A program made the translations under genes and the position numbers. Below the pieces are notes generated by a model. The model did not search any database and was not told the origin of the DNA. It worked only from the letters and a program-made list of their open reading frames with translations. From positions 5,248,001 to 5,312,000 of the forward strand of contig OZ252299.1 in assembly GCA_965250285.1 (NCBI GenBank): a stretch of DNA of 64,000 bases, written 5' to 3'. This document shows, piece by piece, positions 1-64,000 of the stretch (positions are counted from its first letter, which is position 1; each line of letters starts with the position of its first letter). This DNA is from Myxococcota bacterium. GTDB taxonomy: Bacteria; Myxococcota_A; UBA9160; UBA4427.

Positions 1-1
1 T

Positions 2-667
2 CGAGCGCAAGCCTCGTATCCCCCGGCGCAGGAGGGGGAGCCCCTCGGCCCGCGGTGGACGATGCGGTTTCGCAACCCGAGCACCGAGCCCGCGATGCTC
101 GATGCGCTTCGCGCGGAGCGACCCGAGAGCGGCTTCGCCGAGCGCATCGAGAAGCTGCTCGCGCAGCTGCGCGCGACGGGTGCCGACGTCCAGGTCGAAT
201 CGACCGTTCGTCTGCGCCAGCGCGGCTACTTGATGTGGGGCGCGTTCGTGCTCTCTCGAAGCAACGGCGAGAAACAGATCGAAGCGCAGATCGCGCATCT
301 CGAGCGGCGCCGTAGAGAATGGAGCCTCGGCGACGTGACGATCCGCTGGCGTCATCCTCTCGGTCCGCGGGCCACGAAGGCCGCGGCCATCGAGATGGCC
401 GACACCTACGCCGTCGTGTACGCGACCGAAGAAGGCGCACGCAACTCGCGCCACTACGGTGGTCGCGCAATCGACTTCACGGCCGTGGGGCTCCCGCGCA
501 GCTTCGTTCTCACCGCACCGAACGGCCAGCGGCGTCGCTTCGACCTATCCGACCCTTCCGAGACGCGTGATCTCAGCTTGACGCCTCGGCTGGTGCGCTG
601 GATCGAGGAGGCGTTCGGGTTGTCGAAGCTGACTTCGGATTATCCGCACTGGGATGATCGGGGATAG
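2..667 (+). CDS. M15-family zinc metallopeptidase-like protein (D-Ala-D-Ala / L-Ala-D-Glu peptidase fold), probably 5'-truncated by the window edge
   Basis: SRHYGGRAIDF matches the SxHxxGxAxD motif and the C-terminal DYPHW matches D/ExxH. The frame is open from position 2, upstream of the ATG at 62. Confidence 0.6.
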   Translation, partial: RAQASYPPAQEGEPLGPRWTMRFRNPSTEPAMLDALRAERPESGFAERIEKLLAQLRATGADVQVESTVRLRQRGYLMWGAFVLSRSNGEKQIEAQIAHLERRRREWSLGDVTIRWRHPLGPRATKAAAIEMADTYAVVYATEEGARNSRHYGGRAIDFTAVGLPRSFVLTAPNGQRRRFDLSDPSETRDLSLTPRLVRWIEEAFGLSKLTSDYPHWDDRG

Positions 668-691
668 GTAGGCGTGGGCTGGGTGCTCGGG

Positions 692-827
692 TCGGCTTTT
701 CGGGGGTGTCGTCCTCAGATTCCGGCTCGCTGGCTTTACGGGGACGGGGTGTTTTCGCTCGGAGCGGTCGGGGGAGCTGGTGTTGGCGCTCGCCTCCAAC
801 TTGCGGGCGCCACCCCCGAAAAGCCGA
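692..827 (+). repeat. Structured hairpin repeat family A, copy 1
   Basis: TCGGCTTTTCGGGGGTGTCG-TCCTCAGA ... CAACTTGCGGG-CGCCACCCCCGAAAAGCCGA; terminal inverted arms; homologous to 6 other copies in the window. Confidence 0.9.
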
Positions 828-900
828 ACGAACCGGCTCCAGTTCGCGAGGGAGAGGGGTCGAAGGCGCGTCGCGCTCATTGGGCGCGCCTTGCGGGGGA

Positions 901-2199
901 TCAGTCGGTCGGGGGGATGATCGGGGGGGTGAGGAGCGGGGATCTCAGCAGGCCGGCTTCGACGGCCTGGCGAACGGCCTTCGTGTCGGCGAGGGGGCCG
1001 GGGATCGGGGCTCTTCGCCGGGCGAACTGCTGGGCGTTGTCGGTGTAGAAGGTGCGGTGCGCTTCCATCGATGCCCAGGCGCTCGGGATCGAGGCCAGAG
1101 AGAGCGTGATCGTCGAGAGCAGGACGAGGGCCGATCGGTTGCGGCTGGGCTTCAGGCCGTGCGCCTGAAGGAAGGCGACGAAGGTGAGCGCCATCAAGAG
1201 ATGCGAGTACACCCGGTACCGCGAGTCGAAGGCCTGGTCGAGGCCGAAGCCGAACCGCGTAAGCGCGACCGAAGCGAGGGTGAGCAGCACGAAGGTCATC
1301 GCCGCGAACACGCGCGGGTCGCGCCGCCATGTCGAGCCGAGCGCGATCACGACGTAGGCGACGCCGAGACCCCAGCCCGCGAAGCGCGCGAGCCAGCCGA
1401 CCCACGCGTCATCGAACGACACGCCGCCGCCGACGAGCGTGCAGAGATAGTCGAAGGCGGCGACCGGCGACGCGAACGCAGCGAACGGGCTCGGGTGGTG
1501 CTCGGGGCGCGCGTAGTCTGCGAAGTAGAGCGCGATGCATACGAGGGCCCAGACGCCGAATGCGGTCGCCTGCGACCAGGCGCGGGCGTGCAGCAAGAGC
1601 CCGAGGCCGACCGCGAACGTGAAGACGCCGGCCCCCAGGTTCAGGAACGCGAGGGTCGCGAAGAGCGCACCCAGCGCCGTGCGCAGCGGTGTCGGCTTCG
1701 AGAGGCATTCGATCGAGATCAGCGCGCAGAGCAGCATCGGATAGTGCTGGGCTGCGCCGGTCGCCCAGGTCGCAGCCTGCCAGTGCTGCAGCGTGAAGAG
1801 CAGCACGAAGATCGGCGCGGCCGCAAACACACGGTCGGCTCGCGCGCCCGCCGGCAGCCAGCTCGCAACGAGCGCGGCGACGCCGATCAGGCAGGCATTG
1901 CCGAGCCACATCACCGCGCGCAGGTCGAGGTGCCCCGCCGTCGCCGTCACGCCCGCGAAGAACGCCCGCGCCGTGAATGGCCGGTGCTCGTTGTGCAGCG
2001 CGAGCCAGCCCTGGCCGTCGTGGCCGAGCAAGAACCGTACGAAATCGACGTCGTCTTCGACCGGGACGTCGATCGCGAAGAGCCCGAGCGCGACGAAGTA
2101 GAACACGACGGCGGCGAGCGCGACGCAGAAGGCGATGCCGGCGAGCACCTCGCCGTGCCGCGAGGGGGCCTCGTCGACGGCCGGTGCGGGCTGCGTCAT
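901..2199 (-). CDS. Polytopic membrane protein, putative GT-C-type glycosyltransferase
   Basis: Many TM segments; acidic DD motif in the first loop (DVPVEDDVDF) followed by HNEHR; ATG at 2199. Confidence 0.55.
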   Translation of the reverse strand: MTQPAPAVDEAPSRHGEVLAGIAFCVALAAVVFYFVALGLFAIDVPVEDDVDFVRFLLGHDGQGWLALHNEHRPFTARAFFAGVTATAGHLDLRAVMWLGNACLIGVAALVASWLPAGARADRVFAAAPIFVLLFTLQHWQAATWATGAAQHYPMLLCALISIECLSKPTPLRTALGALFATLAFLNLGAGVFTFAVGLGLLLHARAWSQATAFGVWALVCIALYFADYARPEHHPSPFAAFASPVAAFDYLCTLVGGGVSFDDAWVGWLARFAGWGLGVAYVVIALGSTWRRDPRVFAAMTFVLLTLASVALTRFGFGLDQAFDSRYRVYSHLLMALTFVAFLQAHGLKPSRNRSALVLLSTITLSLASIPSAWASMEAHRTFYTDNAQQFARRRAPIPGPLADTKAVRQAVEAGLLRSPLLTPPIIPPTD

Positions 2200-2404
2200 G
2201 GGCTCGCTCTCGGCCAATCCAGTTCCTCGTTCGTCGTGCGTGGACGCCCCGGCTCGACGACGCAGCGTCGTCGAGCGGCTGCATGATAGACTGCGCGGGG
2301 CTTCTTCGGCGCGCGCGGCTCCGCTCGGCCCGAGCGAGCGGTCGCTGGCGGGCGTTCGGCGTGACCTCGGCTGAGGAGCGAGCGAATCCGATGAGCCGAT
2401 CCCG

Positions 2405-4069
2405 TTGAGCACCCGAGACGAGCCCGGGCCGTCGTCGACGCAGGACGGCCGCGAAACCGAGGCGACGGTCGGCCGCTCGCTCGATCTGCATGGCATCGAC
2501 TTCGGCGCGATCCTGCTGGTGGGGGCGCTCTTCGCGTTGGCCGCCGCCCTCATCGTCACCGCCTGGGTCAGCGACGATGCACTGATCACGTTGCACACGA
2601 TCGATCAGTTCCTCGCTGGGCGTGGGCTTCGCTTCAACGCGATCGAACGTGTGCAGGCCTTCACGCATCCGCTCTGGCTCTTCTTCGTGACTCCGTTCTT
2701 CGCGGTGACGAGGGAGGGGCTGTGGGCGGCGATCGTGCCGAGCTGGCTGTGCACGGTCGGCGCCATCTTCTTCGCACTCCGCGTCTGTGGGGCGCGACAG
2801 ACCGGCGGCTGGGTCTGCGTGCTCGCGCTGGCGACATCGAAGTCGTTCGTCGACTACGCGACTTCCGGGCTCGAGAACCCGCTCACGAACGCGCTGCTCG
2901 CCGGTTTCGCGCTCGCTTGGCTCGGCCGCGTCGGTGGCGGAGTCGGGGATGCGCTCGCGCCCCGACGCGTCTTCGTGCTCTCGCTCCTCACCGCGCTCGT
3001 CTTCACCACGCGCGCGGACGCGACCCTCTTCGTCGCACCCACGGCGATCGCGCTCGGCGTACGTGCGTTGCTCGAGCGAAGGCTCGTCGCCTCGCTGCCC
3101 GCGGCGCTTGTGGGCGTGGTGCCGGCCCTGGTCTGGATGGGCTTTGCCTGGCTCTACTTCGGCGCCCCGTGGCCGAACACGGCGTACGCGAAGCTGTCGA
3201 CGGGCATCGACCGCGAGCTGCTGCTGGCCCAGGGCTTCGTGTATCTGCGGGTCTTCGTCGATGCGGATCCCGCTGGCGCGCTCGTGCTGATGGCGGGGGG
3301 GATCGCCGGGCTCGCGAGCCGCCGCCGCGAAGTGCGCCTGCTCGCCGCAGGCGTGCCGCTCTACGTCGGGTACGTCGTCTGGATCGGCGGCGACTTCATG
3401 GCGGGCCGGTTCCTGGCGACGCCGATCTTCGTGGCGGCGCTGCTGCTCGGCCGAGCTGCGAGTGATGCCGGGGAAGGGCGGGCCGCCGAAGCGGGCGACC
3501 GGGTGGCACCGCCCGCATGGCCGGCGCGGTTCGGGCCCGCCATCGCGATCGCGGCGACCTGCGTGGCGGCGCTCTCGCCCGGCTCGCCGCTGCGCGTGTC
3601 GCCGAGCGATACCTACGCGCTGATCGATGCGACCGGCGCCATGCCGGCCCACGGCATCGTCGACGAGCGACTCTGGTACTACACGCGCGCCGGCGCCTTC
3701 TCGGTGCACCGCGACAACGGCCTCGTGCCGCGATCGGCGTGCACGCCTGCGGCCGAACCGCGGGTGATCGTGCGCAACGTGTGCGGTGGGCTCGGCCGCA
3801 CCGCTTTCGAAGGCTGCGCCGACGATCACTGGATCGATCCGTGCGGCCTGAGTGATGCATTTCTCGCGCGACGGCCGCTGCCCGACGGTGCGGTCTGGCG
3901 CATCGGCCACTTCCCCCGCGCGATCCCGCGCGGCTACCGACAGAGCGTCATCGAAGGACGCCCGCGGATGAACGACGCGAGCCTCGACGCCGCCTTCGAG
4001 CAGACGCTGCTCGAGACGCGCGCGCCCGTGTGGGCACCGGAGCGCCTCGTTCACCTGCTCTCGCCCTGA
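2405..4069 (+). CDS. AftB-like GT-C membrane glycosyltransferase
   Basis: WVSDDALIT...G.GLRFN..ERVQAFTHPLW, YATSGLE, PNTAYAK and GGDFMAGRF motifs resemble the arabinofuranosyltransferase AftB family; start uncertain. Confidence 0.7.
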   Translation: MSTRDEPGPSSTQDGRETEATVGRSLDLHGIDFGAILLVGALFALAAALIVTAWVSDDALITLHTIDQFLAGRGLRFNAIERVQAFTHPLWLFFVTPFFAVTREGLWAAIVPSWLCTVGAIFFALRVCGARQTGGWVCVLALATSKSFVDYATSGLENPLTNALLAGFALAWLGRVGGGVGDALAPRRVFVLSLLTALVFTTRADATLFVAPTAIALGVRALLERRLVASLPAALVGVVPALVWMGFAWLYFGAPWPNTAYAKLSTGIDRELLLAQGFVYLRVFVDADPAGALVLMAGGIAGLASRRREVRLLAAGVPLYVGYVVWIGGDFMAGRFLATPIFVAALLLGRAASDAGEGRAAEAGDRVAPPAWPARFGPAIAIAATCVAALSPGSPLRVSPSDTYALIDATGAMPAHGIVDERLWYYTRAGAFSVHRDNGLVPRSACTPAAEPRVIVRNVCGGLGRTAFEGCADDHWIDPCGLSDAFLARRPLPDGAVWRIGHFPRAIPRGYRQSVIEGRPRMNDASLDAAFEQTLLETRAPVWAPERLVHLLSP

Positions 4070-4285
4070 CCGCCGCGCCGACGCGCTCGGCCGGCCTCGG
4101 TCACACACCCCATGCGCACCCGCTGCACGCGAGCTGCGCATGGGTGATGGAACACTGCACGCGGGGGAGGGTTCATCGTGCGCTGGGCCACTGCGGGGGG
4201 GTTCAGTCGCCCCGGTTCGACGCCGATATACGGAGGGAGCGCGGTTATCAAAAGAGGGCCGCGTGCTCGACTCAGGAGCGTCGCC

Positions 4286-4582
4286 ATGATGGAAGCCACG
4301 ATGGGTCATCCCCGCCGAACCGGTCTGACCCGAGCGAAGCGGATCGAACGCCTCTCCCTGATGTTGGGGCTTCCGCTCCTTCTGCTGCTTCTCTCGCTGA
4401 CGGCGGGGATCGTGAACTACACGCCCGTTCGGCAGACCGTGCCCGGTGCGCGCGTCGATCCGACGCCGGTGACGCCCGTCGAGCAGGGTGAGCCGACGAT
4501 CCAGCCGCTGCGCGCGGCGCCGCCGGCGGCGACCGACTCCGCCGGCGAGCTCAGCCTGAACGGCTCCCCGTCGGCGTCGTAG
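4286..4582 (+). CDS. Small single-TM hypothetical protein
   Basis: AGGAG RBS at 4274 before ATG 4286; hydrophobic LMLGLPLLLLLLSLTAGIV segment followed by a Pro-rich tail. Confidence 0.55.
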   Translation: MMEATMGHPRRTGLTRAKRIERLSLMLGLPLLLLLLSLTAGIVNYTPVRQTVPGARVDPTPVTPVEQGEPTIQPLRAAPPAATDSAGELSLNGSPSAS

Positions 4583-4691
4583 CGCCCAGCCTCGATTCAC
4601 GCGAGGCGCCACCCCAGATCACGCGACTCAGGGCCGGTGCGACCCGCGCCGAAAGGCCGAGCTGCGTCGTCGCGCCGACGCAGCGGGCTCT

Positions 4692-5138
4692 TCAGATCTC
4701 GATGCCGTCTTCGTCGGGACGCGCGGGCGAGAAGGGCGAGCCGCCAAAGATCCAGACGAGCGGCTGCAGCACTGTCCCGACCGAGAGCTGGGCCATCTCG
4801 AGGCTGAAGGCGACCGGGCTGCACTGACTGTGTCGCCCGCTCTCGAGTCGTCCGAGTGCGCGCACGAACGTGCTGCGCGTCGGCGTCTTCACACAGTGAT
4901 CGACCACCAGGTTGCCGTCCTTGGCGGCGGCTGCGATCGGGTATGCGACCGGGGTGATGGCCAGCCCGCTGGCCACCTCGACGAGGCCGAGCGGGCGCTC
5001 GACGAAGAGGTCGTAGACCACGGTGGCCGGCGTGGGGGAGGCCGAATCGGCGATCGCCGTCGGGGCCAGACCGCTCCCGAAGACGAGGAGCGGGGCCAGC
5101 GCGGCTGCGATGCGATTGCGCACGGGTCGTCGGTGCAT
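4692..5138 (-). CDS. Secreted or membrane hypothetical protein
   Basis: GGAGG-like RBS; signal-peptide-like N-terminus; D(L)FVERPLG...TF.R.LG pattern seen in small proteobacterial membrane proteins. Confidence 0.55.
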   Translation of the reverse strand: MHRRPVRNRIAAALAPLLVFGSGLAPTAIADSASPTPATVVYDLFVERPLGLVEVASGLAITPVAYPIAAAAKDGNLVVDHCVKTPTRSTFVRALGRLESGRHSQCSPVAFSLEMAQLSVGTVLQPLVWIFGGSPFSPARPDEDGIEI

Positions 5139-5313
5139 CCTGCGGACCTCCCTTGCGGCACGCGCGCCGAGTGGACGCGGGCTGCGCGCCCCTCGATCGT
5201 AGCCCGGCCGGGCCCCTCGATGAGATAGCCTTCCGACGCGCGGGCCTCTCTCGCCGGTTGCGACTCGAATCGCTTCTCTCACCTCTGAGCACGACCTCGA
5301 CGGTGCCGGGGGC

Positions 5314-5946
5314 GTGCGCCGACCCGGAGCCCGATTGTCCGACGACGCCGAATCGCCCCCTCGCCGCGGCGCCATCGTGTTGTGCGGCGGCCAATCGCGC
5401 CGCATGGGCAGGGACAAGGCCTCGCTGCCCTTCGGCGACGAGACTCTGCTCGAGCGCATCGTGCGCATCGTATCGCCCATCGTCGACGAGGTGGTCGTGG
5501 CGGCGCGGGCCGATCAGTCGGTGCCGGGTGACTTCGACGTCGTGCGTGATCCGCCGGGCGCCGAGAGCCCCATGGCCGGGCTCGTCGCCGGCTTGCGCAC
5601 CGTGCGCGCCGAGCGACTCTTCGTGACGGCGTGCGATGCGCCGCTGCTCAGCGCGCCCTTCGTCGAGCGGCTCTTCGAGCTGAGCGAGGGGTACGAGGTC
5701 GCCGTACCGCGCGTCGATGGACACCACATGGTACTCACGGCGATCTACGCGCGTGCGGTGCTGCCGCGGGCCGAAGCGCTCCTCGAAGCAGCGCGGCTTC
5801 GCCCATTCTATCTTCTCGAGCAGTCTGCGACGCGCATCATCGAGGCCGACGAGCTGCGCGACGTCGACCCCGAGCTCGACGGTCTGAGTGACTGCGACAC
5901 GCCGGAGGCCTATGCGTGGGCGCTCGAGCGCGCCGGGCTCGGCTGA
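5314..5946 (+). CDS. mobA: Molybdenum cofactor guanylyltransferase
   Basis: IVLCGGQSRRMGRDKA, P(M)AGL, ACDAP and DTPE motifs; directly upstream of a molybdoenzyme. Confidence 0.9.
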   Translation: MRRPGARLSDDAESPPRRGAIVLCGGQSRRMGRDKASLPFGDETLLERIVRIVSPIVDEVVVAARADQSVPGDFDVVRDPPGAESPMAGLVAGLRTVRAERLFVTACDAPLLSAPFVERLFELSEGYEVAVPRVDGHHMVLTAIYARAVLPRAEALLEAARLRPFYLLEQSATRIIEADELRDVDPELDGLSDCDTPEAYAWALERAGLG

Positions 5947-5995
5947 AGACGTTCGGCGCGATCGCAGGCCCGGGCCGGCGGGCGAGGAGAGGGCC

Positions 5996-7579
5996 TTGAC
6001 GCGAGCGAACGCCATCGAGCTCTTGCAAGCCTGGCAAGCCGAGCACGGACACGTCGACGAACCCGCGCTGCGTGAGATCGCGCGCACGCATCTGATTCCG
6101 CTCTACGAGCTGCAGGGGCTCGTCTCGTTCTATCCCCACTTTCGTTCGACGTCGCCGCCCGATGTCGAGATCGCCGTGTGTCGCGACCTGAGCTGTGCGA
6201 TGCGCGGGGCCGACGCCCTGCGCGGGCGGCTCGAGGCGGCCGCAGCCAAGAGCGATTCGAGCGTCGAGCTGCATTCGGTCTCGTGCCTCGGTCGCTGCGA
6301 TGCGGCGCCGGCCTGTCTGCTCGGTGACGAGCCCGTCGGTCTCGACGCCGTGGCTTCGGCGCTCGGTCTCGCGGCCGACAGCCTCGCCGAGTTCGACGTC
6401 GCGATGCCCTCGACGCCCGACGACGGCTTTGCGAGCGACCCCTACGCAGACGTCTCCGAGCGCTACGGGGGCCTGCGCGCGCTCGCGGCCTCGGGTGACA
6501 CGGCTGCGCTGATCGATCGCATCGAGGCGAGCGGTCTGCGCGGCATGGGAGGGGCGGGCTTCTCGACCGGCTCGAAGTGGCGCTTCGTGGCCGAGGCCGA
6601 AGTGAAAGCCGGCGAAAAGACGGCGATCTGCAACGCCGACGAGAGCGAGCCCGGCACGTTCAAGGATCGTGAGATCCTCGCCCGCCTGCCGCATCTCGTC
6701 GTCGAGGGTCTCGCGCTCGGCGGGCTCTGCGTCGGGGCCGAGCGCGGCATCGTGTTCGTCCGCCACGAGTACGCGCCCGAAACGCGCGCTCTGCGCGGCG
6801 AGCTCGAGCGAGCGCGTGCTTTGGGTGCCATCGGGCCCGACGTCTTCGGCAGCGGACGCGCGTTCGAGGTCGATGTCTTCGTCTCGCCCGGCGGATACAT
6901 CCTCGGTGAAGAGACGGCGCTGCTCGAAGCGCTCGAGGGGCGCCGCGGTGAACCGCGCAACAAGCCCCCCTTCCCGGGCATCGAGGGCTTGCGGGGTGCG
7001 CCCACGCTCATCAACAACGTCGAGACGCTCTGCGCCGTTCCGCGCATCGCCCACGGCGCCTCGGCCGATCTCAAGTTCTTCAGCGTGAGCGGTGACGTGG
7101 AGCGTCCAGGCGTGCACGAGGTGCCCCTCGGTACGCCGCTCAGCGCCCTGATCGAGCGCTGCGGAGGGCTGCGTGAAGGCCGGTCGCTGCTCGCGTTCCT
7201 GCCCGGTGGCGCCAGCACCGGGTTTCTCGGTGCCGAGCACGTCGACCTGCCGCTCGACTGGGATCCGCTCCGCGAGGCCGGCTCGGCGCTCGGCAGCGGC
7301 GCGGTGATCGTCGTGGCCGAAGGCGCCGACCTGCGCGCACTCGCGGGCAACCTGACGGCGTTCTTTCGCAACGAGTCGTGTGGCAAGTGCGTGCCGTGTC
7401 GCATCGGCACCGAGCGAGCGGTGAAGATGATCGAGGACGACGGTCCACTCGACGCGACGCGGCTGCGCGCCCTGGCCGAGCTGCTCGCCGACACGTCGAT
7501 CTGCGGCCTCGGGCAGGCCGCGCTGAACCCGATCACGAGCGTTCTCGAGCGCTTCGATGTCGGCGGGGCATCGTCATGA
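5996..7579 (+). CDS. NAD-dependent formate dehydrogenase diaphorase subunit (NuoE+NuoF fusion)
   Basis: N-terminal [2Fe-2S] motifs CRDLSC...CLGRC; SGLRGMGGAGF, NADESEPGTFKD, YILGEETALL and ESCGKCVPCR...SICGLG; TTG start after GAGGAG. Confidence 0.9.
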   Translation: MTRANAIELLQAWQAEHGHVDEPALREIARTHLIPLYELQGLVSFYPHFRSTSPPDVEIAVCRDLSCAMRGADALRGRLEAAAAKSDSSVELHSVSCLGRCDAAPACLLGDEPVGLDAVASALGLAADSLAEFDVAMPSTPDDGFASDPYADVSERYGGLRALAASGDTAALIDRIEASGLRGMGGAGFSTGSKWRFVAEAEVKAGEKTAICNADESEPGTFKDREILARLPHLVVEGLALGGLCVGAERGIVFVRHEYAPETRALRGELERARALGAIGPDVFGSGRAFEVDVFVSPGGYILGEETALLEALEGRRGEPRNKPPFPGIEGLRGAPTLINNVETLCAVPRIAHGASADLKFFSVSGDVERPGVHEVPLGTPLSALIERCGGLREGRSLLAFLPGGASTGFLGAEHVDLPLDWDPLREAGSALGSGAVIVVAEGADLRALAGNLTAFFRNESCGKCVPCRIGTERAVKMIEDDGPLDATRLRALAELLADTSICGLGQAALNPITSVLERFDVGGASS

Positions 7580-10392
7580 GCGCGACCGAACCGATTCACG
7601 TGCGTGCGCCGGTCACCCTCGAGATCGACGGGCGGTCGGTCACGGTCGAAGCGGGGACGTCGCTCTACGACGCGATCGTGCAGTCGGGGGGCGACGTGCC
7701 GGTGCTCTGCCACGACCCCAAGCTGCGGCCGGTCGGCGTGTGTCGCGTATGCTCGGTCGAGGTCGAAGGAGCACGCACCCTGGTGGCTTCGTGCGTGCGT
7801 GATGCCGAGCCGGGCATGGTCGTGCGCACGCAGAGCGAGCGCGTGCGCCGCGCGCAGACGGGTCTGGTCGAGCTGCTCATGGCCGAGCAGCTCGAAGCGT
7901 CGCGCCGCGAAACCGAGACGGGCGACGACCTGCTCTTCGATCTCGCGCGCGCACTCGACGTCGATGCAGCGCCGCGGTCCACGCGCGCGCGCCCGGTCGA
8001 CGATTCGTCACCGGTGATCCACGTCGATCACCAGGCCTGCATCCTGTGCGATCGCTGCATTCGAGCCTGCGACGAGGTGCAGTGCAATCACGTGATCGGG
8101 CGAACGGGCAAGGGGGGCAGCGCGCGAATCGCCTTCGATCTCGATCAGCCGATGGGCGAGTCGACGTGCGTGAGCTGCGGCGAGTGCGCGGCGGCCTGCC
8201 CGACGGGCGCGCTCGTCGATCAGGGCCTGCAGGCGCCCCTTCGGCCGCGTGAGGTGCTCGAGCCGGTCGACTCGGTCTGCCCGTACTGCGGAGTTGGGTG
8301 CGCGGTGCGATACCACGTCGATCGCGACGCCAACCAGGTCGTCTTCGCCGAAGGCCGAAGCGAGCGTGGCAATCAGGGTCGGCTCTGCGTGAAGGGGCGC
8401 TACGGCTGGGACTACTCCGGCCACGCGCATCGCCTCACGAAGCCGCTGATCCGCGTCGACTACCCGAAGCGTGCGCTGTCGACCGAGGTGCAGGGGGCGC
8501 AGCGGAGGCGCGGCAAGCCGGGCGGCGTCGTCGACTACGACGAGGTGATGCCGGCCTTTCGCGAAGCCAGCTGGGAAGAGGCGCTCGATCTCGTAGCGGC
8601 TCGGCTCGGCGCGATTCGCGACACCGACGGCCCGTCGGCGCTCGCGGGCTTCGGTTCGGCCAAGTGCAGCAACGAAGAGGCGTATCTCTTCCAGAAGCTG
8701 GTGCGCGTCGGCTTCGGCACGAACAACGTCGATCACTGCACGCGGCTATGCCACGCCTCGAGCGTGGCTGCGCTGCTCGAGATGATCGGCTCGGGTGCCG
8801 TCACGACGAGCTACGGCGACGTCGTCAATGCCGAGCTGGCGCTCGTCACTGGCAGCAACGCGAGCGCGAACCATCCGGTCGCTGCGACGTTCTTCAAGCA
8901 GGCGGCGGCCGCGGGCACCAAGCTTCTGATCGTCGACCCTCGCTGGACGCCCCTTTGCGACCACGCCTGGCGCTTCTGCCAGATTCGATCGGGCACCGAT
9001 GTCGCCTTCTACAACGCGATGATGCACGTGATCATCGAAGAGGGTCTCGTCGACGAGGCGTACGTTCGCGCGCACACGCGCGACTTCGAGCGCGTCGCCG
9101 AGAACGTGCGCGACGTGACACCCGAGCGCGCAGCGGCGATCTGCGGCGTGCCTGCCGAGACGATCCGCGAGGTCGCTCTCGAGTACGGCCGCGCGAAGGG
9201 GGCGATCACGTACTGGGGCATGGGCATGAGCCAGCACGTGCACGGCACCGACAACTGCCGCTGCATCATCTCGCTCGCCTTGATGACGGGTAATATCGGT
9301 CGCCACGGCGCGGGGCTGCACCCTCTGCGCGGACAGAACAACGTGCAGGGGGCAAGCGACGCGGGCCTGATCCCGATGGTCTTCCCCGACTATCAGCGCG
9401 TCGACGACGCCGAGGTGCGCGCGAAATTCGAGGCGGCGTGGGGCGTCGAGCTCGATGGCGAGCCGGGGTTGACCGTCGTCGAGATCATGAAGGCGGCCGG
9501 GCGGGGCGAGATCAAGGGCATGTACATGCTCGGCGAGAACCCGTTTCTCAGCGATCCCGACACGAACGCGGTGCGCAAGGCCCTCGCGAGCCTCGACTTC
9601 CTCGTGGTGCAGGACATCTTTCTCACCGAGACGGCCGAGTTCGCCGACGTCGTGCTGCCGGCCACGAGCCAGCTCGAGAAGTCGGGCACGTACACGAACA
9701 CCGATCGGCGCGTGCAGCTCGGTCGCCCCGTCGTCACGCCGCCCGGCGAGGCGCGCCTCGACTGGCAGATCATCCAACAGCTCTCGACCCGGCTCGGCTA
9801 CGCCATGGCGTACGAATCGACCGAGCAGATCTTCGACGAGATGACCGCGCTCACGCACGCGTACCAGGGTCTCTCCCACGACCTGCTGGGCGCCGACGGC
9901 AAGCTCTACCCCTGCGACGATCCCGAGCACGAAGAGGGCACCGAGGTCATGTTCGGCGACGGCTTCCCCACCGAGGACGGGCGCGCGCGCTTCGTGCCCG
10001 CCGTGCACGCGGGCGCCGACGAGCTGCCCGACGCGCAGTACCCGTTCGTGCTCGTGACGGGTCGTGTGCTCGAGCACTGGCATACTGGTGTGATGACCCG
10101 CCGGGCCAAGGCCCTCGCGGCCATCGAGCCCGAGGCGTTCGCCGACCTGAACGAAGACGATGCGGCTCGCCTCGGGGTCGCGACCGGCGACTGGGTGCGC
10201 ATCGCGTCGCGTCGCGGTGAGATTCGACTCGCTGCGCGGGTGGGGACGAGCGTGCAGCCGGGCTCGGTCTTCGTGCCGTTCCACTTTCGCGAGGCCGCGG
10301 CGAATCTGTTGACGAATCCGCGGCTGGATCCGGATGGGAAGATTCCGGAGTTCAAGTTTGCGGCGGTGACGGTGGAGGCGGATCGGGGGTGA
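7576..10392 (+). CDS. fdhF: Formate dehydrogenase alpha subunit (Mo/W-bis-PGD, Cys ligand)
   Basis: N-terminal 2Fe-2S and 4Fe-4S domains; CPYCGVGC, RLCVKG, DHCTRLCHAS and LRGQNNVQG; C-terminal PEFK; ATGA overlap with the upstream gene. Confidence 0.92.
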   Translation: MSATEPIHVRAPVTLEIDGRSVTVEAGTSLYDAIVQSGGDVPVLCHDPKLRPVGVCRVCSVEVEGARTLVASCVRDAEPGMVVRTQSERVRRAQTGLVELLMAEQLEASRRETETGDDLLFDLARALDVDAAPRSTRARPVDDSSPVIHVDHQACILCDRCIRACDEVQCNHVIGRTGKGGSARIAFDLDQPMGESTCVSCGECAAACPTGALVDQGLQAPLRPREVLEPVDSVCPYCGVGCAVRYHVDRDANQVVFAEGRSERGNQGRLCVKGRYGWDYSGHAHRLTKPLIRVDYPKRALSTEVQGAQRRRGKPGGVVDYDEVMPAFREASWEEALDLVAARLGAIRDTDGPSALAGFGSAKCSNEEAYLFQKLVRVGFGTNNVDHCTRLCHASSVAALLEMIGSGAVTTSYGDVVNAELALVTGSNASANHPVAATFFKQAAAAGTKLLIVDPRWTPLCDHAWRFCQIRSGTDVAFYNAMMHVIIEEGLVDEAYVRAHTRDFERVAENVRDVTPERAAAICGVPAETIREVALEYGRAKGAITYWGMGMSQHVHGTDNCRCIISLALMTGNIGRHGAGLHPLRGQNNVQGASDAGLIPMVFPDYQRVDDAEVRAKFEAAWGVELDGEPGLTVVEIMKAAGRGEIKGMYMLGENPFLSDPDTNAVRKALASLDFLVVQDIFLTETAEFADVVLPATSQLEKSGTYTNTDRRVQLGRPVVTPPGEARLDWQIIQQLSTRLGYAMAYESTEQIFDEMTALTHAYQGLSHDLLGADGKLYPCDDPEHEEGTEVMFGDGFPTEDGRARFVPAVHAGADELPDAQYPFVLVTGRVLEHWHTGVMTRRAKALAAIEPEAFADLNEDDAARLGVATGDWVRIASRRGEIRLAARVGTSVQPGSVFVPFHFREAAANLLTNPRLDPDGKIPEFKFAAVTVEADRG

Positions 10393-10403
10393 GTGGCCGG
10401 GGG

Positions 10404-10536
10404 TTCGCATTCTGGGGGCGGCGTCCTCAGACTGCGTCGGGCCCGCCTTGCCGCGTTGAATCGATGTCGCCGGAGGCGCCGCGTCTTGCTCGGGCTGGCC
10501 CGACTTCGATTGCGGGCGCCGCCCCCAGAATGCGAA
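10404..10536 (+). repeat. Structured hairpin repeat family A, copy 2
   Basis: TTCGCATTCTGGGGGCGGCG-TCCTCAGA ... TTCGATTGCGGG-CGCCGCCCCCAGAATGCGAA. Confidence 0.9.
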
Positions 10537-10606
10537 GTCGGATCGCCTCGGTCGCAACGCATCGTTGGCGCAGACTCGAGGCTCCTTTGGATGGGGTAAA
10601 GGGGCG

Positions 10607-11878
10607 CTAGAAGCGGTCGAGGTGCCAGGTGGCGGAGAGGAGGCCGAGGCGGAAGGTGGGGCAGTCGGTCGGGCCGGGGAGGGTGAGGCTCGTCGTTCGC
10701 TCGCCCTCGGCCGGGATGTCGGCGACGTCGACGGCGGCACCGGTCTCGCCGCAGTCGATCTCGATCGTGGCCGTGGCGACGGCGCGCGGCGCGCGGTTGC
10801 CGATGGTCACATCGAACTCGAGACGTTCGCCGCCGTGGTTCACGCCCCGCGCTTTGAGGTCGAGCCAGGGGCGAATGTCGTGTCGCCGATCGCCGGGGCT
10901 CGGGTCGAGGTGGATCCGCTTTCGATCGTGATCGATCTCGACGCGGAACTGGCTCGAGACGTTCAGGCCGAGCAGCCCCGACCGGCCGGGCGCCGTGCAC
11001 GAAGGGCACGCCGCCACCGTCACCCACTCGACCGGCGCGTCGCCGAGCCAGACGGCGTCGAGCAGCACGAGCGGCGCGTCGATCGGGCCGCCAGCCGTGT
11101 TGAGGGTCACCCGCGGCGCATTGCGCGGCACGTCGACGTCGATCTCGGCCAGGGCGTCGGGCGTCACCGTGGTGAACGAGGCGCCCGTATCGAAGATCAT
11201 GCGGAACCGGTCGCCGAAGTCGGGCCCATCCAGAGCGACCTCGACATCGAGCTCGCGGCCGTCGCCTCGGTAGGCCAGCACGACGGGCGCGGTCGGTGCG
11301 GGATCGGGGCGCGCGACCGGGGTGCGGGTCGAGGGGCGGGGCGCCGTCTCGTCGGGCTGCGGCTTCGAAGCGGAGGGTGACGTCGCGGCCTGGGGCGTGG
11401 CGATCGCGAGCGGCTCGGGGGGCTTCTCGCCCTCGGCGCCGAGCCAGCTGGCCAGGGTGCCGACGAAGCTCCCGGCCGGCTCACGCAGCGGGCCGAGGTG
11501 CGCCGCGAAGAGCACGTCGGCGCCGCGGCGCGCCGCTTCACGGCGCTCGCCGGGGGCGAAGCCCGGCACGGTCAGGAGGAGGGCGATTGTCCAGATCCAG
11601 GCCGAGAGGACTCGGGCGACCCGGCGGCCGGCGTCCGATGAGCCGGCGCCGATCGCGCGAAACCCCGATGCGAGCCCGACGACCGGCAACAGCGCCACCG
11701 CGAGCGCCGCGGTGAGGGCGAGCGACGTCGATGCCCCCGTTTGCAGCCCGAGGCCCAGCAGTACGCAGGTCGCGACGCCAAGGGGTACCCCGAGAACCAC
11801 GGCCTCGACCGCGACGTCGAAGGCACGGATGGGACGCGGTGAGCGAGTGGATCCGAGCCGACTCATGGGACGGTGCAT
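10607..11878 (-). CDS. Membrane-anchored retropepsin-like (clan AA) aspartic protease
   Basis: IFDTGAS catalytic motif, TAGG flap and GLLGLN; N-terminal TM helices and a Pro-rich linker; start uncertain. Confidence 0.8.
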   Translation of the reverse strand: MHRPMSRLGSTRSPRPIRAFDVAVEAVVLGVPLGVATCVLLGLGLQTGASTSLALTAALAVALLPVVGLASGFRAIGAGSSDAGRRVARVLSAWIWTIALLLTVPGFAPGERREAARRGADVLFAAHLGPLREPAGSFVGTLASWLGAEGEKPPEPLAIATPQAATSPSASKPQPDETAPRPSTRTPVARPDPAPTAPVVLAYRGDGRELDVEVALDGPDFGDRFRMIFDTGASFTTVTPDALAEIDVDVPRNAPRVTLNTAGGPIDAPLVLLDAVWLGDAPVEWVTVAACPSCTAPGRSGLLGLNVSSQFRVEIDHDRKRIHLDPSPGDRRHDIRPWLDLKARGVNHGGERLEFDVTIGNRAPRAVATATIEIDCGETGAAVDVADIPAEGERTTSLTLPGPTDCPTFRLGLLSATWHLDRF

Positions 11879-12045
11879 CTCCCTCGCGCGGTCGCTGTCT
11901 CGCGTGCTGGCTCCGGCGCTCGCTGCCGGGCCGGCGCCGGGCCCGCTCGCTCACCCGATCAGCCGGATCGTGGGGCGACGACCGGTCCTTCATGGATGCT
12001 GCCCTCGAACGTATCGTTCCGGCACCCTGCTAACATCCCGCGATC

Positions 12046-12924
12046 ATGCGTAGCCGGACCGACCGACTCCGACAGCGCTCCCTCGTCATCCTGGTCACGC
12101 TGCTGGTTTCGGCCCAGACCGGGTGCTCGCTCATCATGGGGCGGGTCACTTCGGGCGTGGCCGACAGCCTGACGGTGGCCGTGCTGGCCCAGGATGATCC
12201 CGAGCTCGTGCGCGATGGTGCTCCTGCGTACCTGATCGCGCTCGATGGCTTGATCGAGGGAGATCCCGACAACCTCGACCTGCTGATGAGCGGCGCGAGC
12301 CTCTACGGCTCGTATGCCGGCGCGTTCGTCGAAGATCCCGAGCGGGCCGCGCGGCTGGCGACGCGCGCTCGCGGCTACGGCGACCGCGCGATCTGCGTGC
12401 GCAAGAAAGAGTTCTGCGGGCTCTCGGAGAAACCCTTCGACGAGTTCGTCCTCGCGCTCGATGACGTGAAAGAGAAGGATCTGCCCGCGCTCTACAGCTA
12501 CGGCAGCGCCTGGGCGGGCTGGATCCAGGCGAACTCGGCCGACTGGGCCGCCATCGCCGACCTGCCCAAGGTGCAGGCCGTCATGGAGAAAGTGGTCGAG
12601 CTCGACCCCGAGATCGAGGACGGCCAGGCGTGGATGTACCTCGGCGTGCTCTACACGCTGCGCCCCGCCTCGCTCGGTGGCAAGCCCGAGAAGGGCCGGG
12701 AGGCCTTCGAGCGCGCACTCGTCGTCTCGAACCGGCGTAATCTCTTCGTCCATGTGATGTACGCCAAGCAGTACGCCCGGCTCGTCTTCGACCAGGAGCT
12801 GCACGACGCGCTGCTCACCGAAGCGCTCGAGGCCGATCCGGTCGAGCCCGATCTCACGCTCATCAATACGATTGCCCAGCAGCAGGCGGCCGACCTGCTC
12901 GAAGACGGCAAGGACTACTTCTGA
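12046..12924 (+). CDS. tatT: TRAP transporter T-component lipoprotein (TatT)
   Basis: Lipobox-like QTGC, DDPELVRDGAPAYL, PASLGGKPE and YARLVFDQELHD; first gene of a dctPQM operon. Confidence 0.85.
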   Translation: MRSRTDRLRQRSLVILVTLLVSAQTGCSLIMGRVTSGVADSLTVAVLAQDDPELVRDGAPAYLIALDGLIEGDPDNLDLLMSGASLYGSYAGAFVEDPERAARLATRARGYGDRAICVRKKEFCGLSEKPFDEFVLALDDVKEKDLPALYSYGSAWAGWIQANSADWAAIADLPKVQAVMEKVVELDPEIEDGQAWMYLGVLYTLRPASLGGKPEKGREAFERALVVSNRRNLFVHVMYAKQYARLVFDQELHDALLTEALEADPVEPDLTLINTIAQQQAADLLEDGKDYF

Positions 12925-12999
12925 TCCACTCTCAAGCCGCGCGCGGCCGCCGCCTCTGAGCGCACGGCCCGCCGCGTGATCCATTTTCGAGGAGACGAC

Positions 13000-14037
13000 A
13001 TGCTGATCTCGAGAGAGGCCCGGACGCGGGCGCTCGCCTGGGCCCTCGCGCTCTCGCTGGTGGTGGGTGCCGCCGGCGCAGCCACCGCCAAGACCCTGAA
13101 GCTCGCCACCGTCATGCCCGACGGCAGCAGCTGGCTCGTCGAGATGCGCGCCGCAGGCAAGCAGATCGAGACCGACACCGACGGTCGGGTCAAGATCAAG
13201 TTCTATCCCGGCGGCGTCATGGGCAACGACAAGACCGTGATGCGCAAGATCCGCGTGGGCCAGCTCCACGGCGGCGCCTTCACCAGCGGTGCCCTCGCGC
13301 CGGTCTATCCCGACATCGACCTCTACAGCCTGCCGCTCCTCTTTCGCACGTTCGACGAGGTCGACTACGTGCGCGAGCGCACCGACGACACGCTCAAGGA
13401 AGGGCTCGAGCAGGCCGGCTTCGTGCCGCTCGCGCTGACCGATGGCGGCTTTGCCTACATCGCGTCGCAGGAGCCCCTGCGCCAGGTCGAAGATCTCTCG
13501 GGCGCGAAGGTGTGGATGCCCGAAGACGACATCATGAGTGAAACGGCCTTCGAGGTCGCGGGCGTGGCGCCCGTGCCGCTGCCGATCGCCGACGTCTACA
13601 CGGCGCTGCAGACCGGCCTCGTCGACACCGTAGCGGCGCCGCCGGCAGGCTTCATCGCCTTTCAGTGGCACACGAAGGTCAAGTACTTCACCGACGTGCC
13701 GTTGATGTATCTGATCGGCATCCTCGCCGTCGACGCGAAGTCGTTCTCGAAGCTCTCGGCCGAAGACCAGCAGGTGGTGCGAAGCCGCTTCGCAGAGGCT
13801 GCGGTGAAGCTCGACGCCGAAAACCGCAGTGGTGACGAGAACGCGCGCGACGCCCTCAAGAAGCAAGGCATCGAGTTCATCGCGGCTTCGAGCGACGAAG
13901 AGGTGGCGCGCTGGCAGCAGATGAGCGAAGACACGCGCGCGAAGCTGCGCGAGCTCGATCGCTATGACGACGGTCTGATCGACCGGATCCTGCAGTACCT
14001 CGACGAGTATCGATCGGGCACGGCCGCGAACCAGTGA
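13000..14037 (+). CDS. dctP: TRAP substrate-binding protein
   Basis: Signal peptide; LKLATVMPDGS, FYPGGVMG and DVYTALQTGLVD. Confidence 0.92.
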   Translation: MLISREARTRALAWALALSLVVGAAGAATAKTLKLATVMPDGSSWLVEMRAAGKQIETDTDGRVKIKFYPGGVMGNDKTVMRKIRVGQLHGGAFTSGALAPVYPDIDLYSLPLLFRTFDEVDYVRERTDDTLKEGLEQAGFVPLALTDGGFAYIASQEPLRQVEDLSGAKVWMPEDDIMSETAFEVAGVAPVPLPIADVYTALQTGLVDTVAAPPAGFIAFQWHTKVKYFTDVPLMYLIGILAVDAKSFSKLSAEDQQVVRSRFAEAAVKLDAENRSGDENARDALKKQGIEFIAASSDEEVARWQQMSEDTRAKLRELDRYDDGLIDRILQYLDEYRSGTAANQ

Positions 14038-14582
14038 GTCTCGAAGATCAAGCGGAGCATCTGGGGGACGATCCGCCCGGCGCCGACGTCGAAGCGGGTC
14101 TCATTGGTGTCGTGCACAAGATCGAGGATGCGTTTCTCTCTCTCTTGCTCGGCGTCATGGTGTTGCTCGCGCCACTCCAGATCTTCTTGCGCAACTTCTT
14201 CGACGAAGGCGTGACCTGGGGCGATCCGCTGCTCCGGGTGCTCGTGCTCTGGGTCGGTCTGCTCGGCGCCGTCAGCGCCGCGCGCGGCGACCGACACATC
14301 ACGATCGACGTGCTCTCGCGCTTCGTCGGCGACAAGCTGCGTCTCTCGCTGCGCATCGTGACGAGTCTCTTCACCGTCATCGTCTGCGGGCTCGTCGCCT
14401 GGTACAGCGGTGAGTTCGTCGCCCTCGAGCGCGAGTTCGAGAGCGAGGCCTTCGCGGGGATGCCCGCCTGGATCATGCAGGTCGTGATCCCCTTCGCGTT
14501 CGCCGTGATCGGCCTGCGCTACCTCGCTTACGCCGTCGGCGACGGCATGCGGCTCGCGCGCGGGGAGGGCCCCGGCGAATGA
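14034..14582 (+). CDS. dctQ: TRAP small permease
   Basis: 4 TM segments and HITIDVL; overlaps both neighbours. Confidence 0.9.
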   Translation: MSLEDQAEHLGDDPPGADVEAGLIGVVHKIEDAFLSLLLGVMVLLAPLQIFLRNFFDEGVTWGDPLLRVLVLWVGLLGAVSAARGDRHITIDVLSRFVGDKLRLSLRIVTSLFTVIVCGLVAWYSGEFVALEREFESEAFAGMPAWIMQVVIPFAFAVIGLRYLAYAVGDGMRLARGEGPGE

Positions 14583-15853
14583 TCTCGCTGCTGCTCATTC
14601 TGCTCGCGCTCGCTGGCGCGCCGCTCTTCGCCGTGATCGCCGCAAGCGCGATGCTCGGCTTCTCGAGCGAAGACGTCGACCTCTCGGTGATGGGGATCGA
14701 GATCTACCGCCTGGCCGAGATGCCGGTGCTGCTGGCGATCCCGCTCTTCACGTTCGCGGGCTATCTGCTCGGCGAGAGCGACGCCCCGAAGCGGCTCGTC
14801 CGCCTGACCAATGCACTGCTCGGCTGGCTCTCGGGCGGTCTCGCGATCGTATCGCTCGCCGCGTGCGCGCTCTTCACGGCCTTCACGGGTGCGTCGGGTG
14901 TGACGATCGTCGCGCTCGGTGCGTTGCTCTACCCCGCGCTTCGCCAGGCGAACTACAGCGAGAAGTTCAGTCTGGGTCTCGTCACGACGTCGGGTAGCCT
15001 GGGCCTGCTCTTCGCGCCGGCGCTGCCGCTCATTCTCTACGGTGTCGTCGCGCAGCAGATGGATCTCGATGAGCCCGTGCGGATCGACGACCTCTTCGCG
15101 GCCGGGCTGGTACCGGGTCTGCTGATGGTGGTGGCGCTCTCGATCTACAGCATGTGGGCCACGCGCGGCGGTGTCGAAGAAGAGCGCCAGGCCTTCACGT
15201 GGGGGGAGGCCTGGGGGGCGATCAAGGACGCTGGCTGGGAGATCCCCCTGCCGCTCGTCGTGCTGGGTGGCATCTACGGTGGCTTCTTCGCGCTGAGCGA
15301 AGCGGCGGCGGTCACGGCGCTCTACGTGCTCGTCGTCGAGGTCGGCATTCGGCGCGAGATCAAGCTGACCGCGCTGCCCGCCGTGATGCGAGAATCGATG
15401 GTGCTCGTCGGAGCCATCGTCGTGATCCTCGGCGTCTCGCTCGCGTCGACCAACTACATGATCGACACCGAGGTGCCGACCCGGCTCTTCGACGTGATCC
15501 GCGCGCACATCGACAGCAAGCTCACATTCCTGATGCTGCTCAACATCTTCCTGCTCGCGCTGGGGATGATGCTCGACATCTTCTCGGCGCTGGTCATCGT
15601 GGTGCCGATTATCCTGCCGATCGCCATCGGCTACGGCATCCATCCCGTGCATCTGGGCATCATCTTTCTCGCCAACATGCAGATCGGCTACATCACGCCG
15701 CCGGTCGGGATGAACCTCTTCATCGCGAGCTATCGCTTCGAGAAGCCGGTGCTCGAGGTCTACAAGGCGACGGTGCCGTTCTTCGTGATCCTGTTGGTCA
15801 GCGTGCTGATCATCACGTACTGGCCGGCGCTCTCGCTCTTCTTGATCCAGTAG
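14579..15853 (+). CDS. dctM: TRAP large permease
   Basis: LLAIPLFTFAG, GIHPVHLGII and ITPPVGMNLF. Confidence 0.93.
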   Translation: MISLLLILLALAGAPLFAVIAASAMLGFSSEDVDLSVMGIEIYRLAEMPVLLAIPLFTFAGYLLGESDAPKRLVRLTNALLGWLSGGLAIVSLAACALFTAFTGASGVTIVALGALLYPALRQANYSEKFSLGLVTTSGSLGLLFAPALPLILYGVVAQQMDLDEPVRIDDLFAAGLVPGLLMVVALSIYSMWATRGGVEEERQAFTWGEAWGAIKDAGWEIPLPLVVLGGIYGGFFALSEAAAVTALYVLVVEVGIRREIKLTALPAVMRESMVLVGAIVVILGVSLASTNYMIDTEVPTRLFDVIRAHIDSKLTFLMLLNIFLLALGMMLDIFSALVIVVPIILPIAIGYGIHPVHLGIIFLANMQIGYITPPVGMNLFIASYRFEKPVLEVYKATVPFFVILLVSVLIITYWPALSLFLIQ

Positions 15854-15869
15854 CGGCCTCGCGGTGGGG

Positions 15870-17114
15870 TCAGGCTTTGCTCTCGGCTGCGGCTGCGGCT
15901 TCGGCTGCCGGCGCACCCGGCACGCGCAGCCAGGCGAGCAGCACGGCGGCGATGCCGATCGCACCGACGAAGAGCTGCAGCGCGGTCACGTAGCTGCCCG
16001 TCGTGTCGCGGCTCCAGCCTGCGATCGGGTAGCCCAGCATCACCAGCACGCTGATCGCGGGTGAGATGAGGCCCATCGCGCGGCCGAAGCTCGCGACGCC
16101 GAACACCGCGGCGACGAGCGCGCCCCAGATCGGCAGCATGCCGCCGGTAGCGAGCCCCATGAGCACGGCTGCGACATAGAGCACCCACTGCTTGGGCTCG
16201 ATCGCGAGCAGCGCTATGCCAACGCCAGCGAGGAGCAGCGCGAGCCAGAGGCCGACACGAAGCGGAATGCGATCGGCGAGCGCACCGAAGGCGAGTTTGC
16301 CGATGAAGCCGAAGAAGGCGATGGTGCTCAGCAGCTGCGTCGCGAGCGAGGCGTCGAACGAGAGCGTCTCGACGTACTTGCCGAGGTTGCTCATCACTGC
16401 GGTGTAGCTCATGAAGAGGAGCCCGAGGCAGAGGCTCATCAGCCAGTAGCCCGGCGCGCGCAGAATGTCGGGCGTCGTCCACGCCTCGCTCGGCGCGTTG
16501 GCAGCCGAGGGGGCGGCCGCATCGGCGCCGTCCGGGGTCGGCTGTGCCGGCGGATGATCTCGGAGCGCGAACACGAGCAGCGGCGCCACGGCCACCACCA
16601 CGGTCGCGGCCAGCGCGCGCATCGCGCCGCGCCAGCCGAATTCACCGATCCAGAGCTCGAGCAGCTGCGGCAGCACGACGCCGCCTACCGACGTGCCCAT
16701 CGCCGCGATGCCGAGGGCCTTGCCGCGATTCTCGTCGAACCAGCGAGAGACGACCGCCGAACCGGTGAGCGGCCCGAGCAGCGTGGCCCCGGTGCCGATC
16801 AGCAGCGCGAAGACCAACGCGAACTGCGTGACGCTGGTCGAGACCGACATCAGCATGAGTCCGGCCGCGAGCGAAGCGCAGCCGATCAGCATCAGGCCTC
16901 GCGCCGACCAGCGATCGACGAGCGGGCCGAAGAGCGGGGCCGATGCGATGCCGGCGAGCCCGGCGCCGGACATGCTCCACATGACGTCGGTGACGCTGGC
17001 GTCGAACGCCTCCTGAACGGGCACGACGAAGAGCGGAAACCCGTACGAATAGAAGCCAGACATGAAGAGCTGCGCGACGAAGACGCTCGCGACGATCCAC
17101 CAACCCGAGTGCAT
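15870..17114 (-). CDS. MFS transporter (monocarboxylate/OFA-like)
   Basis: 12 TM segments; GPLVDRWSAR, SRWFDENRGKALG and GALADR. Confidence 0.85.
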   Translation of the reverse strand: MHSGWWIVASVFVAQLFMSGFYSYGFPLFVVPVQEAFDASVTDVMWSMSGAGLAGIASAPLFGPLVDRWSARGLMLIGCASLAAGLMLMSVSTSVTQFALVFALLIGTGATLLGPLTGSAVVSRWFDENRGKALGIAAMGTSVGGVVLPQLLELWIGEFGWRGAMRALAATVVVAVAPLLVFALRDHPPAQPTPDGADAAAPSAANAPSEAWTTPDILRAPGYWLMSLCLGLLFMSYTAVMSNLGKYVETLSFDASLATQLLSTIAFFGFIGKLAFGALADRIPLRVGLWLALLLAGVGIALLAIEPKQWVLYVAAVLMGLATGGMLPIWGALVAAVFGVASFGRAMGLISPAISVLVMLGYPIAGWSRDTTGSYVTALQLFVGAIGIAAVLLAWLRVPGAPAAEAAAAAESKA

Positions 17115-17251
17115 TCGGTCTCGTCCTCGCTGGCCCTTCGGGCCGTGCACTGCACCGCCACGTGCGCCGCGCCGGTGGACGACGCGACGGCGCCGCGCCT
17201 CGCGTCGAGCCTAGTCGAAACCGGCGCCGGTCACATCGAGGACCGAAAGCC

Positions 17252-18517
17252 TCAGGTGAGTGTCTTCGCGGCGTGACGAGGCTCGGAGAGCACGAACGTC
17301 ATGGCGCCCGCGATCGTCAGGCTGAGCGCGACGAGGACGAACGTGAGCGTGTAGCCCGTCGCATCGATCAGCACGCCGAACAGCGGCGACGCGGCGAGCG
17401 CGACGACCGAGGACACCTGCGTGAGCGAGAGCGCCTGCGGGTGCTGGTCGCGGGGCGTGATCTCGAGGACGTAGTTGGCGAAGACGCGCAGGACCACCGG
17501 CGTGAGCCCGACCCCGACGAAGATCAAGGCGTAGAGCCGTCGGCCCAGCGCAGGCTCGAGGTGGGCGATGAAGAGCGCGAGGAGCGGGGTCGCGGCGCTC
17601 GCGAAGATCGACACGCGCAGACCGAGGCGATTGCCGGCCCGGTCGACCAGCGGGCCGACGAAGAGCGTGATGACGGCCATCGACAGGTTCTGCACGACGA
17701 CCCAGACCATCCAATCGACGCCGCCCAGGCCGAGACGGTCGCGGGCCAGCGCCTGATAGTGGGGCAGGAGCGCCAGCGAAGTAATGAAGAAGACGTTCAG
17801 CACGACCGCGCGGCGCAGGTCGACGTTCGTGCGCAGCAAGGTCACAGCCACGCGAAACGCGCCGGGCTCGTCATCGGTGGTGGGCTCGGGCGGGTCGGGG
17901 TGCTCCTTCAGGAACGGAGTCGACGCGGCGGCGAGTGAGAGCAACAACCCGACGAACAGAAAGGACCAGGCGAAGCCGAGTGTGCCGGGCAGCTCGAGCC
18001 AGCCGGGGAGCAGCCACCACGCACACAGCGCAGCCAATGCGGCGCCCACCGACGTGCTCACCGCCATCAGGCGGCCGCGATGCTCGGGTGCGATCAGCTT
18101 GCCCTGAAGGCTGCCCTGGGCGTTGCCCCAGATGCCCGTCGAGACGAAGAACACCGCGTAGAGGGCGAGAAAGACCCAGACCAGCCAGGGCGGGGCGGCC
18201 TGCTCGCCGAGCACGAGCAGCAGGAGGCCGATCGCACCGAACGGCACCGCCATGGCCGCCGAGGCGCCGAAGTAGACGCGCTTCTTGAACGGCGCGCGGT
18301 GAATGCGAGCCGCCAGCAAGAAGGGCGGGACCGACTGTGCCACGCGATTCACGATGGGCAGCAGGCCGCGAACCCAACCCGCGCCCGACACGGCATCGAC
18401 GAAGGCCGGCACGATGACGCTCTCAGTCTTGAAGATCCAGCCGATGCGACCGAGGACGAAGTTGGCCGCCATGATCGCCGCGTTGCGCGGCTCGTGCGGG
18501 GCGGCTTCGCGATCCAC
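17252..18517 (-). CDS. MFS transporter
   Basis: 12 TM segments; KLIAPEHRGRL and GPLVDRAGNR; GTG start overlaps the argS stop. Confidence 0.8.
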   Translation of the reverse strand: MDREAAPHEPRNAAIMAANFVLGRIGWIFKTESVIVPAFVDAVSGAGWVRGLLPIVNRVAQSVPPFLLAARIHRAPFKKRVYFGASAAMAVPFGAIGLLLLVLGEQAAPPWLVWVFLALYAVFFVSTGIWGNAQGSLQGKLIAPEHRGRLMAVSTSVGAALAALCAWWLLPGWLELPGTLGFAWSFLFVGLLLSLAAASTPFLKEHPDPPEPTTDDEPGAFRVAVTLLRTNVDLRRAVVLNVFFITSLALLPHYQALARDRLGLGGVDWMVWVVVQNLSMAVITLFVGPLVDRAGNRLGLRVSIFASAATPLLALFIAHLEPALGRRLYALIFVGVGLTPVVLRVFANYVLEITPRDQHPQALSLTQVSSVVALAASPLFGVLIDATGYTLTFVLVALSLTIAGAMTFVLSEPRHAAKTLT

Positions 18518-20256
18518 TACATGCGATCGGGTGCGGCGACGCCCAGGAGACCGAGACCGGTCTTCAGCATCGATCGAGCGGCGACGACCAGCGCGAGGCG
18601 CGCGTCGCGCAGCGCGTCCTCGGCACCGAGCACGTGGTGGTCGCGCAGATAGCTGTGGATGTCGCCTGCGAGGTCGATCATGAGCTTGGTGATCACGCTC
18701 GGCTCGTTCTGGGCCGACGCGCGCTCGAGGGTCGGCCCGAACTCGAGCATGGTGAGCAGCACCTGCTCGGCGTCCTCGAGCAGCGCCCAGTCGACGTTCG
18801 TCGGGTCGAGGGGGACGCCGCCCTGCTCGTCGAGGGCGCCGGCGTTGCGCAGGATGCCCGAGAGCCGCGCCACGGCGAACTGGACGTACGGGCCGGTTTC
18901 GCCATCGAAGTTCAGCATGGCGTCCCAGTCGAACTTCACGTCCTTGATGCGCGCGTTCTTCAGATCGTTGAAGACGATGGCCGACACGCCCACCTGCTCG
19001 GCGACGTCGTCGGCGTTCTCGAGGTCGGGGTTCTTCTCGGCGATGATGCGACGCACGTTCGCCACTGCCTCGTCGAGCACCTCATCGAGAAAGATCGCGT
19101 TGCCGCCTCGCGTGGCGAACTTCTCCCACTTCCCCGTGTCTTCGTTCTTCGCGAGGATCAAGCCGAAGGGCACGTGCTCGATGTGTTCGGCCTGGGGCAA
19201 CCCCATTTTCGAGATGACTTCGCGCAGCTGCTGAAAGTGCAGCTTCTGTTCACTGCCGACGACATAGAGCGCGCGATCGAAGTGAAACGTCTCCATGCGG
19301 TAGAAGATCGCGGCGAGATCGCGCGTCGCATAGATCGTCGTGCCATCGCTCTTTCGCAGGATGCAGGGCGGCATGTCGTCGCCGAAGGCGACGACCTCGG
19401 CGCCCTCGCTGGTCTCGAGGATGCCCGCTTCGGCAACGCGCGCGACGGCGGCCTCCATCTTGTCTTCGTAGAAGCTCTCGCCGGTGAAGTGGTCGAAGTC
19501 GACGCCGAGGCGAGCATAGGGGCCTTCGAACGCGGCCAGCGAAATGTCGCGCAGGCGGTTCCAGAGCTGGCGCTCGGCGTTGTCCTCGCCCGACTCGAGG
19601 CGCCGGAAGTTCTCGGCGCTCTCTTCATCGAGGGCCCGATTCGTCTTGGCTTCGCGCCCGTAACGCACGTAGATCTCGAACAGGTGCCGCATGGGGCTCG
19701 CTTCGAGCTCGGCGTCGGATCCCCAGTGCCGGAAGGCCGTGATGATCTTGCCGAACTGGCTGCCCCAGTCGCCGAGATGATTGATGCCGTGCACCTCGTG
19801 CCCGAGATGTCGGTGGATCTTGCAGAGCGCGCTGCCGATCACGGTCGAGCGCAGGTGACCCATGTGGAAGGGCTTGGCGATGTTCGGTGACGAGTAGTCG
19901 ATGACGATCACTTCGCCGGTCGACTTCGCCGGCCCGAAGGGGGCGACCCCGTCGCGGATGCCGGTGATCACATACTCGGCGAGGGCCGAGCGCCGGAAGC
20001 GGAAGTTGACGAAGGGACCCGTCGCGACGGCCGACTCGAGCACGGCGTCGGGCGTGAACGAAGCGGCCAGCGCCTCGGCGATCTTCGGGGGCGCCTGCTG
20101 GCGCAGCTTGGCGAGCGGGAAGCAGCCGAGGGCGACATCGCCGAACTTGCGATCCTTCGGCGGCTGCAGGCGCAGCTGAGCCGCGACCTCGGGGGGGACA
20201 TCGCCCACCGCGGCCTCGACCAGCTGCTCGAGATGTGTCGTCGGATCCCCGCCCAC
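18517..20256 (-). CDS. argS: Arginine--tRNA ligase
   Basis: DYSSPNIAKPFHMGHLRSTVIG, NHLGDWG, KSDGTTIYATRDLA and FDGETGPYVQ; C-terminal PDRM. Confidence 0.95.
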   Translation of the reverse strand: MGGDPTTHLEQLVEAAVGDVPPEVAAQLRLQPPKDRKFGDVALGCFPLAKLRQQAPPKIAEALAASFTPDAVLESAVATGPFVNFRFRRSALAEYVITGIRDGVAPFGPAKSTGEVIVIDYSSPNIAKPFHMGHLRSTVIGSALCKIHRHLGHEVHGINHLGDWGSQFGKIITAFRHWGSDAELEASPMRHLFEIYVRYGREAKTNRALDEESAENFRRLESGEDNAERQLWNRLRDISLAAFEGPYARLGVDFDHFTGESFYEDKMEAAVARVAEAGILETSEGAEVVAFGDDMPPCILRKSDGTTIYATRDLAAIFYRMETFHFDRALYVVGSEQKLHFQQLREVISKMGLPQAEHIEHVPFGLILAKNEDTGKWEKFATRGGNAIFLDEVLDEAVANVRRIIAEKNPDLENADDVAEQVGVSAIVFNDLKNARIKDVKFDWDAMLNFDGETGPYVQFAVARLSGILRNAGALDEQGGVPLDPTNVDWALLEDAEQVLLTMLEFGPTLERASAQNEPSVITKLMIDLAGDIHSYLRDHHVLGAEDALRDARLALVVAARSMLKTGLGLLGVAAPDRM

Positions 20257-20344
20257 GGGTGGCGCCTCCGGTTCTGGAAGCGCCCACCGTTAGCTCAACT
20301 CCGGATCGCGCGTCCACTTGAGGGAGCGGGGTGGGTTGCACGGG

Positions 20345-20476
20345 CGCGTTTTCGGGGGTGGCGTCCTCAGACTCCGGCGGGCCGGCCTTGCGGGCGGCGT
20401 TCTTTGGGGGGGCCATCGTGAGATGAGAGACTGGCTGGCCCGCCTTCGACTTGCGGGCGCCACCCCCGAAAACGCG
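20345..20476 (+). repeat. Structured hairpin repeat family A, copy 3
   Basis: CGCGTTTTCGGGGGTGGCG-TCCTCAGA ... TTCGACTTGCGGG-CGCCACCCCCGAAAACGCG. Confidence 0.9.
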
Positions 20477-20673
20477 AGCGTTGCGGAGCGACGCCGCGCC
20501 AGGGGCGTGGCCCGCACGATCTCTTCGCGGGGGGCAGACGCGGCCTGCGGCCGCGTCTGACATCTCCCTCTCTCTATTGCCTGGTGGCGGCCCGCCGCTG
20601 CTCCGTTCGACTGGGCGTGTCGGTCGGCCGACGATCCAGGCGCACGCGGGCGATCCGGCGCCGCGCGCCGCCT

Positions 20674-20808
20674 TCGGGTTTTCGGGGGTGGCGCCCGCAA
20701 GTTGGAGGCGAGCGCCACCCCCACCCCGGCGCCCGCCCCGAGCACAAACGAAGGGCCGCCGCACAGCCCGCGAGCCGGAATCTGAGGACGACACCCCCGA
20801 AAACCCGA
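20674..20808 (-). repeat. Structured hairpin repeat family A, copy 4 (inverted)
   Basis: The + strand reads CCCGCAAGTTGGA ... TCTGAGGA-CGACACCCCCGAAAACCCGA, the reverse complement of the copy 1 type. Confidence 0.9.
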
Positions 20809-20934
20809 CCCCAGCACCCGCCCCCACAATCTCCACACACCGCCTCGTCCCGCCCCCACCCGCCCCCCGACCGTTCCGGTACGATTGCCCCCGACAGGCT
20901 CTCTTCCCCCCCCTGTGCGACCGCCGGAGCCACC

Positions 20935-23181
20935 ATGGAACCCGTCCCCCCGCCGATCCCGCTCAAGCCGCGGGCGGTGCGTACCGAAAACGTCGAAATG
21001 TCCTCTCGCAGCGCAAAGGACGCCCAGGTCGACTCGCCCGAGCCGGGTGAAGAGGACGGGCTCGACCTCAGCTCGCCCGAGCTCTACCTGAACCGCGAGT
21101 TCACGTGGATCGACTTCAACGGCCGCGTGCTGTCGCTGGCCAAGAACGAGCGGACGCCTCTGCTCGAGCGGCTGAAGTTTCTCGCCATCGTCGGCTCGAA
21201 CTTCGACGAGTTCTTCATGAAGCGCGTGGGTGTGCTGGGGCAGCAGGTGAGCGCCGGTGTGCGCGACCTCAGCTTCGACGGTCGGACGCCCCTCGAGCAG
21301 GTCGTCGAGTGTGCCTCGCGCTATCGGCTGCTGCTGCCGGTGCAAGAAGCCGTGCGGCGCGAGATCGTCGATGCGCTGCAGGATCACGCCATTCACGTCG
21401 TCGCCTATGACGATCTCGAAGAAGCCGAGCGCGAGAAGGTTCGCGACTCGTACGTCGAGAACATCTACCCGCTGGTGACGCCCCAGGCGATGGATCCGGC
21501 GCATCCCTTTCCGTTCGTCTCGAATCTCTCGCTCAATCTGCTCGTCGCGCTGCGCCATCCGAAGGACAACGTGCGCGTGCGCGCACGCGTGAAGGTGCCG
21601 GTCGGGCCGGGCATTCCGCGCTTCCTGCGCGTCGCCGAAGAAGAAGACCGATTCGTGCCCCTCGAAGAGGTGATGGCCGCAAACCTCGACCTGCTCTTTC
21701 CGGGGATGGACATCGAGGCCAGTGATCTCTTTCGTGTGACCCGCAACGTCGCCGTGGAGCGCGAAGAAGAAGGGGCCGAAGACCTGCTCGCCCTCATCGA
21801 GAGCGAGCTGCTCGAGCGTCGTTTCGCCGACATCGTCCGGCTCGAGGTCGACGCCACGATGTCCGATGCGCACCGCAAGCTGCTCGCCGACGAGTTCGAG
21901 CTCGACCCCGAACGCGGGGTCTTCGAGGTGGAGGGCATGCTCGGGCTGCGTGATTTGATGCAGATCGCCAGCATCGACCAAGCCGAGCTTCACGACCCGC
22001 CGCATCGTCCGCTCGATCATCCCGAGCTGATCAGCGACCGCCCGATCTTCGACATCGTGCGCGACCGAGGCAGCATCTTCGTCGCACATCCGTATCAGTC
22101 GTTCTCGAGCTCGGTCGAGCGCTTTCTCAAGGAGGCGAGCACCGACCCGCAGGTGTACGCCATCAAGATGACCGTGTACCGCACGAGCGAAGATTCGCAC
22201 GTCATCGATCATCTGATCGAGGCTGCTCGCCGGGGCAAGCAGGTCGCGGTGGTCGTCGAGCTCAAGGCCCGCTTCGACGAAGAGGCCAACATTCGCTGGG
22301 CCAATCGGCTCGAGCAGTTCGGCATTCACGTGACGTACGGCGTGATGGGCGTGAAGACGCACTGCAAGGTGATCCTCGCCGTGCGGCGCGATCGCGATGG
22401 GCTGCGCCGCTACGTGCACCTCGGCACGGGCAACTACCACGCTCAGAATGCGCGCATCTACTCGGACGTCGGCCTGCTCACGTGCGATCCCGAGATCGGG
22501 GCCGACGCGACCGAGCTCTTCAACTACCTGACGACCGGCTACAAGCCGAAGCGGCGCTACGCGAAGCTGCTCGTGGCGCCGAGCTACATGAAGCCCGGCC
22601 TGATCGAGATGATCGACCGCGAGATCGAGATTCAGCGAACTGGCGGCGAGGGCCTGATCCAGATCAAGGTCAACGCGCTCGAGCACCCCGCGCTCGCCGA
22701 AGCGCTCTACCGTGCATCGAGCGCCGGCGTTCAGGTCGACCTCATCGTTCGCGATACCTGCCGGGTGCGACCCGGGCTGCCCGGGATCTCCGAGTCGATG
22801 CGTGTCGTCTCGCTCGTCGGACGCTTCCTCGAGCACGCGCGCATCTTCCACTTCGGCAACGGCGGCGACCCGGTCTACTACATCGGCTCGGCCGATCTGA
22901 TGTCGCGCAACCTCGACGCGCGGGTCGAGCAGCTCGTGCCGATCGAGCACGACGAGGGCCGCGAGTACCTGCGCTTCATGCTCGACGCCCAGCTCGAGGA
23001 CGACTTCAACGCCTGGGACATGCGCGCCGACGGGACCTACCAGCATCGCCGCCCCACGGATCCCGACGAGCCCAGAGACAGCCACCACGCCCAGATCGAG
23101 CGGGCCGAGCGCGACTACCGGGGGGCCACGCGGCTGCGGCGCCGAAAGCCGTCGGGTGTCGCGAAGCGACTCGCCGACTGA
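20935..23181 (+). CDS. ppk1: Polyphosphate kinase 1
   Basis: YLNREFTWIDFN.RVL, DPAHPFPFVSNLSLN, ELKARFDEEANI, KTHCK, HLGTGNYH and GRFLEH; start 20935 or 20998. Confidence 0.95.
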   Translation: MEPVPPPIPLKPRAVRTENVEMSSRSAKDAQVDSPEPGEEDGLDLSSPELYLNREFTWIDFNGRVLSLAKNERTPLLERLKFLAIVGSNFDEFFMKRVGVLGQQVSAGVRDLSFDGRTPLEQVVECASRYRLLLPVQEAVRREIVDALQDHAIHVVAYDDLEEAEREKVRDSYVENIYPLVTPQAMDPAHPFPFVSNLSLNLLVALRHPKDNVRVRARVKVPVGPGIPRFLRVAEEEDRFVPLEEVMAANLDLLFPGMDIEASDLFRVTRNVAVEREEEGAEDLLALIESELLERRFADIVRLEVDATMSDAHRKLLADEFELDPERGVFEVEGMLGLRDLMQIASIDQAELHDPPHRPLDHPELISDRPIFDIVRDRGSIFVAHPYQSFSSSVERFLKEASTDPQVYAIKMTVYRTSEDSHVIDHLIEAARRGKQVAVVVELKARFDEEANIRWANRLEQFGIHVTYGVMGVKTHCKVILAVRRDRDGLRRYVHLGTGNYHAQNARIYSDVGLLTCDPEIGADATELFNYLTTGYKPKRRYAKLLVAPSYMKPGLIEMIDREIEIQRTGGEGLIQIKVNALEHPALAEALYRASSAGVQVDLIVRDTCRVRPGLPGISESMRVVSLVGRFLEHARIFHFGNGGDPVYYIGSADLMSRNLDARVEQLVPIEHDEGREYLRFMLDAQLEDDFNAWDMRADGTYQHRRPTDPDEPRDSHHAQIERAERDYRGATRLRRRKPSGVAKRLAD

Positions 23182-23295
23182 TCGCCGCGCGCTCGGCGGA
23201 CACTTCGCCAGAATAATCCGAAACGAAATCAGCCACTTGTGAGATCGCCGGGCCCGTCCCACGGAACTCATCCGAAAGCGCTGCCATGCAGTAGA

Positions 23296-23317
23296 TCTAC
23301 CAGATATATCTGGTAGA
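23296..23317. promoter_or_regulatory. Perfect 22-bp palindrome, probable PadR autoregulatory operator
   Basis: TCTACCAGATA|TATCTGGTAGA, ending 9 nt before the padR ATG. Confidence 0.75.
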
Positions 23318-23326
23318 CTGATTTGT

Positions 23327-23923
23327 ATGGCCCAATCCAATCGAACTGCATACGCCCTGCTCGGCTTTCTGACGCGCGGCCCCATGTCGGGCTACGACAT
23401 CAAGAAGGCCGTCGAGGGGAGCGTCGACAACTTCTGGAACGAGAGCTTCGGGCAGATCTATCCGACGCTGCGCCGGCTCTCGGATGAAGGGCTGATCGAC
23501 AAGGAAGAAGCGGCCACGCCGGGCGGCAGACCGCGTCACGTCTACGCGATCAACGCCGCAGGGCGTGAGGCGCTCGCCCAGTGGCTGCGTGAAGACACGC
23601 CGCCCCCGCCGGTTCGGATCGAGCTGCTGCTCAAGCTGTTCTTCGGCATTCAGGCCGATCGCGAGACGAATCGGGCGCAGATCCTCGCGTATCGAGAGCG
23701 GATGACGAGCGACCTGGCGCGCTACCGCGCCATCGCCGATGCACTGCGCGCCGAGAAGCACGGGAACGCCGAGCTGCCCTACTGGCTCTTGACCCTGCGC
23801 TTCGGTGAGCGCGACCGACAGGCGCACATCGATTGGTGTGACGAGGCGCTCGAGATGCTCGACCAGCTTCCGAACCCGGGCGACACCCGCCGCACGTCGG
23901 CAATCGAGGAGTGGACACGATGA
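23327..23923 (+). CDS. PadR-family transcriptional regulator (long, AphA-like C-terminus)
   Basis: GPMSGYDIKK, FWNESFGQIYPTL, RHVYAINAAGREAL and ELLLKLFF. Confidence 0.9.
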   Translation: MAQSNRTAYALLGFLTRGPMSGYDIKKAVEGSVDNFWNESFGQIYPTLRRLSDEGLIDKEEAATPGGRPRHVYAINAAGREALAQWLREDTPPPPVRIELLLKLFFGIQADRETNRAQILAYRERMTSDLARYRAIADALRAEKHGNAELPYWLLTLRFGERDRQAHIDWCDEALEMLDQLPNPGDTRRTSAIEEWTR

Positions 23924-25365
23924 CCGAGCCCGACGGCACCGCGCGCGCCTCGCTCTCGACCAAGCTCTACTACGGGCTCGGAGCCACGCCCTTCGGCATC
24001 AAGGACACCGGGTTCAACTACTTCATTCTCATCTACTACAATCAGGTGCTCGGCCTCGATCCTTTCTTTGCCGGGGCCGCGCTCGCCCTCGCCATCGTGA
24101 TCGACGCGGTCTCGGACGTCGCCGTCGGCGTGCTCTCCGACGGTTGGCGCTCGCGGTGGGGGCGGCGGCATCCCTTCATGTACGCGGCGGCGGTGCCCGT
24201 TGCGCTGTCGTTCTACTTCCTCTGGAACCCACCCGCCGCCGCGCTCCAGGGCCAGGCGGTGCTGTTCACCTACCTGCTCGTGATGGCCGTGCTCGTGCGC
24301 AGCTGCCTGACGTTCTTCGAGGTTCCGAACGCCGCGATGGGCCCCGAGCTCACGCAGGACTACAACGATCGCACGGGGCTGATGGCCTTCCGATACGTCT
24401 TCGGGTGGCTCGGCGGCCTCTCGATGGCCGTGCTCGCGTACACCGTCCTCCTGCCCTCCGATGCGGCCGGTCAGCTCGGCCCGCGCGGCTACCAGCTGAT
24501 CGGCGTGATCGGCAGCGGCTCGATGCTCGCCCTGATGGTGTTGTCTTCGCTCGGCACGCATCGGCACATTCGCGAGTTCCACGTGCCCGCTCCGCGCGCT
24601 CGGCTCGATCGCCGCGCCATCGTCGAATCGATCACGTCGATGTTCCGCAACCGGTCCTTCGTATCGGTCTTCGTGTCGGCGCTGTTCTTCGGAGCGGCAG
24701 CCGGCGTATCGCAGGCCATGTCGATCTATGTCAGCACCTTCTTCTGGCTGCTGAGCTCGGTCGAGATCGGATACATCCCGATGCTGGGCCTCATCGCGGT
24801 GCCCGCTTCGTACCTGATCGCGCCTCGGCTCGCGGCGCGGTGGGGCAAGAAGCAGGCCGCGATGCACTGCTTCCTCTTCGCGATCGTGTTTCTGCCGATC
24901 GCGTTCATCGCGCAGCTCGCGGGGGTCTTCCCGGGCCGGGAGAGCCCCTTCTATCTACCTCTGCTGATGTCGCACTACCTCGTCGAGACGACCGCGATCA
25001 TCTGCATGCAGATCGTGTTCGCATCGATGAACGCCGACGTCGTCGAGGATCGCAGTGCAGAGACCGAGGGGCGGCGCGACGAGGGCCTGATCTTCGCCGC
25101 CCGCAACTTCTCGAAGAAGGCGGTGTCGGGTCTGGGCGTGCTGCTCGCGGGGTTGATCCTCTGGGTCGCCCGCTTCCCCGATCAGGCCAAGCCCGGCGAA
25201 GTCGAGCCGTCGTCGGTGACGACGCTCGTCCTGGTCTATCTACCGGTGATCCTCGGCCTGTATCTCGCATCGTGGCGTGCGCTCGGCGGATACGACATCG
25301 ACCGCGCCAAGCATCAGGCGAACCTCGATCGCACCCGGCTGCACCCGGCCCGTCCGCAGGGCTGA
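23920..25365 (+). CDS. GPH (MelB-like) MFS symporter
   Basis: SD.WRSRWGRRHPF, ELTQDYNDRT and ADVVED....GRRDEG; ATGA overlap with padR. Confidence 0.88.
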   Translation: MTEPDGTARASLSTKLYYGLGATPFGIKDTGFNYFILIYYNQVLGLDPFFAGAALALAIVIDAVSDVAVGVLSDGWRSRWGRRHPFMYAAAVPVALSFYFLWNPPAAALQGQAVLFTYLLVMAVLVRSCLTFFEVPNAAMGPELTQDYNDRTGLMAFRYVFGWLGGLSMAVLAYTVLLPSDAAGQLGPRGYQLIGVIGSGSMLALMVLSSLGTHRHIREFHVPAPRARLDRRAIVESITSMFRNRSFVSVFVSALFFGAAAGVSQAMSIYVSTFFWLLSSVEIGYIPMLGLIAVPASYLIAPRLAARWGKKQAAMHCFLFAIVFLPIAFIAQLAGVFPGRESPFYLPLLMSHYLVETTAIICMQIVFASMNADVVEDRSAETEGRRDEGLIFAARNFSKKAVSGLGVLLAGLILWVARFPDQAKPGEVEPSSVTTLVLVYLPVILGLYLASWRALGGYDIDRAKHQANLDRTRLHPARPQG

Positions 25366-25378
25366 CCCGCGACCGCGC

Positions 25379-26626
25379 TCAGGACTCCGCTTGGGTCGCC
25401 GCCGCCTTGTAGATCCCTCGCGCCATCAGGCTCGTCGCCGCCTTCGCGCGGGCTCGGTAGAGCGCGGCGCGGGCCTCTCGCACGCGCACCTCGTCGGGGG
25501 CGGCGTGCCATGCCAGCTCGACGAGCTCGCAGGCGACGTCGAGATCGCCGTCCGCGGCCGCTGCCTCGGCCGCTGCGGCGAGCGCACCTGCACCACCGGC
25601 GAGATCGGCCACGGCGCGGCCGAGCTTTGCGGTCTGCGGTGGAACGAGGTGCGCAGGATTGCCGTCGTACCAGCCGCCGTAGAGCCGCCAGAGGTTGCGG
25701 ACGATGAAGAGCGGGTGGTCGTACACCGGTCGCAGGTAGGGCCGCTCGAGTAGCGCATGCGGGATGTCGATGCCGTGGAGCACGTCGTCGAGGGTCGCGC
25801 CGTCGTTCATCATCGCGAGCGTCTGCTCGCAGATTGACTCGAGCAGCTCGGCTGACTCATCGAGGGCCTGCTTCACTCGGTCGGCGCCGATGATCGGCGG
25901 CCCGTGCCCGGGGAAGAGCGTCTCGGCGCCGAGCATCGACATCTTGCGCAACGCCGCGGCCCACTCGCGCGGGTAGCGCTGCACCTTCTGCGGGTTGCCG
26001 CAGTTGGGCGAGGCCCAGATGAAGAGGTCTCCGGTGTAGATCGCCTTGCGTTCGGGCACCCAGGCCCAGACATGGTCGTCGGTTTCGCCGCGGTCGTGTC
26101 GCAGCTCGATGCGCTCGTCCCCGATCTCGAGCACGAGGTCATCGCGCAGCGTCTCGTCGGGATACGTGAACTCGCCCGGAAACACCGGCTTCGGAAACCC
26201 GAACTGCCGCATGTTGATGTGGCCGTTGTAGCCCTGGGTCAGCTTGTAGCGGTCGAAGCGGGCCGGGCAGGCCTCGTGCGCGATGATGTGGGGCGCCGGC
26301 TCCCCCTTCTCGGCGGCTTCTTCGGCGAAGCGCTTCAGGCCAAAGACGTGGTCGACATGGCCGTGGGTATAGACGCCCGTGTGGACGCGGGCCTGGCTCC
26401 AGGATCGTACGTCGTCGTACATCTGATTGGCGTGAAAGAGGCTGCTCGTATCGATGAATACGAGGCCCTCGCCGCTGTCGAGCACCAGCGCGTTCGAGAA
26501 CGCCGACATGAAGCCGAGGCCATCGTCGAAGGGCTCGAAGGCCACGAGCGCGTTGCCCGGATGGACCTGGGTGTCGGCGAGGGTTCCGTTCCACGCCTGC
26601 TCCGCTAGCTGGGTCACCTCACCCAT
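25379..26626 (-). CDS. Alkyl-sulfatase-like MBL-fold hydrolase with dimerization domain
   Basis: THGHVDH, GETDDH, PGHG and RNLWRLYGGWYDGNPAHL. Confidence 0.85.
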   Translation of the reverse strand: MGEVTQLAEQAWNGTLADTQVHPGNALVAFEPFDDGLGFMSAFSNALVLDSGEGLVFIDTSSLFHANQMYDDVRSWSQARVHTGVYTHGHVDHVFGLKRFAEEAAEKGEPAPHIIAHEACPARFDRYKLTQGYNGHINMRQFGFPKPVFPGEFTYPDETLRDDLVLEIGDERIELRHDRGETDDHVWAWVPERKAIYTGDLFIWASPNCGNPQKVQRYPREWAAALRKMSMLGAETLFPGHGPPIIGADRVKQALDESAELLESICEQTLAMMNDGATLDDVLHGIDIPHALLERPYLRPVYDHPLFIVRNLWRLYGGWYDGNPAHLVPPQTAKLGRAVADLAGGAGALAAAAEAAAADGDLDVACELVELAWHAAPDEVRVREARAALYRARAKAATSLMARGIYKAAATQAES

Positions 26627-26894
26627 GCCGTGCCTCCTCGTCGTGCGTCGGGTCTGCCTTCGGGTTGCGCACGCACCCGAACGGCGAGCATAGCCGCTCG
26701 ATCGAGCGGGGGCGGATTCATGCCGACCGGGCCCGGCCTTGGGGCGCGATCTGCGCATGGGTTGCGACGCCGGCGCCGGTTCGGCGTCACGCAGATGCGT
26801 AGGGTATCCGTACAGCACGCTCTCGATTCGGCCGATACGTCATGTAGATCACACTCCTCGAGCGCGGCGGCTCGAGCCTGCAGGAGCAAAGACC

Positions 26895-27458
26895 GTGACG
26901 AGGGCCGGGCAATGGGATCGGAGAGGCGGGTTCACGCTCGTCGAGCTGATGATCGTCGTGGCGATCATCGGCATCCTCGCGTCGACCGCCCTGCCGTCGT
27001 TCATGCGCTTCCAGCTGCGCGCCAAGGCTTCGGAGGCGAAGACGAACCTGCAGGCGATTCGGCACGCCCAGATGGCCTACATGAGCGAAGCCGGCTCTTT
27101 CTCGCCGGCGTCGGCCTCGCCGGCTGCGCCGAGTGGCTCGATCCCGACCGACTTCGTCGACACCGGGCCGCCGGCTGCGAACTTCGAGACCATCGGTTGG
27201 CAACCCGAGGGTCGCGTCTACTTCTCGTACGCCATCACCGTCGACCCCGGGCGCACGCAGTTCACCGCCGACGCGGCGGGCGATCTCGACAACGACACGC
27301 TTCCGCAGGTGTGGGGCGTCGTGCACCCCGACACGCTGGGGGGCTCGGTTGTCGGGTTCCATGGCTGCGCGGGTGTGCTCAACCCCGGCACCGGCGTCGC
27401 CGATCGCCACTCGACCGTGGGGCCCTGCGGCCTCCAGGACGGACAGAGCATCTTCTGA
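26895..27458 (+). CDS. Type IV pilin (PilA-like, deltaproteobacterial/myxobacterial type)
   Basis: GG|FTLVELMIVVAIIGILA prepilin cleavage site; RAKASEAKTNL; C-terminal Cys pair; AGGAG RBS before the GTG. Confidence 0.88.
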   Translation: MTRAGQWDRRGGFTLVELMIVVAIIGILASTALPSFMRFQLRAKASEAKTNLQAIRHAQMAYMSEAGSFSPASASPAAPSGSIPTDFVDTGPPAANFETIGWQPEGRVYFSYAITVDPGRTQFTADAAGDLDNDTLPQVWGVVHPDTLGGSVVGFHGCAGVLNPGTGVADRHSTVGPCGLQDGQSIF

Positions 27459-27533
27459 CGCGGCCGGCGCCGCTCACGCGCCTCTCCGACGCCGCCACCG
27501 CCAGCCGCGATCTCATGGGATAGCCTCTGGCTC

Positions 27534-28136
27534 GTGGATCCGATCGACGCCATCGACCAGTCCCTCGACGAGGCGGCTCGCGCGCTCGCTGCGCTGCGGA
27601 GCGACGCCGTGGCGCGCGCTGCGATCGGTCGGTTCGTCGAGCGTGCACATGCGACGCTCGCGTCGGGGCACCGGATCTTCAGCTGCGGCAACGGCGGCAG
27701 CATGTGCGATGCCATGCACTTCGCCCAGGAGTGGACGGGCCGGTTCAGAGCCGACCGATCACCCTGGCCGGCGATGGCCTTCTCGGACGCCGGCCTGCTA
27801 ACGGGCGTCGCGAACGACTACGGCTACGAAGAGGTCTTCGCCCGGGCGATCGAGGGCCACGCGCGCGCAGGCGATCTGCTGCTCGTTCTGTCGACCAGCG
27901 GCGACTCGCAGAATCTGGTTCGGGCCGTCGAGCGCGCGCGTCAGCTCGGCATCGAGTCGGTCGCTCTGCTCGGCCGGGGCGGTGGCAAGCTCGCCGGTCT
28001 CGCCGATCTGTCGATCGTGGTGCCCGAAGCGCGCACGGCCGACCGGGTGCAGGAAGTGCACATCAAGGTGCTGCATGCGGTGATCGAGGCCGTGGAGCGG
28101 CGGCTGGCGGCTGAGGTGGACGCGGCAGGGGCGTAG
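27534..28136 (+). CDS. gmhA: D-sedoheptulose-7-phosphate isomerase
   Basis: CGNGGSMCDAMHFA, NDYGYEEVF, STSGDS and DRVQEVHI. Confidence 0.9.
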   Translation: MDPIDAIDQSLDEAARALAALRSDAVARAAIGRFVERAHATLASGHRIFSCGNGGSMCDAMHFAQEWTGRFRADRSPWPAMAFSDAGLLTGVANDYGYEEVFARAIEGHARAGDLLLVLSTSGDSQNLVRAVERARQLGIESVALLGRGGGKLAGLADLSIVVPEARTADRVQEVHIKVLHAVIEAVERRLAAEVDAAGA

Positions 28137-28149
28137 TGGGGTGCTCGGG

Positions 28150-28282
28150 TTCGCATTCTGGGGGCGGCGTCCTCAGACTGCGTCGGGCCGGCTTTGCGGT
28201 GTTGGGGCGTCTCCGCTCCGTGCGATGGGTCCTGCCTGGAATGGCCCGACTTCGATTGCGGGCGCCGCCCCCAGAATGCGAA
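28150..28282 (+). repeat. Structured hairpin repeat family A, copy 5
   Basis: Arms identical to copy 2 (TTCGCATTCTGGGGGCGGCG / CGCCGCCCCCAGAATGCGAA). Confidence 0.9.
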
Positions 28283-28363
28283 GGCGGGCGGACCGGCTCG
28301 CGGCCGCGATCGTGCCCCTGTCACAGTGCCCCGGACGATGCGCACGGGCGTGAGTCTGTCCGA

Positions 28364-29068
28364 CTACTCGGAGAGAGGGGGAGGGGGGGTGTTCGTCGCT
28401 CTTCGGCTTCGCGCTCTTCGGATCGCCCAGGTGCGGTAGCCGATGAAGAGGGCGACCGAGGCTGCGGCGAGGGCGAGCCAGGCTTCGGGGGGGACGTCGC
28501 CGGCGGCTTCGAGTCCTTCGACGGCGGCGGCGCCGATGGCGATCTGGATCATGGTCGTGATCGCGAGCATCACGATGCTCACGCCGAGGTAGAGGATCGG
28601 GGAGACGTTCGACATCGCGATGAAGACGTCGACGAGCGGGTTCGCCCAGAGCAACGCACGCAGGATCAGAAGCGTCGTCAGGGGCCGCCGCTCCATCCGC
28701 GCTTCGAAGCGGCGGATCCGCGGCGGCACGCGCTCCTGCACGGCGTCGTGACCGAACACCCACGCGAGCGCGTAGGCGAGGAAGCTGCCGCCGAGCGTGA
28801 TCACCAACCCGAACGCATAGGCCAAAGGCAGGTTGAAGAGGCTGGGCGCTGCCCAGACCGCCGGGCCGTTCAGGAACACGAAGTGGGCGAGGGTGCCGGC
28901 GGTCAGGTAGGCGAGGGGCTTCAGCTCACCCGAGTTCTCGATCATCTCGACGAATCGATCGGGCTCTGCGAAGAGGGCTCCCAGATCGAGCGCGAAGTAG
29001 AGAACCGCCCCCGCGACGTTGAGGGCGACGAAGAGCACGATGATTTGCCAGCGGCCGCCCTTCGGCAT
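28364..29068 (-). CDS. DedA/TVP38 (VTT-domain) membrane protein
   Basis: Hydrophobic pattern, GSFLAYALAWVFG and LLILRA. Confidence 0.7.
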   Translation of the reverse strand: MPKGGRWQIIVLFVALNVAGAVLYFALDLGALFAEPDRFVEMIENSGELKPLAYLTAGTLAHFVFLNGPAVWAAPSLFNLPLAYAFGLVITLGGSFLAYALAWVFGHDAVQERVPPRIRRFEARMERRPLTTLLILRALLWANPLVDVFIAMSNVSPILYLGVSIVMLAITTMIQIAIGAAAVEGLEAAGDVPPEAWLALAAASVALFIGYRTWAIRRARSRRATNTPPPPLSE

Positions 29069-29113
29069 GGGAGCAGGATAGACACCGGTCGCGGGTGGCG
29101 CGAGGCGTGGCCC

Positions 29114-29887
29114 TCAGAGGTGGCGCCAGTAGCGTTCGGGCGCGTTCAGAAACTCGCGCGTGAAGCGGACGTGCTCGAGCTCGTCGAACTCGGCCTCGCG
29201 AATGCCCTCTTCGTCGAAGAGCCAGTGCGCCGCGTCGGGGTACGAGAGCAGGATCGGCGAGTGGGTCGCGATGACGAACTGACATCGCTCCTCCTCGACC
29301 GCCTGACGCACGATCGAGAGGAACGCGAGCTGCCGCTTCGGCGATAGCGCGGCTTCGGGCTCGTCGAGCAGATAGAAGCCGTCGGGTACGATGCGCGACT
29401 TGAACAGCTCGAGGAAGCTCTCGCCGTGGGATCGGGCGTCGAGATCGCCGCCGTAGCGGTCCTCGATCGCCCTTTTCTGTCCGAGCATGTAGCCCCGCAC
29501 CCGAGCATCGTCCTTGAATCGTTCGGCATACTGCGCGAGCTCGTCCGACGTCTCGCGGTTGCGCTTGCTGAAATTGAAGAAGTCTTCGGCTCGCAGGAAG
29601 AAGCCGCGGGCGGTCTGCTTGCTCCACCCGAGTCGAAGCCGCCGCGCCAGGGGCTGCAGCACGGCGAGCGTCGGGTCGGAGGCCGCGTCGGCGGCACCGA
29701 CGGTGATGCGTCTCGACCCGATCGCGAGCGATTCCATCAGCGTCGACTTGCCGCTGCCGTTCTCGCCGACGAAGAAGAGCACGGGTGCATCGATCGTGCG
29801 CTCGCCCAGGCGCGCGACCGCAGGGACGTCGAAGGGCCAGCCCGATTCGTCGCCGGCGCGAAGCGAGATCGTGCGCAGATGCAGCAT
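29114..29887 (-). CDS. ABC-like AAA ATPase (COG3910 type)
   Basis: GENGSGKST, GFFLRAE, SHGESFL, LLDEPEAALSP and IATHSPILL. Confidence 0.88.
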   Translation of the reverse strand: MLHLRTISLRAGDESGWPFDVPAVARLGERTIDAPVLFFVGENGSGKSTLMESLAIGSRRITVGAADAASDPTLAVLQPLARRLRLGWSKQTARGFFLRAEDFFNFSKRNRETSDELAQYAERFKDDARVRGYMLGQKRAIEDRYGGDLDARSHGESFLELFKSRIVPDGFYLLDEPEAALSPKRQLAFLSIVRQAVEEERCQFVIATHSPILLSYPDAAHWLFDEEGIREAEFDELEHVRFTREFLNAPERYWRHL

Positions 29888-29975
29888 CCGTCTCTCCTCC
29901 TCGTCTCCTCGCTCGAGGGGCCGCAGACGATCTGGACACGCGTTCGAGCCCGTCGGCTAGAATCGGCCCGCCCCC

Positions 29976-30806
29976 ATGATATCGACCGATCCCAGCTTCG
30001 AAGCGATCCATCTCGTCGACGGCATCGCCGCCGGTGACCCCGTGCTCGACACGGCCGTGTCGCACGCCCTGCTTCGCCGAGTGGCCAAGCGGGGCGACGG
30101 CGAAGCGCTTCGGCTCTACGCGCCCGAAGACGCGGTGCTGTTCTCGCTGCTCGATGCGCGTCGCCCCGGCTTCGGCCGGGCCGTCGAGATCGCGCGCTCG
30201 AAGGGTTTCGGGGCGGTGCTGCGGCTGGCCGGCGGCCACGCCGCGGTCTTCACGACCCGCACCCTCGCTTTCTCGTGGGCGCGACCGGCCGAAGACGCGA
30301 GGCGCACGACGCGGCAGCGCTTCGACGAGATGGTCGCGATCACCCTCGAGGCCCTCGGTGATCTCGGCGTCGACGCGCGCGCCGGCGAGGTGCCCGGTGA
30401 GTACTGCCCCGGCGAGCACAGCGTGAACGCGGGCGGTCGGACCAAGCTGATGGGCGTCGGGCAACGCGTGATCCGGGGCGGCGCGCACGTCGGAGGGGTG
30501 GTCGTCGTCGACGACACCGAGCGGATCCGCGACGTGCTCGTGCCGGTCTACGAGGCGCTCGAGCTCGAATGGGCCCCTCATACGGTGGGCAGCGTTGCCG
30601 ACGAGGTCGGTCTCGTGACGTTCGACGAGGTGCGCCGCGCGTTCGTCGACGCGTTCGCGCGGCGTCGCCAGGTCGGCAAAGGGGAGGTCGATCGCGCCCT
30701 GATCGAAGAAGCCGAGTCGTATCGCCGCTTTCACGACCCCGCTTCGTCGCCACGAGGGGCTCGGATCGACACCGGCACCCCGAAGCTGATCGACGGCGAA
30801 CCGTAG
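29976..30806 (+). CDS. Lipoate-protein ligase family protein (LipL-like octanoyltransferase)
   Basis: RLAGGHAAV, GEVPGEYCPG and KLMGVGQR. Confidence 0.8.
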   Translation: MISTDPSFEAIHLVDGIAAGDPVLDTAVSHALLRRVAKRGDGEALRLYAPEDAVLFSLLDARRPGFGRAVEIARSKGFGAVLRLAGGHAAVFTTRTLAFSWARPAEDARRTTRQRFDEMVAITLEALGDLGVDARAGEVPGEYCPGEHSVNAGGRTKLMGVGQRVIRGGAHVGGVVVVDDTERIRDVLVPVYEALELEWAPHTVGSVADEVGLVTFDEVRRAFVDAFARRRQVGKGEVDRALIEEAESYRRFHDPASSPRGARIDTGTPKLIDGEP

Positions 30807-30849
30807 GCCGCGCGCCCCGAGAGAATCGACGCCGCGCCCTGGGGATGCG

Positions 30850-30902
30850 CTGCAGAACTCGCTCCCCGCATGCGAGCGCTGCGCTGTAGCGGAAGCGTCC
30901 CG
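30850..30902 (+). repeat. Short structured repeat family B, copy 1
   Basis: CTGCAGAACTCGCTCCCCGCATGCGAGCGCTGCGCTGTAGCGGAAGCGTCCCG; 51/53 identical to 35464-35516. Confidence 0.85.
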
Positions 30903-30933
30903 GCCCTGGCACGCCGGACTGGGCAGATGGTCC

Positions 30934-31929
30934 CTAGCGCGCGCGCCCTTCCCCGAAGACCTCGGGGTTTGCGACGAAGCGCGGTCGGCGGCCTTCGAGG
31001 AAGGCCTCGACATCGTCGGCGATCATCTTCGAGTGGTTCGTCTCGGTGTCGTACGTGGCGCCCCCGATGTGCGGCGTCAGCACCGTGTTCGGCATCGACA
31101 GCAGGGGGTGACCTTCGGGTAGACGCTCCCCTTCGAAGTGATCGAGTCCGGCGCCGCCCAGGTGCCCCGAGGCGAGCGCGTCGGTGAGGGCGTCGAGGTC
31201 GTGCAGGCCTGCTCGGGCCGAGTTCACGTAGATCGCGCCGGGCTTCATCGCGGCGAACTGCGGGGCGCCCAGCATGCCGAGCGTCTCGGGCGTCGGCGCT
31301 GCGTGTACGCTCACGACGTCGGCCTCGGCGACGAGCGCATCGAGCGAGTGCGTGGCGTCGTCGTTGTAGGGGTCGAAGGCGATCACCTTCATGCCGAGTC
31401 CCTCGAGGCGCCACTTCACGGCGCGGCCGACGGCGCCGAGACCGACGAGGCCCGCGGTGCGTCCGGCCATCTCCCACCCCCGAAAGCGCTGATAGGCGAC
31501 CTGGCCCTCCTTCACGACGTCGCCGGCCCGCAGATCGCCATCGGCAGGGATCAGGTGTCGCGAGACGGCGAAGATCAAGGCGACTGTCATCTCGGCGACG
31601 CCATCCGCGTTGCGACCCGGGGTGTGGAGGACCGGGATGCCCTTCGCCGTCGCGCTCTTCAAGTCGACGTTCGTGGGTGCACCGCGCGTCGAACCGATCA
31701 ACACGAGGGGACGCTCGAGCACCGCGCCGATACAGATGTCGCCCTCGGCGATCACGATCGTCGCGCGCGTCTCGTCGATGCGCTCGGCGAGCTGATCGGG
31801 CCCGTGGATGCGAAGGGGTTGGGTGTCGATCCACGGGTCGTAGACGACCTCGCCGAGTCGCTCGAGCTTCTCGAGCCCGGGCCCGCGGAAGGGCGCCGTG
31901 ACGAGGATCGTGGGCCGCTCCTGGGTCAT
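30934..31929 (-). CDS. D-isomer-specific 2-hydroxyacid dehydrogenase (SerA-like, no ACT domain)
   Basis: PGRNADGVAE, GLVGLGAVG, VNSARA and LTPHIGGAT. Confidence 0.85.
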   Translation of the reverse strand: MTQERPTILVTAPFRGPGLEKLERLGEVVYDPWIDTQPLRIHGPDQLAERIDETRATIVIAEGDICIGAVLERPLVLIGSTRGAPTNVDLKSATAKGIPVLHTPGRNADGVAEMTVALIFAVSRHLIPADGDLRAGDVVKEGQVAYQRFRGWEMAGRTAGLVGLGAVGRAVKWRLEGLGMKVIAFDPYNDDATHSLDALVAEADVVSVHAAPTPETLGMLGAPQFAAMKPGAIYVNSARAGLHDLDALTDALASGHLGGAGLDHFEGERLPEGHPLLSMPNTVLTPHIGGATYDTETNHSKMIADDVEAFLEGRRPRFVANPEVFGEGRAR

Positions 31930-31935
31930 GGCGGA

Positions 31936-33630
31936 TCAGCGACCGAGACCGCCGCGCAGCAGCGGCAGCGCGCGCGATGTCCCCATGGTGATGAGCAGCG
32001 TCGAGAGCTTGGGGCCGCGATCGCGACCGAGCAGCAGGTCGTACGCGACCGGGAAGAACGTCTTCGGCTCGTGGGCCGTGCCGTCGCAGATCGTCTTCAA
32101 CGCGTCGATCAGCGCGGGTTCGTCGATCTTCGGGTTCTCTTCGAGCACGGCGACGAGTCGCTCGATGACGACGCGATCGTCGCCCTGCAGATCGCGCGAC
32201 ACCGCCGCGTCGCGGATGCGGTAGCGAAAGTCATCGGGCGCGAACTTCTCGATCCAGTTCCAGGCGCACTCGGCGCGCTGGTCGTGAAGCTCGGCCTCTT
32301 CGGCCGTCGTCACGGCGCCGGTCGATTCGTAGTGCGCGCGGCTGCGCGCGATCTCGCCGTCGAAGATCTGCAGAATCATCGTCAGCCCGCGAAACGGCGG
32401 CACGAAGGGCGGCTCGGTCCCCGGTTCGATGCGATCGCCGGCGCCCGATGCGAGCTCGAACGTGCGGCGGGCGATCTGTCGTTTCTTGTCGTTCTTGCTG
32501 CCGTCTTCGGCCTCGTGAGCGAGCCGGCGGGCGCGATCGTAGTCTTCGTAGAGCTTGATCACGTCGAGGTCGAACGAAATCTGAAACTCGCTGCCGGGTC
32601 GCTGACTGGCGAAGATCCAGCGCAGCATGTCGGGCTCGTAGATCTCGAGGCAATCGGCCACCGTGACGGCTTCGCCCGCCGAGCTGCTGATCTTGCCGCC
32701 TCGGCCCTTGATGCGAACGAAGTCGTAGGCGACGTACTCGGGCGCGTGGAAGTCGTAGATGTCGGCGACGATCTCGCTCGCGGTGTCGTAGCTGCCGCCG
32801 GCCGACGAGTGATCCTTGCCGCCCGGCTCGAAGAGCACCTGCTCTTCGTTCCATCGCATCGGCCAATCGACGCGCCACGGCAGCTTCACGTCGCCCCCTT
32901 CGCGCAGGTCGACGACACCCTCGTGGCCGCAGGCGCGGCAGTGCATGCGAACCCGCCAGCGCTTCGGGTCGTCCTGGGTCGCGCCGTCCCCGTCCCACTC
33001 GAAGTCGATCTCGTCGCTGCCGCACTGCTCGCAGAAGCCAGCCAGGGGGAGCCAGCTCTCGGGGAGCGGCTGCTTGCGATGCTGATCGAGGATGCGTCGA
33101 ATCTCGGCGCGACCTTCGAGTGCCTGGACGATGCCCTCGGCATAATCGCCCGCGCGGTAGCGCTTCGACTGGCGGATGAACTCGGGCTCGATGCGCAGCG
33201 GCTCGATGCTGCGCTCGAACTGCTGGATGTGGTGAGAGGCGTAGCTGTCGGTCTCGCCGAACGGGTCGGGCACGTCGGCGACGCTGCGCCGCAGGTTCGC
33301 TTCGAGCATCGCCTGCTCGGGCATGTCGACGGGCACCTTGCGGAAGACGTCGAAGTCGTCCCACGAGTAGATGAAGCGCACGTCGAGGCCGCGCGCGCGG
33401 AGCGCTCGCGCGACCAGGTCGACGGTGATCACCTCGCGAAAGTTGCCCACGTGGATCACGCCCGACGGCGTAATGCCGGCGGCGACGGTGAATCGGGTCG
33501 CTTCGGGGTTGCGCTCGTGCGTGCGGCGCGCCGCGATGTCGGCCCAGTGCGAGTAGTAGCGGTCGCCATCCACCTTCGAGAGCGGCTGCTTCGGCTTCTT
33601 TTCGGCGGACGTTTTCTCGTTCTTCGACAT
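31936..33630 (-). CDS. lysS: Class I lysine--tRNA ligase
   Basis: GITPSGVIHVGNFRE (HIGH-like), KLPWRVDWPMRW, EPGGKDH, KISSSAG (KMSKS-like) and RGPKL. Confidence 0.93.
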   Translation of the reverse strand: MSKNEKTSAEKKPKQPLSKVDGDRYYSHWADIAARRTHERNPEATRFTVAAGITPSGVIHVGNFREVITVDLVARALRARGLDVRFIYSWDDFDVFRKVPVDMPEQAMLEANLRRSVADVPDPFGETDSYASHHIQQFERSIEPLRIEPEFIRQSKRYRAGDYAEGIVQALEGRAEIRRILDQHRKQPLPESWLPLAGFCEQCGSDEIDFEWDGDGATQDDPKRWRVRMHCRACGHEGVVDLREGGDVKLPWRVDWPMRWNEEQVLFEPGGKDHSSAGGSYDTASEIVADIYDFHAPEYVAYDFVRIKGRGGKISSSAGEAVTVADCLEIYEPDMLRWIFASQRPGSEFQISFDLDVIKLYEDYDRARRLAHEAEDGSKNDKKRQIARRTFELASGAGDRIEPGTEPPFVPPFRGLTMILQIFDGEIARSRAHYESTGAVTTAEEAELHDQRAECAWNWIEKFAPDDFRYRIRDAAVSRDLQGDDRVVIERLVAVLEENPKIDEPALIDALKTICDGTAHEPKTFFPVAYDLLLGRDRGPKLSTLLITMGTSRALPLLRGGLGR

Positions 33631-33765
33631 GCCGGTCTCGTGGGGCGAACACGCGCGCATCGCGTCGATGCGCGCTGAGAGCGGGGTTCTAGCGAAATGT
33701 CCCTTCGGACGCGAACGCAGGCGCTTCGCTAGCTTTGCCCCGCCCACACGCCGTGGAGAGAGCGC

Positions 33766-34710
33766 ATGAGCCAGCACCGAATCGAACGCAGCCAAGCCCC
33801 CGAGCCGCTTCGGCGCCGGCGCGGCCAGGTCGTATCGGCCGCGCTGCTCGCGGTCGCCCTGTGCACGCCCGCACTCGCCCTCTGCGCACCCGGGCTCGCG
33901 CGTGCGCAGGCGCCCGCGCTGCGTTTCGTCGAGCTGGGGGAGCCCGACCGGGTTCTGCCGCTCGCGAAGCTCCGAGAACGCTGCGGGACGCGCGAGGTGA
34001 TCGTCGACGACCCGTACTACCACCGAGAGATGCGATTTCTCGCCGTCCCGGTCGCGTGCTCACTCGAGCACGGCTTTCAGCGCGACGCGGCCGAGCTCGC
34101 GCAGAACTCGTTTCTGCTGCGGGCGCTCGACGGCTACACCAAGCCGGCCAGTGGAGAGGTGCTCGTCGAGTCGGGGGGCTATCTCGCGTTTGCCGACGCG
34201 ACGCTGACCGACGTCGAGGCCGACCCGATCGAGCCTCGTTTCGATCCCATCGATCGGCGCCAGGTCGATCCAGCGCCCTTCTACATGGTCTGGACGGGCG
34301 TCCCCCCCGACGAGGCGCACGAGAAGCCCTGGCCCTATCAGCTGGCGACCATCGAGATCGCGTCGCTCGAGCGCGCCTTCGCGCGGGCGGCGCCGAGCGG
34401 GGTGCCGCGCGACGACGCCGCGTGGCAGGGCTTCGAGCGGTTCGTGGGCGAGTGCATCGCTTGCCATGCGATCAACGGCGAGGGCGGCCGCGTCGGGCCC
34501 GAGCTCAACGTGCCCCAGAGCATCGTCGAGTACCGCGATCCCGAGCAGCTGAAGCAGTTCATCCAATCGCCGCAGAGCTTCCGCTACACGAGCATGCCGG
34601 CGCACACGCATCTGAGCGACGCCGATCTCGACGAGCTGATCGCCTACTTCGTCGCGATGAGCGAGCGCAAGGACGATCCGGCCACGCGCGATGGCGGAGA
34701 CCACGAGTGA
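33766..34710 (+). CDS. Exported protein with C-terminal monoheme cytochrome c
   Basis: Signal-like N-terminus; CIACH heme motif, GGRVGPELN and distal MP; N-domain with DPYY, DGY and PWPYQL. Confidence 0.8.
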   Translation: MSQHRIERSQAPEPLRRRRGQVVSAALLAVALCTPALALCAPGLARAQAPALRFVELGEPDRVLPLAKLRERCGTREVIVDDPYYHREMRFLAVPVACSLEHGFQRDAAELAQNSFLLRALDGYTKPASGEVLVESGGYLAFADATLTDVEADPIEPRFDPIDRRQVDPAPFYMVWTGVPPDEAHEKPWPYQLATIEIASLERAFARAAPSGVPRDDAAWQGFERFVGECIACHAINGEGGRVGPELNVPQSIVEYRDPEQLKQFIQSPQSFRYTSMPAHTHLSDADLDELIAYFVAMSERKDDPATRDGGDHE

Positions 34711-35456
34711 GCGGTCGCCGCATCGACGCCGCGACGACCGAGGCGCTGCGCGACGCGCTGCGCGAAGGGGACGTCACGATCGTCGTCCCCCTCGGCTCGA
34801 CCGAGCAGCACGGAGCGCACCTGCCGCTCGGCACCGACACCCTGATTGCAGATGCCCTGGCCGATCGTCTCTGCGCTCGTCACCGAGAAATCTGGGCGCT
34901 CCCCGCCCTGGCGCTCGGATGTGCCGACGAACACCTTGGCTTCGTCGGCACGATGAGCCTGGGCGAAGCCACGTTGCACGCTGTTCTGCTCGATGTGCTG
35001 CGCAGCGCAGCGCAGCACGGGTTCGCGCGCGCCTTCGTGTTCAGCGCCCATGGCGGCAACGCGGGCGCGCTCGATCGTCTGGCGCCGAAGCTCGCCGACG
35101 AGCACCTCGCGCTCGGCGTGCACGTCTTCAGCGATCTCGACGCCGTGGTCGAGGCGCAGGCCAGCGTCGCCGCCCGCTTCGATGTCTCGCCCGAGGCCGC
35201 CGGTCACCACGCGGGCGAGTGGGAGACATCGGTGGTGGCTGCACTGGCACCCGGGTCGGTGCATCTCGACCGAGCCGAGCCGGGCATCATCGAGAAGCCT
35301 GACGACGTGCAGTCGCTCTTCTATCCCCGGCTCGACATCCACGCCCCGAACGGCGTCGTCGGCGATCCGCGCGGCGCTGATCCGGCCCGGGCCGAGGTCT
35401 ATCTGGCAGCGTGGGTTGACGTGCTCGACCAAGCCTACGCGCGTGCGTTCGGCTAG
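34707..35456 (+). CDS. Creatininase-family protein
   Basis: PLGSTEQHGAHLPLGTD, HGGN, HAGEWETS and NGVVGDP; GTGA overlap. Confidence 0.88.
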   Translation: MSGRRIDAATTEALRDALREGDVTIVVPLGSTEQHGAHLPLGTDTLIADALADRLCARHREIWALPALALGCADEHLGFVGTMSLGEATLHAVLLDVLRSAAQHGFARAFVFSAHGGNAGALDRLAPKLADEHLALGVHVFSDLDAVVEAQASVAARFDVSPEAAGHHAGEWETSVVAALAPGSVHLDRAEPGIIEKPDDVQSLFYPRLDIHAPNGVVGDPRGADPARAEVYLAAWVDVLDQAYARAFG

Positions 35457-35463
35457 CGAGGCT

Positions 35464-35516
35464 CTGCAGAACTCGCTCCACGCATGCGAGCGCTGCGCTG
35501 TAGTGGAAGCGTCCCG
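35464..35516 (+). repeat. Short structured repeat family B, copy 2
   Basis: Near-identical to 30850-30902. Confidence 0.85.
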
Positions 35517-35694
35517 AGGCCGGGGCAGGCGGGGGGACCGCGCGCAGTTCGCAGGCGCGACGTGCGCGACAAACGAGCTTCCCAGGCCGGTCGCGCCGAG
35601 AATGTCTGAGCACGGTGCCCCCGCCTGCCCCGGCCCTGGCAAGGCAGACCGTGCAGACGTTTCCGAGCCAGTCGGCGCGACGACGCGCCGGGCC

Positions 35695-36444
35695 TCACTC
35701 CGACGTGCCTCGGCCCGGGAGGCGGTAGAAGCGCGCATACGCGAAGACGACCCAGCCGCCGTAGTAGAGCTGGTTTGGGACGACGCGGAGCGCCCACCCC
35801 GCGTCCCAGCCGAGCCCCAGGATCACGAGGTCGGCGCTGGCCCAGAGCGCGTAGTAGCTGGCGCTGTAGCCGGCCAGCGCCCGCAGGTAGGCGGCCGTTG
35901 CATCGTCGACGTCGAGGCGAGCGACCCAGACGCGACCGAGTGCGATGGCCAGAGCCAGGAAGCCGAGCTCATAGATCACCCAGAGCGTGTTGGCCGGTAG
36001 GCTCGGCAGCGCGAGGCCGAGCACGAGGTCGAGCGTCCCCGCGAAGATCGGGATGACGCAGGTGAGGCCCGCCGCGCGAGCGAGGGCGGGGCCGATCGGC
36101 TGTGCGCCGTCGCGCGAAGCCAGCGCCGCGACCCCCAGCAGCAGGCCGAGCACGCGGAAGTCGCCGAGCCAGACGAACACGAACAGGATCGCCGATCCGC
36201 CGAAGCCGTCGTAGACGCCCAGTGCGCGCACGAGCGGACCCGTGGCCCACGGGTCGATCAGCGTCTCGAACGCGAAGAGCAGCGTCCACAGCGCGACGAA
36301 GGGGCTCGCGACCCCGCTCACGGCACGTTCGTGCGCCGTCGACACCGCGGCGCGCCAGGCGAGGAACGCGAGCGGCAACGCCTGCAGCAGAATGACCGAC
36401 TGCGCATTGCTGCGGTAGAAGTCGGCGAAGCTCTCGAAGGGCAT
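35695..36444 (-). CDS. Hypothetical polytopic membrane protein
   Basis: About 7 TM segments; FVWLGDFR and LRVVPNQLYY; begins 5 nt after the carF-like stop. Confidence 0.7.
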   Translation of the reverse strand: MPFESFADFYRSNAQSVILLQALPLAFLAWRAAVSTAHERAVSGVASPFVALWTLLFAFETLIDPWATGPLVRALGVYDGFGGSAILFVFVWLGDFRVLGLLLGVAALASRDGAQPIGPALARAAGLTCVIPIFAGTLDLVLGLALPSLPANTLWVIYELGFLALAIALGRVWVARLDVDDATAAYLRALAGYSASYYALWASADLVILGLGWDAGWALRVVPNQLYYGGWVVFAYARFYRLPGRGTSE

Positions 36445-36449
36445 CGGGT

Positions 36450-37166
36450 TCAGCCGGCCTCCCGCTCGGGCTGGGCCGTGATGCGCCACCCCGCCCGTGC
36501 GAGCCCCGACTCGACGCGCCGAAAGAGCCCGATGCGGTCGAGCACCGGGTTCAGCCAGCCCGTCGTCACGCAATAGGCGCGGTCGTGTCCATGGGCGTGG
36601 TGCTCGGCATGCGACTCGGGCGGCAGAATGAGCCCTGTGCGTTGCAGACGCTGCACGGTGCGGGGCGGGCTCGCGGCATGGGCCCATGCGTGAAGCTGGT
36701 TCGTGGCGAAGATCGCGAGCGCGAAGACGAAGGTGAGCACGGCGATCCCCTGCCCGAAGAGAGCGGCGCCGTCGATGGATCCGAGCGCGAGCAGCCACGC
36801 CGCCAGCGGCAACGTCACGAGGCCGTTGTTGCCGCTCACCTCGAAGAAGTCGTGGCGACTCATCGCGGCTGGATCGCGGTGATGCTCGCGGAAAGGCTCG
36901 ATCAGCATCGGCCCCAGGACCGGCGTCTCGGGATCGAGGTAGCGATCGGCGAACCAGTGGACGCAGCCCGATGCGAGGTCGGCGAGCACCAACGCGATCG
37001 GCGCTGCGAGCAGCGCGAGGCATGCGAGGCGAAGCGGCTCGATCGAGGTCGCGAGGTGCCAGGCCACCGCGCCCCAGGCCACGACGAACGCCGCGACCGA
37101 GAGGCGGTCGACGCCGCGCAGCCAGAGCGCGCGCGGTTCGTTCTGCGGGTTCGTCCGATCGATCAC
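36450..37166 (-). CDS. carF: CarF/TMEM189-family lipid desaturase (plasmanylethanolamine desaturase-like)
   Basis: D..SG.VHWFAD, FREHH, NQLHAWAH, HAEHH and YCVTTGWLN histidine boxes. Confidence 0.85.
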   Translation of the reverse strand: MIDRTNPQNEPRALWLRGVDRLSVAAFVVAWGAVAWHLATSIEPLRLACLALLAAPIALVLADLASGCVHWFADRYLDPETPVLGPMLIEPFREHHRDPAAMSRHDFFEVSGNNGLVTLPLAAWLLALGSIDGAALFGQGIAVLTFVFALAIFATNQLHAWAHAASPPRTVQRLQRTGLILPPESHAEHHAHGHDRAYCVTTGWLNPVLDRIGLFRRVESGLARAGWRITAQPEREAG

Positions 37167-37286
37167 ACCGGGCAGGGTACCCCGGCCCGCGAGCGTCGAC
37201 AGCGCGGCACCTGGGTGCCTCGCGCATCGGTGCCCGGGTCGCCCCGGCGTGCGATCATGCGGCTTCGCTTCAGGAGGTCCGACCCG

Positions 37287-39164
37287 ATGCCGTCTATCGC
37301 CCCGTCCTCGGCCTGTTCCCGCTCGATCGGCGCATCCGCGCGTCCGTTGGCGGTCGCACTCGTGGCTGTGTTCTTCGCGCTCGCGTGCGGCGACGACCCT
37401 CCGCCGCCGAAGCCGATCGTGAAGGCGCCCGCGACCGTGCGGTCCACTGCGCTGGGCGACGTGGTCGGCTTCGAGAGCGAAGCCGGTGCCCACGTCTGGC
37501 GCGGCATCCCCTTCGCGCAGCCGCCGGTCGGCGAGCTGCGCTGGCGTGCTCCGCGCGCGCCCGAGCCTTGGGCGGGCACGCGCGAAGCGCTCGAGTTCGG
37601 TCCCTCTTGCGTCCAGTTCTCTGGGCCCGCGGGCGGCGACCCGGGCGACGAGGACAACTGGATCAAGGGCAGCGAAGACTGCCTGTATCTCAACGTGTTC
37701 GCACCGCCGATGGAGCCGGGCGCGGTCCTTGCGGGCGACGAAGCGCTGCCGGTCATGCTGTGGATCCACGGTGGTGGCAACACGATCGGTGATGCGCAGG
37801 TCTATGACGCCAGCACGCTGGCCGTCGATCAGCAGGTCGTGGTCGTGAGCGTGCACTACCGGCTCGGCGCGCTGGGTTGGCTCTATCACGAGGCGCTGCA
37901 CGGCGACGACGCCACGATCGACGATCGATCGGGCAACTACGGCACGCTCGACAACGTCGCGGCCCTCGAGTGGGTTCGCGACAACATTGCGGCCTTCGGC
38001 GGCAATCCGAATCGGGTCACCGTGTTCGGTGAGTCGGCGGGCGGCACGAACGTGTTCGCGCTGCTCCTCACGCCGCGGGCGGCCGGTCTCTTTCACCGCG
38101 CCATCGTGCAGAGTGGCGGCGGCTGGTCGGTGCCGATTGCCGAGGCACGCAACCCGGTCGACGCGACGCCAGCCGGGCACGAGCACAGCGCGAGTGAGCT
38201 GCTCTACATCGTGCTGCAGGCCCAGGGCCAGGCGGATGATCGCGACGAAGCCAAGGTCAAGGCGAAGGACATGAGCTCGAGGGCGATCGCGCAGGCGCTC
38301 CGCTCGGCCACCCCCGAGCAGCTGCTCGAGCAGCTCGGCGGCGAACGTCTGGGCGGCATGTACTCATGGCCAGGCCTGATTCGAGATGGCGCCGTGCTGC
38401 CCGACGTCACGACACTCGAGGCGATCGTGGCCGGGCGGTACAACGCCGTGCCCACGATCTTCGGAACGAACCGCGACGAGAACAAGCTGTTCATGGCCTT
38501 CGGCTCCGACGACATCACGCGGATCGGGCCCATGCCGCTCTGGTTCAACAACGAGCGCATGTACGATCTCTCTTCGGAGTACGGCGCGAAGGGCTGGAAG
38601 GCGCGCGGCGCCGACGAAGCCGCCGACGCCATGGCGATCTCGGGCCGGAGCCCGGCCTGGGTCTACCGCTTCGACTGGGACGAGCTCGGCCGCTTTCTGT
38701 GGGTCGATCTGTCGAGGTTGATCGGCGCGGCTCATGCGCTCGAGCTGCCCTTCATGTTCGGCACGCTGAATCTCGGCCCCGCGAGCGACTACGCCTTCCC
38801 CGAAGACAGCCGACCGGGTGCCCGCAAGCTGGCCGACGAGATGATGGGCTACTGGGGGCGCTTCGCGCGTACCGGTGACCCGAACGGCGCCGGCGCACCG
38901 GTCGAGTGGCCCGCCTGGCAGGCCGGCGCGGGACAGTTTCTCGTCTTCGACTCGGATGCGGGCGGCGGTCTGCACGTGTCGAGCGAAACCGTGACCCGGG
39001 AGAGCGTCATCGCCGCCGTGGCCGAGGACGACCGCTTCGAGACGAACGCCGAGCGGTGTCGCGTCTACGGTGAGATGGTGGTGTTCGGTCGCTACCTCGA
39101 GGAAGACCGGTACCGGTCGATCCTCGATGGATCGTGTGCCGAGGTGCCGCTGCCGGCCGGGTGA
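37287..39164 (+). CDS. Type-B carboxylesterase, probable lipoprotein
   Basis: LAC lipobox; GIPFAQPPVGELRW, SEDCLYLNV, WIHGGG, FGESAGG and AAHALEL; AGGAGG RBS. Confidence 0.9.
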   Translation: MPSIAPSSACSRSIGASARPLAVALVAVFFALACGDDPPPPKPIVKAPATVRSTALGDVVGFESEAGAHVWRGIPFAQPPVGELRWRAPRAPEPWAGTREALEFGPSCVQFSGPAGGDPGDEDNWIKGSEDCLYLNVFAPPMEPGAVLAGDEALPVMLWIHGGGNTIGDAQVYDASTLAVDQQVVVVSVHYRLGALGWLYHEALHGDDATIDDRSGNYGTLDNVAALEWVRDNIAAFGGNPNRVTVFGESAGGTNVFALLLTPRAAGLFHRAIVQSGGGWSVPIAEARNPVDATPAGHEHSASELLYIVLQAQGQADDRDEAKVKAKDMSSRAIAQALRSATPEQLLEQLGGERLGGMYSWPGLIRDGAVLPDVTTLEAIVAGRYNAVPTIFGTNRDENKLFMAFGSDDITRIGPMPLWFNNERMYDLSSEYGAKGWKARGADEAADAMAISGRSPAWVYRFDWDELGRFLWVDLSRLIGAAHALELPFMFGTLNLGPASDYAFPEDSRPGARKLADEMMGYWGRFARTGDPNGAGAPVEWPAWQAGAGQFLVFDSDAGGGLHVSSETVTRESVIAAVAEDDRFETNAERCRVYGEMVVFGRYLEEDRYRSILDGSCAEVPLPAG

Positions 39165-39246
39165 GGCGGGTTGCCGTGGTCGGCGCTTCGGCCGGGCCGT
39201 CCTCGGGCTCCGCTCCCAGTATGCGAACCGGTTTTCCCGCCTCCGT

Positions 39247-39705
39247 CTATCCCTCAGTCGGACCCGCGCCCCCGAGAACCCTCCAGCGGGCGGTGGCCGA
39301 GGTCAGCACCTCGCCGCTCGCAGCGTCGCGGATCTCGCCTCGCACGTAGACGTCGCGTCCGTCGACGCGGTCGGGGCTGGCCCAGATGACGATGGGGTCT
39401 TCGGTGGGGACCGGGCGCTTGTACTGCAGCGCAAAGTCCGCCGTGACCATGGGCTTCTCTTCGTCGTCGAAGGCGCAGTGGGCGGCGACGCCCATGACTT
39501 CGTCGAGGATCGTCGCCTGGATGCCGCCGTGGATCACGCCCGGCACGCCTCCGAAATGCGACGCGGCCTCGTAGCGGCACTCGACTTCGCGGGGACCGGT
39601 TCGAACGAACTCCAGCTGCAGGCCGCGTTCGTTGTGCGGACTGCATCCGAAGCAGGCGTTGTCGGGGTCGTCGAAGCTCGTGGGAACGCCCTGCTCGAGC
39701 CGCAT
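39247..39705 (-). CDS. PaaI-family thioesterase
   Basis: CFGCSPHNERGL and HGGIQATILDEVM. Confidence 0.88.
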   Translation of the reverse strand: MRLEQGVPTSFDDPDNACFGCSPHNERGLQLEFVRTGPREVECRYEAASHFGGVPGVIHGGIQATILDEVMGVAAHCAFDDEEKPMVTADFALQYKRPVPTEDPIVIWASPDRVDGRDVYVRGEIRDAASGEVLTSATARWRVLGGAGPTEG

Positions 39706-39760
39706 CTGCGCTCTCCTTGTTCCTCTTCGGTTCGTGTGTCCGGTCTACGCAAGCGGTCGC

Positions 39761-40264
39761 TCAGCGGGGCTTCTTCTCCGCGTCGCCGAGGACGATCATC
39801 AGCGTGGCGTCCCCGAGCGCGACGGCCTTGCCGCGATCGTCGGTCACGGTGCTCTGGGCGTGCACCACTCGCCGTCCCTCGTGAACGATCTTCGACTCGA
39901 CCGTCGCGCGGCCTTGACCGACCGCGCGCAAGTACTTGAGGCGAAGATCGACGTTCGTCATCACGCCGCGGGTCTCGCGCACACGCTGGTAGGTCTCGGT
40001 CATCAACATGGCCTGGGTGATGCTCATGTCGACGAGCGTCGCGATCACTCCGCCGTGCATCTGGCCGTTCGGATTGCGGAGGTGGTCGACGAGGTCGACG
40101 CTGACTCGCGCGTAGCCCGGCGCCATGTCCTCGACTTCGAGGCCCATGTGCTGAAAGAACGGGAAGTCGGCTGCGAAGCGCAGCAGCTTCTCCTTCAGCG
40201 CGGCGTCGGTGGTCGAATCGGTCGGGGTCTGCGGGCCGTCGGTGTCGGGTGTGCGATCGGTCAT
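39761..40264 (-). CDS. PaaI-family thioesterase
   Basis: NPNGQMHGGVIATLVD and DLRLKYLRAV. Confidence 0.88.
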   Translation of the reverse strand: MTDRTPDTDGPQTPTDSTTDAALKEKLLRFAADFPFFQHMGLEVEDMAPGYARVSVDLVDHLRNPNGQMHGGVIATLVDMSITQAMLMTETYQRVRETRGVMTNVDLRLKYLRAVGQGRATVESKIVHEGRRVVHAQSTVTDDRGKAVALGDATLMIVLGDAEKKPR

Positions 40265-40376
40265 GAGGGAGAGCGTTGTAACCGAATCGATGCGCCGCGG
40301 CCAGCCACGGCTCTGGGCTGCTTCAGAGCGCTCCTGGGGCGTCTGGGTGCCCGCTCATGTCGAAGAGGGGCGTGTG

Positions 40377-40904
40377 TCAGCAGGCCGAGGCGGCGTGTTC
40401 GGCGGGCTCGATATCACGGACGCGCTCGAGCAATCGCAGTCGCAACCGCAGTAGCTCGTGACCGTACTCGCGCGAGAGCTGCGTGTACGGGTTCTGCGCG
40501 TCGTTCGGAGCCCCACTGATCGAAGCCGCGAGCTGAGCGCGGATCTCGGCGATCGCCGCATCGAGCCACTCGCTCGCCGCGGGCAGTGTCGCGTCGTCGA
40601 GCATCGACACCTTCAGCAGCATCTGGTCGCGCACCGAGGCGTCGCTGTCGGGCGCGATCGCGAGCCAGCGTCGCAGCTCCTGCCGACCGCGATCGGTGAT
40701 GCGGTAGACCTTGCGAGCACGGCCGTTGTGAACCTCGGTGTCGTGAACGATGAAGCCGTCGCGCTCGAGCTCATGGAGCGCCGGGTACACCGACGCGTTC
40801 GTCATGGGGTACATCCACGAATACGCCTGCGCGACTTGCCGCAAGCGATAACCGTGCATGGGTTCCCAACTGAGAAGACCGAGGAGTGTGTGACGCACCG
40901 CCAT
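40377..40904 (-). CDS. PadR-family transcriptional regulator
   Basis: LLGLL..EPMHGY, SVYPALHELE and RKVYRITDRGRQEL. Confidence 0.88.
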   Translation of the reverse strand: MAVRHTLLGLLSWEPMHGYRLRQVAQAYSWMYPMTNASVYPALHELERDGFIVHDTEVHNGRARKVYRITDRGRQELRRWLAIAPDSDASVRDQMLLKVSMLDDATLPAASEWLDAAIAEIRAQLAASISGAPNDAQNPYTQLSREYGHELLRLRLRLLERVRDIEPAEHAASAC

Positions 40905-41252
40905 GACGCTCATCATCTTACACGGATCGCAGCGCGCTTGTCGGCGGCAACACATCGGCAAGGCCTTCTTCACGCAAACGACTGAGTGCGAAGTTGCGAC
41001 AGGCATCATGCAGCGAAGTCATGTGTGACTCATGATCGTGTCGTTGCAATTCGGCTTGCACGATGCGCGTGGATCGAAGCATTGGAGATCGGGGCTGCTC
41101 GCTCGATCTTTCAGGGCCTTTTCGCAATGCACACAGGTGAAACCCCGAAACGTCGAACACGCGTGGGTTCGATTCCCAGAATCTGCTTTCTTCGCTTGTG
41201 AGCCATCGATGAGCAAGCGTCTGACTCGGAAGCGAGGTGGAGTCAAAGCCCC

Positions 41253-42110
41253 ATGACAGTCGATGTCCGATTGATCACCGATGAAGATCGTGACGATCTC
41301 GCGTCGTTCTTTGATTCGCGTGCGGACACCACGCTTTTCTTGCGCAGCAACCTCGAAATGGCGGGTCTTCGGAACGCAACGCATCCCTTCGGTGGGTGCT
41401 GGGCCGGAGCGTTTTCGGGCGATGCGCTGGTGGCCGTCGCCGCCCACTTCAACGGGGGCAACGTCGTCGTGGCCGGTGTGCAGGCGATCGGTGATGTCTC
41501 TCGATTCGCGGTCGCACAGTCGGGGCGTGTCGTCCGCGGAGTCGTCGGGCCCTGGCGTGAAGCGAACGTCGCGCTCGATGCGCTCGCACTCACGGAAGCG
41601 CCGTCGCTTTCGAGTCGTGAGCTTCTGTATCGGCTGTCGATCGATCGGCTGGCCGTGCCGACCGCGCTCGAAGCGGGTCGCGTGCGCTGCCGGTCGTCGG
41701 ACGAAAGCGAGCTGCCCGCGCTCGCCGATTGGCGCGTCGCGTTCGAAGTCGAGAGCCTCGACAAGGCGCCTTCGGCGCGCCAGCGCGCACTGGCTCACGA
41801 GAGCATCACACGCGCCCACGATGCCCAGAGGCTCTACGTGCTCGAAGACGACTCGAGGTCGGCGGTCGCGACGAGCGCTTTCAACGCGTGGGCGGACGGC
41901 ATCGTTCAGATCGGTGGCGTCTTCACGCCGCCCGAGCTGCGTGGACGCGGGTACGGTCGCAGCGTCGTCGCCGGCTCGCTCCTCGATGCGGCGCGGCGTG
42001 GCGCGCACCGCGCCGTGCTCTTCACCGGCGAGACCAATCGCGCCGCGCAGCGCGCGTACGAGGCGCTCGGCTTCGAGGCGGTGGGCGACTACGGCCTGCT
42101 GCTCTTCTGA
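41253..42110 (+). CDS. GNAT acetyltransferase (C-terminal GNAT domain)
   Basis: QIGGVFTPPELRGRGYG and N.AAQRAYEALGF. Confidence 0.88.
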   Translation: MTVDVRLITDEDRDDLASFFDSRADTTLFLRSNLEMAGLRNATHPFGGCWAGAFSGDALVAVAAHFNGGNVVVAGVQAIGDVSRFAVAQSGRVVRGVVGPWREANVALDALALTEAPSLSSRELLYRLSIDRLAVPTALEAGRVRCRSSDESELPALADWRVAFEVESLDKAPSARQRALAHESITRAHDAQRLYVLEDDSRSAVATSAFNAWADGIVQIGGVFTPPELRGRGYGRSVVAGSLLDAARRGAHRAVLFTGETNRAAQRAYEALGFEAVGDYGLLLF

Positions 42111-42218
42111 GCCCGTGACGGTTCGCGCGCGCGTTCGGGTTCGGGCGCGGCCTCAACCGCCACCGGTCAGCCGCCGATGAGAGAAGGGCGACTCGAATTC
42201 ACCATCTGAAACGAGTAC

Positions 42219-42247
42219 TTGTACGCATACGCAATCGTATGTAGAAT
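42219..42247 (+). promoter_or_regulatory. Sigma70-like promoter with an operator palindrome in its spacer (alkB-like gene)
   Basis: TTGTAC-17nt-TAGAAT; the spacer contains CATACG-CAAT-CGTATG. Confidence 0.65.
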
Positions 42248-42276
42248 TCGGATCCGCGCCCAGGAGTCCCCCCGCC

Positions 42277-43740
42277 ATGGCTGTTGCTGCCGATGCCGCC
42301 CCCGAAACCCCCCGGCTGAACGCGTTCGAGGTCTTCACGATTTGGGTGAAGCACCTGCGCTCGTTCCTCTTTCCGGCGGTCGCCCTCGCGTTCATCTGGA
42401 CCGGCCCTCACCCGTGGTACGTGGCGCCGCTCTTCCTGATTCCCTCGGTGCTGATGCTGCTGGCCGACCGAGGAGACCGCGTCGAGCTGCGCCAGCCGCT
42501 CGACACGCTTCCGGCCTGGCCCTTCGATGCGCTCGTCTATCTGCTGGCCGCATCTCAGTTCGTGATCGTCTTCTCGCTCGCCTACATGTTCACCCAGCAG
42601 TCGATCTTCTCGATCGACATGCTGATGGTGGTGATCGGCGTCGGCGCCAACTCGGGGTTCTCGATCATCACGGCGCACGAGTTGATCCACCGCAAGGGCC
42701 GCTTCGATCAGCTCCTCGGTCGCGGTATCCTCTGCACGGTGCTCTACGAGCACTTCTACACCGAGCACTTGCGCGGGCATCACGTGCTCGTCGGCACGCC
42801 CGACGACCCGGCCACTGCGCGCTTCGGCGAGAGCTACGAGGAATTCTGGCGCCGCACGGTGCCCGGGCAGTGGAAGAGCGCCTGGCGTCTCGAGAAGCGG
42901 CGCCTCGGCGACGCAGACATGTCGCTCTTCGATCCGCGGATGCTGGGGAACCGCATGATCCACGGGCTCGTGGTCGAGTGGGGCATCGTTGGGGGTGTCT
43001 ACTTCTTCCTCGGGCTCGCCCCGACCGTGGCCTACGTGCTGCAGGCGTTGATGGCCGTGCGGCTGCTCGAAGCGGTCAACTACTTCGAGCACTGGGGGCT
43101 CGCGCGCAAGAAGAAGCGCGTGCGTCCCGTCGACTCGTGGGACACGCACTCGCAGTTCACGTACTACGGGCTCGTCGGGCTATCGCGCCACGCGGATCAT
43201 CACGCGTGGCCGAGCAGGCCGTATCAGCAGCTGCGCGTCTGGGACGAGGCGCCCGTTCTGCCCACCGGCTACATCGGCACCGTCGACATGGTCATGGCGC
43301 GCAACGACGACTTCCGGGCCGAGGCCACGGCCGAGCTCGAGCGTCGCAACCTCGGTCCATTCGAAGACGTGACCGAGCCCGAAGAGCGCGCGCGCCTGGT
43401 CGAGCAGGGCCGCGGCGAAGCCCGAGACACCGGTCGCGGGCCGATCATGGAGCTCGCCCGCTTCTGGCGTACGCTGCCCGAGCGATTCCGGCCGGTACTC
43501 TTCTTCGGCGCGCTGCTGCTCGCCGTCACGCTCGGGGCCCAGCTCGAAGCCGGGTGGGGCGACATGGCGTTCGTCTCTCGCTTCGGGCTGAACGCCTGGA
43601 TCCTCGCCGTGTTCGCGAGCGTCTTCCTGCTGCGTCCCGCCGTGCTGAGGCTGGTGCGCAACGAATGGGCCTCGTGGGTGCTGGTGCTGGCGGGCTTCGT
43701 CACGGTCGGGCACCTGACGGATCGATTCCTGGGTCTCTGA
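42277..43740 (+). CDS. alkB: Alkane 1-monooxygenase (AlkB)-like di-iron membrane hydroxylase with C-terminal TM extension
   Basis: HELIH, EHLRGHH, TPDDPATAR.GES, NYFEHWG and RHADHH. Confidence 0.8.
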   Translation: MAVAADAAPETPRLNAFEVFTIWVKHLRSFLFPAVALAFIWTGPHPWYVAPLFLIPSVLMLLADRGDRVELRQPLDTLPAWPFDALVYLLAASQFVIVFSLAYMFTQQSIFSIDMLMVVIGVGANSGFSIITAHELIHRKGRFDQLLGRGILCTVLYEHFYTEHLRGHHVLVGTPDDPATARFGESYEEFWRRTVPGQWKSAWRLEKRRLGDADMSLFDPRMLGNRMIHGLVVEWGIVGGVYFFLGLAPTVAYVLQALMAVRLLEAVNYFEHWGLARKKKRVRPVDSWDTHSQFTYYGLVGLSRHADHHAWPSRPYQQLRVWDEAPVLPTGYIGTVDMVMARNDDFRAEATAELERRNLGPFEDVTEPEERARLVEQGRGEARDTGRGPIMELARFWRTLPERFRPVLFFGALLLAVTLGAQLEAGWGDMAFVSRFGLNAWILAVFASVFLLRPAVLRLVRNEWASWVLVLAGFVTVGHLTDRFLGL

Positions 43741-43809
43741 GCACGCGCCTGCCTGCTACCGTCGCAGCCCGCGCGCGACCCCGCGCGCGCTGCGATGCGA
43801 GGAGAGGCG

Positions 43810-44685
43810 ATGAGGCTCGTCACCTTCAGCACCGCGGGCACGGGCCCGCGCGTGGGCCTGATCGACGGCGACGCCGTCGCCGATGTCCGTGGGGTCGACG
43901 ATCGGCTGCCCGAGCGCATGGAGGCCTTTCTCGAGGCGGGCGCCGAGGCGCGCAGCGGTGCCGAGGCCGCGCTCTCGGGCGCCCCGCGCATCGGGCTCGC
44001 TGACGTCACGCTGCACTCGCCGGTGCTGCGCCCGCCGAAGATCCTCGCGGTCGGTCTCAACTATGCCGACCACGTCGAAGAGGCGGGGATGGACACGCCG
44101 ACGATCCCGATGATCTTCAACAAGCAGTCGACCTCGGCGCACGGTCCGTTCGCGCCGTTCCATCGGCCTCGGGTCTCGGACAAGCTCGACTACGAAGGCG
44201 AGCTCGCGATCGTCATCGGCCGGCGCTGCCGGCACGTGCCGAGAGACCGCGCGCACGAAGTCATCGCCGGCTACACCGTCTGCAACGACGTCAGCGTGCG
44301 TGATTGGCAGATGCGATCGGCCACGTTCACGATGGGCAAGAGCTTCGACACGCACTGCCCGCTCGGCCCCTGGATCGTGACGGGCGATGAGCTGGGCGAC
44401 CCGCATCGGCTCGCGATTCGAACCTGGGTGAACGGCGAGCTGCGCCAGGATTCGAACACGAGACATCTCATCTTCGACTGCTTCGACCTGGTCGAGCACC
44501 TGTCGACTGCGTTCACGCTCGAGCCGGGCGACGTCATTCCGACCGGTACGCCGGGGGGCGTCGGTGCGACGATGCGCCCGCGTCAGTATCTGACGCCGGG
44601 CGATCGCGTGAAGATCGAGATCGAGGACATCGGCGCGATCGAGAGCGAAGTCATCGAGGAGCCCGCCGACACGATGCGCATCTGA
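43810..44685 (+). CDS. Fumarylacetoacetate hydrolase family protein
   Basis: VGLNYADH, LDYEGEL, NDVSVRD, GKSFDT and TGTPGGVG. Confidence 0.9.
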   Translation: MRLVTFSTAGTGPRVGLIDGDAVADVRGVDDRLPERMEAFLEAGAEARSGAEAALSGAPRIGLADVTLHSPVLRPPKILAVGLNYADHVEEAGMDTPTIPMIFNKQSTSAHGPFAPFHRPRVSDKLDYEGELAIVIGRRCRHVPRDRAHEVIAGYTVCNDVSVRDWQMRSATFTMGKSFDTHCPLGPWIVTGDELGDPHRLAIRTWVNGELRQDSNTRHLIFDCFDLVEHLSTAFTLEPGDVIPTGTPGGVGATMRPRQYLTPGDRVKIEIEDIGAIESEVIEEPADTMRI

Positions 44686-44710
44686 GCATCGTCGCCCGCG
44701 AATCATCCGC

Positions 44711-45928
44711 ATGTCCGAGATCATCCTCATCAATCTGACTGGACCCGATGGGCCGGGGATCACGCAGCAGCTCGGTGCGATCCTCGCCGATCACGACGTA
44801 CGCATTCTCGACATCGGTCAGTCGGTCATCCACGACACGCTCACGCTCGGGATCCTGATCGAGGTGCCGCCCGAGAGCGAGTCGCATCCGGTGCTCAAGG
44901 ACGTGCTCTTCAAGGCGCACGCCTGGGAGCTGCAGGCGCGCTTCACGCCGATCACCCTCGAAGAGTACGAGACGTGGGTCGATGCCCAGGGCAAGCAGCG
45001 CCACATACTGACCCTGCTCGGTCCCCAGCTCTCGGCGCGCCATCTCGCGGGCGTGGGTGAGGTCGCGAGTCGGCACGGGCTGAACATCGACCACATCACG
45101 CGACTCTCGGGGCGCGTCTCGCTCGCGCATCCGAGGGACGCCCGTCGATCGTGTGTCGAGTTCTCCGTTCGCGGCTCGCCGCCCGACCCGTCGCGGCTGC
45201 GCGCCGACCTGCTCGCGCTCGCGGGCGAGCTGGGCGTCGACATCGCGTTCCAGGTCGACGACATCTTTCGGCGCAACCGGCGGATGGTGGCCTTCGACAT
45301 GGATTCGACGCTGATCCAGGCCGAGGTCATCGACGAACTCGCGGCCGAAGCGGGGGTCGGCGACCAGGTCGCCGCCATCACCGAGCGCGCGATGAACGGC
45401 GAGCTCGACTTCAGGCAGAGCCTGAGCGCGCGCCTCGCTCTGCTCGAAGGTCTTTCGGTCGACGTGCTCGAGAAGGTGGCGGCGCGGTTGCCCCTCACCG
45501 ACGGCGCCGAGCGCTTGGTCGGCACGCTCCGCACGCTCGGCTACAAGACCGCGATCCTCTCGGGTGGCTTCACGTTCGCGGGCGCCCACCTGCAGCGGAT
45601 CCTCGGCATCGACCACGTGCACGCCAACGAACTCGAGGTGCGCGATGGCAAGCTCACGGGTCGCGTCGTCGGCGGCGTCGTCGACGGCGCGCGCAAGGCC
45701 GAGCTGCTGCGCGAGATCGCGGCCCAAGAGGGCATTCGGCTCGAGCAGGTCATCGCGGTCGGGGACGGCGCGAACGATCTCCCGATGCTCGACGCGGCGG
45801 GCCTCGGCATCGCGTTTCACGCGAAGCCGAAGGTGCGGGCCGAGGCGGGGCAGGTCATCTCGAACCTGGGCCTCGACGGCATTCTTTATCTCATCGGGAT
45901 GAGCGACCGCGACGTGTTGCAGGCCTGA
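44711..45928 (+). CDS. serB: Phosphoserine phosphatase with two ACT domains
   Basis: FDMDSTLIQAEVIDELA, SGGF and GDGANDLPM; N-terminal ACT domains. Confidence 0.93.
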   Translation: MSEIILINLTGPDGPGITQQLGAILADHDVRILDIGQSVIHDTLTLGILIEVPPESESHPVLKDVLFKAHAWELQARFTPITLEEYETWVDAQGKQRHILTLLGPQLSARHLAGVGEVASRHGLNIDHITRLSGRVSLAHPRDARRSCVEFSVRGSPPDPSRLRADLLALAGELGVDIAFQVDDIFRRNRRMVAFDMDSTLIQAEVIDELAAEAGVGDQVAAITERAMNGELDFRQSLSARLALLEGLSVDVLEKVAARLPLTDGAERLVGTLRTLGYKTAILSGGFTFAGAHLQRILGIDHVHANELEVRDGKLTGRVVGGVVDGARKAELLREIAAQEGIRLEQVIAVGDGANDLPMLDAAGLGIAFHAKPKVRAEAGQVISNLGLDGILYLIGMSDRDVLQA

Positions 45929-46015
45929 TCGCCGGTCGCGTCGCAGGACGCCCGTGCGTGGGTCGCGGGCGGGCGCGGGCGGCGCGCAGGGCGCGGTCGA
46001 TCGGGCGCGGCGGCT

Positions 46016-46195
46016 TCAATCGATCTCGCTTTTGAGCGCGTCGATCGCGAATCGCAACGAGACGCGGGTCTGATTGCCGATGCGCGGGCTCTCGATCAGC
46101 CGTTCGAGGCTCCGGATCGTCTCGTTGATCTCGAGCGAGTCGAGCTCCATGACGAAGACCGTCCGGTCGAAGTGCTGCGTGTCGTGAGCGGCCAT
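46016..46195 (-). CDS. Small 59-aa hypothetical protein (not in the ORF track)
   Basis: GGAG-N5-ATG; MAAHDTQHFDRTVFVMELDSLEINETIRSLERLIESPRIGNQTRVSLRFAIDALKSEID; genome-typical C/G-ending codons. Confidence 0.6.
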   Translation of the reverse strand: MAAHDTQHFDRTVFVMELDSLEINETIRSLERLIESPRIGNQTRVSLRFAIDALKSEID

Positions 46196-46510
46196 GCATT
46201 CTCCGGTGCGAAGGTCGCGGCGGCGATTCGATCCCGCCTACACAAGAACGTGGTACGAGGCCATCGATTGTGGCGTGCGCCTTCGACGAAGACGGACGAT
46301 CCTGCGGCCCCGCGTACGCATCAGCGCTTCTTTTCCGTTCGCTGCCTCTTGGCTGCGCATCGGCTGCGTGGTGCCGTCGAGGCGCGTTCGCCACTGAGCT
46401 GGGAAGGCAGGTGTGAGGGAGGCGATCCCCGCGGCTAGACTCGCCGCTTCGCTGCCGACCGCAGCCCGAGCCGTCGCGCCTCGAGCGCGTCCCCAAGCCC
46501 AGGAGATGCC

Positions 46511-47308
46511 ATGTCCGCCGTCCTCGTCGACGTCCAGAACCACGTCATGACCGTGACGTTGAACCGACCCGAGAAGAAGAACGCCGTCAACTGCGAGGTG
46601 ATGTGCCGGCTCTTCGACGCGTGGAAGCGCGTCGATGAAGACGACGACGTGCGCGCTGCGATCCTGACCGGCAACGGCGACACGTTCTGCGCGGGCATGG
46701 ATCTGTCCGAGATCCCCAAGCTCTCGAGTGGCAAGCCCGACAGCGAGTGGATGGAGCGAGTCATGAAGGAGCCCGAGGTCATCTACGGCGCATGGCTCAA
46801 GACCTACCGGCCGACCAAACCGATTCTGCTCGCCGCCGAGGGCTTTGCGCGCGCGGGCGGCACCGAGATCCTGCAGGGCACCGACATTCGCGTCGCCGGC
46901 GAGAGCGCGATGTTCGGTGTGACCGAGGTGCAGCGCGGCCTCTTTCCGATGGCCGGCTCGGCCGTTCGGCTGCGTCGACAGATCCCCTACGCGATCGCAG
47001 CCGAGATGCTGCTCGCGGGTGAAGACCTGCCGGCCAGGCGCGCCTACGAGCTCGGTCTCGTCAATCACATCGTGCCCGACGGGCAGGCGGTCGCGAAGGC
47101 GAACGAGATCGCGACCCGCATCGCCGAGAACGGCCCGCTCGCCGTGAAGGGCATCCTCGCCACCCTGCGCGCGACCGAGACGATGCCCGAAGAAGAGGCC
47201 TTCGTGATCGAGCAGCAGCACGGCATGAAGGTGATGTCGTCGAAGGATGCGGTGGAGGGGCCGCGGGCGTTCCTCGAGAAGCGGAAGCCGGAGTTCACGG
47301 GGGCGTGA
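46511..47308 (+). CDS. Enoyl-CoA hydratase/crotonase
   Basis: LNRPEKKNA, FCAGMDL, AGGTE, EVQRGL and EGPRAFLEKRKPEF. Confidence 0.9.
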   Translation: MSAVLVDVQNHVMTVTLNRPEKKNAVNCEVMCRLFDAWKRVDEDDDVRAAILTGNGDTFCAGMDLSEIPKLSSGKPDSEWMERVMKEPEVIYGAWLKTYRPTKPILLAAEGFARAGGTEILQGTDIRVAGESAMFGVTEVQRGLFPMAGSAVRLRRQIPYAIAAEMLLAGEDLPARRAYELGLVNHIVPDGQAVAKANEIATRIAENGPLAVKGILATLRATETMPEEEAFVIEQQHGMKVMSSKDAVEGPRAFLEKRKPEFTGA

Positions 47309-47328
47309 GGTTCGGGGGTTGCACGGGC

Positions 47329-47461
47329 CGGCTTTTCGGGGGTGTCGTCCTCGGATTCCGGCTCGCTGGCTTTACGGGCCCCAGGCGCTTTCGCTTGCCT
47401 TGAGGCGCCGGGGTGTTTTGGCGCTCGCCTCCAACCTGCGGGCGCCACCCCCGAAAAGCCG
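47329..47461 (+). repeat. Structured hairpin repeat family A, copy 6
   Basis: CGGCTTTTCGGGGGTGTCG-TCCTCGGA ... CCAACCTGCGGG-CGCCACCCCCGAAAAGCCG; closest to copy 1. Confidence 0.9.
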
Positions 47462-47622
47462 AGGGCGTGGCTCGGGTGGGGTTTCGACCCGGCCGCGGGC
47501 TTCGCTCGCTTGGGTCGTTGAATCATCATTGAATCTGAGGTGCGGGCGGGCTGCGGAGGGCGCAGATCCCCGTGGGCGTGGGCGCTTGCTCGCTTTGGGC
47601 GGGGTTCGGTGACGCCCCAACC

Positions 47623-47660
47623 ATAGGTTCAGTCAATACGACTTTGTCAAACTATCTATT
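47623..47660 (+). promoter_or_regulatory. Putative LysR/NhaR box upstream of the ABC-HlyD-TolC operon
   Basis: ATAG-N7-CAAT (T-N11-A), then N16 and ATCTATT, inside an AT-rich island; similar to boxes at 52697 and 54095. Confidence 0.55.
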
Positions 47661-47695
47661 TTATCACGAGGTCATGATGCCGAATATTACGTGAT

Positions 47696-49867
47696 ATGAA
47701 TTTCACGAATTCTAGTGACGGTACTCGTGACGATGGACCCCGCGCCGTGGAGCTGCCGCCGCCGGGGTTCCTGGCGCGCATCGGCGAGGCGGTCGGCCTG
47801 CGGGGCCCCGCCGGTTCGGCCCACTACGACGCCCTGAGCGGCGACGCGCCGCCCTCGGTTGCCCGAGACTGGGTATTCGTGCTCGAGCAGATGAGCCGCG
47901 GGGCCGGTCTGCGGGCCTGCCGGATCGACGGCATGGGTGGGCACGTGCTCGATGCCCTGGGACCGCGCCGTGCGCTGGCCACCTGGCACCCCGAGCATGG
48001 GTGGGTCGGCCTCGTGACCGACGGCCGTGCTCGCCCGCGACTCATTCGCGGTCACGCGCGCGACGAGGTCATCGATCGGGCCTCGTTCGAGCGTCGATTC
48101 GGCGACGTGCTCGATTCACCCGGGTGCTGGATCCAGATCGAGCCGAGCCTGGCCGACGCGTCCCGGGGCGCGGGCGCGCGCCCCAAGCCCGCGGCGCGAC
48201 TGCTCTCGTTGCTTCGGGCAGACCGGTCCGACATCGCCACCGTCGTGGTCTACGCGGTCTTCGCCGGTTTGATGACGCTGGCGACGCCGATCGCCGTCCA
48301 GCAGCTGGTCAACAGCGTCGCCTTCGGTGGGCTCGTGCAACCCGTCGTCGTGCTGGCGATCCTGCTCATGGCCGGGCTCGGGTTCGGCGCCCTGATCTCG
48401 GCGCTGCAGGCCGTCGCGGTCGAGCTGATCCAGCGCCGTATCTTCGTGCGCGCCTGTGCCGACCTCGCCGATCGACTCCCGCGCGTCGATGCGGGGGCCG
48501 TCGAAGGCGGCTTCGGTCCCGAGCTCGTCAACCGTTTCTTCGATCTCGTGACCGTGCAGAAGACGGGTGCGAGTCTGCTGCTCGCAGGCACGTCCCTCGT
48601 GCTGCAGACCCTCGTCGGTCTCACGATCTTGAGCTTCTACCACCCGCTGATGCTCGGCTTCAGCGTCTTCCTCATTCTGGCCATCGCTTTCGTGATGGGC
48701 GTGCTCGGGCGTGGCGCGACGGGCACCGCGATCGCCGAGTCGAGCGCCAAGTACAAGCTCGCCGCCTGGATGGAGGAGCTCGCGCGCGAGCCGGGCCCCT
48801 TCAAGACGCGCAGCGGTCGCCGCTGGGCCGCTCAGCGCGCCGACGATCTCGCCGTGAGCTGGATCGAAGCCCGGCGACAGCACTTCCGCATCGTACTGCG
48901 CCAGGTCGTCGGGTCGCTGGTGCTGCAGGTCGTCGCGGGGACGGCCGTGCTCGGGATCGGCGGCATGCTCGTCGTGAACGGTCAGCTGACACTCGGTCAG
49001 CTGGTCGCTTCCGAGATCATCGTCGCGATCGTGGTCGCGGCCGTCGCGCGCCTCGGCAAGCTGCTCGAGAGCTACTACGACCTGCTCGCCGCGATCGACA
49101 AGTTCGGGACGCTGCTCGACCTGCCGCTCGAGCGCATCGACGGCGATGCGCCGTCGGAGGGCGGCGGCGCAGCCGCGATCGAGCTGCGCGAGGTGGTGAT
49201 CGACGGGCCGCCCGGTGCGACCGCCACGCCGCGTCTCAGCACCCGCGTCGCCCCCGGCGATCGCGTCGCGCTGCGCGGCGGCAATGCGGCGGTGCGCGGC
49301 GAGCTGCTGCGAGCGATCGTCGGCCTCTCTGCTCCGGCGCGCGGTTCGATCCACTACGACGGCGACGAGCTCGATGCCCTCTACCTCGAGGCGCTGCGCG
49401 AGTCGGTCATGGTCGTGGGCGAGCCCGAGCTGCACACGGGCACGATCCTCGACAACCTGCGCGTGGCCCGGCCGGGTGCACCGCGGGCCGCCATCGACGA
49501 GGCCCTCGAACGCGTGGGTCTGGCCGAGATGATCGATTCGCTCCCGCAGGGCGTGCGCACGCGGATCGAGCCTTCGGGTTGGCCTCTCGACGCGGGGGCA
49601 CAGCGTCAGCTGATGCTCGCGCGGGCGGTGCTCGCTTCGCCCCGGGTGCTCTGCGTCGACGACGCCCTCGTGCACCTCGACGCCGAGTCGCGCATTCGGG
49701 CGCTCGAGGTGCTCACCGATCCGGCGGCGCCCTGGACGCTGTTCCTGTCGTCTCACGAGCCGACCGATCTCGCAGCCTGCACGCACGTGTTCGATCTCGA
49801 TACGGGTGAGCTGCGGGCGAGCGTGAACGTCGTGCCCGATGACACCCCTCGCTCGGTCACGGGCTGA
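47696..49867 (+). CDS. T1SS-type ABC transporter (permease + degenerate NBD)
   Basis: PELVNRFFD and GQLTLGQLVASE membrane-domain motifs; GTILDNL; Walker A, signature and Walker B motifs degenerate. Confidence 0.85.
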   Translation: MNFTNSSDGTRDDGPRAVELPPPGFLARIGEAVGLRGPAGSAHYDALSGDAPPSVARDWVFVLEQMSRGAGLRACRIDGMGGHVLDALGPRRALATWHPEHGWVGLVTDGRARPRLIRGHARDEVIDRASFERRFGDVLDSPGCWIQIEPSLADASRGAGARPKPAARLLSLLRADRSDIATVVVYAVFAGLMTLATPIAVQQLVNSVAFGGLVQPVVVLAILLMAGLGFGALISALQAVAVELIQRRIFVRACADLADRLPRVDAGAVEGGFGPELVNRFFDLVTVQKTGASLLLAGTSLVLQTLVGLTILSFYHPLMLGFSVFLILAIAFVMGVLGRGATGTAIAESSAKYKLAAWMEELAREPGPFKTRSGRRWAAQRADDLAVSWIEARRQHFRIVLRQVVGSLVLQVVAGTAVLGIGGMLVVNGQLTLGQLVASEIIVAIVVAAVARLGKLLESYYDLLAAIDKFGTLLDLPLERIDGDAPSEGGGAAAIELREVVIDGPPGATATPRLSTRVAPGDRVALRGGNAAVRGELLRAIVGLSAPARGSIHYDGDELDALYLEALRESVMVVGEPELHTGTILDNLRVARPGAPRAAIDEALERVGLAEMIDSLPQGVRTRIEPSGWPLDAGAQRQLMLARAVLASPRVLCVDDALVHLDAESRIRALEVLTDPAAPWTLFLSSHEPTDLAACTHVFDLDTGELRASVNVVPDDTPRSVTG

Positions 49868-49896
49868 GCGCTGCTTTCGACGGAGTCGACCCCATC

Positions 49897-51198
49897 ATGA
49901 CGCACGAAGAGAACCTCTCTCGCACCGCCTCGAGCTTGATGCTCGTCGAATCGACGTCGGCCCTGCGCCACCTGGCGCAGCTGCTCGTGCTGCTGCTGCT
50001 GCTCGTGTTGCTGGGGCTGATCGCGACGCCCTGGCAGCAGAACGTGACGGGCGCCGGTCGCGTCGTCGCGTTCGAGCCCTACGACCGCATCCAGTCGATC
50101 GCGGCGCCCGTCGACGGACGGATCCGGCAGACGTGGGTCGTCGAGGGCTCTCGCGTGAAGGCGGGCGATCCGATCATCGAGATCGTCGACAACGACCCGG
50201 CCATCCTCGAGCGTCTGCAGGCCCAGCGCGACGCGATGGGCGTGCAGCTCGAGGCCGCACGCGCGAAGGCCGTCATCTACGACGACCAGATCGAGGTGCT
50301 GGGGCATGCCCGTGAGATGGCGACGACCGCGGCCGAGAATCAGGTCGAGGTCGCCGAAGCCTCGGTCGAGTCGGCCCGCCACGGCCTCGACGCGGCCAAG
50401 GCCGCCGCGCAGCAGGTCGAACTGAACTTCGTACGGCAGAGGGAGCTGCTCGCCGAAGGGCTCGCATCCGAGCTCGAGTACGAGATGGCCCAGCGTACGC
50501 ACCTCGAGGCCCGGGCGCGCGTCGAGCAGGCGCGCGAGGCGTGGAACGCGGCGCGCAACGACCAGGAGGCGCGCGAGGCCGAGCTCGGCCAGGTCGACAC
50601 CGAGGCGCGCGCCGGCATCGAGACGGCGAAGGCGCTGCGACAGTCGGTCTCGGTCGAGATCGCCGCGCTCGACGAAGAGGTCGCCGGTCTCGACATGCGC
50701 ATTGCGCGGCAGAACACCCAGCTGCTGACGGCGCCGCGCGACGGCACCGTGCTGCGCGTCTTCGCGGCCCCGGGCGCCGAGCTGGTGAAGGCGGGTGAGC
50801 CGCTCGTGTCGCTCATTCCCGACACGGCGAGCCGCGCCGTCGAGCTCTGGGTCGACGGCAACCACGTGCCCCTCGTCCAGGAGGGACGCCCCGTGCGCCT
50901 CCAGTTCGAGGGCTGGCCGGCGGTTCAGTTCGCCGGCTGGCCGTCGGTCGCGGTCGGGACGTTCGGGGGCCGCGTCGCCCTCGTCGACTCGAGCGCCGAT
51001 GCCGCGGGCCGCTTCCGCACCCTCGTGGTGCCCGATGGCGACGACGAACCGTGGCCCGAACCCGATCTGCTGCGGCAGGGCGCTCGGGCCTCGGGCTTCG
51101 TGCTACTCGACCGGGTGAGCCTCGGCTACGAGCTGTGGCGACAGGCCAACGACTTCCCGCCCACCGCGGCGATGCGAAGCACCCGGAGTGAGTCTTGA
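49897..51198 (+). CDS. HlyD-family membrane fusion protein
   Basis: TPWQQNVTGAG, APVDGRI, a long coiled coil and VRLQFEGWPAVQF.GWP. Confidence 0.9.
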   Translation: MTHEENLSRTASSLMLVESTSALRHLAQLLVLLLLLVLLGLIATPWQQNVTGAGRVVAFEPYDRIQSIAAPVDGRIRQTWVVEGSRVKAGDPIIEIVDNDPAILERLQAQRDAMGVQLEAARAKAVIYDDQIEVLGHAREMATTAAENQVEVAEASVESARHGLDAAKAAAQQVELNFVRQRELLAEGLASELEYEMAQRTHLEARARVEQAREAWNAARNDQEAREAELGQVDTEARAGIETAKALRQSVSVEIAALDEEVAGLDMRIARQNTQLLTAPRDGTVLRVFAAPGAELVKAGEPLVSLIPDTASRAVELWVDGNHVPLVQEGRPVRLQFEGWPAVQFAGWPSVAVGTFGGRVALVDSSADAAGRFRTLVVPDGDDEPWPEPDLLRQGARASGFVLLDRVSLGYELWRQANDFPPTAAMRSTRSES

Positions 51199-52700
51199 GA
51201 CAACTGTCCAGCGAAGTGATCCGCCTGCTCGCGATCGCGACCATGGTGTCGTGGTTCTGCGTGTCGGTCGCACCGAGTTCGGCTTCGACACCGACGGGCA
51301 TCGAGCCCCTCGACCTCGATACCGTCCTCGGCTCGGCCGATGTCCACTTCCCAGCCCTCGTCGTCGCCGAGCTCGAGCGCGGCGTGCGCGCCGAGCAGCT
51401 TCGATCGAGTCGCGGCGGGTTCGATACGCGCCTGGGGCTCGAGGGCGAGGCCCGCCCGGTCGGCTTCTACGAGAACATCGGCGGCGACGTCGAGCTCGAG
51501 CAGCCGACTGCGCTCTGGGGCACGCGCTTCTTCGGTGGGTATCGATACGGCGGGGGTGACTACCCCTCGTACCTGGGCGGTGAGCTGACGGACGAGTCGG
51601 GTGAGATTCGCGGCGGTCTAGAAGTGCCGCTGCTGCGCGGTGGCCCGATCGACTCCGTCCGCGCGGGGATTCGGCGGAGTCGCATCAACCTCGACCAGGT
51701 CGAGCCCGACGTGGCGATTCAGCGTCTCTCGGTGCGCCGCGATGCGGCGCGGGCCTACTGGCAGTGGGTTTCTCGAGGTCTGGTGCTCGACGTGGCCGAG
51801 CGCCTGCTCGAGGTCGCCGTCGATCGCCAGGGGCAGATCGAAGGTCGTGTGCGCCGCGGCGCCGAGGCCGAGATCGACCTGGTCGACAACGAGCGCCTCA
51901 TCGTCGACCGACAACTTCGCCTACGAGGGGCCGAGCGAGACTTCGAGCAGGCCATGGCCACGCTGTCGCTGTATCTGCGCGACGCCGCGGGTGCGCCCGT
52001 CGTCGTCGATCGCAGCTACCTGCCCGCGACCTTCCCCGAAGAGGAGGCGCTCGATCGCGACGCGGTCGAGATCGACCTCGAGGCGGCGCAGGCGCGTCAC
52101 CCGGCGATTCGTCGTCTCCTGCTCGAGATCGATCGTCTCGGCGTCGACGCCTCGCTGGCGCGTAACGATGTGCTGCCCGAGGTCGACCTGAAGGTCGAGG
52201 CGTCGCGCGACTTTGGTGGGGCGGTACCCGGCATCGATACGAGCGGCAGTCTCTCGGCCGCCCCGCGTGCCGAGACCGAGGTGAAGGCGATGCTGCGGGT
52301 CGAATGGCCCTTGCAGCGGCGCGAAGCCCGCGGACGGCTCGCCGTCGCTCGCATCAAGTCGTCCCAGACCGAGCGCCGGTTGCAGCTCGAACGCGAGAAG
52401 ATCGGGGTCGAGGTGCAGAAGGCCGTCGCAAGCATCGGCGCAGCGTACGACCAGACTCGATCTGCGCGACACAACGTCGCGTTGGCCGAGCGGCTTCGTG
52501 TCGCCGAAGAGCGGAAGCTGTCGCTCGGTACGAGCAACCTGATCGACGTCAACATCCGTGAGCTGCAGGCGGCTTCGGCCGCGCTGCTGTTGATCGAGGC
52601 ACAGGCCGACTACTTCGAGGCGCTCGCCGACTACGAGGCGGCGTCGGCGCGAACGTTCGTCGGTGACGTCAGCGCGCCCGCGGCGGCCCCTGAATCATAG
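51195..52700 (+). CDS. TolC-family outer membrane protein
   Basis: Signal peptide; VPLLRG, AARAYW, E.RKL.LG.S.L.DVN.RE; overlaps hlyD. Confidence 0.88.
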   Translation: MRQLSSEVIRLLAIATMVSWFCVSVAPSSASTPTGIEPLDLDTVLGSADVHFPALVVAELERGVRAEQLRSSRGGFDTRLGLEGEARPVGFYENIGGDVELEQPTALWGTRFFGGYRYGGGDYPSYLGGELTDESGEIRGGLEVPLLRGGPIDSVRAGIRRSRINLDQVEPDVAIQRLSVRRDAARAYWQWVSRGLVLDVAERLLEVAVDRQGQIEGRVRRGAEAEIDLVDNERLIVDRQLRLRGAERDFEQAMATLSLYLRDAAGAPVVVDRSYLPATFPEEEALDRDAVEIDLEAAQARHPAIRRLLLEIDRLGVDASLARNDVLPEVDLKVEASRDFGGAVPGIDTSGSLSAAPRAETEVKAMLRVEWPLQRREARGRLAVARIKSSQTERRLQLEREKIGVEVQKAVASIGAAYDQTRSARHNVALAERLRVAEERKLSLGTSNLIDVNIRELQAASAALLLIEAQADYFEALADYEAASARTFVGDVSAPAAAPES

Positions 52701-52734
52701 AGACCAGCGAAGAAAAGACGACACATTTTCTATT
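52697..52734 (+). promoter_or_regulatory. Putative LysR/NhaR box
   Basis: ATAG-N7-CGAA, then N16 and TTCTATT; AT-rich. Confidence 0.5.
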
Positions 52735-52784
52735 TTTCGAATCGGGAAGGTTCGCCGATATTGCAAGGTGAGGAGGCTACGGCC

Positions 52785-53093
52785 ATGGAGTCGACCATCA
52801 GTTCAGGCGAGTTCTACGTGAGTCACTGGATGGAGTCGTTCATCGACACGACGATCCGGTTCGCGATCTGGCGCGCCGAGCCTTCGGTCGAGCACGTCGC
52901 GGTCGGACTCTCCCGTCGCCCCGACGGGCGCGTGAGCTGTCGGCTCGACGCCTGGCGCTCCGACGGATCGACCCTCTCGGCGACGGGCATCGACCGCGAA
53001 GCCTTCGCCGCGATCCAGGGCGCGGCCGATCGGCTCGAGGTGGCGCTCTTTGCGCCGACGGAGCAGTCGAGCGAGGCATGCGTTGCGGCCTGA
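52785..53093 (+). CDS. HPF/RaiA (S30AE)-like small protein
   Basis: GAGGAGG RBS; beta-alpha-beta-beta-beta-alpha pattern ending in AFAAIQGAADRLEVAL. Confidence 0.6.
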   Translation: MESTISSGEFYVSHWMESFIDTTIRFAIWRAEPSVEHVAVGLSRRPDGRVSCRLDAWRSDGSTLSATGIDREAFAAIQGAADRLEVALFAPTEQSSEACVAA

Positions 53094-53181
53094 GCGAGCG
53101 GATCGAAGCCCCGGTTCGACGGGCACCCCGCCGAATCGCCGTGGGCCGTCGTCGGGCCGCGGATCGGGTCTCGATGCCGGT

Positions 53182-54096
53182 CTAGAGCAGACCCAGCTCG
53201 GCGGCCGCTTCGACGACGGCGGCCACGGCCGGGTGCATGATGCGGCGCTCGACGGTCACCGCATAGAGGTACTCACGCACCTCTTCGGTCTCGCCGACGA
53301 GCTGCACGCCATGCGTCCTTCGGACCTCGTCGGCGACGACGATCGGCGAGGCGAAGATGCCGGCTTCATGAGCGCCGAACACCTTCATGAGGGCCGAGTC
53401 TTCGATCTCGCCCACGATGTGGGGACGCACGTCCAGCTTGGCGAGCCACTCGTCGAGCGAGTGACGAAGGGCCACGTTCGATGTCGGCAGGAGCATCGGC
53501 GCGCCGTTCAGGCTCTCGGGGAACCGGCGCCGGTACTTGCGAGCGAGGGCGGGCGACGCGAAGAAGCCGATGCCGCAGTCGCCGAGGCTGTGGTTGTAGG
53601 CCTTGACGCGCACCTGGCCGCGAAAGGGCACGTCGGCCAACACCATGTCGTACGTCTGTTGCGCCAACGCGGCGATGAGGTCGTCGGTCTTGCCTTCGTG
53701 CAGCACGAGCTGCACGGGCTCGTCGAGCTTGAGTGCGATGTCGAGCAGGTTGTAGGCGACCAGCTTCGGCACTGCGTCGGCGATGCCGACGATCAACTTC
53801 GACGGGCGGTTGGTCGGTCGCCCGCGCAGGGCGTCCATCATCTCACGCCCCGTCGAGAAGATCTCATCGGCGTAGCGGTAGACGAGCTGCCCCGACTCGG
53901 TGAGGACGAGGTTGCGGCCGTCGCGCATGAAGAGCTTCTCGCCGAGCGAGTCCTCGAGCTTGCGGATCTGACCGCTGAGTGTGGGCTGCGCGAGGCGCAG
54001 CACCTCGGCGGCACGCGTCACGCTGCCCTCACGGGCCACCGTGTAGAAGTAGAGGAGATGGTGGTAGTTGAGCCACTCGATGCCCCGTTCCTCCAT
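53182..54096 (-). CDS. nhaR: LysR-family activator, NhaR type
   Basis: WLNYHHLLYFYTVAREGSV, QPTLSGQI, VGIADAVPKL, GEIEDSALMKVFG and ERRIMHPAV. Confidence 0.88.
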   Translation of the reverse strand: MEERGIEWLNYHHLLYFYTVAREGSVTRAAEVLRLAQPTLSGQIRKLEDSLGEKLFMRDGRNLVLTESGQLVYRYADEIFSTGREMMDALRGRPTNRPSKLIVGIADAVPKLVAYNLLDIALKLDEPVQLVLHEGKTDDLIAALAQQTYDMVLADVPFRGQVRVKAYNHSLGDCGIGFFASPALARKYRRRFPESLNGAPMLLPTSNVALRHSLDEWLAKLDVRPHIVGEIEDSALMKVFGAHEAGIFASPIVVADEVRRTHGVQLVGETEEVREYLYAVTVERRIMHPAVAAVVEAAAELGLL

Positions 54097-54131
54097 CGAG
54101 ATTTACGAAGCGAAGATAACAATCATCGATT
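54095..54131 (+). promoter_or_regulatory. Putative NhaR box in the divergent nhaR/HPF-like promoter
   Basis: ATCG-N7-CGAA overlapping the nhaR start codon, then N15 and ATCGATT. Confidence 0.55.
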
Positions 54132-54149
54132 CGAATGGGAGATGAGTGC

Positions 54150-54473
54150 ATGAGAGTCCGAGTCATCGGGATGCCCGTGGGCGCAGACTCGCTTCGGCCG
54201 GGCTCCGTCGAGCGCCGCATCCGTCTGGTGGTCGGCCGACGGGCTGCGGGGATCTCACAGGTCGAAGTCGTGCTCGCGCGCTTCGATCCGCCGACGCACG
54301 GCGCGCGCCAGACCAGTCGTCATCAGCTGCGCTGCCGCGTTCGGGCCCGTCTGGCCGATGGCGAGCTGATCGTCGTCGAAGAGACCGGCCCGACGACGGA
54401 CGAAGCGCTCGAGGCTGCGATGTGGCGGCTCGAGCATCGACTCGATCGACCGGCCACGCGCCAATCGGCTTAG
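54150..54473 (+). CDS. HPF/RaiA (S30AE)-like small protein
   Basis: VERRIRLVVGR, ISQVEVVL, RCRVRA and EALEAAMWRLEHRL; divergent from nhaR. Confidence 0.65.
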   Translation: MRVRVIGMPVGADSLRPGSVERRIRLVVGRRAAGISQVEVVLARFDPPTHGARQTSRHQLRCRVRARLADGELIVVEETGPTTDEALEAAMWRLEHRLDRPATRQSA

Positions 54474-54483
54474 CGAACTCGAT

Positions 54484-56109
54484 CTAGTCGGCGAGATCCT
54501 CGAGGCGGAGCGCCTGGGTCGGGCAGTACTTCACGGCGCGCTCGACCTTGGCGCGCAGCTCGGCGGTGGGTTCTTCTTCGATCAGCGCGACTTTGTCTTC
54601 GTCGTTCACGCGCTCGATGTCGAACACCTCGGGCGCCTCGCCCATGCAGACCGCATGCCCCTGGCAGAGGTCGAGGTCGACGCACACGCGGTACGGCTTC
54701 GCGGGCGAGACCGAGTCGGCGAACCCGGTGGTGGCCGCAGGGGCCGTCGATGCGGTGCGCCGTCGATACCGAAGCATGCACGGCTGCCTGACCGCGACGA
54801 CCATCTTCGAGAGGTCGTTGCCGTAGCTCGATAGCGGCTGCGAGAGTTCGAACTCGTAGTTGCGCAGCACGATCGAGAAGATCGCCTTGAGCTGCATCAA
54901 CGCGAAGGCCGCGCCGACGCACTTGTGTCGGCCGGCGCCGAACGGGATCCAGGCGAAGGGCTGCCGATCTTCGGCTCGGTCGCCCAGGTAGCGCTCGGGG
55001 TCGTACGTGTCGGGGTCGGGGAAGTGCTCGGGCAGCCGATGTGAGACCACGGTCGACGTGGCCACGGTCTTGCCGGCCGGGATCACGTAGTCGCCGAAGC
55101 GAAAGTCGTGCATCACCTTGCGCATCAGGATCGTGAGCGGCGGATGAAGCCGCAGAGATTCCTTGATCGCACACTCGAGCGAAGGGATCTCGCGCAGCGC
55201 CTGAAACGACACATCACGTCCATCGGCGTAGATCGCGTCGAGCTCGCTGGTCACCCGCTGGATCCAGTCGGGATGCATCAGCAGATCGAGCATCGTCCAC
55301 GAGGCCACGGCCGACGAGGTGTGGTGCCCTGCGAACATCAGCGAGATGAACATGCCGGTGATCTGAGCCGGCGTGTATCGCGGGTTGCCGTCGCCGTCCT
55401 TCACGCCGCGGAGGATGTGGAACAGATCGCTGTATTCACCGCCTTCGCGGTCGCGCCGCTCGAAGATCGCTTCGATCTTCGCGACGATCGCGTGTCGCGC
55501 GCGGTCCCGGGCTCGCAGGGCCGGGAGCGGCAGGTAGGGGTTCACGTAGGCGAGTGCATCGGTGCCGCGCTCGAGGTCGTAGAAGAGCGGCACGTAGTCG
55601 GCGCTCAGCTCGTCGCGAAACTGCTTGCCGACGAGGCACGTGCTCGACGTATAGAGCGTGAGCTCCGAGAAGAAGTCGAGGGCATCGATCTCGCCCGATT
55701 CGCCCCAGCGCTCGATCATGGCCTCGGTCTCGGCGGCGATGTGCTCGGCGTGTCCGCGCATGAACTTGTCGCGCAGAGACTGGTTGCGCATCGCCTGCTT
55801 GCGCTGCTCGGGGGTCGCATCGAATACGACCCCCTCGCCGAAGACCGGCTTCATGAAGGGATAGGCCGCGGCCTGGTCGAGTTGCTCGTCGGGCGCTCGA
55901 AAGAACGCCTCCTGAGCGTCGTTGCCCGTCAGCAGGACGATCTCGTTGCCGGCGAGGTTGAACTCACCGACCTCGCCGCACTCGTCGCGCACGCGCTGCA
56001 TGAAGGCGAGCGGGTCGCGCCGCAGCTCGAGCAGGTGGCCGATCAGCGGCCAGCCGCCCGATACGCGGGGCGGCGCCAGATCCTTCGAGAGGGGGGTCGC
56101 GGCGGCCAT
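54484..56109 (-). CDS. cyp51: CYP51-family cytochrome P450 (sterol 14alpha-demethylase-like) fused to a C-terminal [3Fe-4S] ferredoxin
   Basis: AYPFMKPVFGEGVVFDA (SRS1), MFAGHHTS (I-helix), KESLRLHPPL and WIPFGAGRHKCVG; Ala/Thr linker; CQGHAVC...CP ferredoxin at about 54487-54693; AGGAG RBS. Confidence 0.9.
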   Translation of the reverse strand: MAAATPLSKDLAPPRVSGGWPLIGHLLELRRDPLAFMQRVRDECGEVGEFNLAGNEIVLLTGNDAQEAFFRAPDEQLDQAAAYPFMKPVFGEGVVFDATPEQRKQAMRNQSLRDKFMRGHAEHIAAETEAMIERWGESGEIDALDFFSELTLYTSSTCLVGKQFRDELSADYVPLFYDLERGTDALAYVNPYLPLPALRARDRARHAIVAKIEAIFERRDREGGEYSDLFHILRGVKDGDGNPRYTPAQITGMFISLMFAGHHTSSAVASWTMLDLLMHPDWIQRVTSELDAIYADGRDVSFQALREIPSLECAIKESLRLHPPLTILMRKVMHDFRFGDYVIPAGKTVATSTVVSHRLPEHFPDPDTYDPERYLGDRAEDRQPFAWIPFGAGRHKCVGAAFALMQLKAIFSIVLRNYEFELSQPLSSYGNDLSKMVVAVRQPCMLRYRRRTASTAPAATTGFADSVSPAKPYRVCVDLDLCQGHAVCMGEAPEVFDIERVNDEDKVALIEEEPTAELRAKVERAVKYCPTQALRLEDLAD

Positions 56110-56125
56110 GGCGGCTCTCCTGGTG

Positions 56126-56992
56126 TCACGCGGTGTGGATGAACTCGTCGGCAAAGCGCCGAATCGCGTCGATCTTCCGGTCGACGTCGTCCTCGGTGAT
56201 GCCGTACATGAGCCACGGCACGGTGGTCAGGTGCGTCACGCCGACGTCCTCCATCTCGCGGTAGTGATCGCGGGTGAAGCCGTCTCGCAGCGCCGCGCTG
56301 ATGCCGAAGGGTCGATCGGCCCGGTCGCTCTCGGCGCGCCAGCCCTGCATCTTGCGAGCCGCCTCGCGGATCTCGTCGCGCGTATTGATCTCGCTCACCC
56401 ACCCGTCGAGACGCGTCGCCGCGCGGCGCATGGCCCGCTCCGACGTGCCTCCGCCCCACATCGGAACGGGCCGGGTGGGGACGGGGCTGATTCGAAGCGG
56501 CTCGAAGTCGTAGAACTCGCCGTGATGCTCGACATCGCCCCCGGCGTGCAGCTGCCGGACGATCTCGATGCACTCCTCGAGCCGCCGGCCGCGTTGTTCG
56601 AACGGCACGCCGAGCAGATCGAACTCCTCGCGCATCCAGCCCGCACCGAGGCCGAGAATGAGCCGCCCGCCCGCCAGGATATCGACGGTGGCGATCTCTT
56701 TCGCCGCGACGACCGGGTGACGCAGACTCATCAGGTAGATGCTCGTCAACACGTGCAGACGCTCGGTGGCGGCGGCGATGGCGCCGGCGGCGATCATCGG
56801 ATCGGGCCACGCGGTGTCGCGATCCCAGCGCGGCTCCCCGCTCGACGTGTAGGGATACGGCGTCTTCAGATCGGCCGGGTAGATCAGGTGATCCGACACC
56901 ACCACGCTGTGGAAGCCGGCCTCGTCGGCGGCCCGGGCGAGGGGGATCCACTGATCGGGCGCATTGAATGCGAGGGCGATCGAGAACTGCAT
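56126..56992 (-). CDS. LLM-class, probably F420-dependent, oxidoreductase (Rv2161c/TIGR03619-like)
   Basis: GFHSVVVSDH, YPY, WPDP, LRHPVVAAK, GLGAGWMREEF and RRAA..LDGW. Confidence 0.85.
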   Translation of the reverse strand: MQFSIALAFNAPDQWIPLARAADEAGFHSVVVSDHLIYPADLKTPYPYTSSGEPRWDRDTAWPDPMIAAGAIAAATERLHVLTSIYLMSLRHPVVAAKEIATVDILAGGRLILGLGAGWMREEFDLLGVPFEQRGRRLEECIEIVRQLHAGGDVEHHGEFYDFEPLRISPVPTRPVPMWGGGTSERAMRRAATRLDGWVSEINTRDEIREAARKMQGWRAESDRADRPFGISAALRDGFTRDHYREMEDVGVTHLTTVPWLMYGITEDDVDRKIDAIRRFADEFIHTA

Positions 56993-56999
56993 CGATGGC

Positions 57000-57039
57000 A
57001 GCGTAAAATATTGAAATGGTCATTTCAAATTTTTATACT
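57000..57039. promoter_or_regulatory. Overlapping divergent sigma70 promoters sharing a palindromic TetR operator
   Basis: TTGAAATG-GT-CATTTCAA (57011-57028); + strand TTGAAA-17-TATACT; - strand TTGAAA-17-TACGCT. Confidence 0.8.
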
Positions 57040-57068
57040 GCGACTCGTGAATCGTGGTTGGAGGCGCC

Positions 57069-57746
57069 GTGGCAGCAAGAAGTCGTCGAGGTGGAGGGCG
57101 CGCGGGCGCCAAGAAGGCGCCGGCCAAGCGCAAGAGTCGGGTCGTCGAGGCGCGGCGCGAGCTCTACCGCCAGCTGATCATCGAGGGGGCCGAGCGCGCC
57201 TTCGCCGAGCGGGGCTACGACGACACGAAGATGGAGCACATCGCCAGCGAGTCGGGTCTTTCGATGGGCACCGTCTACAGCGTGTTTCCGGGCAAGGCGA
57301 AGATCTTCTCGGCGGTGCACGAGGCCGCCGATGCCGAGCTGCTGCGGCGCGGACTCGAGTGCTTCGACGAAGACGAGCCGCCGCTCGAGCGTCTGCTGGC
57401 CGGCGTGCGGGCGACGGTCGAGTACTTCATCGAGCACCCCGACTTTCTGCGCATGGAACTCAATGAAGGCCTCGCGTGGAGCGCCGAGACCGCGGCGCGC
57501 GGCGGAAGCCGCAGCCGCGCGCGCCGACGGGGTCTCGAGCTGATGAAACGCTCGGTCGCCAACTGTGTGGAGGCGGGCTCGTTCATCGCCGCCGAGCCCG
57601 AGCTGGTCGCGCGAATGATGATCGCGGTGTACCAGGTGCAGCTCGCCTACTGGCTCGAGGGTGGCATGAAGCGACCCGCCGCCGACGTGCTCGAAGACGT
57701 GACCGAGCAGGTGAAGCGCTCGTTCTGCGCGCCGGGCGTCTCATGA
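57069..57746 (+). CDS. TetR/AcrR-family regulator
   Basis: AERAFAERGYDDTKMEHIA.ESGLSMGTVYSVFPGK HTH; GGAGG RBS before GTG 57069. Confidence 0.9.
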   Translation: MAARSRRGGGRAGAKKAPAKRKSRVVEARRELYRQLIIEGAERAFAERGYDDTKMEHIASESGLSMGTVYSVFPGKAKIFSAVHEAADAELLRRGLECFDEDEPPLERLLAGVRATVEYFIEHPDFLRMELNEGLAWSAETAARGGSRSRARRRGLELMKRSVANCVEAGSFIAAEPELVARMMIAVYQVQLAYWLEGGMKRPAADVLEDVTEQVKRSFCAPGVS

Positions 57747-59203
57747 ACAGCGCCGACTTTCGTCCACTCGCGCGACGCGAAGTCGAACGCTGGGACGCCG
57801 AGCACGACGTCGTCGTCGTCGGCGAGGGCATCGCGGGCGGTGCGGCGGCGATCGAAGCGGCACGGGCGGGCGCCGATACCGTCGTGCTCGAGCGCATGAC
57901 GCGGGGAGGTGGGGCGACCTCGCTCTCGACGGGCATCACCTACTTCGGTGGTGGAACCGAGATCCAGAAGGCCTGCGGCTTCGAGGACAGCGTCGAAGAC
58001 ATGAAGGCCTTCGTCGAGCTCGCCGCGGGCGCCCAGGCCGACCCCGAGCGCGTGCGCCTCTACTGCGAAGGGAGCCTCGAGCACTTCGACTGGTTCCGCG
58101 CGCTCGGCGTCGAGTTCAAGCCCACGTTCATCGAAGAGAAGACGACGCATCCGTTCACCGACGACTGCCTGACGTTCAGCGGCAACGAGGAGGCGTGGCC
58201 TCACAACGCACAGACCCGCCCCGTGCCGCGCGGCCACAAGCCCGCACGAGAAGGGGAGGCCGGCGGTCTCTTGATGGAGGCCGTGCTCGCGGGCGTGCGG
58301 GAGGCCGGTGCCCGCGTCGTGAACGAGTGCCGAGTCGAGCGGCTGGTCGTCGACGACGGCGGACGCATCGTGGGCGTCGCCGGTCGCCGCGAGGGCACGC
58401 CCTTCTTCGTGGGCGCGCGCCGGGGCGTGGTGCTCGCGACGGGAGGGTTCGTCTTCAACGACGAGATGCTCGCGAAGCACGCGCCGCAGCTGCTTCAGTG
58501 CAACTACAAGGTCGGCACCGAGGGTGACGATGGCTCGGGGATCAACATGGGCGCGGCGGCCGGGGGCGAGACGGTCAACATGGCCGAGGGCCTCGTTCTC
58601 AACGCGTACTACCCACCCGCTTCGCACCTGAAGGGTGTGCTCGTCGATGCGAACGGCCAACGATTCGTCAACGAAGACTCGTATCTCGGTCGCACCAGTG
58701 ATGCGATCGTCACCCGCGCCGAGGGCCGCGCGTGGCTGATCGTCGACGACGAGATCCACGGTCAAACCCAGGCGATGCACCGCATCGCAGCCGTCGAAGA
58801 GAGCTGGGAGGCCCTCGAGCGAGCGCTCGAGCTGCCCGAGGGTGCGCTCGTGCAGACCATGCACGGGTACAACGCGCACGCGGCGACGGGCCGCGACCCG
58901 CTCTTTCACAAGGCGCCGAGATACCTGAAGCCGCTCGTCGACCCGCCCTTCGGCGCGCTCGACTGCAGCACGAGCGGCTCGATCTTCGGCGTGTTCACCC
59001 TGGGTGGGCTCTCGGTGGCGGCGACGGGCGAGGTGCTCGACCACGCCGGCCGCGCCGTGCCGGGTCTGTTCGCAGCGGGCCGCTGTACGGCCGGTCTCTG
59101 CCGCGAGGGGCGCAACTACGCGAGCGGTCTGTCGATCGGCGACGGCAGCTTCTTTGGCCGACTCGCGGGGCGCTCCGCGGCTCGAATGGAGCCCTGCCCG
59201 TGA
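57743..59203 (+). CDS. FAD-dependent oxidoreductase, 3-ketosteroid Delta4(5alpha)-dehydrogenase-like
   Basis: DVVVVGEGIAG, GGGTEIQKACGFEDS, ARRGVVLATGGF, NEDSYLGR, FTLGGL and YASGLSIGDGSFFGR; ATGA overlap. Confidence 0.75.
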   Translation: MNSADFRPLARREVERWDAEHDVVVVGEGIAGGAAAIEAARAGADTVVLERMTRGGGATSLSTGITYFGGGTEIQKACGFEDSVEDMKAFVELAAGAQADPERVRLYCEGSLEHFDWFRALGVEFKPTFIEEKTTHPFTDDCLTFSGNEEAWPHNAQTRPVPRGHKPAREGEAGGLLMEAVLAGVREAGARVVNECRVERLVVDDGGRIVGVAGRREGTPFFVGARRGVVLATGGFVFNDEMLAKHAPQLLQCNYKVGTEGDDGSGINMGAAAGGETVNMAEGLVLNAYYPPASHLKGVLVDANGQRFVNEDSYLGRTSDAIVTRAEGRAWLIVDDEIHGQTQAMHRIAAVEESWEALERALELPEGALVQTMHGYNAHAATGRDPLFHKAPRYLKPLVDPPFGALDCSTSGSIFGVFTLGGLSVAATGEVLDHAGRAVPGLFAAGRCTAGLCREGRNYASGLSIGDGSFFGRLAGRSAARMEPCP

Positions 59204-61245
59204 GCGGGTACACCCGTCTGCTCTCGCCCGCTCGCATCGGCTCGATGGCGCTGCGCAACCGCGTCGTGATGTCGCCGATGGAGACCTGCTACGCGACGCG
59301 TGACGGACAACCGTCCGATCGGAGCATCGCGTACTTCGAAGAGCGCGCCCGGGGCGGTGTCGGGCTGATCACGCTGGGCGCCTGCACGGTCGATGCCGCA
59401 CATCGAGAGGTGCCGAACTCGATCGACTTCGGTCGCGACGAGGTGATCGAGGCGCATCGCGCACTGACCGAGCGGGTGCACGCACACGGCGCGAAGATCC
59501 AGCCCCAGCTCGTGCACCCGGGGCCGGACGGGCTCGCGCCCTACCTCTCGAACACGCCGAACGTCGGCCCTTCGGTGATCCCGTCGTACCTCACCGGCAT
59601 TCCGTCGCGTGAGCTCGATGCCGACGAGATCCCGGCCATCGTCGATACGTACGCAAAGGCCGCGCTACGTGTGCGCGAGGCGGGCTACGACGGCATCGAG
59701 CTGCACGCGGCCCATGGCTACATGTTGCTGGGCTCGTTCCTCACGCCGACGCGCAATCGCCGGTCCGACGCCTACACCGGCCAGACGGCCGAGGGCCGCA
59801 CGCGGCTGATCATCGAGGTGCTGCACGCGTTGGCCGGTGCGGTCGGGCGCGACTTTCCGATCACGCTCCGCATCTCGGGCTACGAACGGGTGCCCGGTGG
59901 CCGGGGCATCGCCGACACCCAGGCCATCGCCCCGTCGCTCGTCGAGGCCGGGGTCGATGCGTTTCATGTGAGCGGCGGCGTGATCGACCCCCTGACGAGC
60001 CAGATGGTGACGGGCTCGCACTATGCACCGGCGCACAATGTGGGTGCGGCAGAGGCGGTCAAGCAGGTCGTCGACGTGCCCGTGATCGCGGTCGGGCGCA
60101 TCCACGATCCCGATCTCGCCGAACGGATCCTCACCGAGGGCCGTGCGGATCTGATCGCCATGGCGCGTCCGCTGCTCGCCGACGCCGAGATCGTCACCAA
60201 GCTCGAGTCTGGGCGCGCCCGCGAGATTCGCCGCTGCATCTCTTGCCAGAACTGCATCGAGTCGATGGAGACCGGCCGCATGAGCTGCGCCGTCAACGCG
60301 CGCACGGGTCGCGAGGCCGAGATCTCGCTCGAACCGGTGAGCGAATCGAAGCGGGTGATCGTCGTCGGCGGCGGTCCCGGCGGCCTCGAAGCGGCTCGTG
60401 TCGCGGCGCGCCGTGGGCATCGCGTCTCGCTCTTCGAGCGCGGCGCCGCCCTCGGCGGCTCGCTCGTGATGGCCTCGACGGTGCACCCCGACAACACACC
60501 GCTGCTCGACTTCCTGTGTGCCGACGTCGCACGGGCGGGTGTCGAGGTGCACCTCGAAGAGCACCTCGATGCGGCCTCGGTGGCGCGCCTCGCGCCCGAC
60601 GCCGTCATCGTGGCCACCGGCGGCCAGGTGGTCGCCGCGCGGATCGAGGGGGCCGACGCCGATCACGTCTGGACCGGCCCGTTGCTGCGCGAGCTGATCG
60701 CGGGGCGCGTCTCCGATGCGGCCGCGAAGAAGCTGCCCGGGTGGCAACGTGCCGGGCTCGCGCTGCTCGGGGCGCGGCTGCAGCGTTGGATGACCCCCGC
60801 CCGGTGGCGCGCCCTCGCCCGGTGGTGGCTGCCGCTCGGTCACCGCGTCGTGATCGTGGGGGGCGATCTCGCCGCGACCGAGCTCGCCGAGTGGCTGGCC
60901 GAGCTCGGGCGTCGCGTGAGCGTGATCGAAGCCGGTTCAGACATCGCGCACGAGGTCGGGCTCAAGCGCCGGACCGAGCACATGGAGCGGCTCGACAGAC
61001 TCGGCGTGACGGTGCACACGCAGACCCACGTCGCACGGATCGAGCGCGGCGTGGTTCGGCTCGAGGGCGGCGCGCAGATTGAAGCCGACTCGGTGATCGT
61101 GGCGGGCGAGCCCGCACCCGACACCACGCTCTTCGACGCGCTCAAGGGCAGCGCCCCCGACGTCATCGCCGTCGGTGACTGCACCGGTCTCGGCTTGATC
61201 CGCAAGGCCATCGAAGAGGGCGCCCGCGCGGGCGCGTCGATCTAA
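59200..61245 (+). CDS. NADH:flavin oxidoreductase (OYE barrel + Fe-S + FAD domains; FadH/BaiCD-like ene-reductase)
   Basis: LRNRVVMSPM, IELHAAHGY, CISCQNC...C and VIVVGGGPGGLEAA; GTGA overlap. Confidence 0.88.
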   Translation: MSGYTRLLSPARIGSMALRNRVVMSPMETCYATRDGQPSDRSIAYFEERARGGVGLITLGACTVDAAHREVPNSIDFGRDEVIEAHRALTERVHAHGAKIQPQLVHPGPDGLAPYLSNTPNVGPSVIPSYLTGIPSRELDADEIPAIVDTYAKAALRVREAGYDGIELHAAHGYMLLGSFLTPTRNRRSDAYTGQTAEGRTRLIIEVLHALAGAVGRDFPITLRISGYERVPGGRGIADTQAIAPSLVEAGVDAFHVSGGVIDPLTSQMVTGSHYAPAHNVGAAEAVKQVVDVPVIAVGRIHDPDLAERILTEGRADLIAMARPLLADAEIVTKLESGRAREIRRCISCQNCIESMETGRMSCAVNARTGREAEISLEPVSESKRVIVVGGGPGGLEAARVAARRGHRVSLFERGAALGGSLVMASTVHPDNTPLLDFLCADVARAGVEVHLEEHLDAASVARLAPDAVIVATGGQVVAARIEGADADHVWTGPLLRELIAGRVSDAAAKKLPGWQRAGLALLGARLQRWMTPARWRALARWWLPLGHRVVIVGGDLAATELAEWLAELGRRVSVIEAGSDIAHEVGLKRRTEHMERLDRLGVTVHTQTHVARIERGVVRLEGGAQIEADSVIVAGEPAPDTTLFDALKGSAPDVIAVGDCTGLGLIRKAIEEGARAGASI

Positions 61246-61267
61246 CCGAATCAATCGGAGACATCGC

Positions 61268-61720
61268 GTGATCTACTACGAAGACTACGAGATCGGCGCG
61301 AAGCGTCGGATGGGCTCGGTCACGCTCTCGAAGGAGGAGATCGTCGACTTCGCGCGCAAGTTCGATCCACAGCCGTTTCACATCGACGAGGCGGCAGCCG
61401 AGGCCTCGATCTTCGGTGGACTGACCGCGTCGTCGTGCCACACGTTCGCGCTGACCGGTCTGATCAATGCGCAGAACATCGAGAAGTCGGCGGTGGTCGC
61501 GAACCTGGGTGCCGATTCGCTGAGATTTCCCGAGCCGGTGCGACCCGGCGACACGCTGACGCTCACGAGCGAGTGCACTGAGAAGCGCGTCTCGAAGTCG
61601 CGCCCTTCGATCGGCATCGTCGCGTGCCGGACGTGCCTCGAGAACCAACAGGGCGTGATCGTGATGGACGTGATGATGCGCTTCATGGTGCAGCTGCGCG
61701 CAGGGGCCGAAGCCGGGTAG
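61268..61720 (+). CDS. MaoC-family dehydratase
   Basis: FARKFDPQPFHIDE, FGGLTAS and LRFPEPVRPGDTL. Confidence 0.88.
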   Translation: MIYYEDYEIGAKRRMGSVTLSKEEIVDFARKFDPQPFHIDEAAAEASIFGGLTASSCHTFALTGLINAQNIEKSAVVANLGADSLRFPEPVRPGDTLTLTSECTEKRVSKSRPSIGIVACRTCLENQQGVIVMDVMMRFMVQLRAGAEAG

Positions 61721-61721
61721 C

Positions 61722-62594
61722 TCAGTCGGGGTCGACTGGCGCGTCGCGTTGGGCGCGTTCGCGCGCGGTGGCCACCATCTCCTTCGTGACCGGATCTTGC
61801 GCTCGGACCCCTCGCCGCAGCATCGATGGCCAGAGCGCGCGCAGCAGCCGCGCCGCCACGAGGGCCGGGTTGCGCCGCGGGATCGTGACTTCACGCTTGC
61901 CCTTTTCGATGACGTCGAGCACGCCCTCGGCAACCGCCTCGGGCGGATAGAGCCGGCCCGAGTAGTGCCCGGGCTGGTCGAGCTTCGACCAGATCTCGGT
62001 GTCGATCGGCCCCGGGTGGACCAGGCCGACGTGAATGTCGGTCTCGTGCAGATCGTTCCAGAGCCCCTCTGTGAACGCGTTCATCGCGGCCTTCGACGCG
62101 GCGTAGACCGACTCGTGGGTCGGGACGACCTTCGCAGCGATCGATGAGACATTCACGATCGTGCCCCCGCCCTGGCGCAGGAAGATCGGAATCGCGCGCA
62201 GCGTGATCGTGGCCATCGACGTGAAGTTCACCGCGATGGCGCGGTCGACGTCGCCGGGCGTCGTCTCGAAGATCTGTTTGTGCATGGGGATGGCTGCGTT
62301 GTTCACGACCACGTCGAGGCGGCCGCCTTCCTCGACGACCATCTCGGGGAGCGATGCGGCGAAGGCCGGGTCGGCGAGGTCGCCCGGCAGCACGCAGACG
62401 TCGGCGTTGAAGGTGCGCCCCTCCTCGGCGAGAGCTTCGAGCCGGTCTTCGCGTCGCGCGGTGACGGCGACGCGGTAGCCGCGGTGTGCCAGCCGAAGCG
62501 CGGTGGCGCGACCGATCCCCGACGAAGCGCCCGTCACGAGCGCGACCGGCGCCGGCTCTCCATCGTGGGTTGCATAGATGGGCGCATCGCTCAT
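61722..62594 (-). CDS. Short-chain dehydrogenase/reductase
   Basis: TGASSGIG, NNAA, NVSS, YAASK and PGPIDT. Confidence 0.9.
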   Translation of the reverse strand: MSDAPIYATHDGEPAPVALVTGASSGIGRATALRLAHRGYRVAVTARREDRLEALAEEGRTFNADVCVLPGDLADPAFAASLPEMVVEEGGRLDVVVNNAAIPMHKQIFETTPGDVDRAIAVNFTSMATITLRAIPIFLRQGGGTIVNVSSIAAKVVPTHESVYAASKAAMNAFTEGLWNDLHETDIHVGLVHPGPIDTEIWSKLDQPGHYSGRLYPPEAVAEGVLDVIEKGKREVTIPRRNPALVAARLLRALWPSMLRRGVRAQDPVTKEMVATARERAQRDAPVDPD

Positions 62595-62748
62595 GGCTCA
62601 AGGGCTCCCGGTGGCAGAGCCATGATACATTGCGGTGCACCCGCCGATCTCGTGTGATGCGCCGCGCGGGGCGTGGTGCGGGCGCGGTGCGGGCGTGGTG
62701 AGCGCGGCCAGCGCGAGTGTGATGTGCGCGTGACGCGCGAGACAGAGG

Positions 62749-63843
62749 ATGCCGTCGACGATGACCCAGCGCCGTCCCTTGCGTCGCGATGCCGAGACCG
62801 GTCGCGTCGAGATCCTCGATCAGACCCGACTGCCCCACGAGGTCGTGTGGGTCGAGCTCGGAGATCTGGCTTCGGCCGCCGAGGCGATCCGTTCGATGCA
62901 GGTTCGGGGCGCACCGTTGATCGGTGCGGTCGCCGCTTACGGGATCGCGCTGGCCCTCGATGCCGACGCGAGCGACGCAGCGCTGGCCGAGGCGACGGCG
63001 ACCTTGCAGGCGACGCGCCCGACCGCCGTCAATCTCGCCTGGGCGCTCGATCAGGCGAACCAGGCGGTGGCCGACGTGGCGCCCGATGCGCGCGCCGGCG
63101 TCGCGTACGCGCTCGCCGATCGGATCTGCGATGACGAGGGTGCGCGCTGCGCAGCGATCGGGCGGCATGGCGTCGAGCTGATTCGAAAGGTGGCCGAGAG
63201 CCGATCGGCGGGGCCGGTGCACGTGCTGACCCATTGCAACGCGGGCATGCTCGCGACGTTCGACTACGGCACGGCGCTGGCCCCGATCTACATGGCCTTC
63301 GAGGAAGGCATCGACGTTCATGTCTGGGTCGACGAGACGCGGCCGCTCGATCAGGGCAGTCGACTCACGGCGTGGGAGCTGGCCGACGCGGGCGTTGCGC
63401 ACACGGTCATCGTCGACAACGCGGGCGGGCACCTGATGCAGCACGGACAGGTCGATCTGTGCATCGTCGGCAGCGATCGCACCACGGCCCACGGCGACGT
63501 CTGCAACAAGGTCGGCACCTACCTGAAGGCGCTGGCCGCGTTCGACAACGGCGTGCCCTTCTATGCCGCACTCCCGACGAGCACGATCGACTGGTCGATG
63601 AAGGACGGGGTCGCCGAGATCCCGATCGAGGAGCGCGCACCCGACGAGGTGCGCGACAGCGTCGGCGTCGACGAGGCCGGCGAGCTGCATCGGGTTCGGC
63701 GCTTCGCTGCATCGACGCCGGTCGCGAACTACGCGTTCGACGTGACGCCGGCGCGGCTGGTGACGGGGTTGATTACCGAGCACGGGGTTGTGGGGGCTTC
63801 GGCCGCGGGGGTGCGGGGGTTGCGGGAGCGGGGGCTTAGCTAG
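62749..63843 (+). CDS. mtnA: S-methyl-5-thioribose-1-phosphate isomerase
   Basis: ILDQTRLP, MQVRGAPLIG, TRPTAVNL, LTHCNAG, DETRP, NKVGTY and AFDVTP; start 62749 or 62761. Confidence 0.93.
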   Translation: MPSTMTQRRPLRRDAETGRVEILDQTRLPHEVVWVELGDLASAAEAIRSMQVRGAPLIGAVAAYGIALALDADASDAALAEATATLQATRPTAVNLAWALDQANQAVADVAPDARAGVAYALADRICDDEGARCAAIGRHGVELIRKVAESRSAGPVHVLTHCNAGMLATFDYGTALAPIYMAFEEGIDVHVWVDETRPLDQGSRLTAWELADAGVAHTVIVDNAGGHLMQHGQVDLCIVGSDRTTAHGDVCNKVGTYLKALAAFDNGVPFYAALPTSTIDWSMKDGVAEIPIEERAPDEVRDSVGVDEAGELHRVRRFAASTPVANYAFDVTPARLVTGLITEHGVVGASAAGVRGLRERGLS

Positions 63844-63848
63844 GCCGG

Positions 63849-63980
63849 GTCGCATTTCGGGGGCGTCGTCCTCAGACTGCGGCGTGCCGTTTTTCTTGGG
63901 GCGGGCGGTCTTGCTTGTGCCGTTGGGGGTGGGTCGGGCTGGCACGCCTTCGATTGCGGGCGCCGCCCCCGAAATGCGAC
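63849..63980 (+). repeat. Structured hairpin repeat family A, copy 7
   Basis: GTCGCATTTCGGGGGCGTCG-TCCTCAGA ... TTCGATTGCGGG-CGCCGCCCCCGAAATGCGAC. Confidence 0.9.
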
Positions 63981-64000
63981 GACGGGCGGCCGAGCGGCTT

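Follow-up and report, generated by a model that had tools for sequence, protein, structure and literature searches.

Strand-oriented depletion of synonymous C beside a hairpin repeat in a Myxococcota genome, with local error-prone one-strand resynthesis as its probable cause

The closest described system is that of GRINS, duplicated coding regions (>500 bp at >80% identity) that are linked to gene conversion and carry correlated G>C and T>A skews, strongest at third codon positions, with the encoded proteins kept; the available text of PMC8256042 describes no anchoring element, treats the mechanism as unknown, suggests an error-prone polymerase, mentions single-copy skewed regions, and leaves the origin of GRINS-type skews an open question. 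The skewed regions reported here, which flank a non-coding hairpin termed repeat A, resemble GRINS in exceeding the correlated GC/TA skew threshold (>0.15) of that text and in their emphasis on third codon positions. However, they fail the GRINS definition, being unique gene ends of 100-300 nt whose polarity is set by the 145-nt hairpin, the only part that is repeated.

Other small elements share further features with repeat A. REP sequences and BIMEs are likewise intergenic hairpins that follow genes, form inverted doublets, spread locally, and undergo tandem amplification, and the TnpA-REP (RAYT) protein cuts one strand some way from the hairpin, leaving a 3'-OH that host polymerases could extend (portions available of PMC3333891). 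The IS5-family MITEs, such as MITEPsy1, are also small non-autonomous repeats, with TAG as the upstream motif shared with repeat A (8/14 genes, see below), and the accessible part of PMC3189936 does not mention a halo. The attC and attI sites of integrons would share with repeat A a single-strand hairpin recognized by its structure, one-strand exchange, replicative resolution, and a G-rich recombining strand (excerpts of PMC5027507 and PMC8946536); the skew published for attC lies inside attC and is a purine skew (excerpt of PMC5027507). Within a literature search that covered little of the subscription literature, no report of flanking skew at REPs was found, nor any paper describing a flanking skew anchored on a hairpin or on attI, and the available part of the Minerva preprint contains nothing on skew.

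The window analyzed here is the entire 64,000-nt stretch from positions 5,248,001 to 5,312,000 of contig OZ252299.1 (assembly GCA_965250285.1, referred to as G000). It carries 7 of the 23 copies of repeat A found genome-wide, 6 on the plus strand and 1 on the minus strand. The features discussed below are as follows.

581-679, plus strand: 5' halo of copy 1, in the tail of the gene ending at 667 (G41/C21); four-fold sites of this gene are C4/G12, against C9/G11 in the G001 orthologue, which lacks the element
680-827, plus strand: repeat A copy 1
828-1100, plus strand: 3' halo of copy 1, which extends into convergent gene 901-2199 (G123/C70 on the plus strand)
10293-10400, plus strand: 5' halo of copy 2, in the tail of the formate dehydrogenase alpha gene (fdh, 7576-10392)
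10401-10537, plus strand: repeat A copy 2
10538-10830, plus strand: 3' halo of copy 2, in the tail of the convergent gene at 10607-11800, which has no NCBIfam match
20331-20476, plus strand: repeat A copy 3, half of an inverted pair, with no upstream halo
20674-20818, minus strand: repeat A copy 4, inverted
20819-20918, minus strand: 5' halo of copy 4, before ppk1 (20935-23181)
28039-28138, plus strand: 5' halo of copy 5, in the tail of gmhA (27534-28136); four-fold C4/G20, against C12/G8 in the G001 orthologue
28139-28283, plus strand: repeat A copy 5
28284-28580, plus strand: 3' halo of copy 5, which extends into convergent gene 28364-29068
35506-35653, minus strand: control hairpin of the homogeneous family C-main, without a halo (upstream G37/C35)
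47217-47316, plus strand: 5' halo of copy 6, in the tail of an enoyl-CoA hydratase gene (46511-47308)
47317-47462, plus strand: repeat A copy 6
63738-63837, plus strand: 5' halo of copy 7, in the tail of mtnA (62761-63843; G53/C22)
63838-63979, plus strand: repeat A copy 7

Repeat A is an imperfect hairpin of ~145 nt with a covarying outer stem, a conserved but mismatched core, and a variable center; mean identity among the copies is 64%. Compensatory changes are seen at 19 of the 30 stem pairs and only 3 cells are one-sided, and such nearly exclusively two-sided change suits a DNA hairpin. Inverted pairs contain 12 of the 23 copies, 12 are clustered within 5.23-5.32 Mb, and 16 carry their G/T strand in the leading-strand sequence, with 7 being lagging-oriented. 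Most copies immediately follow a stop codon, at spacings of 8-50 nt and with no fixed junction (48 copies). The stop codon is TAG in 8 of the 14 co-oriented upstream genes versus 1423/5136 genes overall, suggesting some target bias. The best explanation of these features is that repeat A is a DNA hairpin that spreads locally. Outside the genome, 21 of 38 metagenome loci passed the repeat A profile, 19 belonging to a single additional species and 2 being near to genome G001 (83% complete), which represents the sister species. Among 44 matches in other genome contigs, 8 were identical to G001 loci and the other 36 failed the profile. None of 3 viral loci passed it, plasmids gave no match, 191 other genomes of the order gave only weak matches of 34-44 nt (in 4 of them), and the window had no Rfam match at the gathering score.

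Repeat A also differs from each of the elements that it resembles. It lacks the R'' RYYYAAC and R' GTTRRRY boxes (26-copy alignment) that the true attC sites of the same genome carry, and it is found after housekeeping genes, outside the array of 47 attC sites. Unlike IS5-family MITEs, it has conserved arm mismatches and neither a fixed junction nor a visible target duplication, with the empty sites being too diverged for a CTAG or YTAA duplication to be read. Its differences from REP/BIME include the lack of a Y1/RAYT gene in G000 or G001 and of selective erosion of CT sites. REP sequences are, moreover, only 20-40 nt long and have a GTAG foot.

The codon shift beside repeat A, first described in the initial annotation, is confirmed: the codons quoted there are present, with four-fold sites in the last 40 codons of fdh being C2/G20 (two-fold, C4/T8) and the mtnA tail having six GGG and no GGC codons. 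On the element strand, silent sites have given up C and A in favor of G and T over a zone of ~100 nt upstream and ~300 nt downstream; as had been noted, the halo lies on both sides, but it is lopsided. Element-oriented GC skew (21 copies) is +0.40 at -50..0 and +0.23 at -100..-50, alongside TA skews of +0.30 and +0.16, and downstream it stays between +0.13 and +0.18 over 0..+150; farther out it is near 0. The ratio of observed to expected C (O/E) rises with distance, in 20-nt steps upstream from 0.25 through 0.29, 0.49, 0.45, and 0.72 to 0.91, and downstream from 0.32 at +60 to 0.96 at +300. In the last 30 codons, C occupies 20% of four-fold sites in the 14 co-oriented genes (n=245) and 76% in 9 convergent genes (n=174), versus 48% in all tails (n=90,584); gene ends without the repeat, proposed as a control, show no shift. 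The context-corrected count for the 14 co-oriented tails is 116 observed versus 204 expected (0.57), a value as low as which was reached by none of 100,000 random 14-gene sets (minimum, 0.78) and none of 50,000 drawn from the leading strand only (minimum, 0.74).

The polarity of the halo follows the element genome-wide, as predicted, irrespective of coding sense, and halos occur at the heads of genes (orthologues of gltX and g660060) as well as at tails. At the inverted copy 4 it flips as described, the plus strand being C57/G16 in 100 nt, so that the element strand is G-rich. Among the 7 lagging-oriented copies, 4 show a halo that clearly follows the element (G50/C17, G42/C14, G57/C16, and G44/C23). 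The assertion that every copy has a halo does not hold for copy 3 (G34/C34 upstream) or for 3 of the lagging-oriented copies, all in inverted pairs, which are neutral or C-rich. Beside paired copies, C-rich codons remain at 100-200 nt (G/C 2/22 and 2/19), and the nearest 100 nt is mixed (8/7 and 5/9). Other hairpins behave differently, which counts against the mechanism proposed below: there is no halo at the 35 copies of family C-main (O/E 0.95 and 0.97), and that of family B (4 copies) is only weak.

The spectrum of change had been given as loss of C to T or G. The loss of C stands; A is also depleted, to about half, and what four-fold sites gain is G rather than T (T 13 vs 12.1 and 15 vs 14.9), giving A.02, C.20, G.71, and T.06. 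Deamination was part of the original proposal. In kataegis, attributed to APOBEC, UNG, and REV1, C>T and C>G changes form strand-coordinated clusters near exposed single-stranded DNA. The halo differs in being bacterial and evolutionarily fixed, in losing A, and in having no TpC preference; TpC is in fact the best-retained C context (0.62), which makes an APOBEC-like deaminase unlikely, and the context of the lost C does not support a TpC signature. Nor does an indirect test support selective erosion of CT sites: retention of C before T matches that of C before C at four-fold sites (0.19) and is 0.92 at two-fold sites. In a crude equilibrium model, deamination-type transitions alone do not give the four-fold spectrum, which is fitted only when direct C>G is raised ~6-fold.

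Comparison of G000 with G001, in which the repeat is reciprocally present or absent at 12 gene ends, shows that 84 of 107 informative synonymous differences run towards G/T on the carrier's element strand and 23 away (p 2e-9, with window lengths set per locus after the data had been seen), and control tails are symmetric (197 vs 185). In the carrier direction, C>G counts 48 versus 18 for G>C, C>T 24 versus 3, and A>G 12 versus 2; G>T (11) and T>G (10) are also frequent. The g5262579 copies at L089 and L092 are 83% identical and were therefore excluded from this comparison, the pair being kept in the 'G001 only' row of the divergence-model analysis. Orthologues without the element are not G/T-rich, which the initial annotation had left to be checked, and at three loci (fdh, its convergent neighbor, and gmhA) they lean the opposite way. 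The fdh tail, with 31 of 40 residues identical, is C17/G2 and C16/G4 in G001, and the convergent gene beside copy 2 is C22/G4 on its coding strand versus C4/G18 in G001, with the convergent gene order unchanged. Four-fold divergence reaches 27/35 at the three reversed loci versus 592/1471 in control tails (p 1.5e-5). Where both species have a copy in the same orientation, divergence is not significantly raised (39/82 vs 0.40, p 0.20); an increase there might have been expected from a strong mutator that is still active.

Mutagenesis close to the repeat, the core of the original interpretation, gains support from one pair of close strains, L113 and L099, in which 3 C/G differences fall in the last 8 codons versus 3 in the other 123 (p 0.003), spacer and gene body together differ at ~4 positions in ~490 nt, and divergence is heavy throughout the element. 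The excess is seen in this one pair, and the L113 changes point towards C. None of the three refuting conditions set out with the earlier interpretation held when examined; the enzymatic steps are what we infer, and that interpretation as a whole is partly supported.

The best explanation of the halo, and in our judgment a probable one, is local error-prone resynthesis of one strand at repeat A. The element strand is likely to have been repeatedly opened as single-stranded DNA, presumably when the folded hairpin is nicked or undergoes one-strand exchange, and re-made by error-prone synthesis that would leave G or T on that strand, in tracts of varying length running mainly 3'. The errors could be misinsertion of dG/dT in the new strand or of dC/dA opposite abasic sites in the exposed strand, and arrival of a copy in the opposite orientation would overwrite the halo the other way, for which the C-rich codons remaining at 100-200 nt beside paired copies speak. 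As purifying selection preserves the proteins, the damage would be visible at synonymous sites.

The candidate enzymes bear on this reading. No Y1, Y2, RAYT, IS5-type DDE (three Pfam models), IS110, or reverse transcriptase gene was found in G000 or G001. The profiles were PF01797, PF04986, PF01609, PF13751, PF13586, PF01548, PF00078, and NF047646, with 498 uncalled ORFs and other IS families outside the search. PF01797 and NF047646, whose positive controls matched, gave no hit in either genome, nor did PF01609, PF13751, PF13586, or PF00078; for Y2, the positive control itself gave no match anywhere. The suggested co-occurring HUH nuclease was likewise not found in either genome (G001 being 83% complete). 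No transposase was seen by eye among unassigned ORFs beside any copy at the 19 third-species metagenome loci, and 7 Y1 loci of G002 and G008 lacked both repeat A and clear skew. An IS5-family MITE with a cognate transposase finds no support, as no IS5-type transposase was found in either genome and plasmids gave no match, and neither does a diversity-generating retroelement or retron, given that PF00078 had no match in either genome, that mostly C is lost, and that the flanks have no template copy. The postulated error-prone polymerase has potential candidates, as imuA-like, imuB-like, dinB, and dnaE2 genes lie at C1:2799804-2808639, and the ImuA/ImuB/DnaE2 cassette or DinB would be the best candidate source of errors, an involvement that we infer. 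In Caulobacter, G:C to C:G transversions require imuB/imuC (available part of PMC3901139). DnaE2 is common, however, so its presence links nothing.

Selection is an unlikely alternative, whereby the flanks are kept G/T-rich on the hairpin strand, with the other strand C/A-rich and unstructured, to favor one-strand folding or binding, as proposed for skews inside attC. The bottom strands of attC are G-rich and more stable, with selection left open by the authors (excerpt of PMC5027507). In all 4 copies of repeat A tested, the element strand has the more stable fold, by 1.5-5 kcal/mol; four-fold C is replaced by G with no rise in T, as if C were avoided and GC content held, and shared-orientation loci are not significantly more diverged. 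Yet dozens of silent sites as far off as 300 nt (>2 kb at some attI) would have to be under selection on behalf of a repeat whose presence varies between sister species; the fastest close-strain divergence lies exactly beside the repeat, and the frequent G>T and T>G changes fit selection poorly, as does the attC skew being purine rather than G+T (PMC5027507, in excerpt).

About as unlikely is that no dedicated enzyme is involved and the hairpin stalls replication or transcription, exposing the better-folding strand to spontaneous deamination and depurination followed by lesion bypass. C>T and A>G are the transitions of single-stranded DNA, no nuclease was found in either genome, and halos are stronger in the predominant leading orientation (upstream C O/E 0.49 vs 0.68 for lagging-oriented copies). 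Against this stand the 4 of 7 lagging-oriented copies that keep a clear halo, the halo of the G000 attI, which opposes the replichore skew, the halo-free long hairpin with 35 copies, and the misfit of transitions alone, and mobility and duplication of the repeat would still require an agent. Selection on the transcript (Rho loading or structure at the mRNA 3' end) or damage coupled to transcription at gene ends, suggested by the position of most copies directly after stop codons, is very improbable given that the bias tracks the DNA strand whichever way the gene is read, is also present in gene heads, and reverses at fdh under an unchanged convergent arrangement. Insertion into pre-existing G/T-rich gene ends, for which the TAG excess could speak, is the least probable and already largely refuted, as gene tails are generally unshifted and the orthologues, judged by their sequences, argue strongly against it.

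Local one-strand resynthesis would have a parallel in the integron, whose integrase, IntI, is present in G000 and partial in G001. IntI exchanges the bottom strand alone, and the junction is resolved through replication (available text of PMC8946536). The bottom strand beside attI-like sites, which were called by a loose motif and are thus predicted, is skewed as at repeat A, and the skew flips between canonical and inverted integrons. Within the family, four-fold C/(C+G) of intI is 0.17 with the attI-like site upstream (5 loci) versus 0.70 with it downstream (16 loci); outside it, the values are 0.39 (6 loci) and 0.53 (12 loci; p 0.02). The ten canonical family intI genes form one clade, L196, L219, and L203 contradict the position rule, and intI1 is only mildly skewed. 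Because the rise of C from 5' to 3' along intI does not separate the two layouts, the comparison was limited to levels. The spectrum of canonical intI genes (A.03, C.15, G.73, T.085) is close to that of repeat A, and the skewed zone exceeds 2 kb beside some attI. Thus attI, processed on one strand by the integrase, appears from these comparisons to carry the same footprint. This link is new here and would make the cause testable, since attI/IntI is a model system with known enzyme and strand chemistry in which mutation rate and polymerase are directly measurable; repeat A, in turn, supplies an anchor in cis, a rule for polarity, and a length scale, together with natural reversals in orthologous genes.

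It is conceivable, at somewhat less than even chances, that sites of one-strand cutting or exchange, such as the repeat A family and integron attI, act in bacteria as standing mutators of their surroundings, with error-prone repair placing G/T on the processed strand and a mobile non-coding element recoding essential neighbors in a way that reverses when it flips. If so, synonymous codon use near such sites would reflect a mutational process and not translational selection, with consequences for inference from dS and for how integron activity is judged; GRINS-type skews might have their missing source in such mutators, and the codon bias of intI could serve as a fossil record of integron recombination frequency.

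The halos of copy 2 were also compared with public sequencing runs. Only 5-8% of words were present in runs X1-X3, and at 80% likeness X1 and X2 yielded mostly the fdh genes of other organisms. Contigs of run X4, which may be the source sample, have no differences from the window over 8500-10430 and 10508-12500, an identity across both halos that argues against an assembly artefact.

The imperfect hairpin repeat A (~145 nt) is represented in the genome under study (G000; a single contig, C1, of 6.25 Mb with 68.6% GC) by 23 copies in the final profile search; the first profile gave 26 matches, among them one self-complement and 2 divergent copies, and a motif-pair search gave 21. The window (C1:5248001-5312000) contains seven copies. 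Of the 23, 12 are clustered at 5.23-5.32 Mb and 12 belong to inverted pairs. An alignment of 26 copies, drawn from three species plus an additional strain, shows covariation in the outer stem (two-sided changes in 19 of 30 pairs; only 3 one-sided cells) and an invariant mismatched core, a combination that suits a structure read as DNA. Repeat A has no match in Rfam. Among the genomes searched it is confined to this genus, with 2 of 61 relatives positive, G000 included; other genomes of the order gave just weak short matches (4 of 191), and a third species carrying it is known from 19 metagenome loci. The trinucleotide TAG is enriched upstream (8 of 14), and no fixed junction was seen. Searches of G000 and of its sister species G001 for Y1, Y2, RAYT, IS110, RT and three IS5-type models found none, which leaves the HUH nuclease that the initial annotation suggested looking for without a Y1, Y2 or RAYT candidate in either genome. 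At C1:5242307-5242547, the 3' end of a minus-strand copy has a partial plus-strand copy fused into it; the gene tail nearby is C-rich, i.e., follows the plus-strand copy.

The halo beside repeat A, a flanking zone in which synonymous C and A are lost to G and T on the element strand, is real. Element-oriented GC skew is +0.40 at positions -50 to 0, +0.23 at -100 to -50, +0.13 to +0.18 at 0 to +150, and ~0 beyond. In the final 30 codons of genes (5136 called with a custom codon model), C occupies 20% of four-fold sites where the gene is co-oriented with the element (14 genes), 76% in 9 convergent genes, and 48% in all tails, in agreement with the orientation-dependent depletion described initially. 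Corrected for sequence context, the co-oriented tails retain 116 C against 204 expected, a depletion matched by none of 100,000 random sets of 14 genes and by none of 50,000 leading-strand sets; gene ends without the repeat show no such shift. With five paired or partial copies omitted, retention upstream decays smoothly with distance (0.25, 0.29, 0.49, 0.45, 0.72, and 0.91 per 20 nt) and downstream rises from 0.32 at +60 to 0.96 at +300. In these halos A is approximately halved, G is almost doubled at co-oriented four-fold sites, and the increase in T is limited to two-fold sites (29 vs 12). Both halos of copy 2, which follows the formate dehydrogenase gene fdh, agree base for base with contigs from the public run X4. 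The claim of a halo at each copy holds for most of them, the exceptions being copy 3 and three lagging-oriented pair members.

Probably, the hairpin strand is opened again and again and re-made with G/T-biased errors, in tracts that would extend chiefly 3', while selection preserves the proteins. Selection of the flanks for skew is an unlikely explanation, followed by fork stalling without an enzyme, which we also regard as improbable; transcript-level causes are very improbable. Least plausible is an insertion preference of the repeat, against which stand the direction of the differences between orthologs and the reversal of the halo at fdh.

G001, of the same genus (~60-95% protein identity), shares some orthologous repeat A sites with G000 and has copies at many other sites. 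At 12 gene ends with the repeat in one species only, compared over lengths chosen per locus after inspection and with pairs among the carriers, 84 synonymous differences favor G/T on the element strand of the carrier versus 23 in the opposite direction (C>G, 48 vs 18; C>T, 24 vs 3; A>G, 12 vs 2; G>T, 11; T>G, 10); in control tails the differences are symmetric. The fdh tail has C2/G20 in G000, whereas its two versions in G001 have C17/G2 and C16/G4, despite identity of 31 of 40 residues; the adjacent convergent gene changes from C22/G4 in G000 to C4/G18 in G001, and the gmhA tail (copy 5) from C4/G20 to C12/G8. Orthologs lacking the repeat are not G/T-rich, the three loci above lean the other way, and the halo is, judging from this comparison, written after the arrival of the repeat. 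Such a reversal between orthologs would surprise a specialist. At these sites G001 carries inverted pairs. Their flanks are mixed over 0-100 nt and C-rich farther out, over 100-200 nt, from which we infer that a newer copy overwrote an older, opposite halo. Four-fold divergence at the reversed loci is 27/35, versus 0.40 in control tails; loci sharing a same-orientation copy show no significant rise (39/82). In a single pair of close strains (L113 and L099), with ~4 differences in ~490 nt covering the spacer and gene body, 3 of the 8 final codons differ, all C/G, and the element differs throughout, which could reflect conversion from other copies. G001 gene blocks (L089-L100) are in a different order from those in G000, the breakpoints coinciding with repeat A pairs, and its two fdh tail versions, identical over at least 141 nt and divergent thereafter, are joined to different neighbors; rearrangement mediated by the element, or a mixture of strains in the bin, may be responsible. 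The last fdh codons in G001 come from the repeat A 5' leader (L092:6004-6050, L093).

As for the source of errors, an APOBEC-like form of the deaminase route suggested initially is unlikely: the best-retained 5' context is TC (0.62), so an APOBEC-type signature is absent, and CT sites are not singled out for loss. A simple equilibrium model yields G of ~0.50 when C>T and A>G are increased 3.3-fold and T of 0.14-0.18 when they are increased 10-fold; the observed spectrum (G, 0.71-0.75; C, 0.17-0.20; T, 0.06) is matched only with ~6-fold C>G added, so an origin from these transitions alone fails in this model. The net rule on the element strand, 105 changes to G or T versus 27 to C or A, fits dG/dT misinsertion in the re-made strand or dC/dA insertion opposite abasic sites in the exposed one, routes inseparable by sequence alone. 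G000 encodes dnaE2 and dinB (above NCBIfam cut-offs) together with imuA-like and imuB-like genes, assigned from weak RecA and Pol IV matches and position, within 9 kb (C1:2799804-2808639, L178). According to PMC3901139, G:C to C:G transversions in Caulobacter need imuB/imuC. The imuA/imuB junction itself has a weak score in the genome-wide halo scan.

That scan ranked, in addition to repeat A, a further two hairpin families and an integron integrase gene (intI; its 3' half) that precedes a 47-attC array.

Integron and hairpin features of G000
C1:5462873-5489942 (L179): sedentary integron; intI toward the array, attI-like site ~200 nt after intI, 47 attC
C1:109236-111402: cluster of 5 attC near another tyrosine recombinase
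Window 35506-35653: hairpin family C, ~135 nt, tandem arrays; about 38 copies genome-wide
C1:3267158-3272732 and 3457133: hairpin family B; 4 copies, 3 within 6 kb

The sedentary integron contains a recurring ~270-nt ORF-less cassette. Codon use of intI is bimodal across 30 loci of the family, and the sign of the skew tracks the side of the attI-like site, called by a loose motif (L148-L177, L196-L222). With the site upstream, the coding strand is G-rich directly after it, up to 2.5 kb or more, in the canonical clade extending into the next gene; with the site downstream, it is C-rich toward the site. In either layout, then, it is the bottom strand 3' of attI that carries G/T. Four-fold C/(C+G) in the family is 0.17 with attI upstream (5 loci) versus 0.70 downstream (16 loci), the canonical genes forming one clade and 4 of the 30 loci being left ungrouped; 5 G-rich clade loci in which no attI was seen have 0.26. 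Outside the family the values are 0.39 (6 loci) versus 0.53 (12 loci; p 0.02), with 9 loci unclassified. L196, L219, and L203 run counter to the rule, and intI1 (L224) and L223 have only mild skew. PMC8946536 states that IntI exchanges the bottom strand only and that junction resolution needs replication. Repeat A itself does not qualify as an attC, so no claim is made that IntI acts on it. The attI parallel makes the cause of such skews directly testable. The closest published phenomenon, GRINS, has the same composition, but in the parts of PMC8256042 covered here it requires long duplications and its anchor is unnamed, whereas the repeat A halo is anchored on a hairpin. Literature searches, mainly of freely available papers and their main text, yielded no report of a halo anchored on a hairpin or on attI.

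Families A, B, and C have in common a similar GGGTGC-type 5' leader. The main group of family C (35 homogeneous copies with a mean identity of 83% in the alignment) lacks a halo; 3 divergent copies (C1:5018987, 5019133, and 5420937) have one, with observed/expected C of 0.45 and 0.58. The intergenic flanks of family B are G/T-rich, and its halo at synonymous sites is weak. Two G/T-rich single-copy zones (C1:2899219-2899518 and 5015271-5015570) contain small palindromes but no member of families A, B, or C, and may be halos with a decayed element. In both EF-Tu-like genes (C1:1185764-1186954 and 1202691-1203881), near which repeats A, B, and C are absent, four-fold sites are G-shifted near the 3' end, possibly from expression-linked codon bias. 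The window also carries a 64-nt two-copy repeat (30839-30902 and 35453-35516, 91% identical), unrelated to repeat A.

Follow-up and report, generated by a model that had tools for sequence, protein, structure and literature searches.

What are the long, precisely paired hairpins that stand between ordinary genes of a Myxococcota bacterium, where did they come from, and does the agreement of their arms mean that selection maintains them? These questions are raised by a stretch of 64,000 nt, referred to here as the window, from a genome of 6.25 Mb in one contig (G000). Genes of the MglA/MglB type make the host appear Myxococcota-like.

Seven hairpins in the window

Seven hairpin copies were found exactly where an earlier note on this DNA had placed them (Table 1). 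As that note described, all seven are 132–136 bp long and intergenic, and five lie 2–21 nt past a + strand stop codon. Their outer arms are indeed perfectly paired and specific to each copy, but at 16–17 bp they fall slightly short of the ~20 bp that had been claimed. Folded as DNA, the seven copies gave z-scores of −3.2 to −6.4, and for each of them none of 200 shuffles folded as well. The neighbours are ordinary genes (argS, ppk, lysyl-tRNA synthetase, transporters, oxidoreductases), and argS and ppk, which flank the inverted pair, are divergent. In keeping with the note, no transposase family was recognised among the 53 window proteins scanned and no Rfam family was matched, either in the window at the gathering score or at eight loci at E≤1.

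Table 1. Positions of hairpins, repeat units and IS5-derived elements in the window.
Feature	Position	Strand	Context or content
Family I hairpin (A), singleton	692..827	+	21 nt past TAG stop
Family I hairpin, singleton	10404..10536	+	directly past molybdopterin oxidoreductase stop (TGA)
Fullest half-unit of the window	20299..20558	+	terminal motif, tag, hairpin A, spacer, small hairpin B
Family I hairpin, left half of inverted doublet	20345..20476	+	between argS and ppk
Small hairpin B, shortened form	20537..20557	+	~60 nt beyond hairpin A
Family I hairpin, right (inverted) half of doublet	20674..20808	-	between argS and ppk
Family I hairpin, singleton	28150..28282	+	past SIS-domain gene (TAG)
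Family II IS5 MITE, hairpin collapsed out	30842..30937	+	both inverted repeats kept
Family II IS5 MITE	35454..35667	+	TAG and left inverted repeat, hairpin, decayed right repeat
Homologous hairpin core of the MITE at 35454..35667	35538-35615		
Family I hairpin, singleton	47329..47461	+	past enoyl-CoA hydratase gene (TGA)
Family I hairpin, singleton	63849..63980	+	directly past IF-2B-family gene (TAG)

Integron attC sites end in RYYYAAC/GTTRRRY boxes, occur once per cassette gene and have an integrase nearby. The hairpin ends lack these boxes, the neighbours are housekeeping genes 8–19 kb apart and the nearest tyrosine recombinase is ~150 kb away; an attC identity was rejected. Resemblances to attC, to the hammerhead and to the kink-turn were likewise dismissed on comparison by eye with the consensus.

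Structure of the hairpin and of the larger repeat unit

The window copies belong to a family, here family I, with 25 copies at 19 sites in this genome (six inverted doublets and 13 singletons), 23 of them found by nhmmer and two by covariance model. Across 19 aligned genome copies pairing held in 86% of cells, compared with 41–52% in slid controls. The covariation of the arms that the note had reported was confirmed, with two-sided changes at 17 of 38 pairs and 67 two-sided cells against 17.3 after shuffling (0 of 500 shuffles as high); columns 5–19 of the outer arms were free of any wobble change. The poorly paired segments were again the best conserved, with a mean identity of 0.88 in the cores, 0.80 in the inner stem and 0.71 in the outer arms, and the mismatches at 27/117, 33/110 and 35/108 were invariant in all 19 copies. 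The centre proved free in sequence (mean identity 0.49) and nearly fixed in length, the core-to-core span being 94–101 nt in all but one of 80 copies drawn from three genomes. The inner stem is present but weaker than claimed, and carries a 2-nt mismatch in three of the seven window copies (692, 20674 and 47329).

Statistics for the outer arms were taken from 80 of the 91 copies of the three genomes. These hold 42 different arms, in which 1229 of 1280 cells are Watson-Crick paired and G·T wobble accounts for 5 top-strand and 16 bottom-strand cells. On the strand shown the core mismatches set pyrimidine against pyrimidine, and on the opposite one they are G·A-rich. At the foot of the hairpin stands a tag, which reads GTTG in 44, GGTG in 10, GCTG in 10 and GTAG in 3 of 75 copies.

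The repeat unit exceeds the hairpin, as the copy at 20345 aligns over 20299–20558 with copies from two other genomes. A full half-unit measures ~260 bp, with the order of parts given in Table 1; hairpin B recurs at ~60 nt from hairpin A in the congeners, and facing half-units often form doublets of ~350–645 bp. Pairing between the terminal motif and the spacer is predicted, which would close a rod of ~250 nt. Among 13 long copies the consensus fold of this rod with its terminal helix was better on the strand opposite to that shown (the sense strand of the insertion sequence described below; −52.7 vs −40.5 kcal/mol), and the terminal helix displayed one-sided G·U/G-C changes. Folding of the single hairpin favoured the strand shown in 24 of 25 copies. 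The terminal motif, which lies ~45–56 nt outside some copies, was also tried as an IS5 repeat and rejected (best matrix scores 3.0 and 2.8); in the folding model it is better explained as one strand of the outer helix.

Clustering and replacement of family I copies

Within 5.231–5.319 Mb, a region of ~88–90 kb at 320–410 kb from a parS pair, 10 of the 19 sites hold 13 copies, while 20,000 draws from long intergenic gaps gave at most 6 sites per 90 kb. Two congener genomes hold as many family I copies or more. Covariance model R1, for which 19 family I copies of this genome were the sole input, matched only the congener G001 among 68 genomes of the family (39 of 47 candidates scored), and a third relative appeared in a metagenome scan as 17 loci from one assembly. 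The same chromosome region is enriched in all three genomes, lineage-specific sites included, and the proteins flanking shared sites are mostly 70–93% identical.

Among congener sites with a mappable flank, 19 of 43 are also filled here; when only the 19 fully syntenic sites are considered, 12 are filled and 7 empty. The copies themselves group by genome of origin (9 changes vs 40.2 when shuffled). With left and right doublet members matched by gene side, the orthologous copy came no higher than 9th of 23 in 13 of 22 pairs; in 7 it was among the top 3. Sites persist, whereas the sequence that occupies them is exchanged for the variant proper to each genome.

Neither a target duplication nor a sharp boundary was seen at the seven empty syntenic sites, which have diverged. 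Contigs of four sequencing runs covering window positions 9500–29400 held no clean empty-site joint, and the joints observed at copies look like cross-mapping. A loose-pattern scan of the genome contigs gave 2 true hairpins among 100 checked of 106 loci, and its matches are mostly due to chance. Six other genomes of the order contain shorter relatives of ~110–130 nt, in 1–6 copies and mostly between convergent genes; outside carrier genomes, scans of the order and class stayed near control level. None of the scored loci in viral contigs was a carrier (3 of 3 in one scan, 15 of 19 in another), further scans yielded nothing of relevance, and plasmids gave no meaningful match to the hairpin of either family. 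The distribution is a lower bound, because the model searches of many genomes scored few candidates (21 per genome in one, in which G170, a carrier described below, was missed).

A homologous hairpin at the 3′ end of IS5 elements

A second set of hairpins in this genome, family II, comprises 36 homologous hairpins at 28 scattered sites, only one of which lies in the family I region. They are housed in IS5 MITEs that end in TAG and carry inverted repeats together with remnants of the N- and C-terminal parts of a transposase, and 23 of the 36 retain the right repeat (score >3 with the IS5 end matrix). Both tandem duplication of the module, with a period of 135 bp, and its collapse out of the element are seen. 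The family II MITE at 35454..35667 was absent from the earlier list of hairpins in this window.

Model R1 scored IS-borne and MITE hairpins at 32.7–48.4 bits, those at IS5 3′ ends at 32.7–44.3 bits, and controls (IS ends that have no hairpin, and a strong hairpin unrelated to these) at no more than 16.8 bits. An intact IS5 in G170, the single hairpin carrier among 30 DDE loci of the order, bears the hairpin between the transposase stop and the right inverted repeat (57 bits). In G055 a second element of this lineage has a weaker hairpin in the same place and on the same strand (27.9 bits with R2; no match with R1). Carriers are the elements of 2 of 15 genomes in the lineage, and the 13 without the hairpin include the closest relative, at 84% identity. 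G170 has 23 pattern matches and displays successive stages of decay, in which a two-ended MITE, one-ended fragments and finally solo hairpins follow on the intact IS; its hairpins travel with the IS tail and repeat remnants, and 4 of 12 copies score >3 with the IS5 end matrix.

Through a transposase remnant in this genome we located another intact IS5 in G090, where six equal-scoring copies hold the hairpin inside a 168-nt 3′ end. Of the 13 genomes in this lineage whose elements have a right repeat that could be located, 3 are carriers, G068 by pattern only (9.8 bits with R1), and the other 10 have hairpin-less 3′ ends of 119–131 nt. The G090- and G170-type transposases both pass NF033581, are 28% identical over 145 residues and have different inverted repeats. 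The 5′ tag beside the hairpin is common to family I and the IS-borne form. These results establish homology between the family I core and an optional hairpin between the stop and the right repeat of IS5 elements. Family I sequence is likely derived from such an element, a direction of descent that we infer.

Absence of IS5 ends and of a mobiliser gene

None of 87 family I copies scored >3 with either IS5 end matrix, and with regard to a YTAG/YTAA duplication, TAG stood where it was expected in a single copy of 75. A TAG stop adjoins the hairpin in 27 of 54 cases, at a variable distance, compared with 27% genome-wide and 39% in convergent gaps, which is a mild enrichment. The seven window copies are without IS5 repeats and duplications and are therefore likely IS5-derived relics, not MITEs proper; family I is IS5-related but not a MITE by definition.

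No intact IS5 transposase was found in G000 or in G001 (83% complete), as judged by PF01609, PF13340 and PF13586, and the G170 transposase as query matched neither genome; a 61-aa remnant is the only trace in G000. A G170-type transposase profile detected no similarity in the far-side 400 nt or in the six-frame genome. Searches for a mobiliser gene among family I neighbours were negative, as were those for a parent IS that would share its centre, flanks or hairpin B with family I. Y1 transposases (PF01797) had no match in G000 or G001 (positive control detected in 6 of 14), and an HUH/RAYT motif scan of the genome gave no convincing candidate. A scan for Y2 transposases (IS91 type) gave no match, but neither did its positive control, which was detected in 0 of 14 genomes.

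Arm covariation in young copies

The earlier note had concluded that the structure is under selection. Family I is a real structured repeat, but covariation as proof of selection is weakened, since young IS5-derived copies behave alike. Two-sided and one-sided arm changes number 49 vs 19 in family I of this genome, 17 vs 17 in family II and 14 vs 6 in G170. Ordinary MITEs thus show two-sided changes, and arm covariation alone is no proof of selection. Point mutation alone would rarely produce such changes at so low a divergence. Template switching between inverted arms can yield two-sided changes, according to excerpts of PMC8794818, PMC7202029 and PMC8604942, and we therefore infer arm-to-arm copying, which can explain those of the young copies. 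Such copying does not explain the core mismatches that are kept in 19 of 19 copies, and recognition of these candidate bulge sites by a protein is possible.

Origin and alternative explanations

The account that we favour, with moderate confidence, is that family I consists of old relics of an IS5 3′ end that have lost transposase, inverted repeats and target duplication. An IS5 transposase would initially have carried MITEs and pieces of the right end into intergenic gaps at gene 3′ ends. Polymerase template switching may then have copied arm from arm, giving arms that are specific to each copy and perfectly paired. Recombination or gene conversion could subsequently have exchanged old copies in place for the current variant of the genome, with a preference for neighbouring copies that would yield doublets and the cluster; re-insertion is a conceivable alternative to gene conversion for both replacement and clustering. 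The invariant core, whose G·A mismatches are purine-rich on the transposase-sense strand, would be the likely site read by a protein during propagation, and any role of the copies in the host may amount at most to that of REP/ERIC-like 3′ stem-loops. This account leaves aside the presence of one module on two distant ISs, replacement in place where no transposase was found, and clustering in three genomes. A patchy module on two transposases of 28% identity fits a hairpin that moves independently as well as it fits an IS origin.

The hairpin itself may accordingly be mobile, a small module that is carried on IS5 3′ ends and also moves alone, like ssr9 on ISPpu9, with family I as its free-living form; a trans-acting enzyme would read the mismatched core and prefer existing copies or stop-proximal sites, hence doublets, reoccupied sites and the cluster. 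This rather unlikely explanation draws on the same placement and strand in two distant IS5 lineages whose close relatives mostly have no hairpin, on the tandem arrays and the collapsed, hairpin-less MITE of family II, on the missing IS termini of family I, and on congener sites that are filled here yet hold poorly ranking orthologues. Singletons, too, lie on the same strand relative to the leading strand in 11 of 13 cases (p 0.02), compared with no bias in family II (14 of 28), but these 13 sites are not independent. Against such a module, no mobiliser was found (no Y1 in G000 or G001, none among neighbours), empty orthologous sites show neither sharp element boundary nor target duplication, and the G170 hairpin moves together with IS tail and repeat remnants. 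A related reading, to be put forward tentatively and somewhat unlikely in our view, is that the hairpin hitchhikes as a structural module, having boarded two or more distant IS5 lineages at one spot and on one strand, that it is IS-free in this genus, and that it has a protein-read core by which it re-targets occupied sites and overwrites a 90–150-kb region; amplification as a 135-bp unit and regional overwriting with the genome's current variant are part of this proposal, at the same tentative level. Quite improbable is that family I, wherever it came from, is now domesticated, as a host-kept RNA end (a stabiliser, or a roadblock where transcripts converge) or as a regional landmark bound by a protein. 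Sites common to three genomes between conserved genes, enrichment of one region in all of them even at lineage-specific sites, and the extended rod with its better consensus fold on the IS-sense strand would agree with this, as would the convergent stop on the far side of 10 of 13 singletons. Yet this genome leaves 7 of 19 syntenic sites unfilled, 2 of its 6 doublets lie between divergent genes, the outer arms are almost without wobble, unlike typical RNA stems, single copies fold better on the strand opposite to IS-sense (24 of 25), and copies such as the one at 5237555 are decaying where they stand.

Very improbable is the remaining explanation, anticipated by the earlier note, in which family I is a REP/REPIN/BIME-type substrate of a RAYT (TnpA-REP) nuclease. 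Inverted doublets, a G-N-W-G tag outside the hairpin and stem mismatches do resemble group 2 REPs and BIMEs as portrayed in excerpts of PMC8266576. But the GTAG form of the tag is rare, the tag itself is shared by the IS5-borne form, the hairpin has 135 nt compared with 20–50 in REPs, and the one Y1 gene among five other carrier genomes has no hairpin at its locus. The reading was not borne out, because this genome and its congener yielded no Y1 (PF01797) and the hairpin is at home in IS5 3′ ends, and we regard it as largely refuted.

Relation to known repeats and implications

Known systems are compared here as they are described in excerpts of the cited papers. MITEPsy1, an IS5-family MITE, has 100 nt, 18-nt terminal repeats and a CTAG/YTAA duplication (PMC3189936). 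Family II is such a MITE, and family I shares with it a likely IS5 derivation and a non-coding, multicopy, intergenic nature; unlike IS5 MITEs, family I lacks IS5 terminal repeats and duplication, its hairpin is an internal module of the 3′ end and does not arise from two termini that pair, and it forms doublets and a cluster. The Borrelia IS-end stem-loops, of 32–51 nt and from IS200/IS605 ends, are also IS-derived hairpins that stand at gene 3′ ends without a transposase and show compensatory changes (PMC3184786), whereas the source of family I would be a DDE IS5 3′ end and its unit has 135–260 nt. The ssr9 of ISPpu9, an IS110-family element with demonstrated circular intermediates, is similarly an optional module downstream of a transposase gene that is also found alone (PMC12288879); our hairpin differs in occurring on two distant IS5 lineages, and its independent movement is only a possibility.

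With REP, BIME and REPIN sequences family I has in common that it is an intergenic imperfect palindrome with inverted doublets, a foot tag and stem mismatches (PMC8266576, PMC6006769), but it is 3–6 times longer, has no fixed GTAG and no RAYT gene, and numbers tens rather than hundreds of copies. ERIC, of ~127 bp and classed as a MITE, is of similar size and is a long imperfect hairpin near gene 3′ ends (PMC3184786); family I is set apart from it, by description and not by sequence, through another host group, copy-variable arms and an identified IS source. In the literature searched, largely without subscription papers, no description of an IS5 3′-end hairpin module was found. Family I is likely an IS-derived palindromic repeat.

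An unclassified family of intergenic palindromes is now tied to a concrete source. Related genomes hold successive stages, namely intact IS, MITE, one-ended fragment, solo hairpin and terminus-free doublets, and these are natural material for asking how REP/ERIC-like repeats arise. The findings also advise caution, as strong arm covariation occurs in ordinary MITE copies and need not mean a functional RNA. Should the module prove to move between unrelated IS5s, or to mark a chromosome region, this would be new biology, in the form of a non-autonomous element that parasitises insertion sequences or of a domesticated regional landmark.

IS5 MITEs and variant hairpins in the genome

The IS5 MITEs whose hairpin is homologous to that of the first family form a second family and occupy 28 sites across the genome that holds the window (G000), and a single copy is collapsed (see table). 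Their hairpins are also found as tandem arrays with a period of 135 bp, reaching a maximum of four at G000 5764158-5764640, and in one copy, at 4335431, the hairpin is apparently inverted relative to its own repeats.

Features associated with the IS5-type hairpins
Feature	Location	Strand	Remark
IS5 MITE	window 35454-35667	+	with homologous hairpin
IS5 MITE	window 30842-30937	+	collapsed copy, hairpin gone
Small element, GGGGACGG-type ends	G170 loci L394, L398, L399, L402, L440, L447

Among copies of the first family, that at G000 5231037 (L007:3037-3205) has kept its cores and arms intact while a short tandem repeat makes its centre about 30 nt longer. Two mutually related intergenic stretches lie at 2899039 (L479) and 210069 (L480); the former retains the small hairpin B without the main hairpin A, and a relative from a metagenome assembly has a doublet of facing half-units at that site. 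Another genome, G044 (L274), has a near-perfect short hairpin, possibly a collapsed relative; before it stands a tandem repeat whose end is a tag like that of the first family.

The hairpin cluster of the first family lies 320-410 kb from a parS-like pair (G000:C1:4909119 and 4909157), close to which the GC-skew minimum is located (4891305).

Hairpins and 3' ends of IS5 in other genomes

In G170, which carries an intact IS5 with the hairpin, about six hairpin copies have a small element with inverted ends alongside or within them, and the hairpins may be a target of this element. A Y1 subclass-2.1-like gene lies between ends resembling this type in G051 (L270).

An internally deleted IS5 in G077 (L380 / L449) retains both repeats and the transposase tail; the hairpin's 3' position is occupied there by a different, long hairpin (-68.7 kcal/mol). 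In hairpin-less IS5 (L484-L495) the 3' end, from stop to terminus, measures 119-131 nt and consists mostly of free sequence with a recurring small stem, echoing the free centre of fixed length in the hairpin.

Follow-up and report, generated by a model that had tools for sequence, protein, structure and literature searches.

A CYP51-ferredoxin fusion of mycobacterial type in a Myxococcota genome in which sterol synthesis genes were not found

Why bacteria that produce no sterols keep a CYP51 remains an unanswered question (PMC7947880; PMC13277303). Over 1,000 bacterial CYP51s have been counted, most of them in non-producers, together with more than 50 CYP51-ferredoxin fusions (PMC7947880). The locus described here raises this question for an uncultured Myxococcota bacterium. 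It lies in a window of 64,000 nucleotides (GCA_965250285.1 OZ252299.1:5248001-5312000), i.e., the whole stretch of DNA that was analyzed, and the genome (G000) is a single contig of 6.25 Mb, which is 95.4% complete and not closed, with cut genes at its ends and no overlap between them. The features discussed below are compiled in Table 1. The interest of the fusion lies in its cyclase-free and KstD-free setting more than in the fusion itself.

Table 1. Position of the fusion gene, its domains, its neighbors and further genes of the genome discussed in the text. Coordinates refer to the window, except those prefixed C1, which refer to the genome contig.
Feature	Coordinates	Strand	Basis
CYP51-ferredoxin fusion gene (P0001)	54484..56109	-	541 aa; Pfam and PDB matches; fused orthologues
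CYP51 P450 domain, residues 11-453	54751..56079	-	alignment to 1e9x, motif positions, Foldseek
Ala/Thr-rich linker, residues 454-470	54700..54750	-	low model confidence; variable among relatives
Single-cluster ferredoxin domain	54487..54699	-	Cys482-x2-His485-x2-Cys488 ... Cys529-Pro530
F420-dependent LLM-class oxidoreductase	56126..56992	-	TIGR03619, 218.6 bits versus cut-off 166.9
Perfect-arm palindrome TTGAAATG-GT-CATTTCAA	57011..57028	.	between divergent operons; overlaps -35 box
TetR-family regulator	57069..57746	+	Pfam TetR_N; divergent from fusion operon
3-ketosteroid delta4-(5alpha)-dehydrogenase homologue	57743..59203	+	PDB 4at0, E 2.3e-116; NF005510 above cut-off
FadH/BaiCD-like flavin ene-reductase	59200..61245	+	56-59% identity to gene in L048, L067, L050, L084
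MaoC-like dehydratase	61268..61720	+	Pfam MaoC_dehydratas; last gene of divergent operon
EchA19-like hydratase	46511-47308		match to mycobacterial cholesterol cluster
8,14-Bsr homologue, NTF2/SnoaL protein, 186 aa	C1:1791201-1791761		residue spacing and gene position
Sterol C-24 methyltransferase-family four-gene run	C1:2116218-2121046		family matches

The fusion enzyme and its relatives

The fusion gene is a single frame, and its translation contains no internal stop. In the encoded protein Pfam recognizes p450 at residues 14-424 (E 9e-70) and, above the cut-off, Fer4_15 at residues 475-535 (E 2e-8). The initial annotation had described a P450 with CYP51 motifs that is joined in frame, via a TASTAPAATTG linker, to a CxxHxxC...CP ferredoxin. 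Both domains were recovered as described: the P450 contains YPFMKPVFGEGV at 83, FAGHHTS at 259, ExxR at 317, and the heme-binding motif FGAGRHKC at 390 with Cys397 as the ligand, and the ferredoxin contains CQGHAVC at 482 and CP at 529. The linker has to be redrawn, TASTAPAATTG is indeed present at 452, but it represents only the first half of a linker of about 20 residues, which extends from about 452 to 472. An AlphaFold model (41 aligned sequences, pLDDT 85) consists of a P450 fold, a loose linker with pLDDT values below 50 at residues 460-464, and a small ferredoxin fold. The third-position GC is 0.88 in the P450, 0.90 in the linker, and 0.90 in the ferredoxin.

The B' helix/B'C loop and the H-T-(T/S) triad of the I-helix are signatures of CYP51 (PMC7947880), and they are represented by YPFMKPVFG at 83 and by AGHHTS with His263-Thr264, respectively. 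The invariant heme contacts of the family, Tyr76, Arg326, and His392 in the numbering of Mycobacterium tuberculosis (PMC7947880), are present as Tyr83, Arg330, and His395, in addition to the Cys397 ligand. In the ferredoxin, C482, H485, C488, and C529-P530 form the motif CXXHXXC(X)nCP of the mycobacterial [3Fe-4S] ferredoxin Fdx (bioRxiv 10.1101/2022.11.02.514812), preceded by an additional Cys476, and we infer from this motif that the cluster is probably of the [3Fe-4S] type. The CYP51fx class has been defined by a P450, a linker of 20-30 aa, and a ferredoxin of 64-82 aa with three cysteines (PMC7947880), and the same arrangement, with a linker of about 18-20 aa, is found here in one frame.

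The fusion is real and not an assembly artefact. Logan contigs of three runs of one study (X1, X2, and X3) were compared with the gene. One 28-kb contig of X1, which may be the source of this DNA, spans positions 54200-56400 with 0 differences, a contig of X2 covers positions 54200-54889 and crosses the linker, also with 0 differences, and no contig piece of X3 crosses the linker. Thus, the stop codon between the domains that had been named as a possible objection is not there, and the contigs, together with the fused homologues, rule out a stop codon or a frameshift in the linker. That an error of sequencing or assembly masks a stop between cyp51 and fdx is extremely improbable, as far as the contigs allow: the two genes stand apart in each of the 56 examined actinobacterial loci and in several relatives, and long-read frameshifts are known within this family (locus L032), but the short contigs of X1 and X2 are identical base for base over the linker, 118 of the listed top 120 homologues contain both domains, and the nearest orthologue (87%) is likewise fused.

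The resemblance to M. tuberculosis CYP51B1, which had been pointed out in the initial annotation, holds. The best solved relatives of the fusion are M. tuberculosis CYP51B1 (1e9x, 554 bits, E 2.6e-165) and the M. marinum enzyme (7tef, 549 bits), and the Methylococcus capsulatus fusion CYP51fx (6mcw) ranks only third, with 524 bits over the full length and 468 bits for the P450 domain. The C-terminal 138 aa match 6mcw through linker and ferredoxin (E 1.7e-27) and the mycobacterial ferredoxin 8amp (E 1.8e-12). The top ranks in Foldseek are CYP51 structures, with 56% identity and a TM value of 0.91 for 1e9x and 48-49% identity for M. capsulatus. The CYP51 phylogeny, which had been recommended as a check, gave the same picture. 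A first tree of 88 rows, made with a quick method, had long outgroup branches, and 27 rows (long branches, fragments, and near-duplicates) were dropped for a maximum likelihood (ML) tree of 61 P450 domains (LG+G4). In this tree the query is found, together with the mycobacterial CYP51B1 orthologues and the enzymes of its own order, in a clade of 48 rows with a support of 100/100. The polyangial fusions and the Methylococcus-like L240 fall outside this clade, in a tree that contains neither a Methylococcus nor a eukaryotic sequence, in which long branches meet at the root, and in which L240 is the stand-in for Methylococcus (its P450 reaches 667 bits with the Methylococcus P450 domain versus 467 bits with that of M. 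tuberculosis). In its sequence and signature residues as well as in the predicted fold and the phylogeny, the query is a CYP51, and it groups with the mycobacterial type.

The residue used as a substrate marker is Phe in the query (Phe85) and in all readable clade members, Ile in the polyangial group, and Leu in L240. Phe has been tied to a preference for obtusifoliol in Trypanosoma brucei and M. tuberculosis, and the marker mispredicted the preference of M. capsulatus (PMC7947880). In comparison with M. capsulatus CYP51fx (6mcw, 6mi0, 7snm; PMC7947880), the order of CYP51, linker (about 20-30 aa), and His-motif three-cysteine ferredoxin is the same, and both proteins need a separate reductase; however, the P450 domains are only 48-49% identical and belong to different subclades, the query has Phe where M. 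capsulatus has Ile81, and it resides in a genome in which sterol synthesis genes were not found. With mycobacterial CYP51B1 (Rv0764c) and its Fdx (Rv0763c) the query shares 54-56% identity, the clade, the Phe marker, the His-type ferredoxin, and a non-producing host, but the mycobacterial genes are adjacent and not fused. The CYP51fx proteins of Sandaracinaceae and Polyangiaceae (P0189, P0193, P0217, P0230, P0245) have the same two-domain design, but they are only 43-45% identical and form a separate 100/100 clade with the Ile marker.

The fusion itself is one more sequence of a published class, and it is not rare. CYP51-ferredoxin fusions have been called "not rare" before, with the reductase still being required (bioRxiv 10.1101/2022.11.02.514812). 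Fused genes were found in 30 of 100 examined loci (a few loci are duplicated between the two sets), with linkers of 18-29 aa, and in none of the 56 actinobacterial loci. In 56 of the 82 genomes of the order that encode a CYP51 with at least 55% identity the match runs through both domains, in two cases with an unlocated stop. Counted irrespective of direction, the fusion state changes at least eight times among the 60 labelled rows of the tree, and a tree with all fused forms in one clade is rejected (p-AU 1.7e-4). Therefore, with polyphyletic fused forms, the state is readily changed and tells little about the deep history of the P450.

The search for sterol synthesis genes

A search for squalene monooxygenase and oxidosqualene cyclase had also been proposed. 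Neither was found in the genome, nor was squalene synthase: the families of cyclase (PF13243), epoxidase (PF08491), and squalene synthase (PF00494) had no match, while the positive controls were found. A tblastn search of the genome, for which two epoxidase-cyclase fusions and a hopene cyclase of relatives served as queries, yielded a single match (E 0.002), which lies outside of the cyclase domain. Cyclase and squalene synthase were also not found in a second genome of the same genus (G001, 83% complete). The set for de novo synthesis, i.e., squalene synthase, squalene epoxidase, and oxidosqualene cyclase, is thus missing from the assembly, and the view of this organism as a sterol producer is not supported. 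A bearing of the gene on the origin of sterol synthesis, as claimed in the initial annotation, is only indirect, because the synthesis genes were not found in this genome.

The order, which we take to be UBA9160, gives a similar picture. A CYP51-like match is present in 112 of its 146 genomes, and an epoxidase-cyclase with the DCTAE motif in nine, four of which have this type of CYP51. An oxidosqualene cyclase-like gene is present in 4 of the 82 genomes with a CYP51 of at least 55% identity, and a cyclase in 5 of 89 clade genomes. Strong PF13243 matches in 40-odd relatives turned out to be hopene cyclases (DDTA motif in six of six checked), not oxidosqualene cyclases. De novo synthesis with squalene and cyclase genes lost in an assembly gap is nevertheless conceivable in principle, since genes are truncated at the two ends of the contig, which share no overlap, some relatives combine the DCTAE epoxidase-cyclase with this CYP51 type, and many post-cyclase genes are present in the genome. 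It is very unlikely, because three functions would have to be absent together from a single contig of this completeness, two of them are absent also from the second genome of the genus, and in G032 and G070, which have a cyclase and few P450s, the CYP51 is of another, polyangial type with the Ile marker.

Without sterol-ring synthesis genes in the assembly, the enzyme likely works on sterols from other organisms. In an entire order of uncultured bacteria, a mycobacterial-type CYP51 is retained together with its partner reductase, which is described below, mostly without a cyclase, and this supports a role on scavenged sterols.

Gene neighborhood, partner reductase, and operator motifs

The gene of an LLM-class oxidoreductase is located 16 nt upstream of the fusion gene; it adjoins the fusion also in locus L021 and is near it in locus L204, and the two genes likely form an operon with the oxidoreductase as the first gene. 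The divergent operon encodes the TetR regulator, the dehydrogenase homologue, the ene-reductase, and the MaoC-like dehydratase, and the same neighbors surround the fusion in L204. The palindrome is situated between the two operons, at a predicted promoter-like site (57011-57039). It is the only such site in the genome at up to two mismatches, a similar site exists in L021, and it is predicted to be the operator of the adjacent TetR. In 7 of 48 loci, not counting this genome, a TetR homologue lies next to a CYP51-like gene. The dehydrogenase homologue has three close paralogues in the genome (43-47%), and the catalytic Tyr, Tyr, and Ser of the delta4-(5alpha) enzyme appear to be conserved in the alignment with 4at0. 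An identity of this FAD protein as KstD was ruled out by the far better match to the delta4-(5alpha) enzyme. The ene-reductase is the orthologue of a gene within several cyp51 clusters of non-tuberculous mycobacteria, and the MaoC-like dehydratase was not found in the other cyp51 loci at the thresholds used (48 loci).

The partner reductase is encoded elsewhere, 3.5 Mb from the fusion. The NTF2 protein at this site is 43-47% identical to the product of the gene following fdx in mycobacteria, and its gene is preceded by that of a second, free His-type ferredoxin. For the 8,14-reductase 8,14-Bsr the residues Y37, Y43, Y78, Y80, D133, and D136 have been tested, and Phe is tolerated at the first position (PMC13277303). 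The NTF2 protein has F36, Y42, Y77, Y79, D132, and D135, and residue spacing and gene position, not an alignment with the M. capsulatus protein, identify it as a putative 8,14-sterol reductase homologue. It is present in 90 of the 146 genomes of the order, namely in 87 of the 89 clade genomes and in 3 of the 57 others, a co-occurrence for which no p-value is given because kin are not independent. In 38 of 48 cyp51 loci the homologue is part of the locus, usually directly behind the ferredoxin gene.

A trio of Cyp51, ferredoxin, and 8,14-Bsr has been described for Methylococcaceae, Mycobacteriales, and uncultured Myxococcota, in which the ferredoxin is always fused or adjacent (PMC13277303). 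The near-strict pairing in the clade genomes agrees with this module (Lee, Giner and Welander, 2026; PMC13277303), but the Bsr gene of G000 is distant, in contrast to its position right after cyp51-ferredoxin in most relatives. The main text of that paper does not describe cyclase-free carriers of the Myxococcota type as a group.

Further genes of the mycobacterial cyp51/hpoR cluster have homologues in this genome, with an aldehyde dehydrogenase (54%), an SDR (62%), a CYP123-like protein (53%), and NTF2 proteins (44 and 54%) as the best matches to the cluster, and a CMD protein homologue is also present. In contrast to the mycobacterial cluster, they are split over at least five places, the HpoR box is replaced by another palindrome, and orthologues of KstD, HsaA, and HsaC were not found. 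The HpoR box is the operator of the hpoR regulon, and the M. smegmatis operon has been linked to H2O2 resistance (PMC5909442). The box, GGACANNTGTCC, has no site in G000, but two sites in each of three mycobacterial control loci, which rules out an HpoR operator at the fusion. The other palindrome is a near-palindrome of 22 nt with three intergenic sites in G000: upstream of the Bsr operon, between the genes for a ferredoxin reductase and the CYP123-like protein, and upstream of another P450 gene. The first two of these sites served to define the pattern, and the third site and the matches in other loci are independent of it. Matches were found in 13 of the 39 other loci, mainly a short distance upstream of the cyp51 operon, and shuffled sequences contained 0, 1, and 0 sites.

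Possible roles of the enzyme

Taken from the gene content, the fusion enzyme would remove the 14alpha-methyl group from imported sterols as a step towards their breakdown, a reading to which we assign a probability of about 0.6. CYP51 enzymes perform three oxidations, by which the 14-methyl group is released as formate and a delta8,14-diene is left, and electrons flow from NAD(P)H via a separate reductase and the tethered cluster to the heme. The cell would take up 14-methyl sterols from other organisms, and Phe85 would favor 4-monomethyl substrates of the obtusifoliol type. The candidate for the reductase is the ferredoxin reductase encoded at G000:C1:3025980-3027194. The delta8,14-diene would be passed on to the 8,14-Bsr homologue and be reduced to an 8(14)-ene, the adjacent delta4-(5alpha)-dehydrogenase homologue and the ene-reductase could adjust double bonds of the rings, and thereafter the side chain would be degraded together with the C and D rings. 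There is a parallel in a Mycobacterium, which converts lanosterol into an 8(14) C19 steroid (cited in PMC13277303).

The late part of this route is represented in the genome. Compared with the mycobacterial cholesterol clusters, genes for side-chain and C/D-ring degradation are present, including IpdA-like (61%), IpdB-like (50%), and FadD3 (47%, above the NCBIfam cut-off) proteins, Ltp-type thiolases (52-67%), and the EchA19-like hydratase in the window; thiolases and SDRs are above NCBIfam cut-offs. The names IpdA/B/C and Ltp are based on best matches to the mycobacterial cluster and on its gene order. The early part is different. Six-frame searches of the genome with KstD, HsaA, and HsaC references that pass NCBIfam cut-offs did not reveal an orthologue of KstD (best 24-26%), HsaA (best 32%), or HsaC (best 29% over 139 aa), and a clear KshA was also not found (best 30-31%). 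Therefore, the known aerobic route for the A/B rings is missing. Five KshA_C Rieske proteins are 30-33% identical to mycobacterial KshA, no NCBIfam model names the Rieske or NTF2 proteins of this genome, and the Rieske proteins may be SdmA, Neverland-type proteins, or KshA. The cells may open the A/B rings by themselves, or they may just strip sterols and cross-feed on C/D fragments. Within the order, IpdA-like proteins are encoded in 128, KstD-like proteins in 63, and HsaC-like proteins in 56 of the 146 genomes, the latter two counts being based on only 8 or 15 scored candidates per genome. An IpdA-like C/D-ring gene is found in 78 of the 82 genomes with a CYP51 of at least 55% identity, 39 of which show neither KstD nor HsaC. 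Because IpdA is found almost throughout the order, its presence alongside CYP51 carries little weight.

The missing A/B-ring genes count against breakdown, and the sterol-finishing genes of this genome would fit better to remodelling, in which lanosterol-like precursors are salvaged and finished into own sterols for membrane or signalling, with CYP51fx as the first step, as in an auxotroph. In spite of the lack of a cyclase in the assembly, G000 contains, beside the 8,14-Bsr homologue, a run of four genes for a methyltransferase, a FAD protein resembling geranylgeranyl reductase (GGR), a Rieske oxygenase, and a desaturase-like protein, two ERG4/ERG24 reductases (E 5e-119 to 4quv; shared with G001), and two FA_hydroxylase proteins. 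Close homologues of the methyltransferase are annotated as sterol 24-C-methyltransferase, and a single 46-kb contig of X1 contains the run with 0 differences, its depth being similar (33 versus 42). In Myxococcota, sterols have been shown to be reduced at C-24 by a GGR homologue (PMC12004948). A cyclase accompanies 13 of 24 metagenomic methyltransferases (PMC10070321), so that there is precedent for a methyltransferase for which no cyclase is seen. However, the methyltransferase is found in only 3 of the 146 genomes of the order (at E 1e-50) and ERG4/ERG24 in 29, only four of which have a cyclase, against CYP51 together with Bsr in 87 genomes; therefore, remodelling cannot be the general role. 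In addition, methyltransferase and ERG4/ERG24 genes are unlinked to the fusion and have neither operator motif upstream, an EBP isomerase was not found in the genome, and the genes for breakdown of side chain and C/D rings are present. We regard remodelling as an unlikely alternative to breakdown for this enzyme, albeit one to be kept in mind.

A broader proposal combines both fates. Judged from its genes, the lineage might be a sterol salvager that does not cyclize squalene and either finishes imported 14-methyl sterols to C-24-alkylated products, by means of CYP51fx, 8,14-Bsr, the two ERG4/ERG24 reductases, the methyltransferase, the GGR-like reductase, and the Rieske oxygenase, or breaks them down via a hitherto undescribed A/B-ring route free of KstD and HsaC; this is tentative and should be taken as a working possibility. 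Literature searches listed no account of a cyclase-free genome with this full sterol-modifying set, although figures of PMC13277303, PMC7947880, and PMC12004948 may include the lineage. If the finishing genes act on imported sterols, caution would be required in biomarker readings in which alkylated or 8(14) sterols are assigned to producers. If the lineage is a salvager, cyclase-free bacteria would reshape the sterol pool that feeds the sterane record, and its free-living carriers would offer a route to the function of the mycobacterial cyp51 cluster. The fused enzyme of a non-pathogen is a handy object for testing a role on scavenged sterols.

Finally, the enzyme may now act on a substrate that is not a sterol, or that resembles sterols only in part, or redox defence may be the role of the cluster, as was proposed for the mycobacterial hpoR operon. 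New functions have been considered for the CYP51s of non-producers (PMC7947880), the H2O2 resistance linked to the M. smegmatis operon (PMC5909442) points in the same direction, and the fusion gene is situated outside of the Bsr operon under a different TetR and operator. Nevertheless, this explanation is improbable: all tested sterol-contact and proton-relay residues are retained, the enzyme co-occurs almost strictly with a reductase acting on the CYP51 product, a ketosteroid dehydrogenase homologue is encoded next door, and the genome contains no HpoR box.

Surroundings and promoter region of the fusion

The genes that come immediately after the fusion on its downstream side seem to have no relation to it (see the table). 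On the minus strand at 56992-57028, the TTGAAA of the predicted TetR operator palindrome is followed, after 17 nt, by TACGCT. This site, which lies under the threshold of the promoter scan, ends a few bases before the start codon of the upstream LLM-class oxidoreductase gene, and such a position suggests that the operon of this gene and the fusion would be transcribed as a leaderless mRNA.

Features in the window and in the source genome (G000, contig C1), and the epoxidase-cyclase fusions of relatives
Feature	Location	Strand	Remarks
Enoyl-CoA hydratase, EchA19-like	window 46511-47308	+	52% identity to the mycobacterial side-chain enzyme adjoining FadD19
Type I secretion-like trio (ABC transporter, HlyD, outer-membrane efflux protein), NhaR-like LysR gene, two small HPF/RaiA-like genes	window 47696-54473		directly downstream of fusion
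SDR, aldehyde dehydrogenase, free His-type ferredoxin, 8,14-Bsr homologue	G000:C1:1791201-1795625 (= L105:11204-15622)
22-nt near-palindrome	G000:C1:1327789, 1794430, 3027282		common to three sites
Sterol C-24 methyltransferase family, GGR-like FAD reductase, Rieske oxygenase with KshA_C domain, desaturase-like membrane protein	G000:C1:2116218-2121046 (= L180:6218-11046)		four-gene run
ERG4/ERG24 sterol reductases	G000:C1:4490176-4491441 (L253); 4857590-4858828 (L254)		each solitary
Squalene epoxidase-oxidosqualene cyclase fusions	L127-L135 = G032, G070, G114, G141, G085, G008, G010, G110, G007		~1,100-1,250 aa; few members of the order

Sterol genes elsewhere in the genome and in relatives

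The gene order of the Bsr run matches that of loci L221 and L222, both headed by an unfused CYP51. In the source genome the run has no CYP51 at its head, and the fused CYP51 is located elsewhere. The 22-nt near-palindrome links the Bsr operon with two additional P450 genes and with a gene for a ferredoxin reductase, and it is a candidate operator for the lineage's counterpart of the HpoR regulon.

The two ERG4/ERG24 reductases are 46% identical to one another, and the same-genus genome G001 keeps both (79% and 83%). This family is present in 29 genomes of the order, 25 of them without a visible cyclase. No cyclase was found in the source genome, the host of the methyltransferase run; the methyltransferase-Rieske pair was seen again in the cyclase-bearing G010 (L247). 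The source contig starts within a DnaK-like gene and its two ends do not overlap, therefore the chromosome is not closed. All epoxidase-cyclase fusions score under the TIGR03463 cut-off, and several adjoin a TetR or DXP synthase gene.

Steroid breakdown genes

The whole source genome contains C/D-ring and side-chain steroid genes, and a search of it found no KstD, HsaA or HsaC orthologues. This combination could possibly reflect an undescribed A/B-ring route or cross-feeding. Order-wide, with 8 or 15 candidates scored per genome, neither KstD nor HsaC was seen in 39 of the 82 CYP51-bearing relatives. The EchA19-like hydratase scores 340 bits, below the cut-off of 400.

CYP51 variants among relatives

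According to PMC13277303, the ferredoxin is always fused or co-localised in the Cyp51/ferredoxin/8,14-Bsr trio. Five loci (L214, L215, L216, L034, L041) run counter to this statement, because the Bsr homologue directly follows CYP51 with no ferredoxin in between. A second CYP51-like clade of the order (L224-L238, L242; 40-45% identity) has an adjacent ferredoxin, and in most members the I-helix is altered to GFHT; the clade has possibly diverged in activity.

Follow-up and report, generated by a model that had tools for sequence, protein, structure and literature searches.

Steroid-type flavoenzymes beside a CYP51–ferredoxin fusion in a Myxococcota-related bacterium: a candidate entry module for 14α-methyl sterols

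Layout of the locus and its operator

The locus lies in a 64,000-nt stretch of DNA (the window, in which positions are given unless stated in Mb) from a Myxococcota-related genome of 6.25 Mb that is 95.4% complete (G000, the host). All seven open reading frames between 54484 and 62594 were verified at the place and strand recorded in an earlier note (Table 1), as were the gene order, the two 4-nt overlaps and a palindrome shared by both arms. Gene families were checked with Pfam and NCBIfam models. The overlaps are ATGA (57743–46, tetR and the FAD gene) and GTGA (59200–03, the FAD gene and the Fe–S flavin gene). tetR starts at a GTG with GGAGG upstream.

Table 1. Features of the locus (positions in the window).
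Feature	Position	Strand	Evidence
CYP51B-type sterol 14α-demethylase–ferredoxin fusion, 541 aa	54484..56109	-	PDB hits; PF00067; Fer4_15/13
LLM-class oxidoreductase, predicted F420-dependent, 288 aa	56126..56992	-	TIGR03619
Left-arm promoter-like site, TTGAAA-17-TACGCT	57000..57028	-	Read from sequence; same layout in G001
Palindromic operator (putative), overlaps both -35 boxes	57011..57028	.	Sequence symmetry
Right-arm promoter-like site, TTGAAA-17-TATACT	57011..57039	+	10/12 consensus match; kept in G001
TetR-family regulator, 225 aa	57069..57746	+	PF00440
FAD dehydrogenase, 3-ketosteroid Δ4(5α)-dehydrogenase family, 486 aa	57743..59203	+	4AT0, 392 bits; PRK07121.1-3
Fe–S flavoenzyme, long Old Yellow Enzyme (OYE) type, 681 aa; predicted enone reductase/dehydrogenase	59200..61245	+	PF00724; PF07992
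MaoC-like hydratase, 150 aa; genus-level accessory gene	61268..61720	+	PF01575
SDR, 290 aa, convergent; probably outside the module	61722..62594	-	No subfamily over cut-off (NCBIfam)

The putative operator is a perfect 8+2+8 palindrome, TTGAAATG-GT-CATTTCAA. When the 76-nt spacer was shuffled 3000 times with dinucleotides preserved, an arm as long as this one arose 18 times. In a genome-wide scan it was unique at ≤2 mismatches, with neither a second operator nor a wider regulon at that threshold and two sites at 3 mismatches. Two promoter-like sites stand back to back here and take their -35 boxes from its arms, a layout that is kept in genome G001. The left site, which was read by eye from the layout and was not picked up by the consensus scan, ends 7 nt before the ATG of the LLM gene, so that the transcript would be leaderless. 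In another genus, 17 of the 18 operator bases recur ahead of the gene for a TetR homologue, which supports the proposal that both arms share a TetR-type operator. TetR homologues occur in 26 of 61 genomes; the KstR model gives only 20 bits on the protein encoded here. TetR is likely the repressor of both arms. Bound to the palindrome, it would cover the two -35 boxes that overlap the site, and a steroid ligand would lift the block.

The CYP51–ferredoxin fusion and the adjoining flavoenzymes

The best PDB match of the P450 is mycobacterial CYP51 (554 bits), and the first match not named CYP51 or sterol demethylase follows at 192 bits. The CYP51 signatures are intact: the I-helix FAGHHTSS (GHHTS motif), the B′ helix YPF...FG and the heme Cys. 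Phe85 aligns to F78, a position at which 47 of 48 aligned rows keep the signature residues. The predicted reaction of the protein is C14 demethylation, an activity shown for CYP51 homologues in the available text of PMC7947880 and PMC6469627. Methylococcus capsulatus CYP51fx (PDB 6MCW) is likewise a full-length P450–ferredoxin fusion (524 bits over residues 12–536). M. capsulatus uses it for sterol synthesis, whereas the whole host genome gives no match to the models for oxidosqualene cyclase (PF13243) or squalene epoxidase (PF08491). The lack of sterol biosynthesis genes noted earlier for the window thus holds genome-wide and supports a use of CYP51 apart from sterol synthesis. A biosynthetic role for the locus was rejected on these results, and the sterol substrate would then come from outside the cell.

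The FAD enzyme matches PDB 4AT0 (the TesI-type 3-ketosteroid Δ4(5α)-dehydrogenase of Rhodococcus jostii), its best structural relative, with 392 bits against 135 for the next match, and it is over the cut-off for PRK07121.1-3. The motifs quoted in the earlier note are present and align to 4AT0. Y314, Y459 and S461 align to chain positions 339, 486 and 488, the Tyr/Tyr/Ser set that we take to be catalytic. The enzyme falls inside the Δ4-type clade together with 4AT0, apart from KstD, in a separate Myxococcota subclade. It has His136 where the clade of the solved enzyme has Trp136, presumably a pocket residue, and a mycobacterial orthologue scores 773 bits against 4AT0. By sequence comparison the enzyme belongs to the Δ4(5α)-ketosteroid dehydrogenase family and is not an orthologue of the solved enzyme; the earlier identification stands for family and active-site residues, not for orthology. 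It is predicted to introduce a Δ4 bond. The Tyr/Tyr/Ser set is common to most of this FAD family. Five such enzymes occur in the host, one of which scores higher than this one against 4AT0 (406 bits). Relatives of the FAD enzyme adjoin KstD in genome G004 and hsaC paralogues in mycobacteria.

The LLM oxidoreductase scores 218.6 bits on TIGR03619 (cut-off 166.9). It has no close match among solved structures (best 63 bits), and there are 28 homologues in the host. The F420 synthesis genes cofD, cofE and cofH are over cut-off in the same genome, so the cofactor is probably available for the F420 involvement raised in the earlier note.

The Fe–S flavoenzyme (hereafter ene-reductase) carries the motifs H169-A-A-H172-G-Y174 and CxxCxxC-x10-C. 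Its long OYE architecture with an Fe–S motif is that of the BaiCD/5β-Δ4-KSTD group. With BaiCD/BaiH, 5β-Δ4-KSTD1 (Nov2c019) and CasH it shares the FMN barrel, the Fe–S motif, the FAD/NAD domain and a steroid gene context. However, it scores 380 on the NCBIfam BaiCD model, below the cut-off of 825, and its context is cyp51 and not bile acids. The ESM Atlas returned generic OYE clusters only. Unlabelled OYE homologues on sphingomonad plasmids are 34–38% identical to the ene-reductase and 59–62% identical to a different OYE paralogue of the host.

These comparisons bear on an alternative in which two steroid modules with different substrates share one regulator. The FAD and Fe–S flavoenzymes would form a 5α/5β pair that turns saturated stanols or bile-type steroids into Δ4-3-ketones, and cyp51 would merely have moved in. 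The available text of PMC8044976 and PMC8399759 describes Δ4-bond formation by long Old Yellow Enzymes, namely 5β-Δ4-KSTD1, CasH, BaiCD and BaiH. An FAD enzyme directly followed by the OYE, with no nearby cyp51, occurs in G003, G052 and 6 of 80 named loci, and a TetR homologue heads such cyp51-free clusters in 10 of 25 selected loci. We nevertheless consider this arrangement unlikely. The BaiCD score and the plasmid identities argue against it, and it leaves the OYE inside mycobacterial cyp51 operons (below) unexplained because CYP51 substrates are 5α.

Conservation of the gene set and the mycobacterial cyp51 operon

Neighbours were counted at 40 cyp51 loci of relatives, many of them cut by contig ends. 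Near cyp51, 11 loci have an LLM orthologue (at least 52% identity), 5 have tetR, 2 the FAD enzyme and 1 an ene-reductase orthologue, for which G001 adds one more case, split by a contig break. The MaoC gene is beside the module in G001 only, at the same place. No SDR orthologue adjoins the module in any locus examined (0/40; best matches ≤37%), and other genes take its position in G001. MaoC and the SDR are thus not conserved partners, and the seven-gene conserved cluster once envisaged is ruled out by these counts. All cyp51 genes linked to tetR fall in a single clade, so the link between the FAD enzyme and cyp51 is one inherited event. Calling the cluster undescribed was also too strong: a pairing of CYP51 with the 8,14-sterol reductase (8,14-Bsr) has already been published for sterol degraders and for uncultured Myxococcota (PMC13277303). 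The locus joins a known CYP51–ferredoxin module to a TetR/flavoenzyme module.

The strongest new result is that the association of the ene-reductase with cyp51, which the earlier note did not flag, spans two phyla. In many mycobacteria the cyp51 operon itself contains an orthologue. Of 80 named loci with the orthologue, 49 have cyp51 within 8 kb, and in 48 of these the order is the mycobacterial cyp51-fdx-bsr-(adhB)-OYE. The gene after the OYE is the ketosteroid-isomerase-like Rv0760c, of which the host has a homologue too. Among 61 evenly sampled Mycobacterium genomes, 59 have cyp51 and only 21 the ene-reductase (E≤1e-150), which is therefore accessory in this genus; it is common to the host and a third of the sample. 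In 19 of the 21 carriers it lies within about 4.5 kb of cyp51 on the same strand. The ene-reductase also occurs away from cyp51, in Nocardioides-type loci, and in a TetR/OYE/NTF2/LLM/FAD cluster of the relatives. The literature searched, mostly outside subscription papers, held no description of the locus or of an OYE within a cyp51 operon, and the main text of PMC6593523 does not mention cyp51.

The mycobacterial operon (Rv0767c–Rv0760c region) comprises tetR, cyp123, an SDR, cyp51B1, fdx, 8,14-Bsr, adhB and Rv0760c (PMC13277303; PMC7947880). Common to both systems are a CYP51B type with ferredoxin and a host without sterol synthesis. The mycobacterial arrangement, with cyp51, fdx and bsr adjacent and accompanied by cyp123, SDR and aldA, does not occur in G000. 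Here cyp51 is fused to ferredoxin, stands under a different TetR and adjoins an F420-type LLM and a Δ4(5α)-family enzyme, both of which the mycobacterial operon lacks. A Bsr homologue, also new relative to the earlier note, lies 3.5 Mb from cyp51, where bsr, a free fdx, aldA and an SDR occupy 1.791–1.796 Mb without cyp51; G001 likewise has bsr, fdx and aldA together without cyp51. In 27 of the 40 relative loci bsr closely follows cyp51. Compared with the relatives' copies, the host homologues are 83% (bsr), 75% (aldA), 72% and 50% (PRK07774 and PRK07775 SDRs), 60% (cyp123-like), 55–68% (Rv0760c-like) and only 35–39% (adhB) identical. Judged by residue pattern and not by an alignment with the M. 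capsulatus protein itself, F36/Y42/Y77/Y79/D132/D135 of the Bsr homologue correspond to the published Y37/Y43/Y78/Y80/D133/D136 shifted by one, and the published enzyme tolerates Y37F.

Catabolic context and proposed role

A C/D-ring cluster at 2.977–3.003 Mb contains ipdAB, ipdC, ipdF, echA20, fadA6, fadD3 and fadE30-32 (50–67% identity to labelled mycobacterial references). The names were assigned by homology and order; four members are over NCBIfam cut-offs. Sterol side-chain genes are 39–66% identical to such references. Both sets support the catabolic context claimed earlier. The 9,10-seco enzymes of mycobacteria are missing from the host: KstD (best 90 bits), true KshA (best 30%), HsaC (38 bits) and HsaD (29%) were not found, and the best HsaA candidate scores 263 against a cut-off of 450. 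The host also has five distant, untyped KshA-like Rieske enzymes, along with untyped KshB- and HsaA-like genes. No NCBIfam model hit the five KshA_C proteins at E≤1e-22, which leaves them without assignment to either KshA or SdmA. For the 2,3-seco markers (Δ1-dehydrogenase and the AtcABC molybdoenzyme), we found no KstD-type enzyme and two untyped xanthine-oxidase-family subunits. Judged by gene content, with the 9,10-seco enzymes missing, cleavage of rings A and B does not follow the standard 9,10-seco pathway.

One could suppose that rings A and B are never opened, the nucleus being demethylated and adjusted, the side chain eaten and the core kept or released, with the C/D-ring genes serving for cross-feeding on indanedione acids of other degraders. 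The missing enzymes agree with this, and across 61 relatives IpdA occurs in 47, HsaC over cut-off in none and KshA (44–46% identity) in 3. It has been proposed that CYP51 and Bsr remodel exogenous sterols (PMC13277303). On the other side are the Rieske, KshB- and HsaA-like genes and the presence of IpdA in 36 of 41 Bsr-carrying genomes (a hand tally of kin, hence not independent). Steroid catabolism moreover usually begins with a Δ4-3-ketone, whose formation costs the molecule the 3-hydroxyl required in membranes. We regard remodelling of this kind as quite improbable. Least probable of these readings is that CYP51 was recruited to another lipid, with non-steroid cyclic terpenoids or ketones as substrates. 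The available text of PMC7947880 raises recruitment to non-sterol pathways in non-producers, and that of PMC8044976 reports an OYE tree that does not part steroid from non-steroid enzymes and three OYE homologues inactive on bile salts. The intact F78-position signature speaks against this, as do Bsr, the KSI-like protein, the Δ4-family enzyme and the side-chain and C/D-ring genes, all in one genome.

The role of CYP51B1 in bacteria without sterol synthesis is called unclear in reviews (PMC6469627, available text). The locus offers named partner enzymes and a sequence of steps that can be put to the test. It is, on balance, probably an inducible entry module that demethylates scavenged 14α-methyl, 5α-sterols, normalises ring double bonds and feeds catabolism by an A/B-ring route other than the standard one. 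The steroid chemistry and catabolic context of the earlier reading are retained here, without its single conserved undescribed unit. Lanosterol- or obtusifoliol-type sterols would be demethylated at C14 to the Δ8,14-diene, and the remote Bsr homologue would convert this to Δ8(14), both steps being shown for published homologues; the six tested Bsr positions match. Such sterols carry a 5α-hydrogen and lack Δ5, so the usual Δ5-to-Δ4 isomerase entry would be closed to them and a Δ4(5α)-dehydrogenase would be needed. The FAD enzyme would form the Δ4 bond as soon as there is a ketone at C3 and a hydrogen on C4. The side chain and rings C/D would pass to the genes elsewhere in the genome. Such a module would bear on the environmental fate of 14-methyl sterols, the reading of Δ8(14) sterol biomarkers and enzymes for steroid biocatalysis.

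The ene-reductase, perhaps with the F420 enzyme, would take out the leftover ring double bond. It has a His/His/Tyr site as in ketone-binding enzymes, and we tentatively suggest that it reduces Δ8(14) or Δ7 when this bond is in conjugation with a ketone. Such conjugation could arise either in the 9-oxo seco/indanedione stage or by way of a 3-oxo-Δ4,6 diene. A lanosterol-fed Mycobacterium produced a C19 steroid in which Δ8(14) is retained (PMC13277303), as fits a late removal of this bond. More doubtful is a wider reading, in which the ene-reductase would be the missing Δ8(14)-removing enzyme after CYP51 and Bsr, CYP51B operons, including the mycobacterial one, would be a catabolic on-ramp for 14-methyl sterols, and this Myxococcota order would open rings A and B by an undescribed route without KstD/KshA or HsaC that feeds the standard C/D-ring pathway. 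KshA and HsaC are the markers used in surveys of steroid degraders (PMC5790920), and a widespread uncultured order with CYP51, Bsr and C/D-ring genes would escape them.

Layout of the locus and a putative operator

The seven open reading frames reported in the earlier note are all present, and their identity and layout were observed directly (Table). On the right arm, tetR and the genes for the FAD dehydrogenase and the Fe-S flavoenzyme are joined by successive overlaps (ATGA and GTGA). The MaoC gene comes next, and the SDR gene is convergent on this arm. Gene calls came from an in-house hexamer-based caller, and start positions are approximate. The source genome (G000) is a single 6.25-Mb contig of 68.6% GC, 95.4% complete, and its genes have their nearest named relatives in Myxococcota MAGs.

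Features of the locus and of related stretches (L-numbers are stretches examined in G000 or its relatives, with local coordinates)
Feature	Position	Remark
LLM gene	window 56126-56992	left arm, first
cyp51-fdx	window 54484-56109	left arm, second; 16 nt from LLM
Perfect 8+2+8 palindrome	window 57011-57028	in the 76-nt spacer between the arms
tetR	window, start 57069	right arm, first
Flanking genes	window 47747-54096 and 62749-63843	three export-type genes (translation only), NhaR-type regulator, mtnA
EchA19-like enoyl-CoA hydratase gene	window 46511-47308	7 kb from the locus
Remote bsr locus	G000 1.791-1.796 Mb (L071:11201-15625)	SDR > aldA > free ferredoxin > bsr; second TetR type divergent
bsr locus of G001	L231:7040-9328	aldA > fdx > bsr
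C/D-ring cluster, syntenic	G000 2.977-3.003 Mb (L222:6710-18865, L223:9158-12816)	ipdAB, ipdC, echA20, fadE31/32, fadA6, SDRs, ipdF, fadE30, fadD3; mostly 48-67%
Ferredoxin reductase gene	G000 3.026-3.029 Mb (L085:5980-8550)	divergent from CYP123-like P450
Second long OYE	G000 5.853 Mb (L084:7573-9693)	
Delta4-family paralogue	L080:7377-9005	deep-branching
430-aa protein	L046:11490-12782	G000 homologue L083:8129-9439
NAD-dependent epimerase family gene	L050:7534-8547	
Clusters without cyp51	L108-L117	TetR > OYE > NTF2 > LLM > Delta4-family
OYE orthologue with three stops	G071:C11:193104-194912	

An arm as long as that of the palindrome arose in 18 of 3000 shuffles of the spacer, and the genome holds no other copy at up to two mismatches. 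Two promoter-like sites point away from each other here, with the palindrome arms as their −35 boxes, and the related genome G001 has the same two layouts with different inner bases. A TetR homologue of another relative (G020), at a locus from which cyp51 is absent, has a 17/18 match upstream, and the 17 other TetR-homologue regions examined gave matches of 9-15/18. Because of these matches, the palindrome is most likely the operator of this TetR family, with binding predicted from sequence.

None of the flanking genes is conserved with the module. The EchA19-like gene, a sterol side-chain gene, passes the PRK07799 cut-off and is 55% identical to the mycobacterial copy.

Enzymes of the locus

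The P450 belongs to the CYP51B type (554 bits against mycobacterial CYP51), and the P450-ferredoxin matches the M. capsulatus fusion over its full length (524 bits). It retains FAGHHTSS, the heme Cys and Phe85, which aligns to F78 of the mycobacterial enzyme. We take Phe at this position to set the preference for obtusifoliol. Obtusifoliol is the preferred substrate of mycobacterial CYP51 (PMC7947880).

For the FAD enzyme, the top structure is 4AT0, at 392 bits, and the next scores 135. In a tree of 44 rows (proteins of 420 aa or more from examined loci) it groups with Delta4-type enzymes (37 rows, 100/100) and not with KstD, and it retains Y314/Y459/S461. We rejected its assignment as the 4AT0 orthologue: a mycobacterial copy scores 773 bits, another G000 paralogue scores 406, and a Trp is replaced by His136. 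The Fe-S flavoenzyme, of the long Old Yellow Enzyme type (OYE), passes no NCBIfam cut-off (BaiCD 380 vs 825). Its motif H-A-A-H-G-Y, typical of Old Yellow Enzymes that bind enones, occurs in 113 of 120 homologues; 2,4-dienoyl-CoA and naphthoyl-CoA reductases have different residues there. Delta4 formation is reported for homologues in both flavoenzyme families (PMC8044976, PMC8399759). The LLM passes TIGR03619, and the F420 genes cofD, cofE and cofH are present in G000.

The second long OYE of G000 is 59-62% identical to sphingomonad plasmid enzymes, and its relatives adjoin cyp51 in the genomes G008 and G013. The deep-branching Delta4-family paralogue has a relative in G045 that lies beside KstD and an OYE cluster.

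Linkage to cyp51 in the order and in mycobacteria

Matches to cyp51 at E<=1e-60 occur in 48 of the 61 genomes of the order. We examined up to 20 kb around the strongest 40 of 52 matches (39 genomes), many of these neighbourhoods being truncated at contig ends. The frequent neighbours match the gene set of the mycobacterial operon: the 8,14-sterol reductase Bsr (27/40 loci), a second TetR type (23/40), an Rv0770-like dehydrogenase (20/40), a CYP123-like P450 (16/40), aldA (12/40) and a PRK07775 SDR (10/40). The LLM orthologue is near cyp51 in 11 of the 40 loci, tetR in five, the FAD enzyme in two (G001, G005) and the OYE orthologue in one (G005; in G001 it carries on in the following contig). 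Two loci (G008, G013) have a 38% OYE paralogue, only G001 has MaoC, and none of the 40 has the SDR orthologue. The seven-gene set is thus not conserved as the single unit proposed earlier.

In a cyp51 tree of 48 of 86 hits (mycobacterial rows thinned, duplicates dropped), the tetR-linked genes form one clade of seven rows, and the tetR-cyp51 link is therefore one event. OYE/NTF2/LLM/FAD-enzyme clusters that lack cyp51 and are headed by a TetR homologue occur in 10 of the 25 loci selected for hits of this kind. Since the right arm is also found alone, the window joins two modules. The recurrent clusters also carry further LLMs and an additional OYE.

Of the best 80 named loci among at least 315 OYE relatives, 49 carry cyp51 no more than 8 kb away, and all but one of these 49 (48) follow the mycobacterial order (typically tetR-cyp123-SDR-cyp51-fdx-bsr-adhB-OYE-Rv0760c). 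Our locus is predicted to work like this operon; however, that gene order was not found here. We drew 61 Mycobacterium genomes evenly; cyp51 is present in 59 and OYE in 21 (E<=1e-150). In 19 of these 21 carriers the two genes share a strand and lie no more than about 4.5 kb apart. One of the others has the two genes on separate contigs. The last, G071, has the OYE orthologue with three stops and no detected cyp51, the sole such Mycobacterium sampled. The carriers are kin and were counted as one lineage. In the relative G004, LLM, OYE, LLM, bsr and a cyp51 fragment share one 7.8-kb contig in a separate arrangement. The pairing of OYE with cyp51, observed directly, therefore recurs in at least three settings: mycobacteria, G000/G001/G005 and G004. 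Against a link, two thirds of the sampled mycobacteria lack OYE, and in 13 mostly Nocardioides-type loci among the same best 80 it accompanies LLM rather than cyp51.

Earlier work already describes CYP51 fusions (PMC7947880) and, in organisms that make no sterols, the CYP51-Bsr pair (PMC13277303). In the literature searched, whose coverage is incomplete and does not prove absence, we found no description of an OYE inside a cyp51 operon, of an association of cyp51 with an F420 LLM and a Delta4(5alpha)-family enzyme, or of steroid catabolism in this order.

The 430-aa protein occurs in 11 of the 40 cyp51 loci, often directly after bsr, and has no Pfam or NCBIfam match; it is a candidate sterol enzyme of unassigned family. 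The epimerase-family gene, in seven of the 40, matches SdmB weakly (102 vs a cut-off of 600) and has a possible link to C4 demethylation.

Catabolic setting and a proposed route

The absence of sterol biosynthesis genes, noted earlier for the window, extends to all of G000, where neither a sterol cyclase nor an epoxidase was matched. We searched G000 with 120 proteins of a 120 kb mycobacterial cholesterol region (26 labelled by NCBIfam and PDB). The inventory, observed directly, bears out the proposed catabolic context for the side-chain genes (39-66%) and the C/D-ring cluster. It does not do so for ring A/B, where no gene matched at comparable identity (KstD 26%, KshA 30%, HsaA 32%, HsaC 30% over 137 aa, HsaD 29%), and G000 does not test as a 9,10-seco degrader.

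Of the 61 genomes, 47 have IpdA and 41 have Bsr. HsaC passes its cut-off in none (16 have matches at E<=1e-30), KstD likewise in none (45 have KstD-like matches), and KshA reaches 44-46% identity in three (17 at E<=1e-45). The ring A/B shortfall is thus not confined to one assembly. By hand tally, the 41 Bsr genomes include 36 with IpdA, nine with a cyclase-domain hit and eight with an HsaC-like hit, and eight genomes of four genera have IpdA without a KstD match. Cyclase domains, SHC/OSC type unassigned, occur in 16 of the 61. On gene content, the order appears to be a steroid-degrading lineage without a recognised A/B-ring route.

The remote bsr locus of G000 contains no cyp51. There and in G001, 24 nt separate aldA from ferredoxin with no P450 gene between, as in the usual cyp51 module minus cyp51. 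The G000 Bsr carries F36/Y42/Y77/Y79/D132/D135, one off in numbering from the six tested positions of M. capsulatus 8,14-Bsr. PMC13277303 demonstrates that Bsr converts the CYP51 product to a Delta8(14) sterol, and reports it from Mycobacteriales and uncultured Myxococcota.

14alpha-Methyl sterols would need three extra steps, because they carry 5alpha-H and Delta8. C14 demethylation would be needed before the standard C/D-ring pathway, entry by way of the Delta5 isomerase would give way to a Delta4(5alpha)-dehydrogenase, and the remaining Delta8(14) bond would also have to go before the C/D-ring pathway acts. The locus and bsr supply a candidate enzyme for each. The CYP51 and Bsr reactions are documented for homologues (PMC13277303, PMC7947880); each reaction at this locus, its regulation and the role of the LLM are predicted. 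Delta4 cannot arise in a 4,4-dimethyl sterol, so C4 demethylation would have to come first, or the substrate would be a 4-monomethyl or 4-desmethyl sterol; none of the genes could be assigned as a C4 demethylase.

With a ketone at C9, Delta8(14) would become an enone. The indanedione intermediate, the meeting point of known ring-opening routes (PMC5790920), has such a ketone. We would place OYE action at this 9-ketone/indanedione stage. Such late action agrees with an observation cited in PMC13277303, that a Mycobacterium turns lanosterol into an intact C19 steroid in which Delta8(14) persists. Alternatively, OYE and the isomerase-like Rv0760c might work together in a 3-oxo-Delta4,6 route. The ferredoxin reductase gene that lies 23 kb from the C/D-ring cluster encodes a possible electron source for CYP51.
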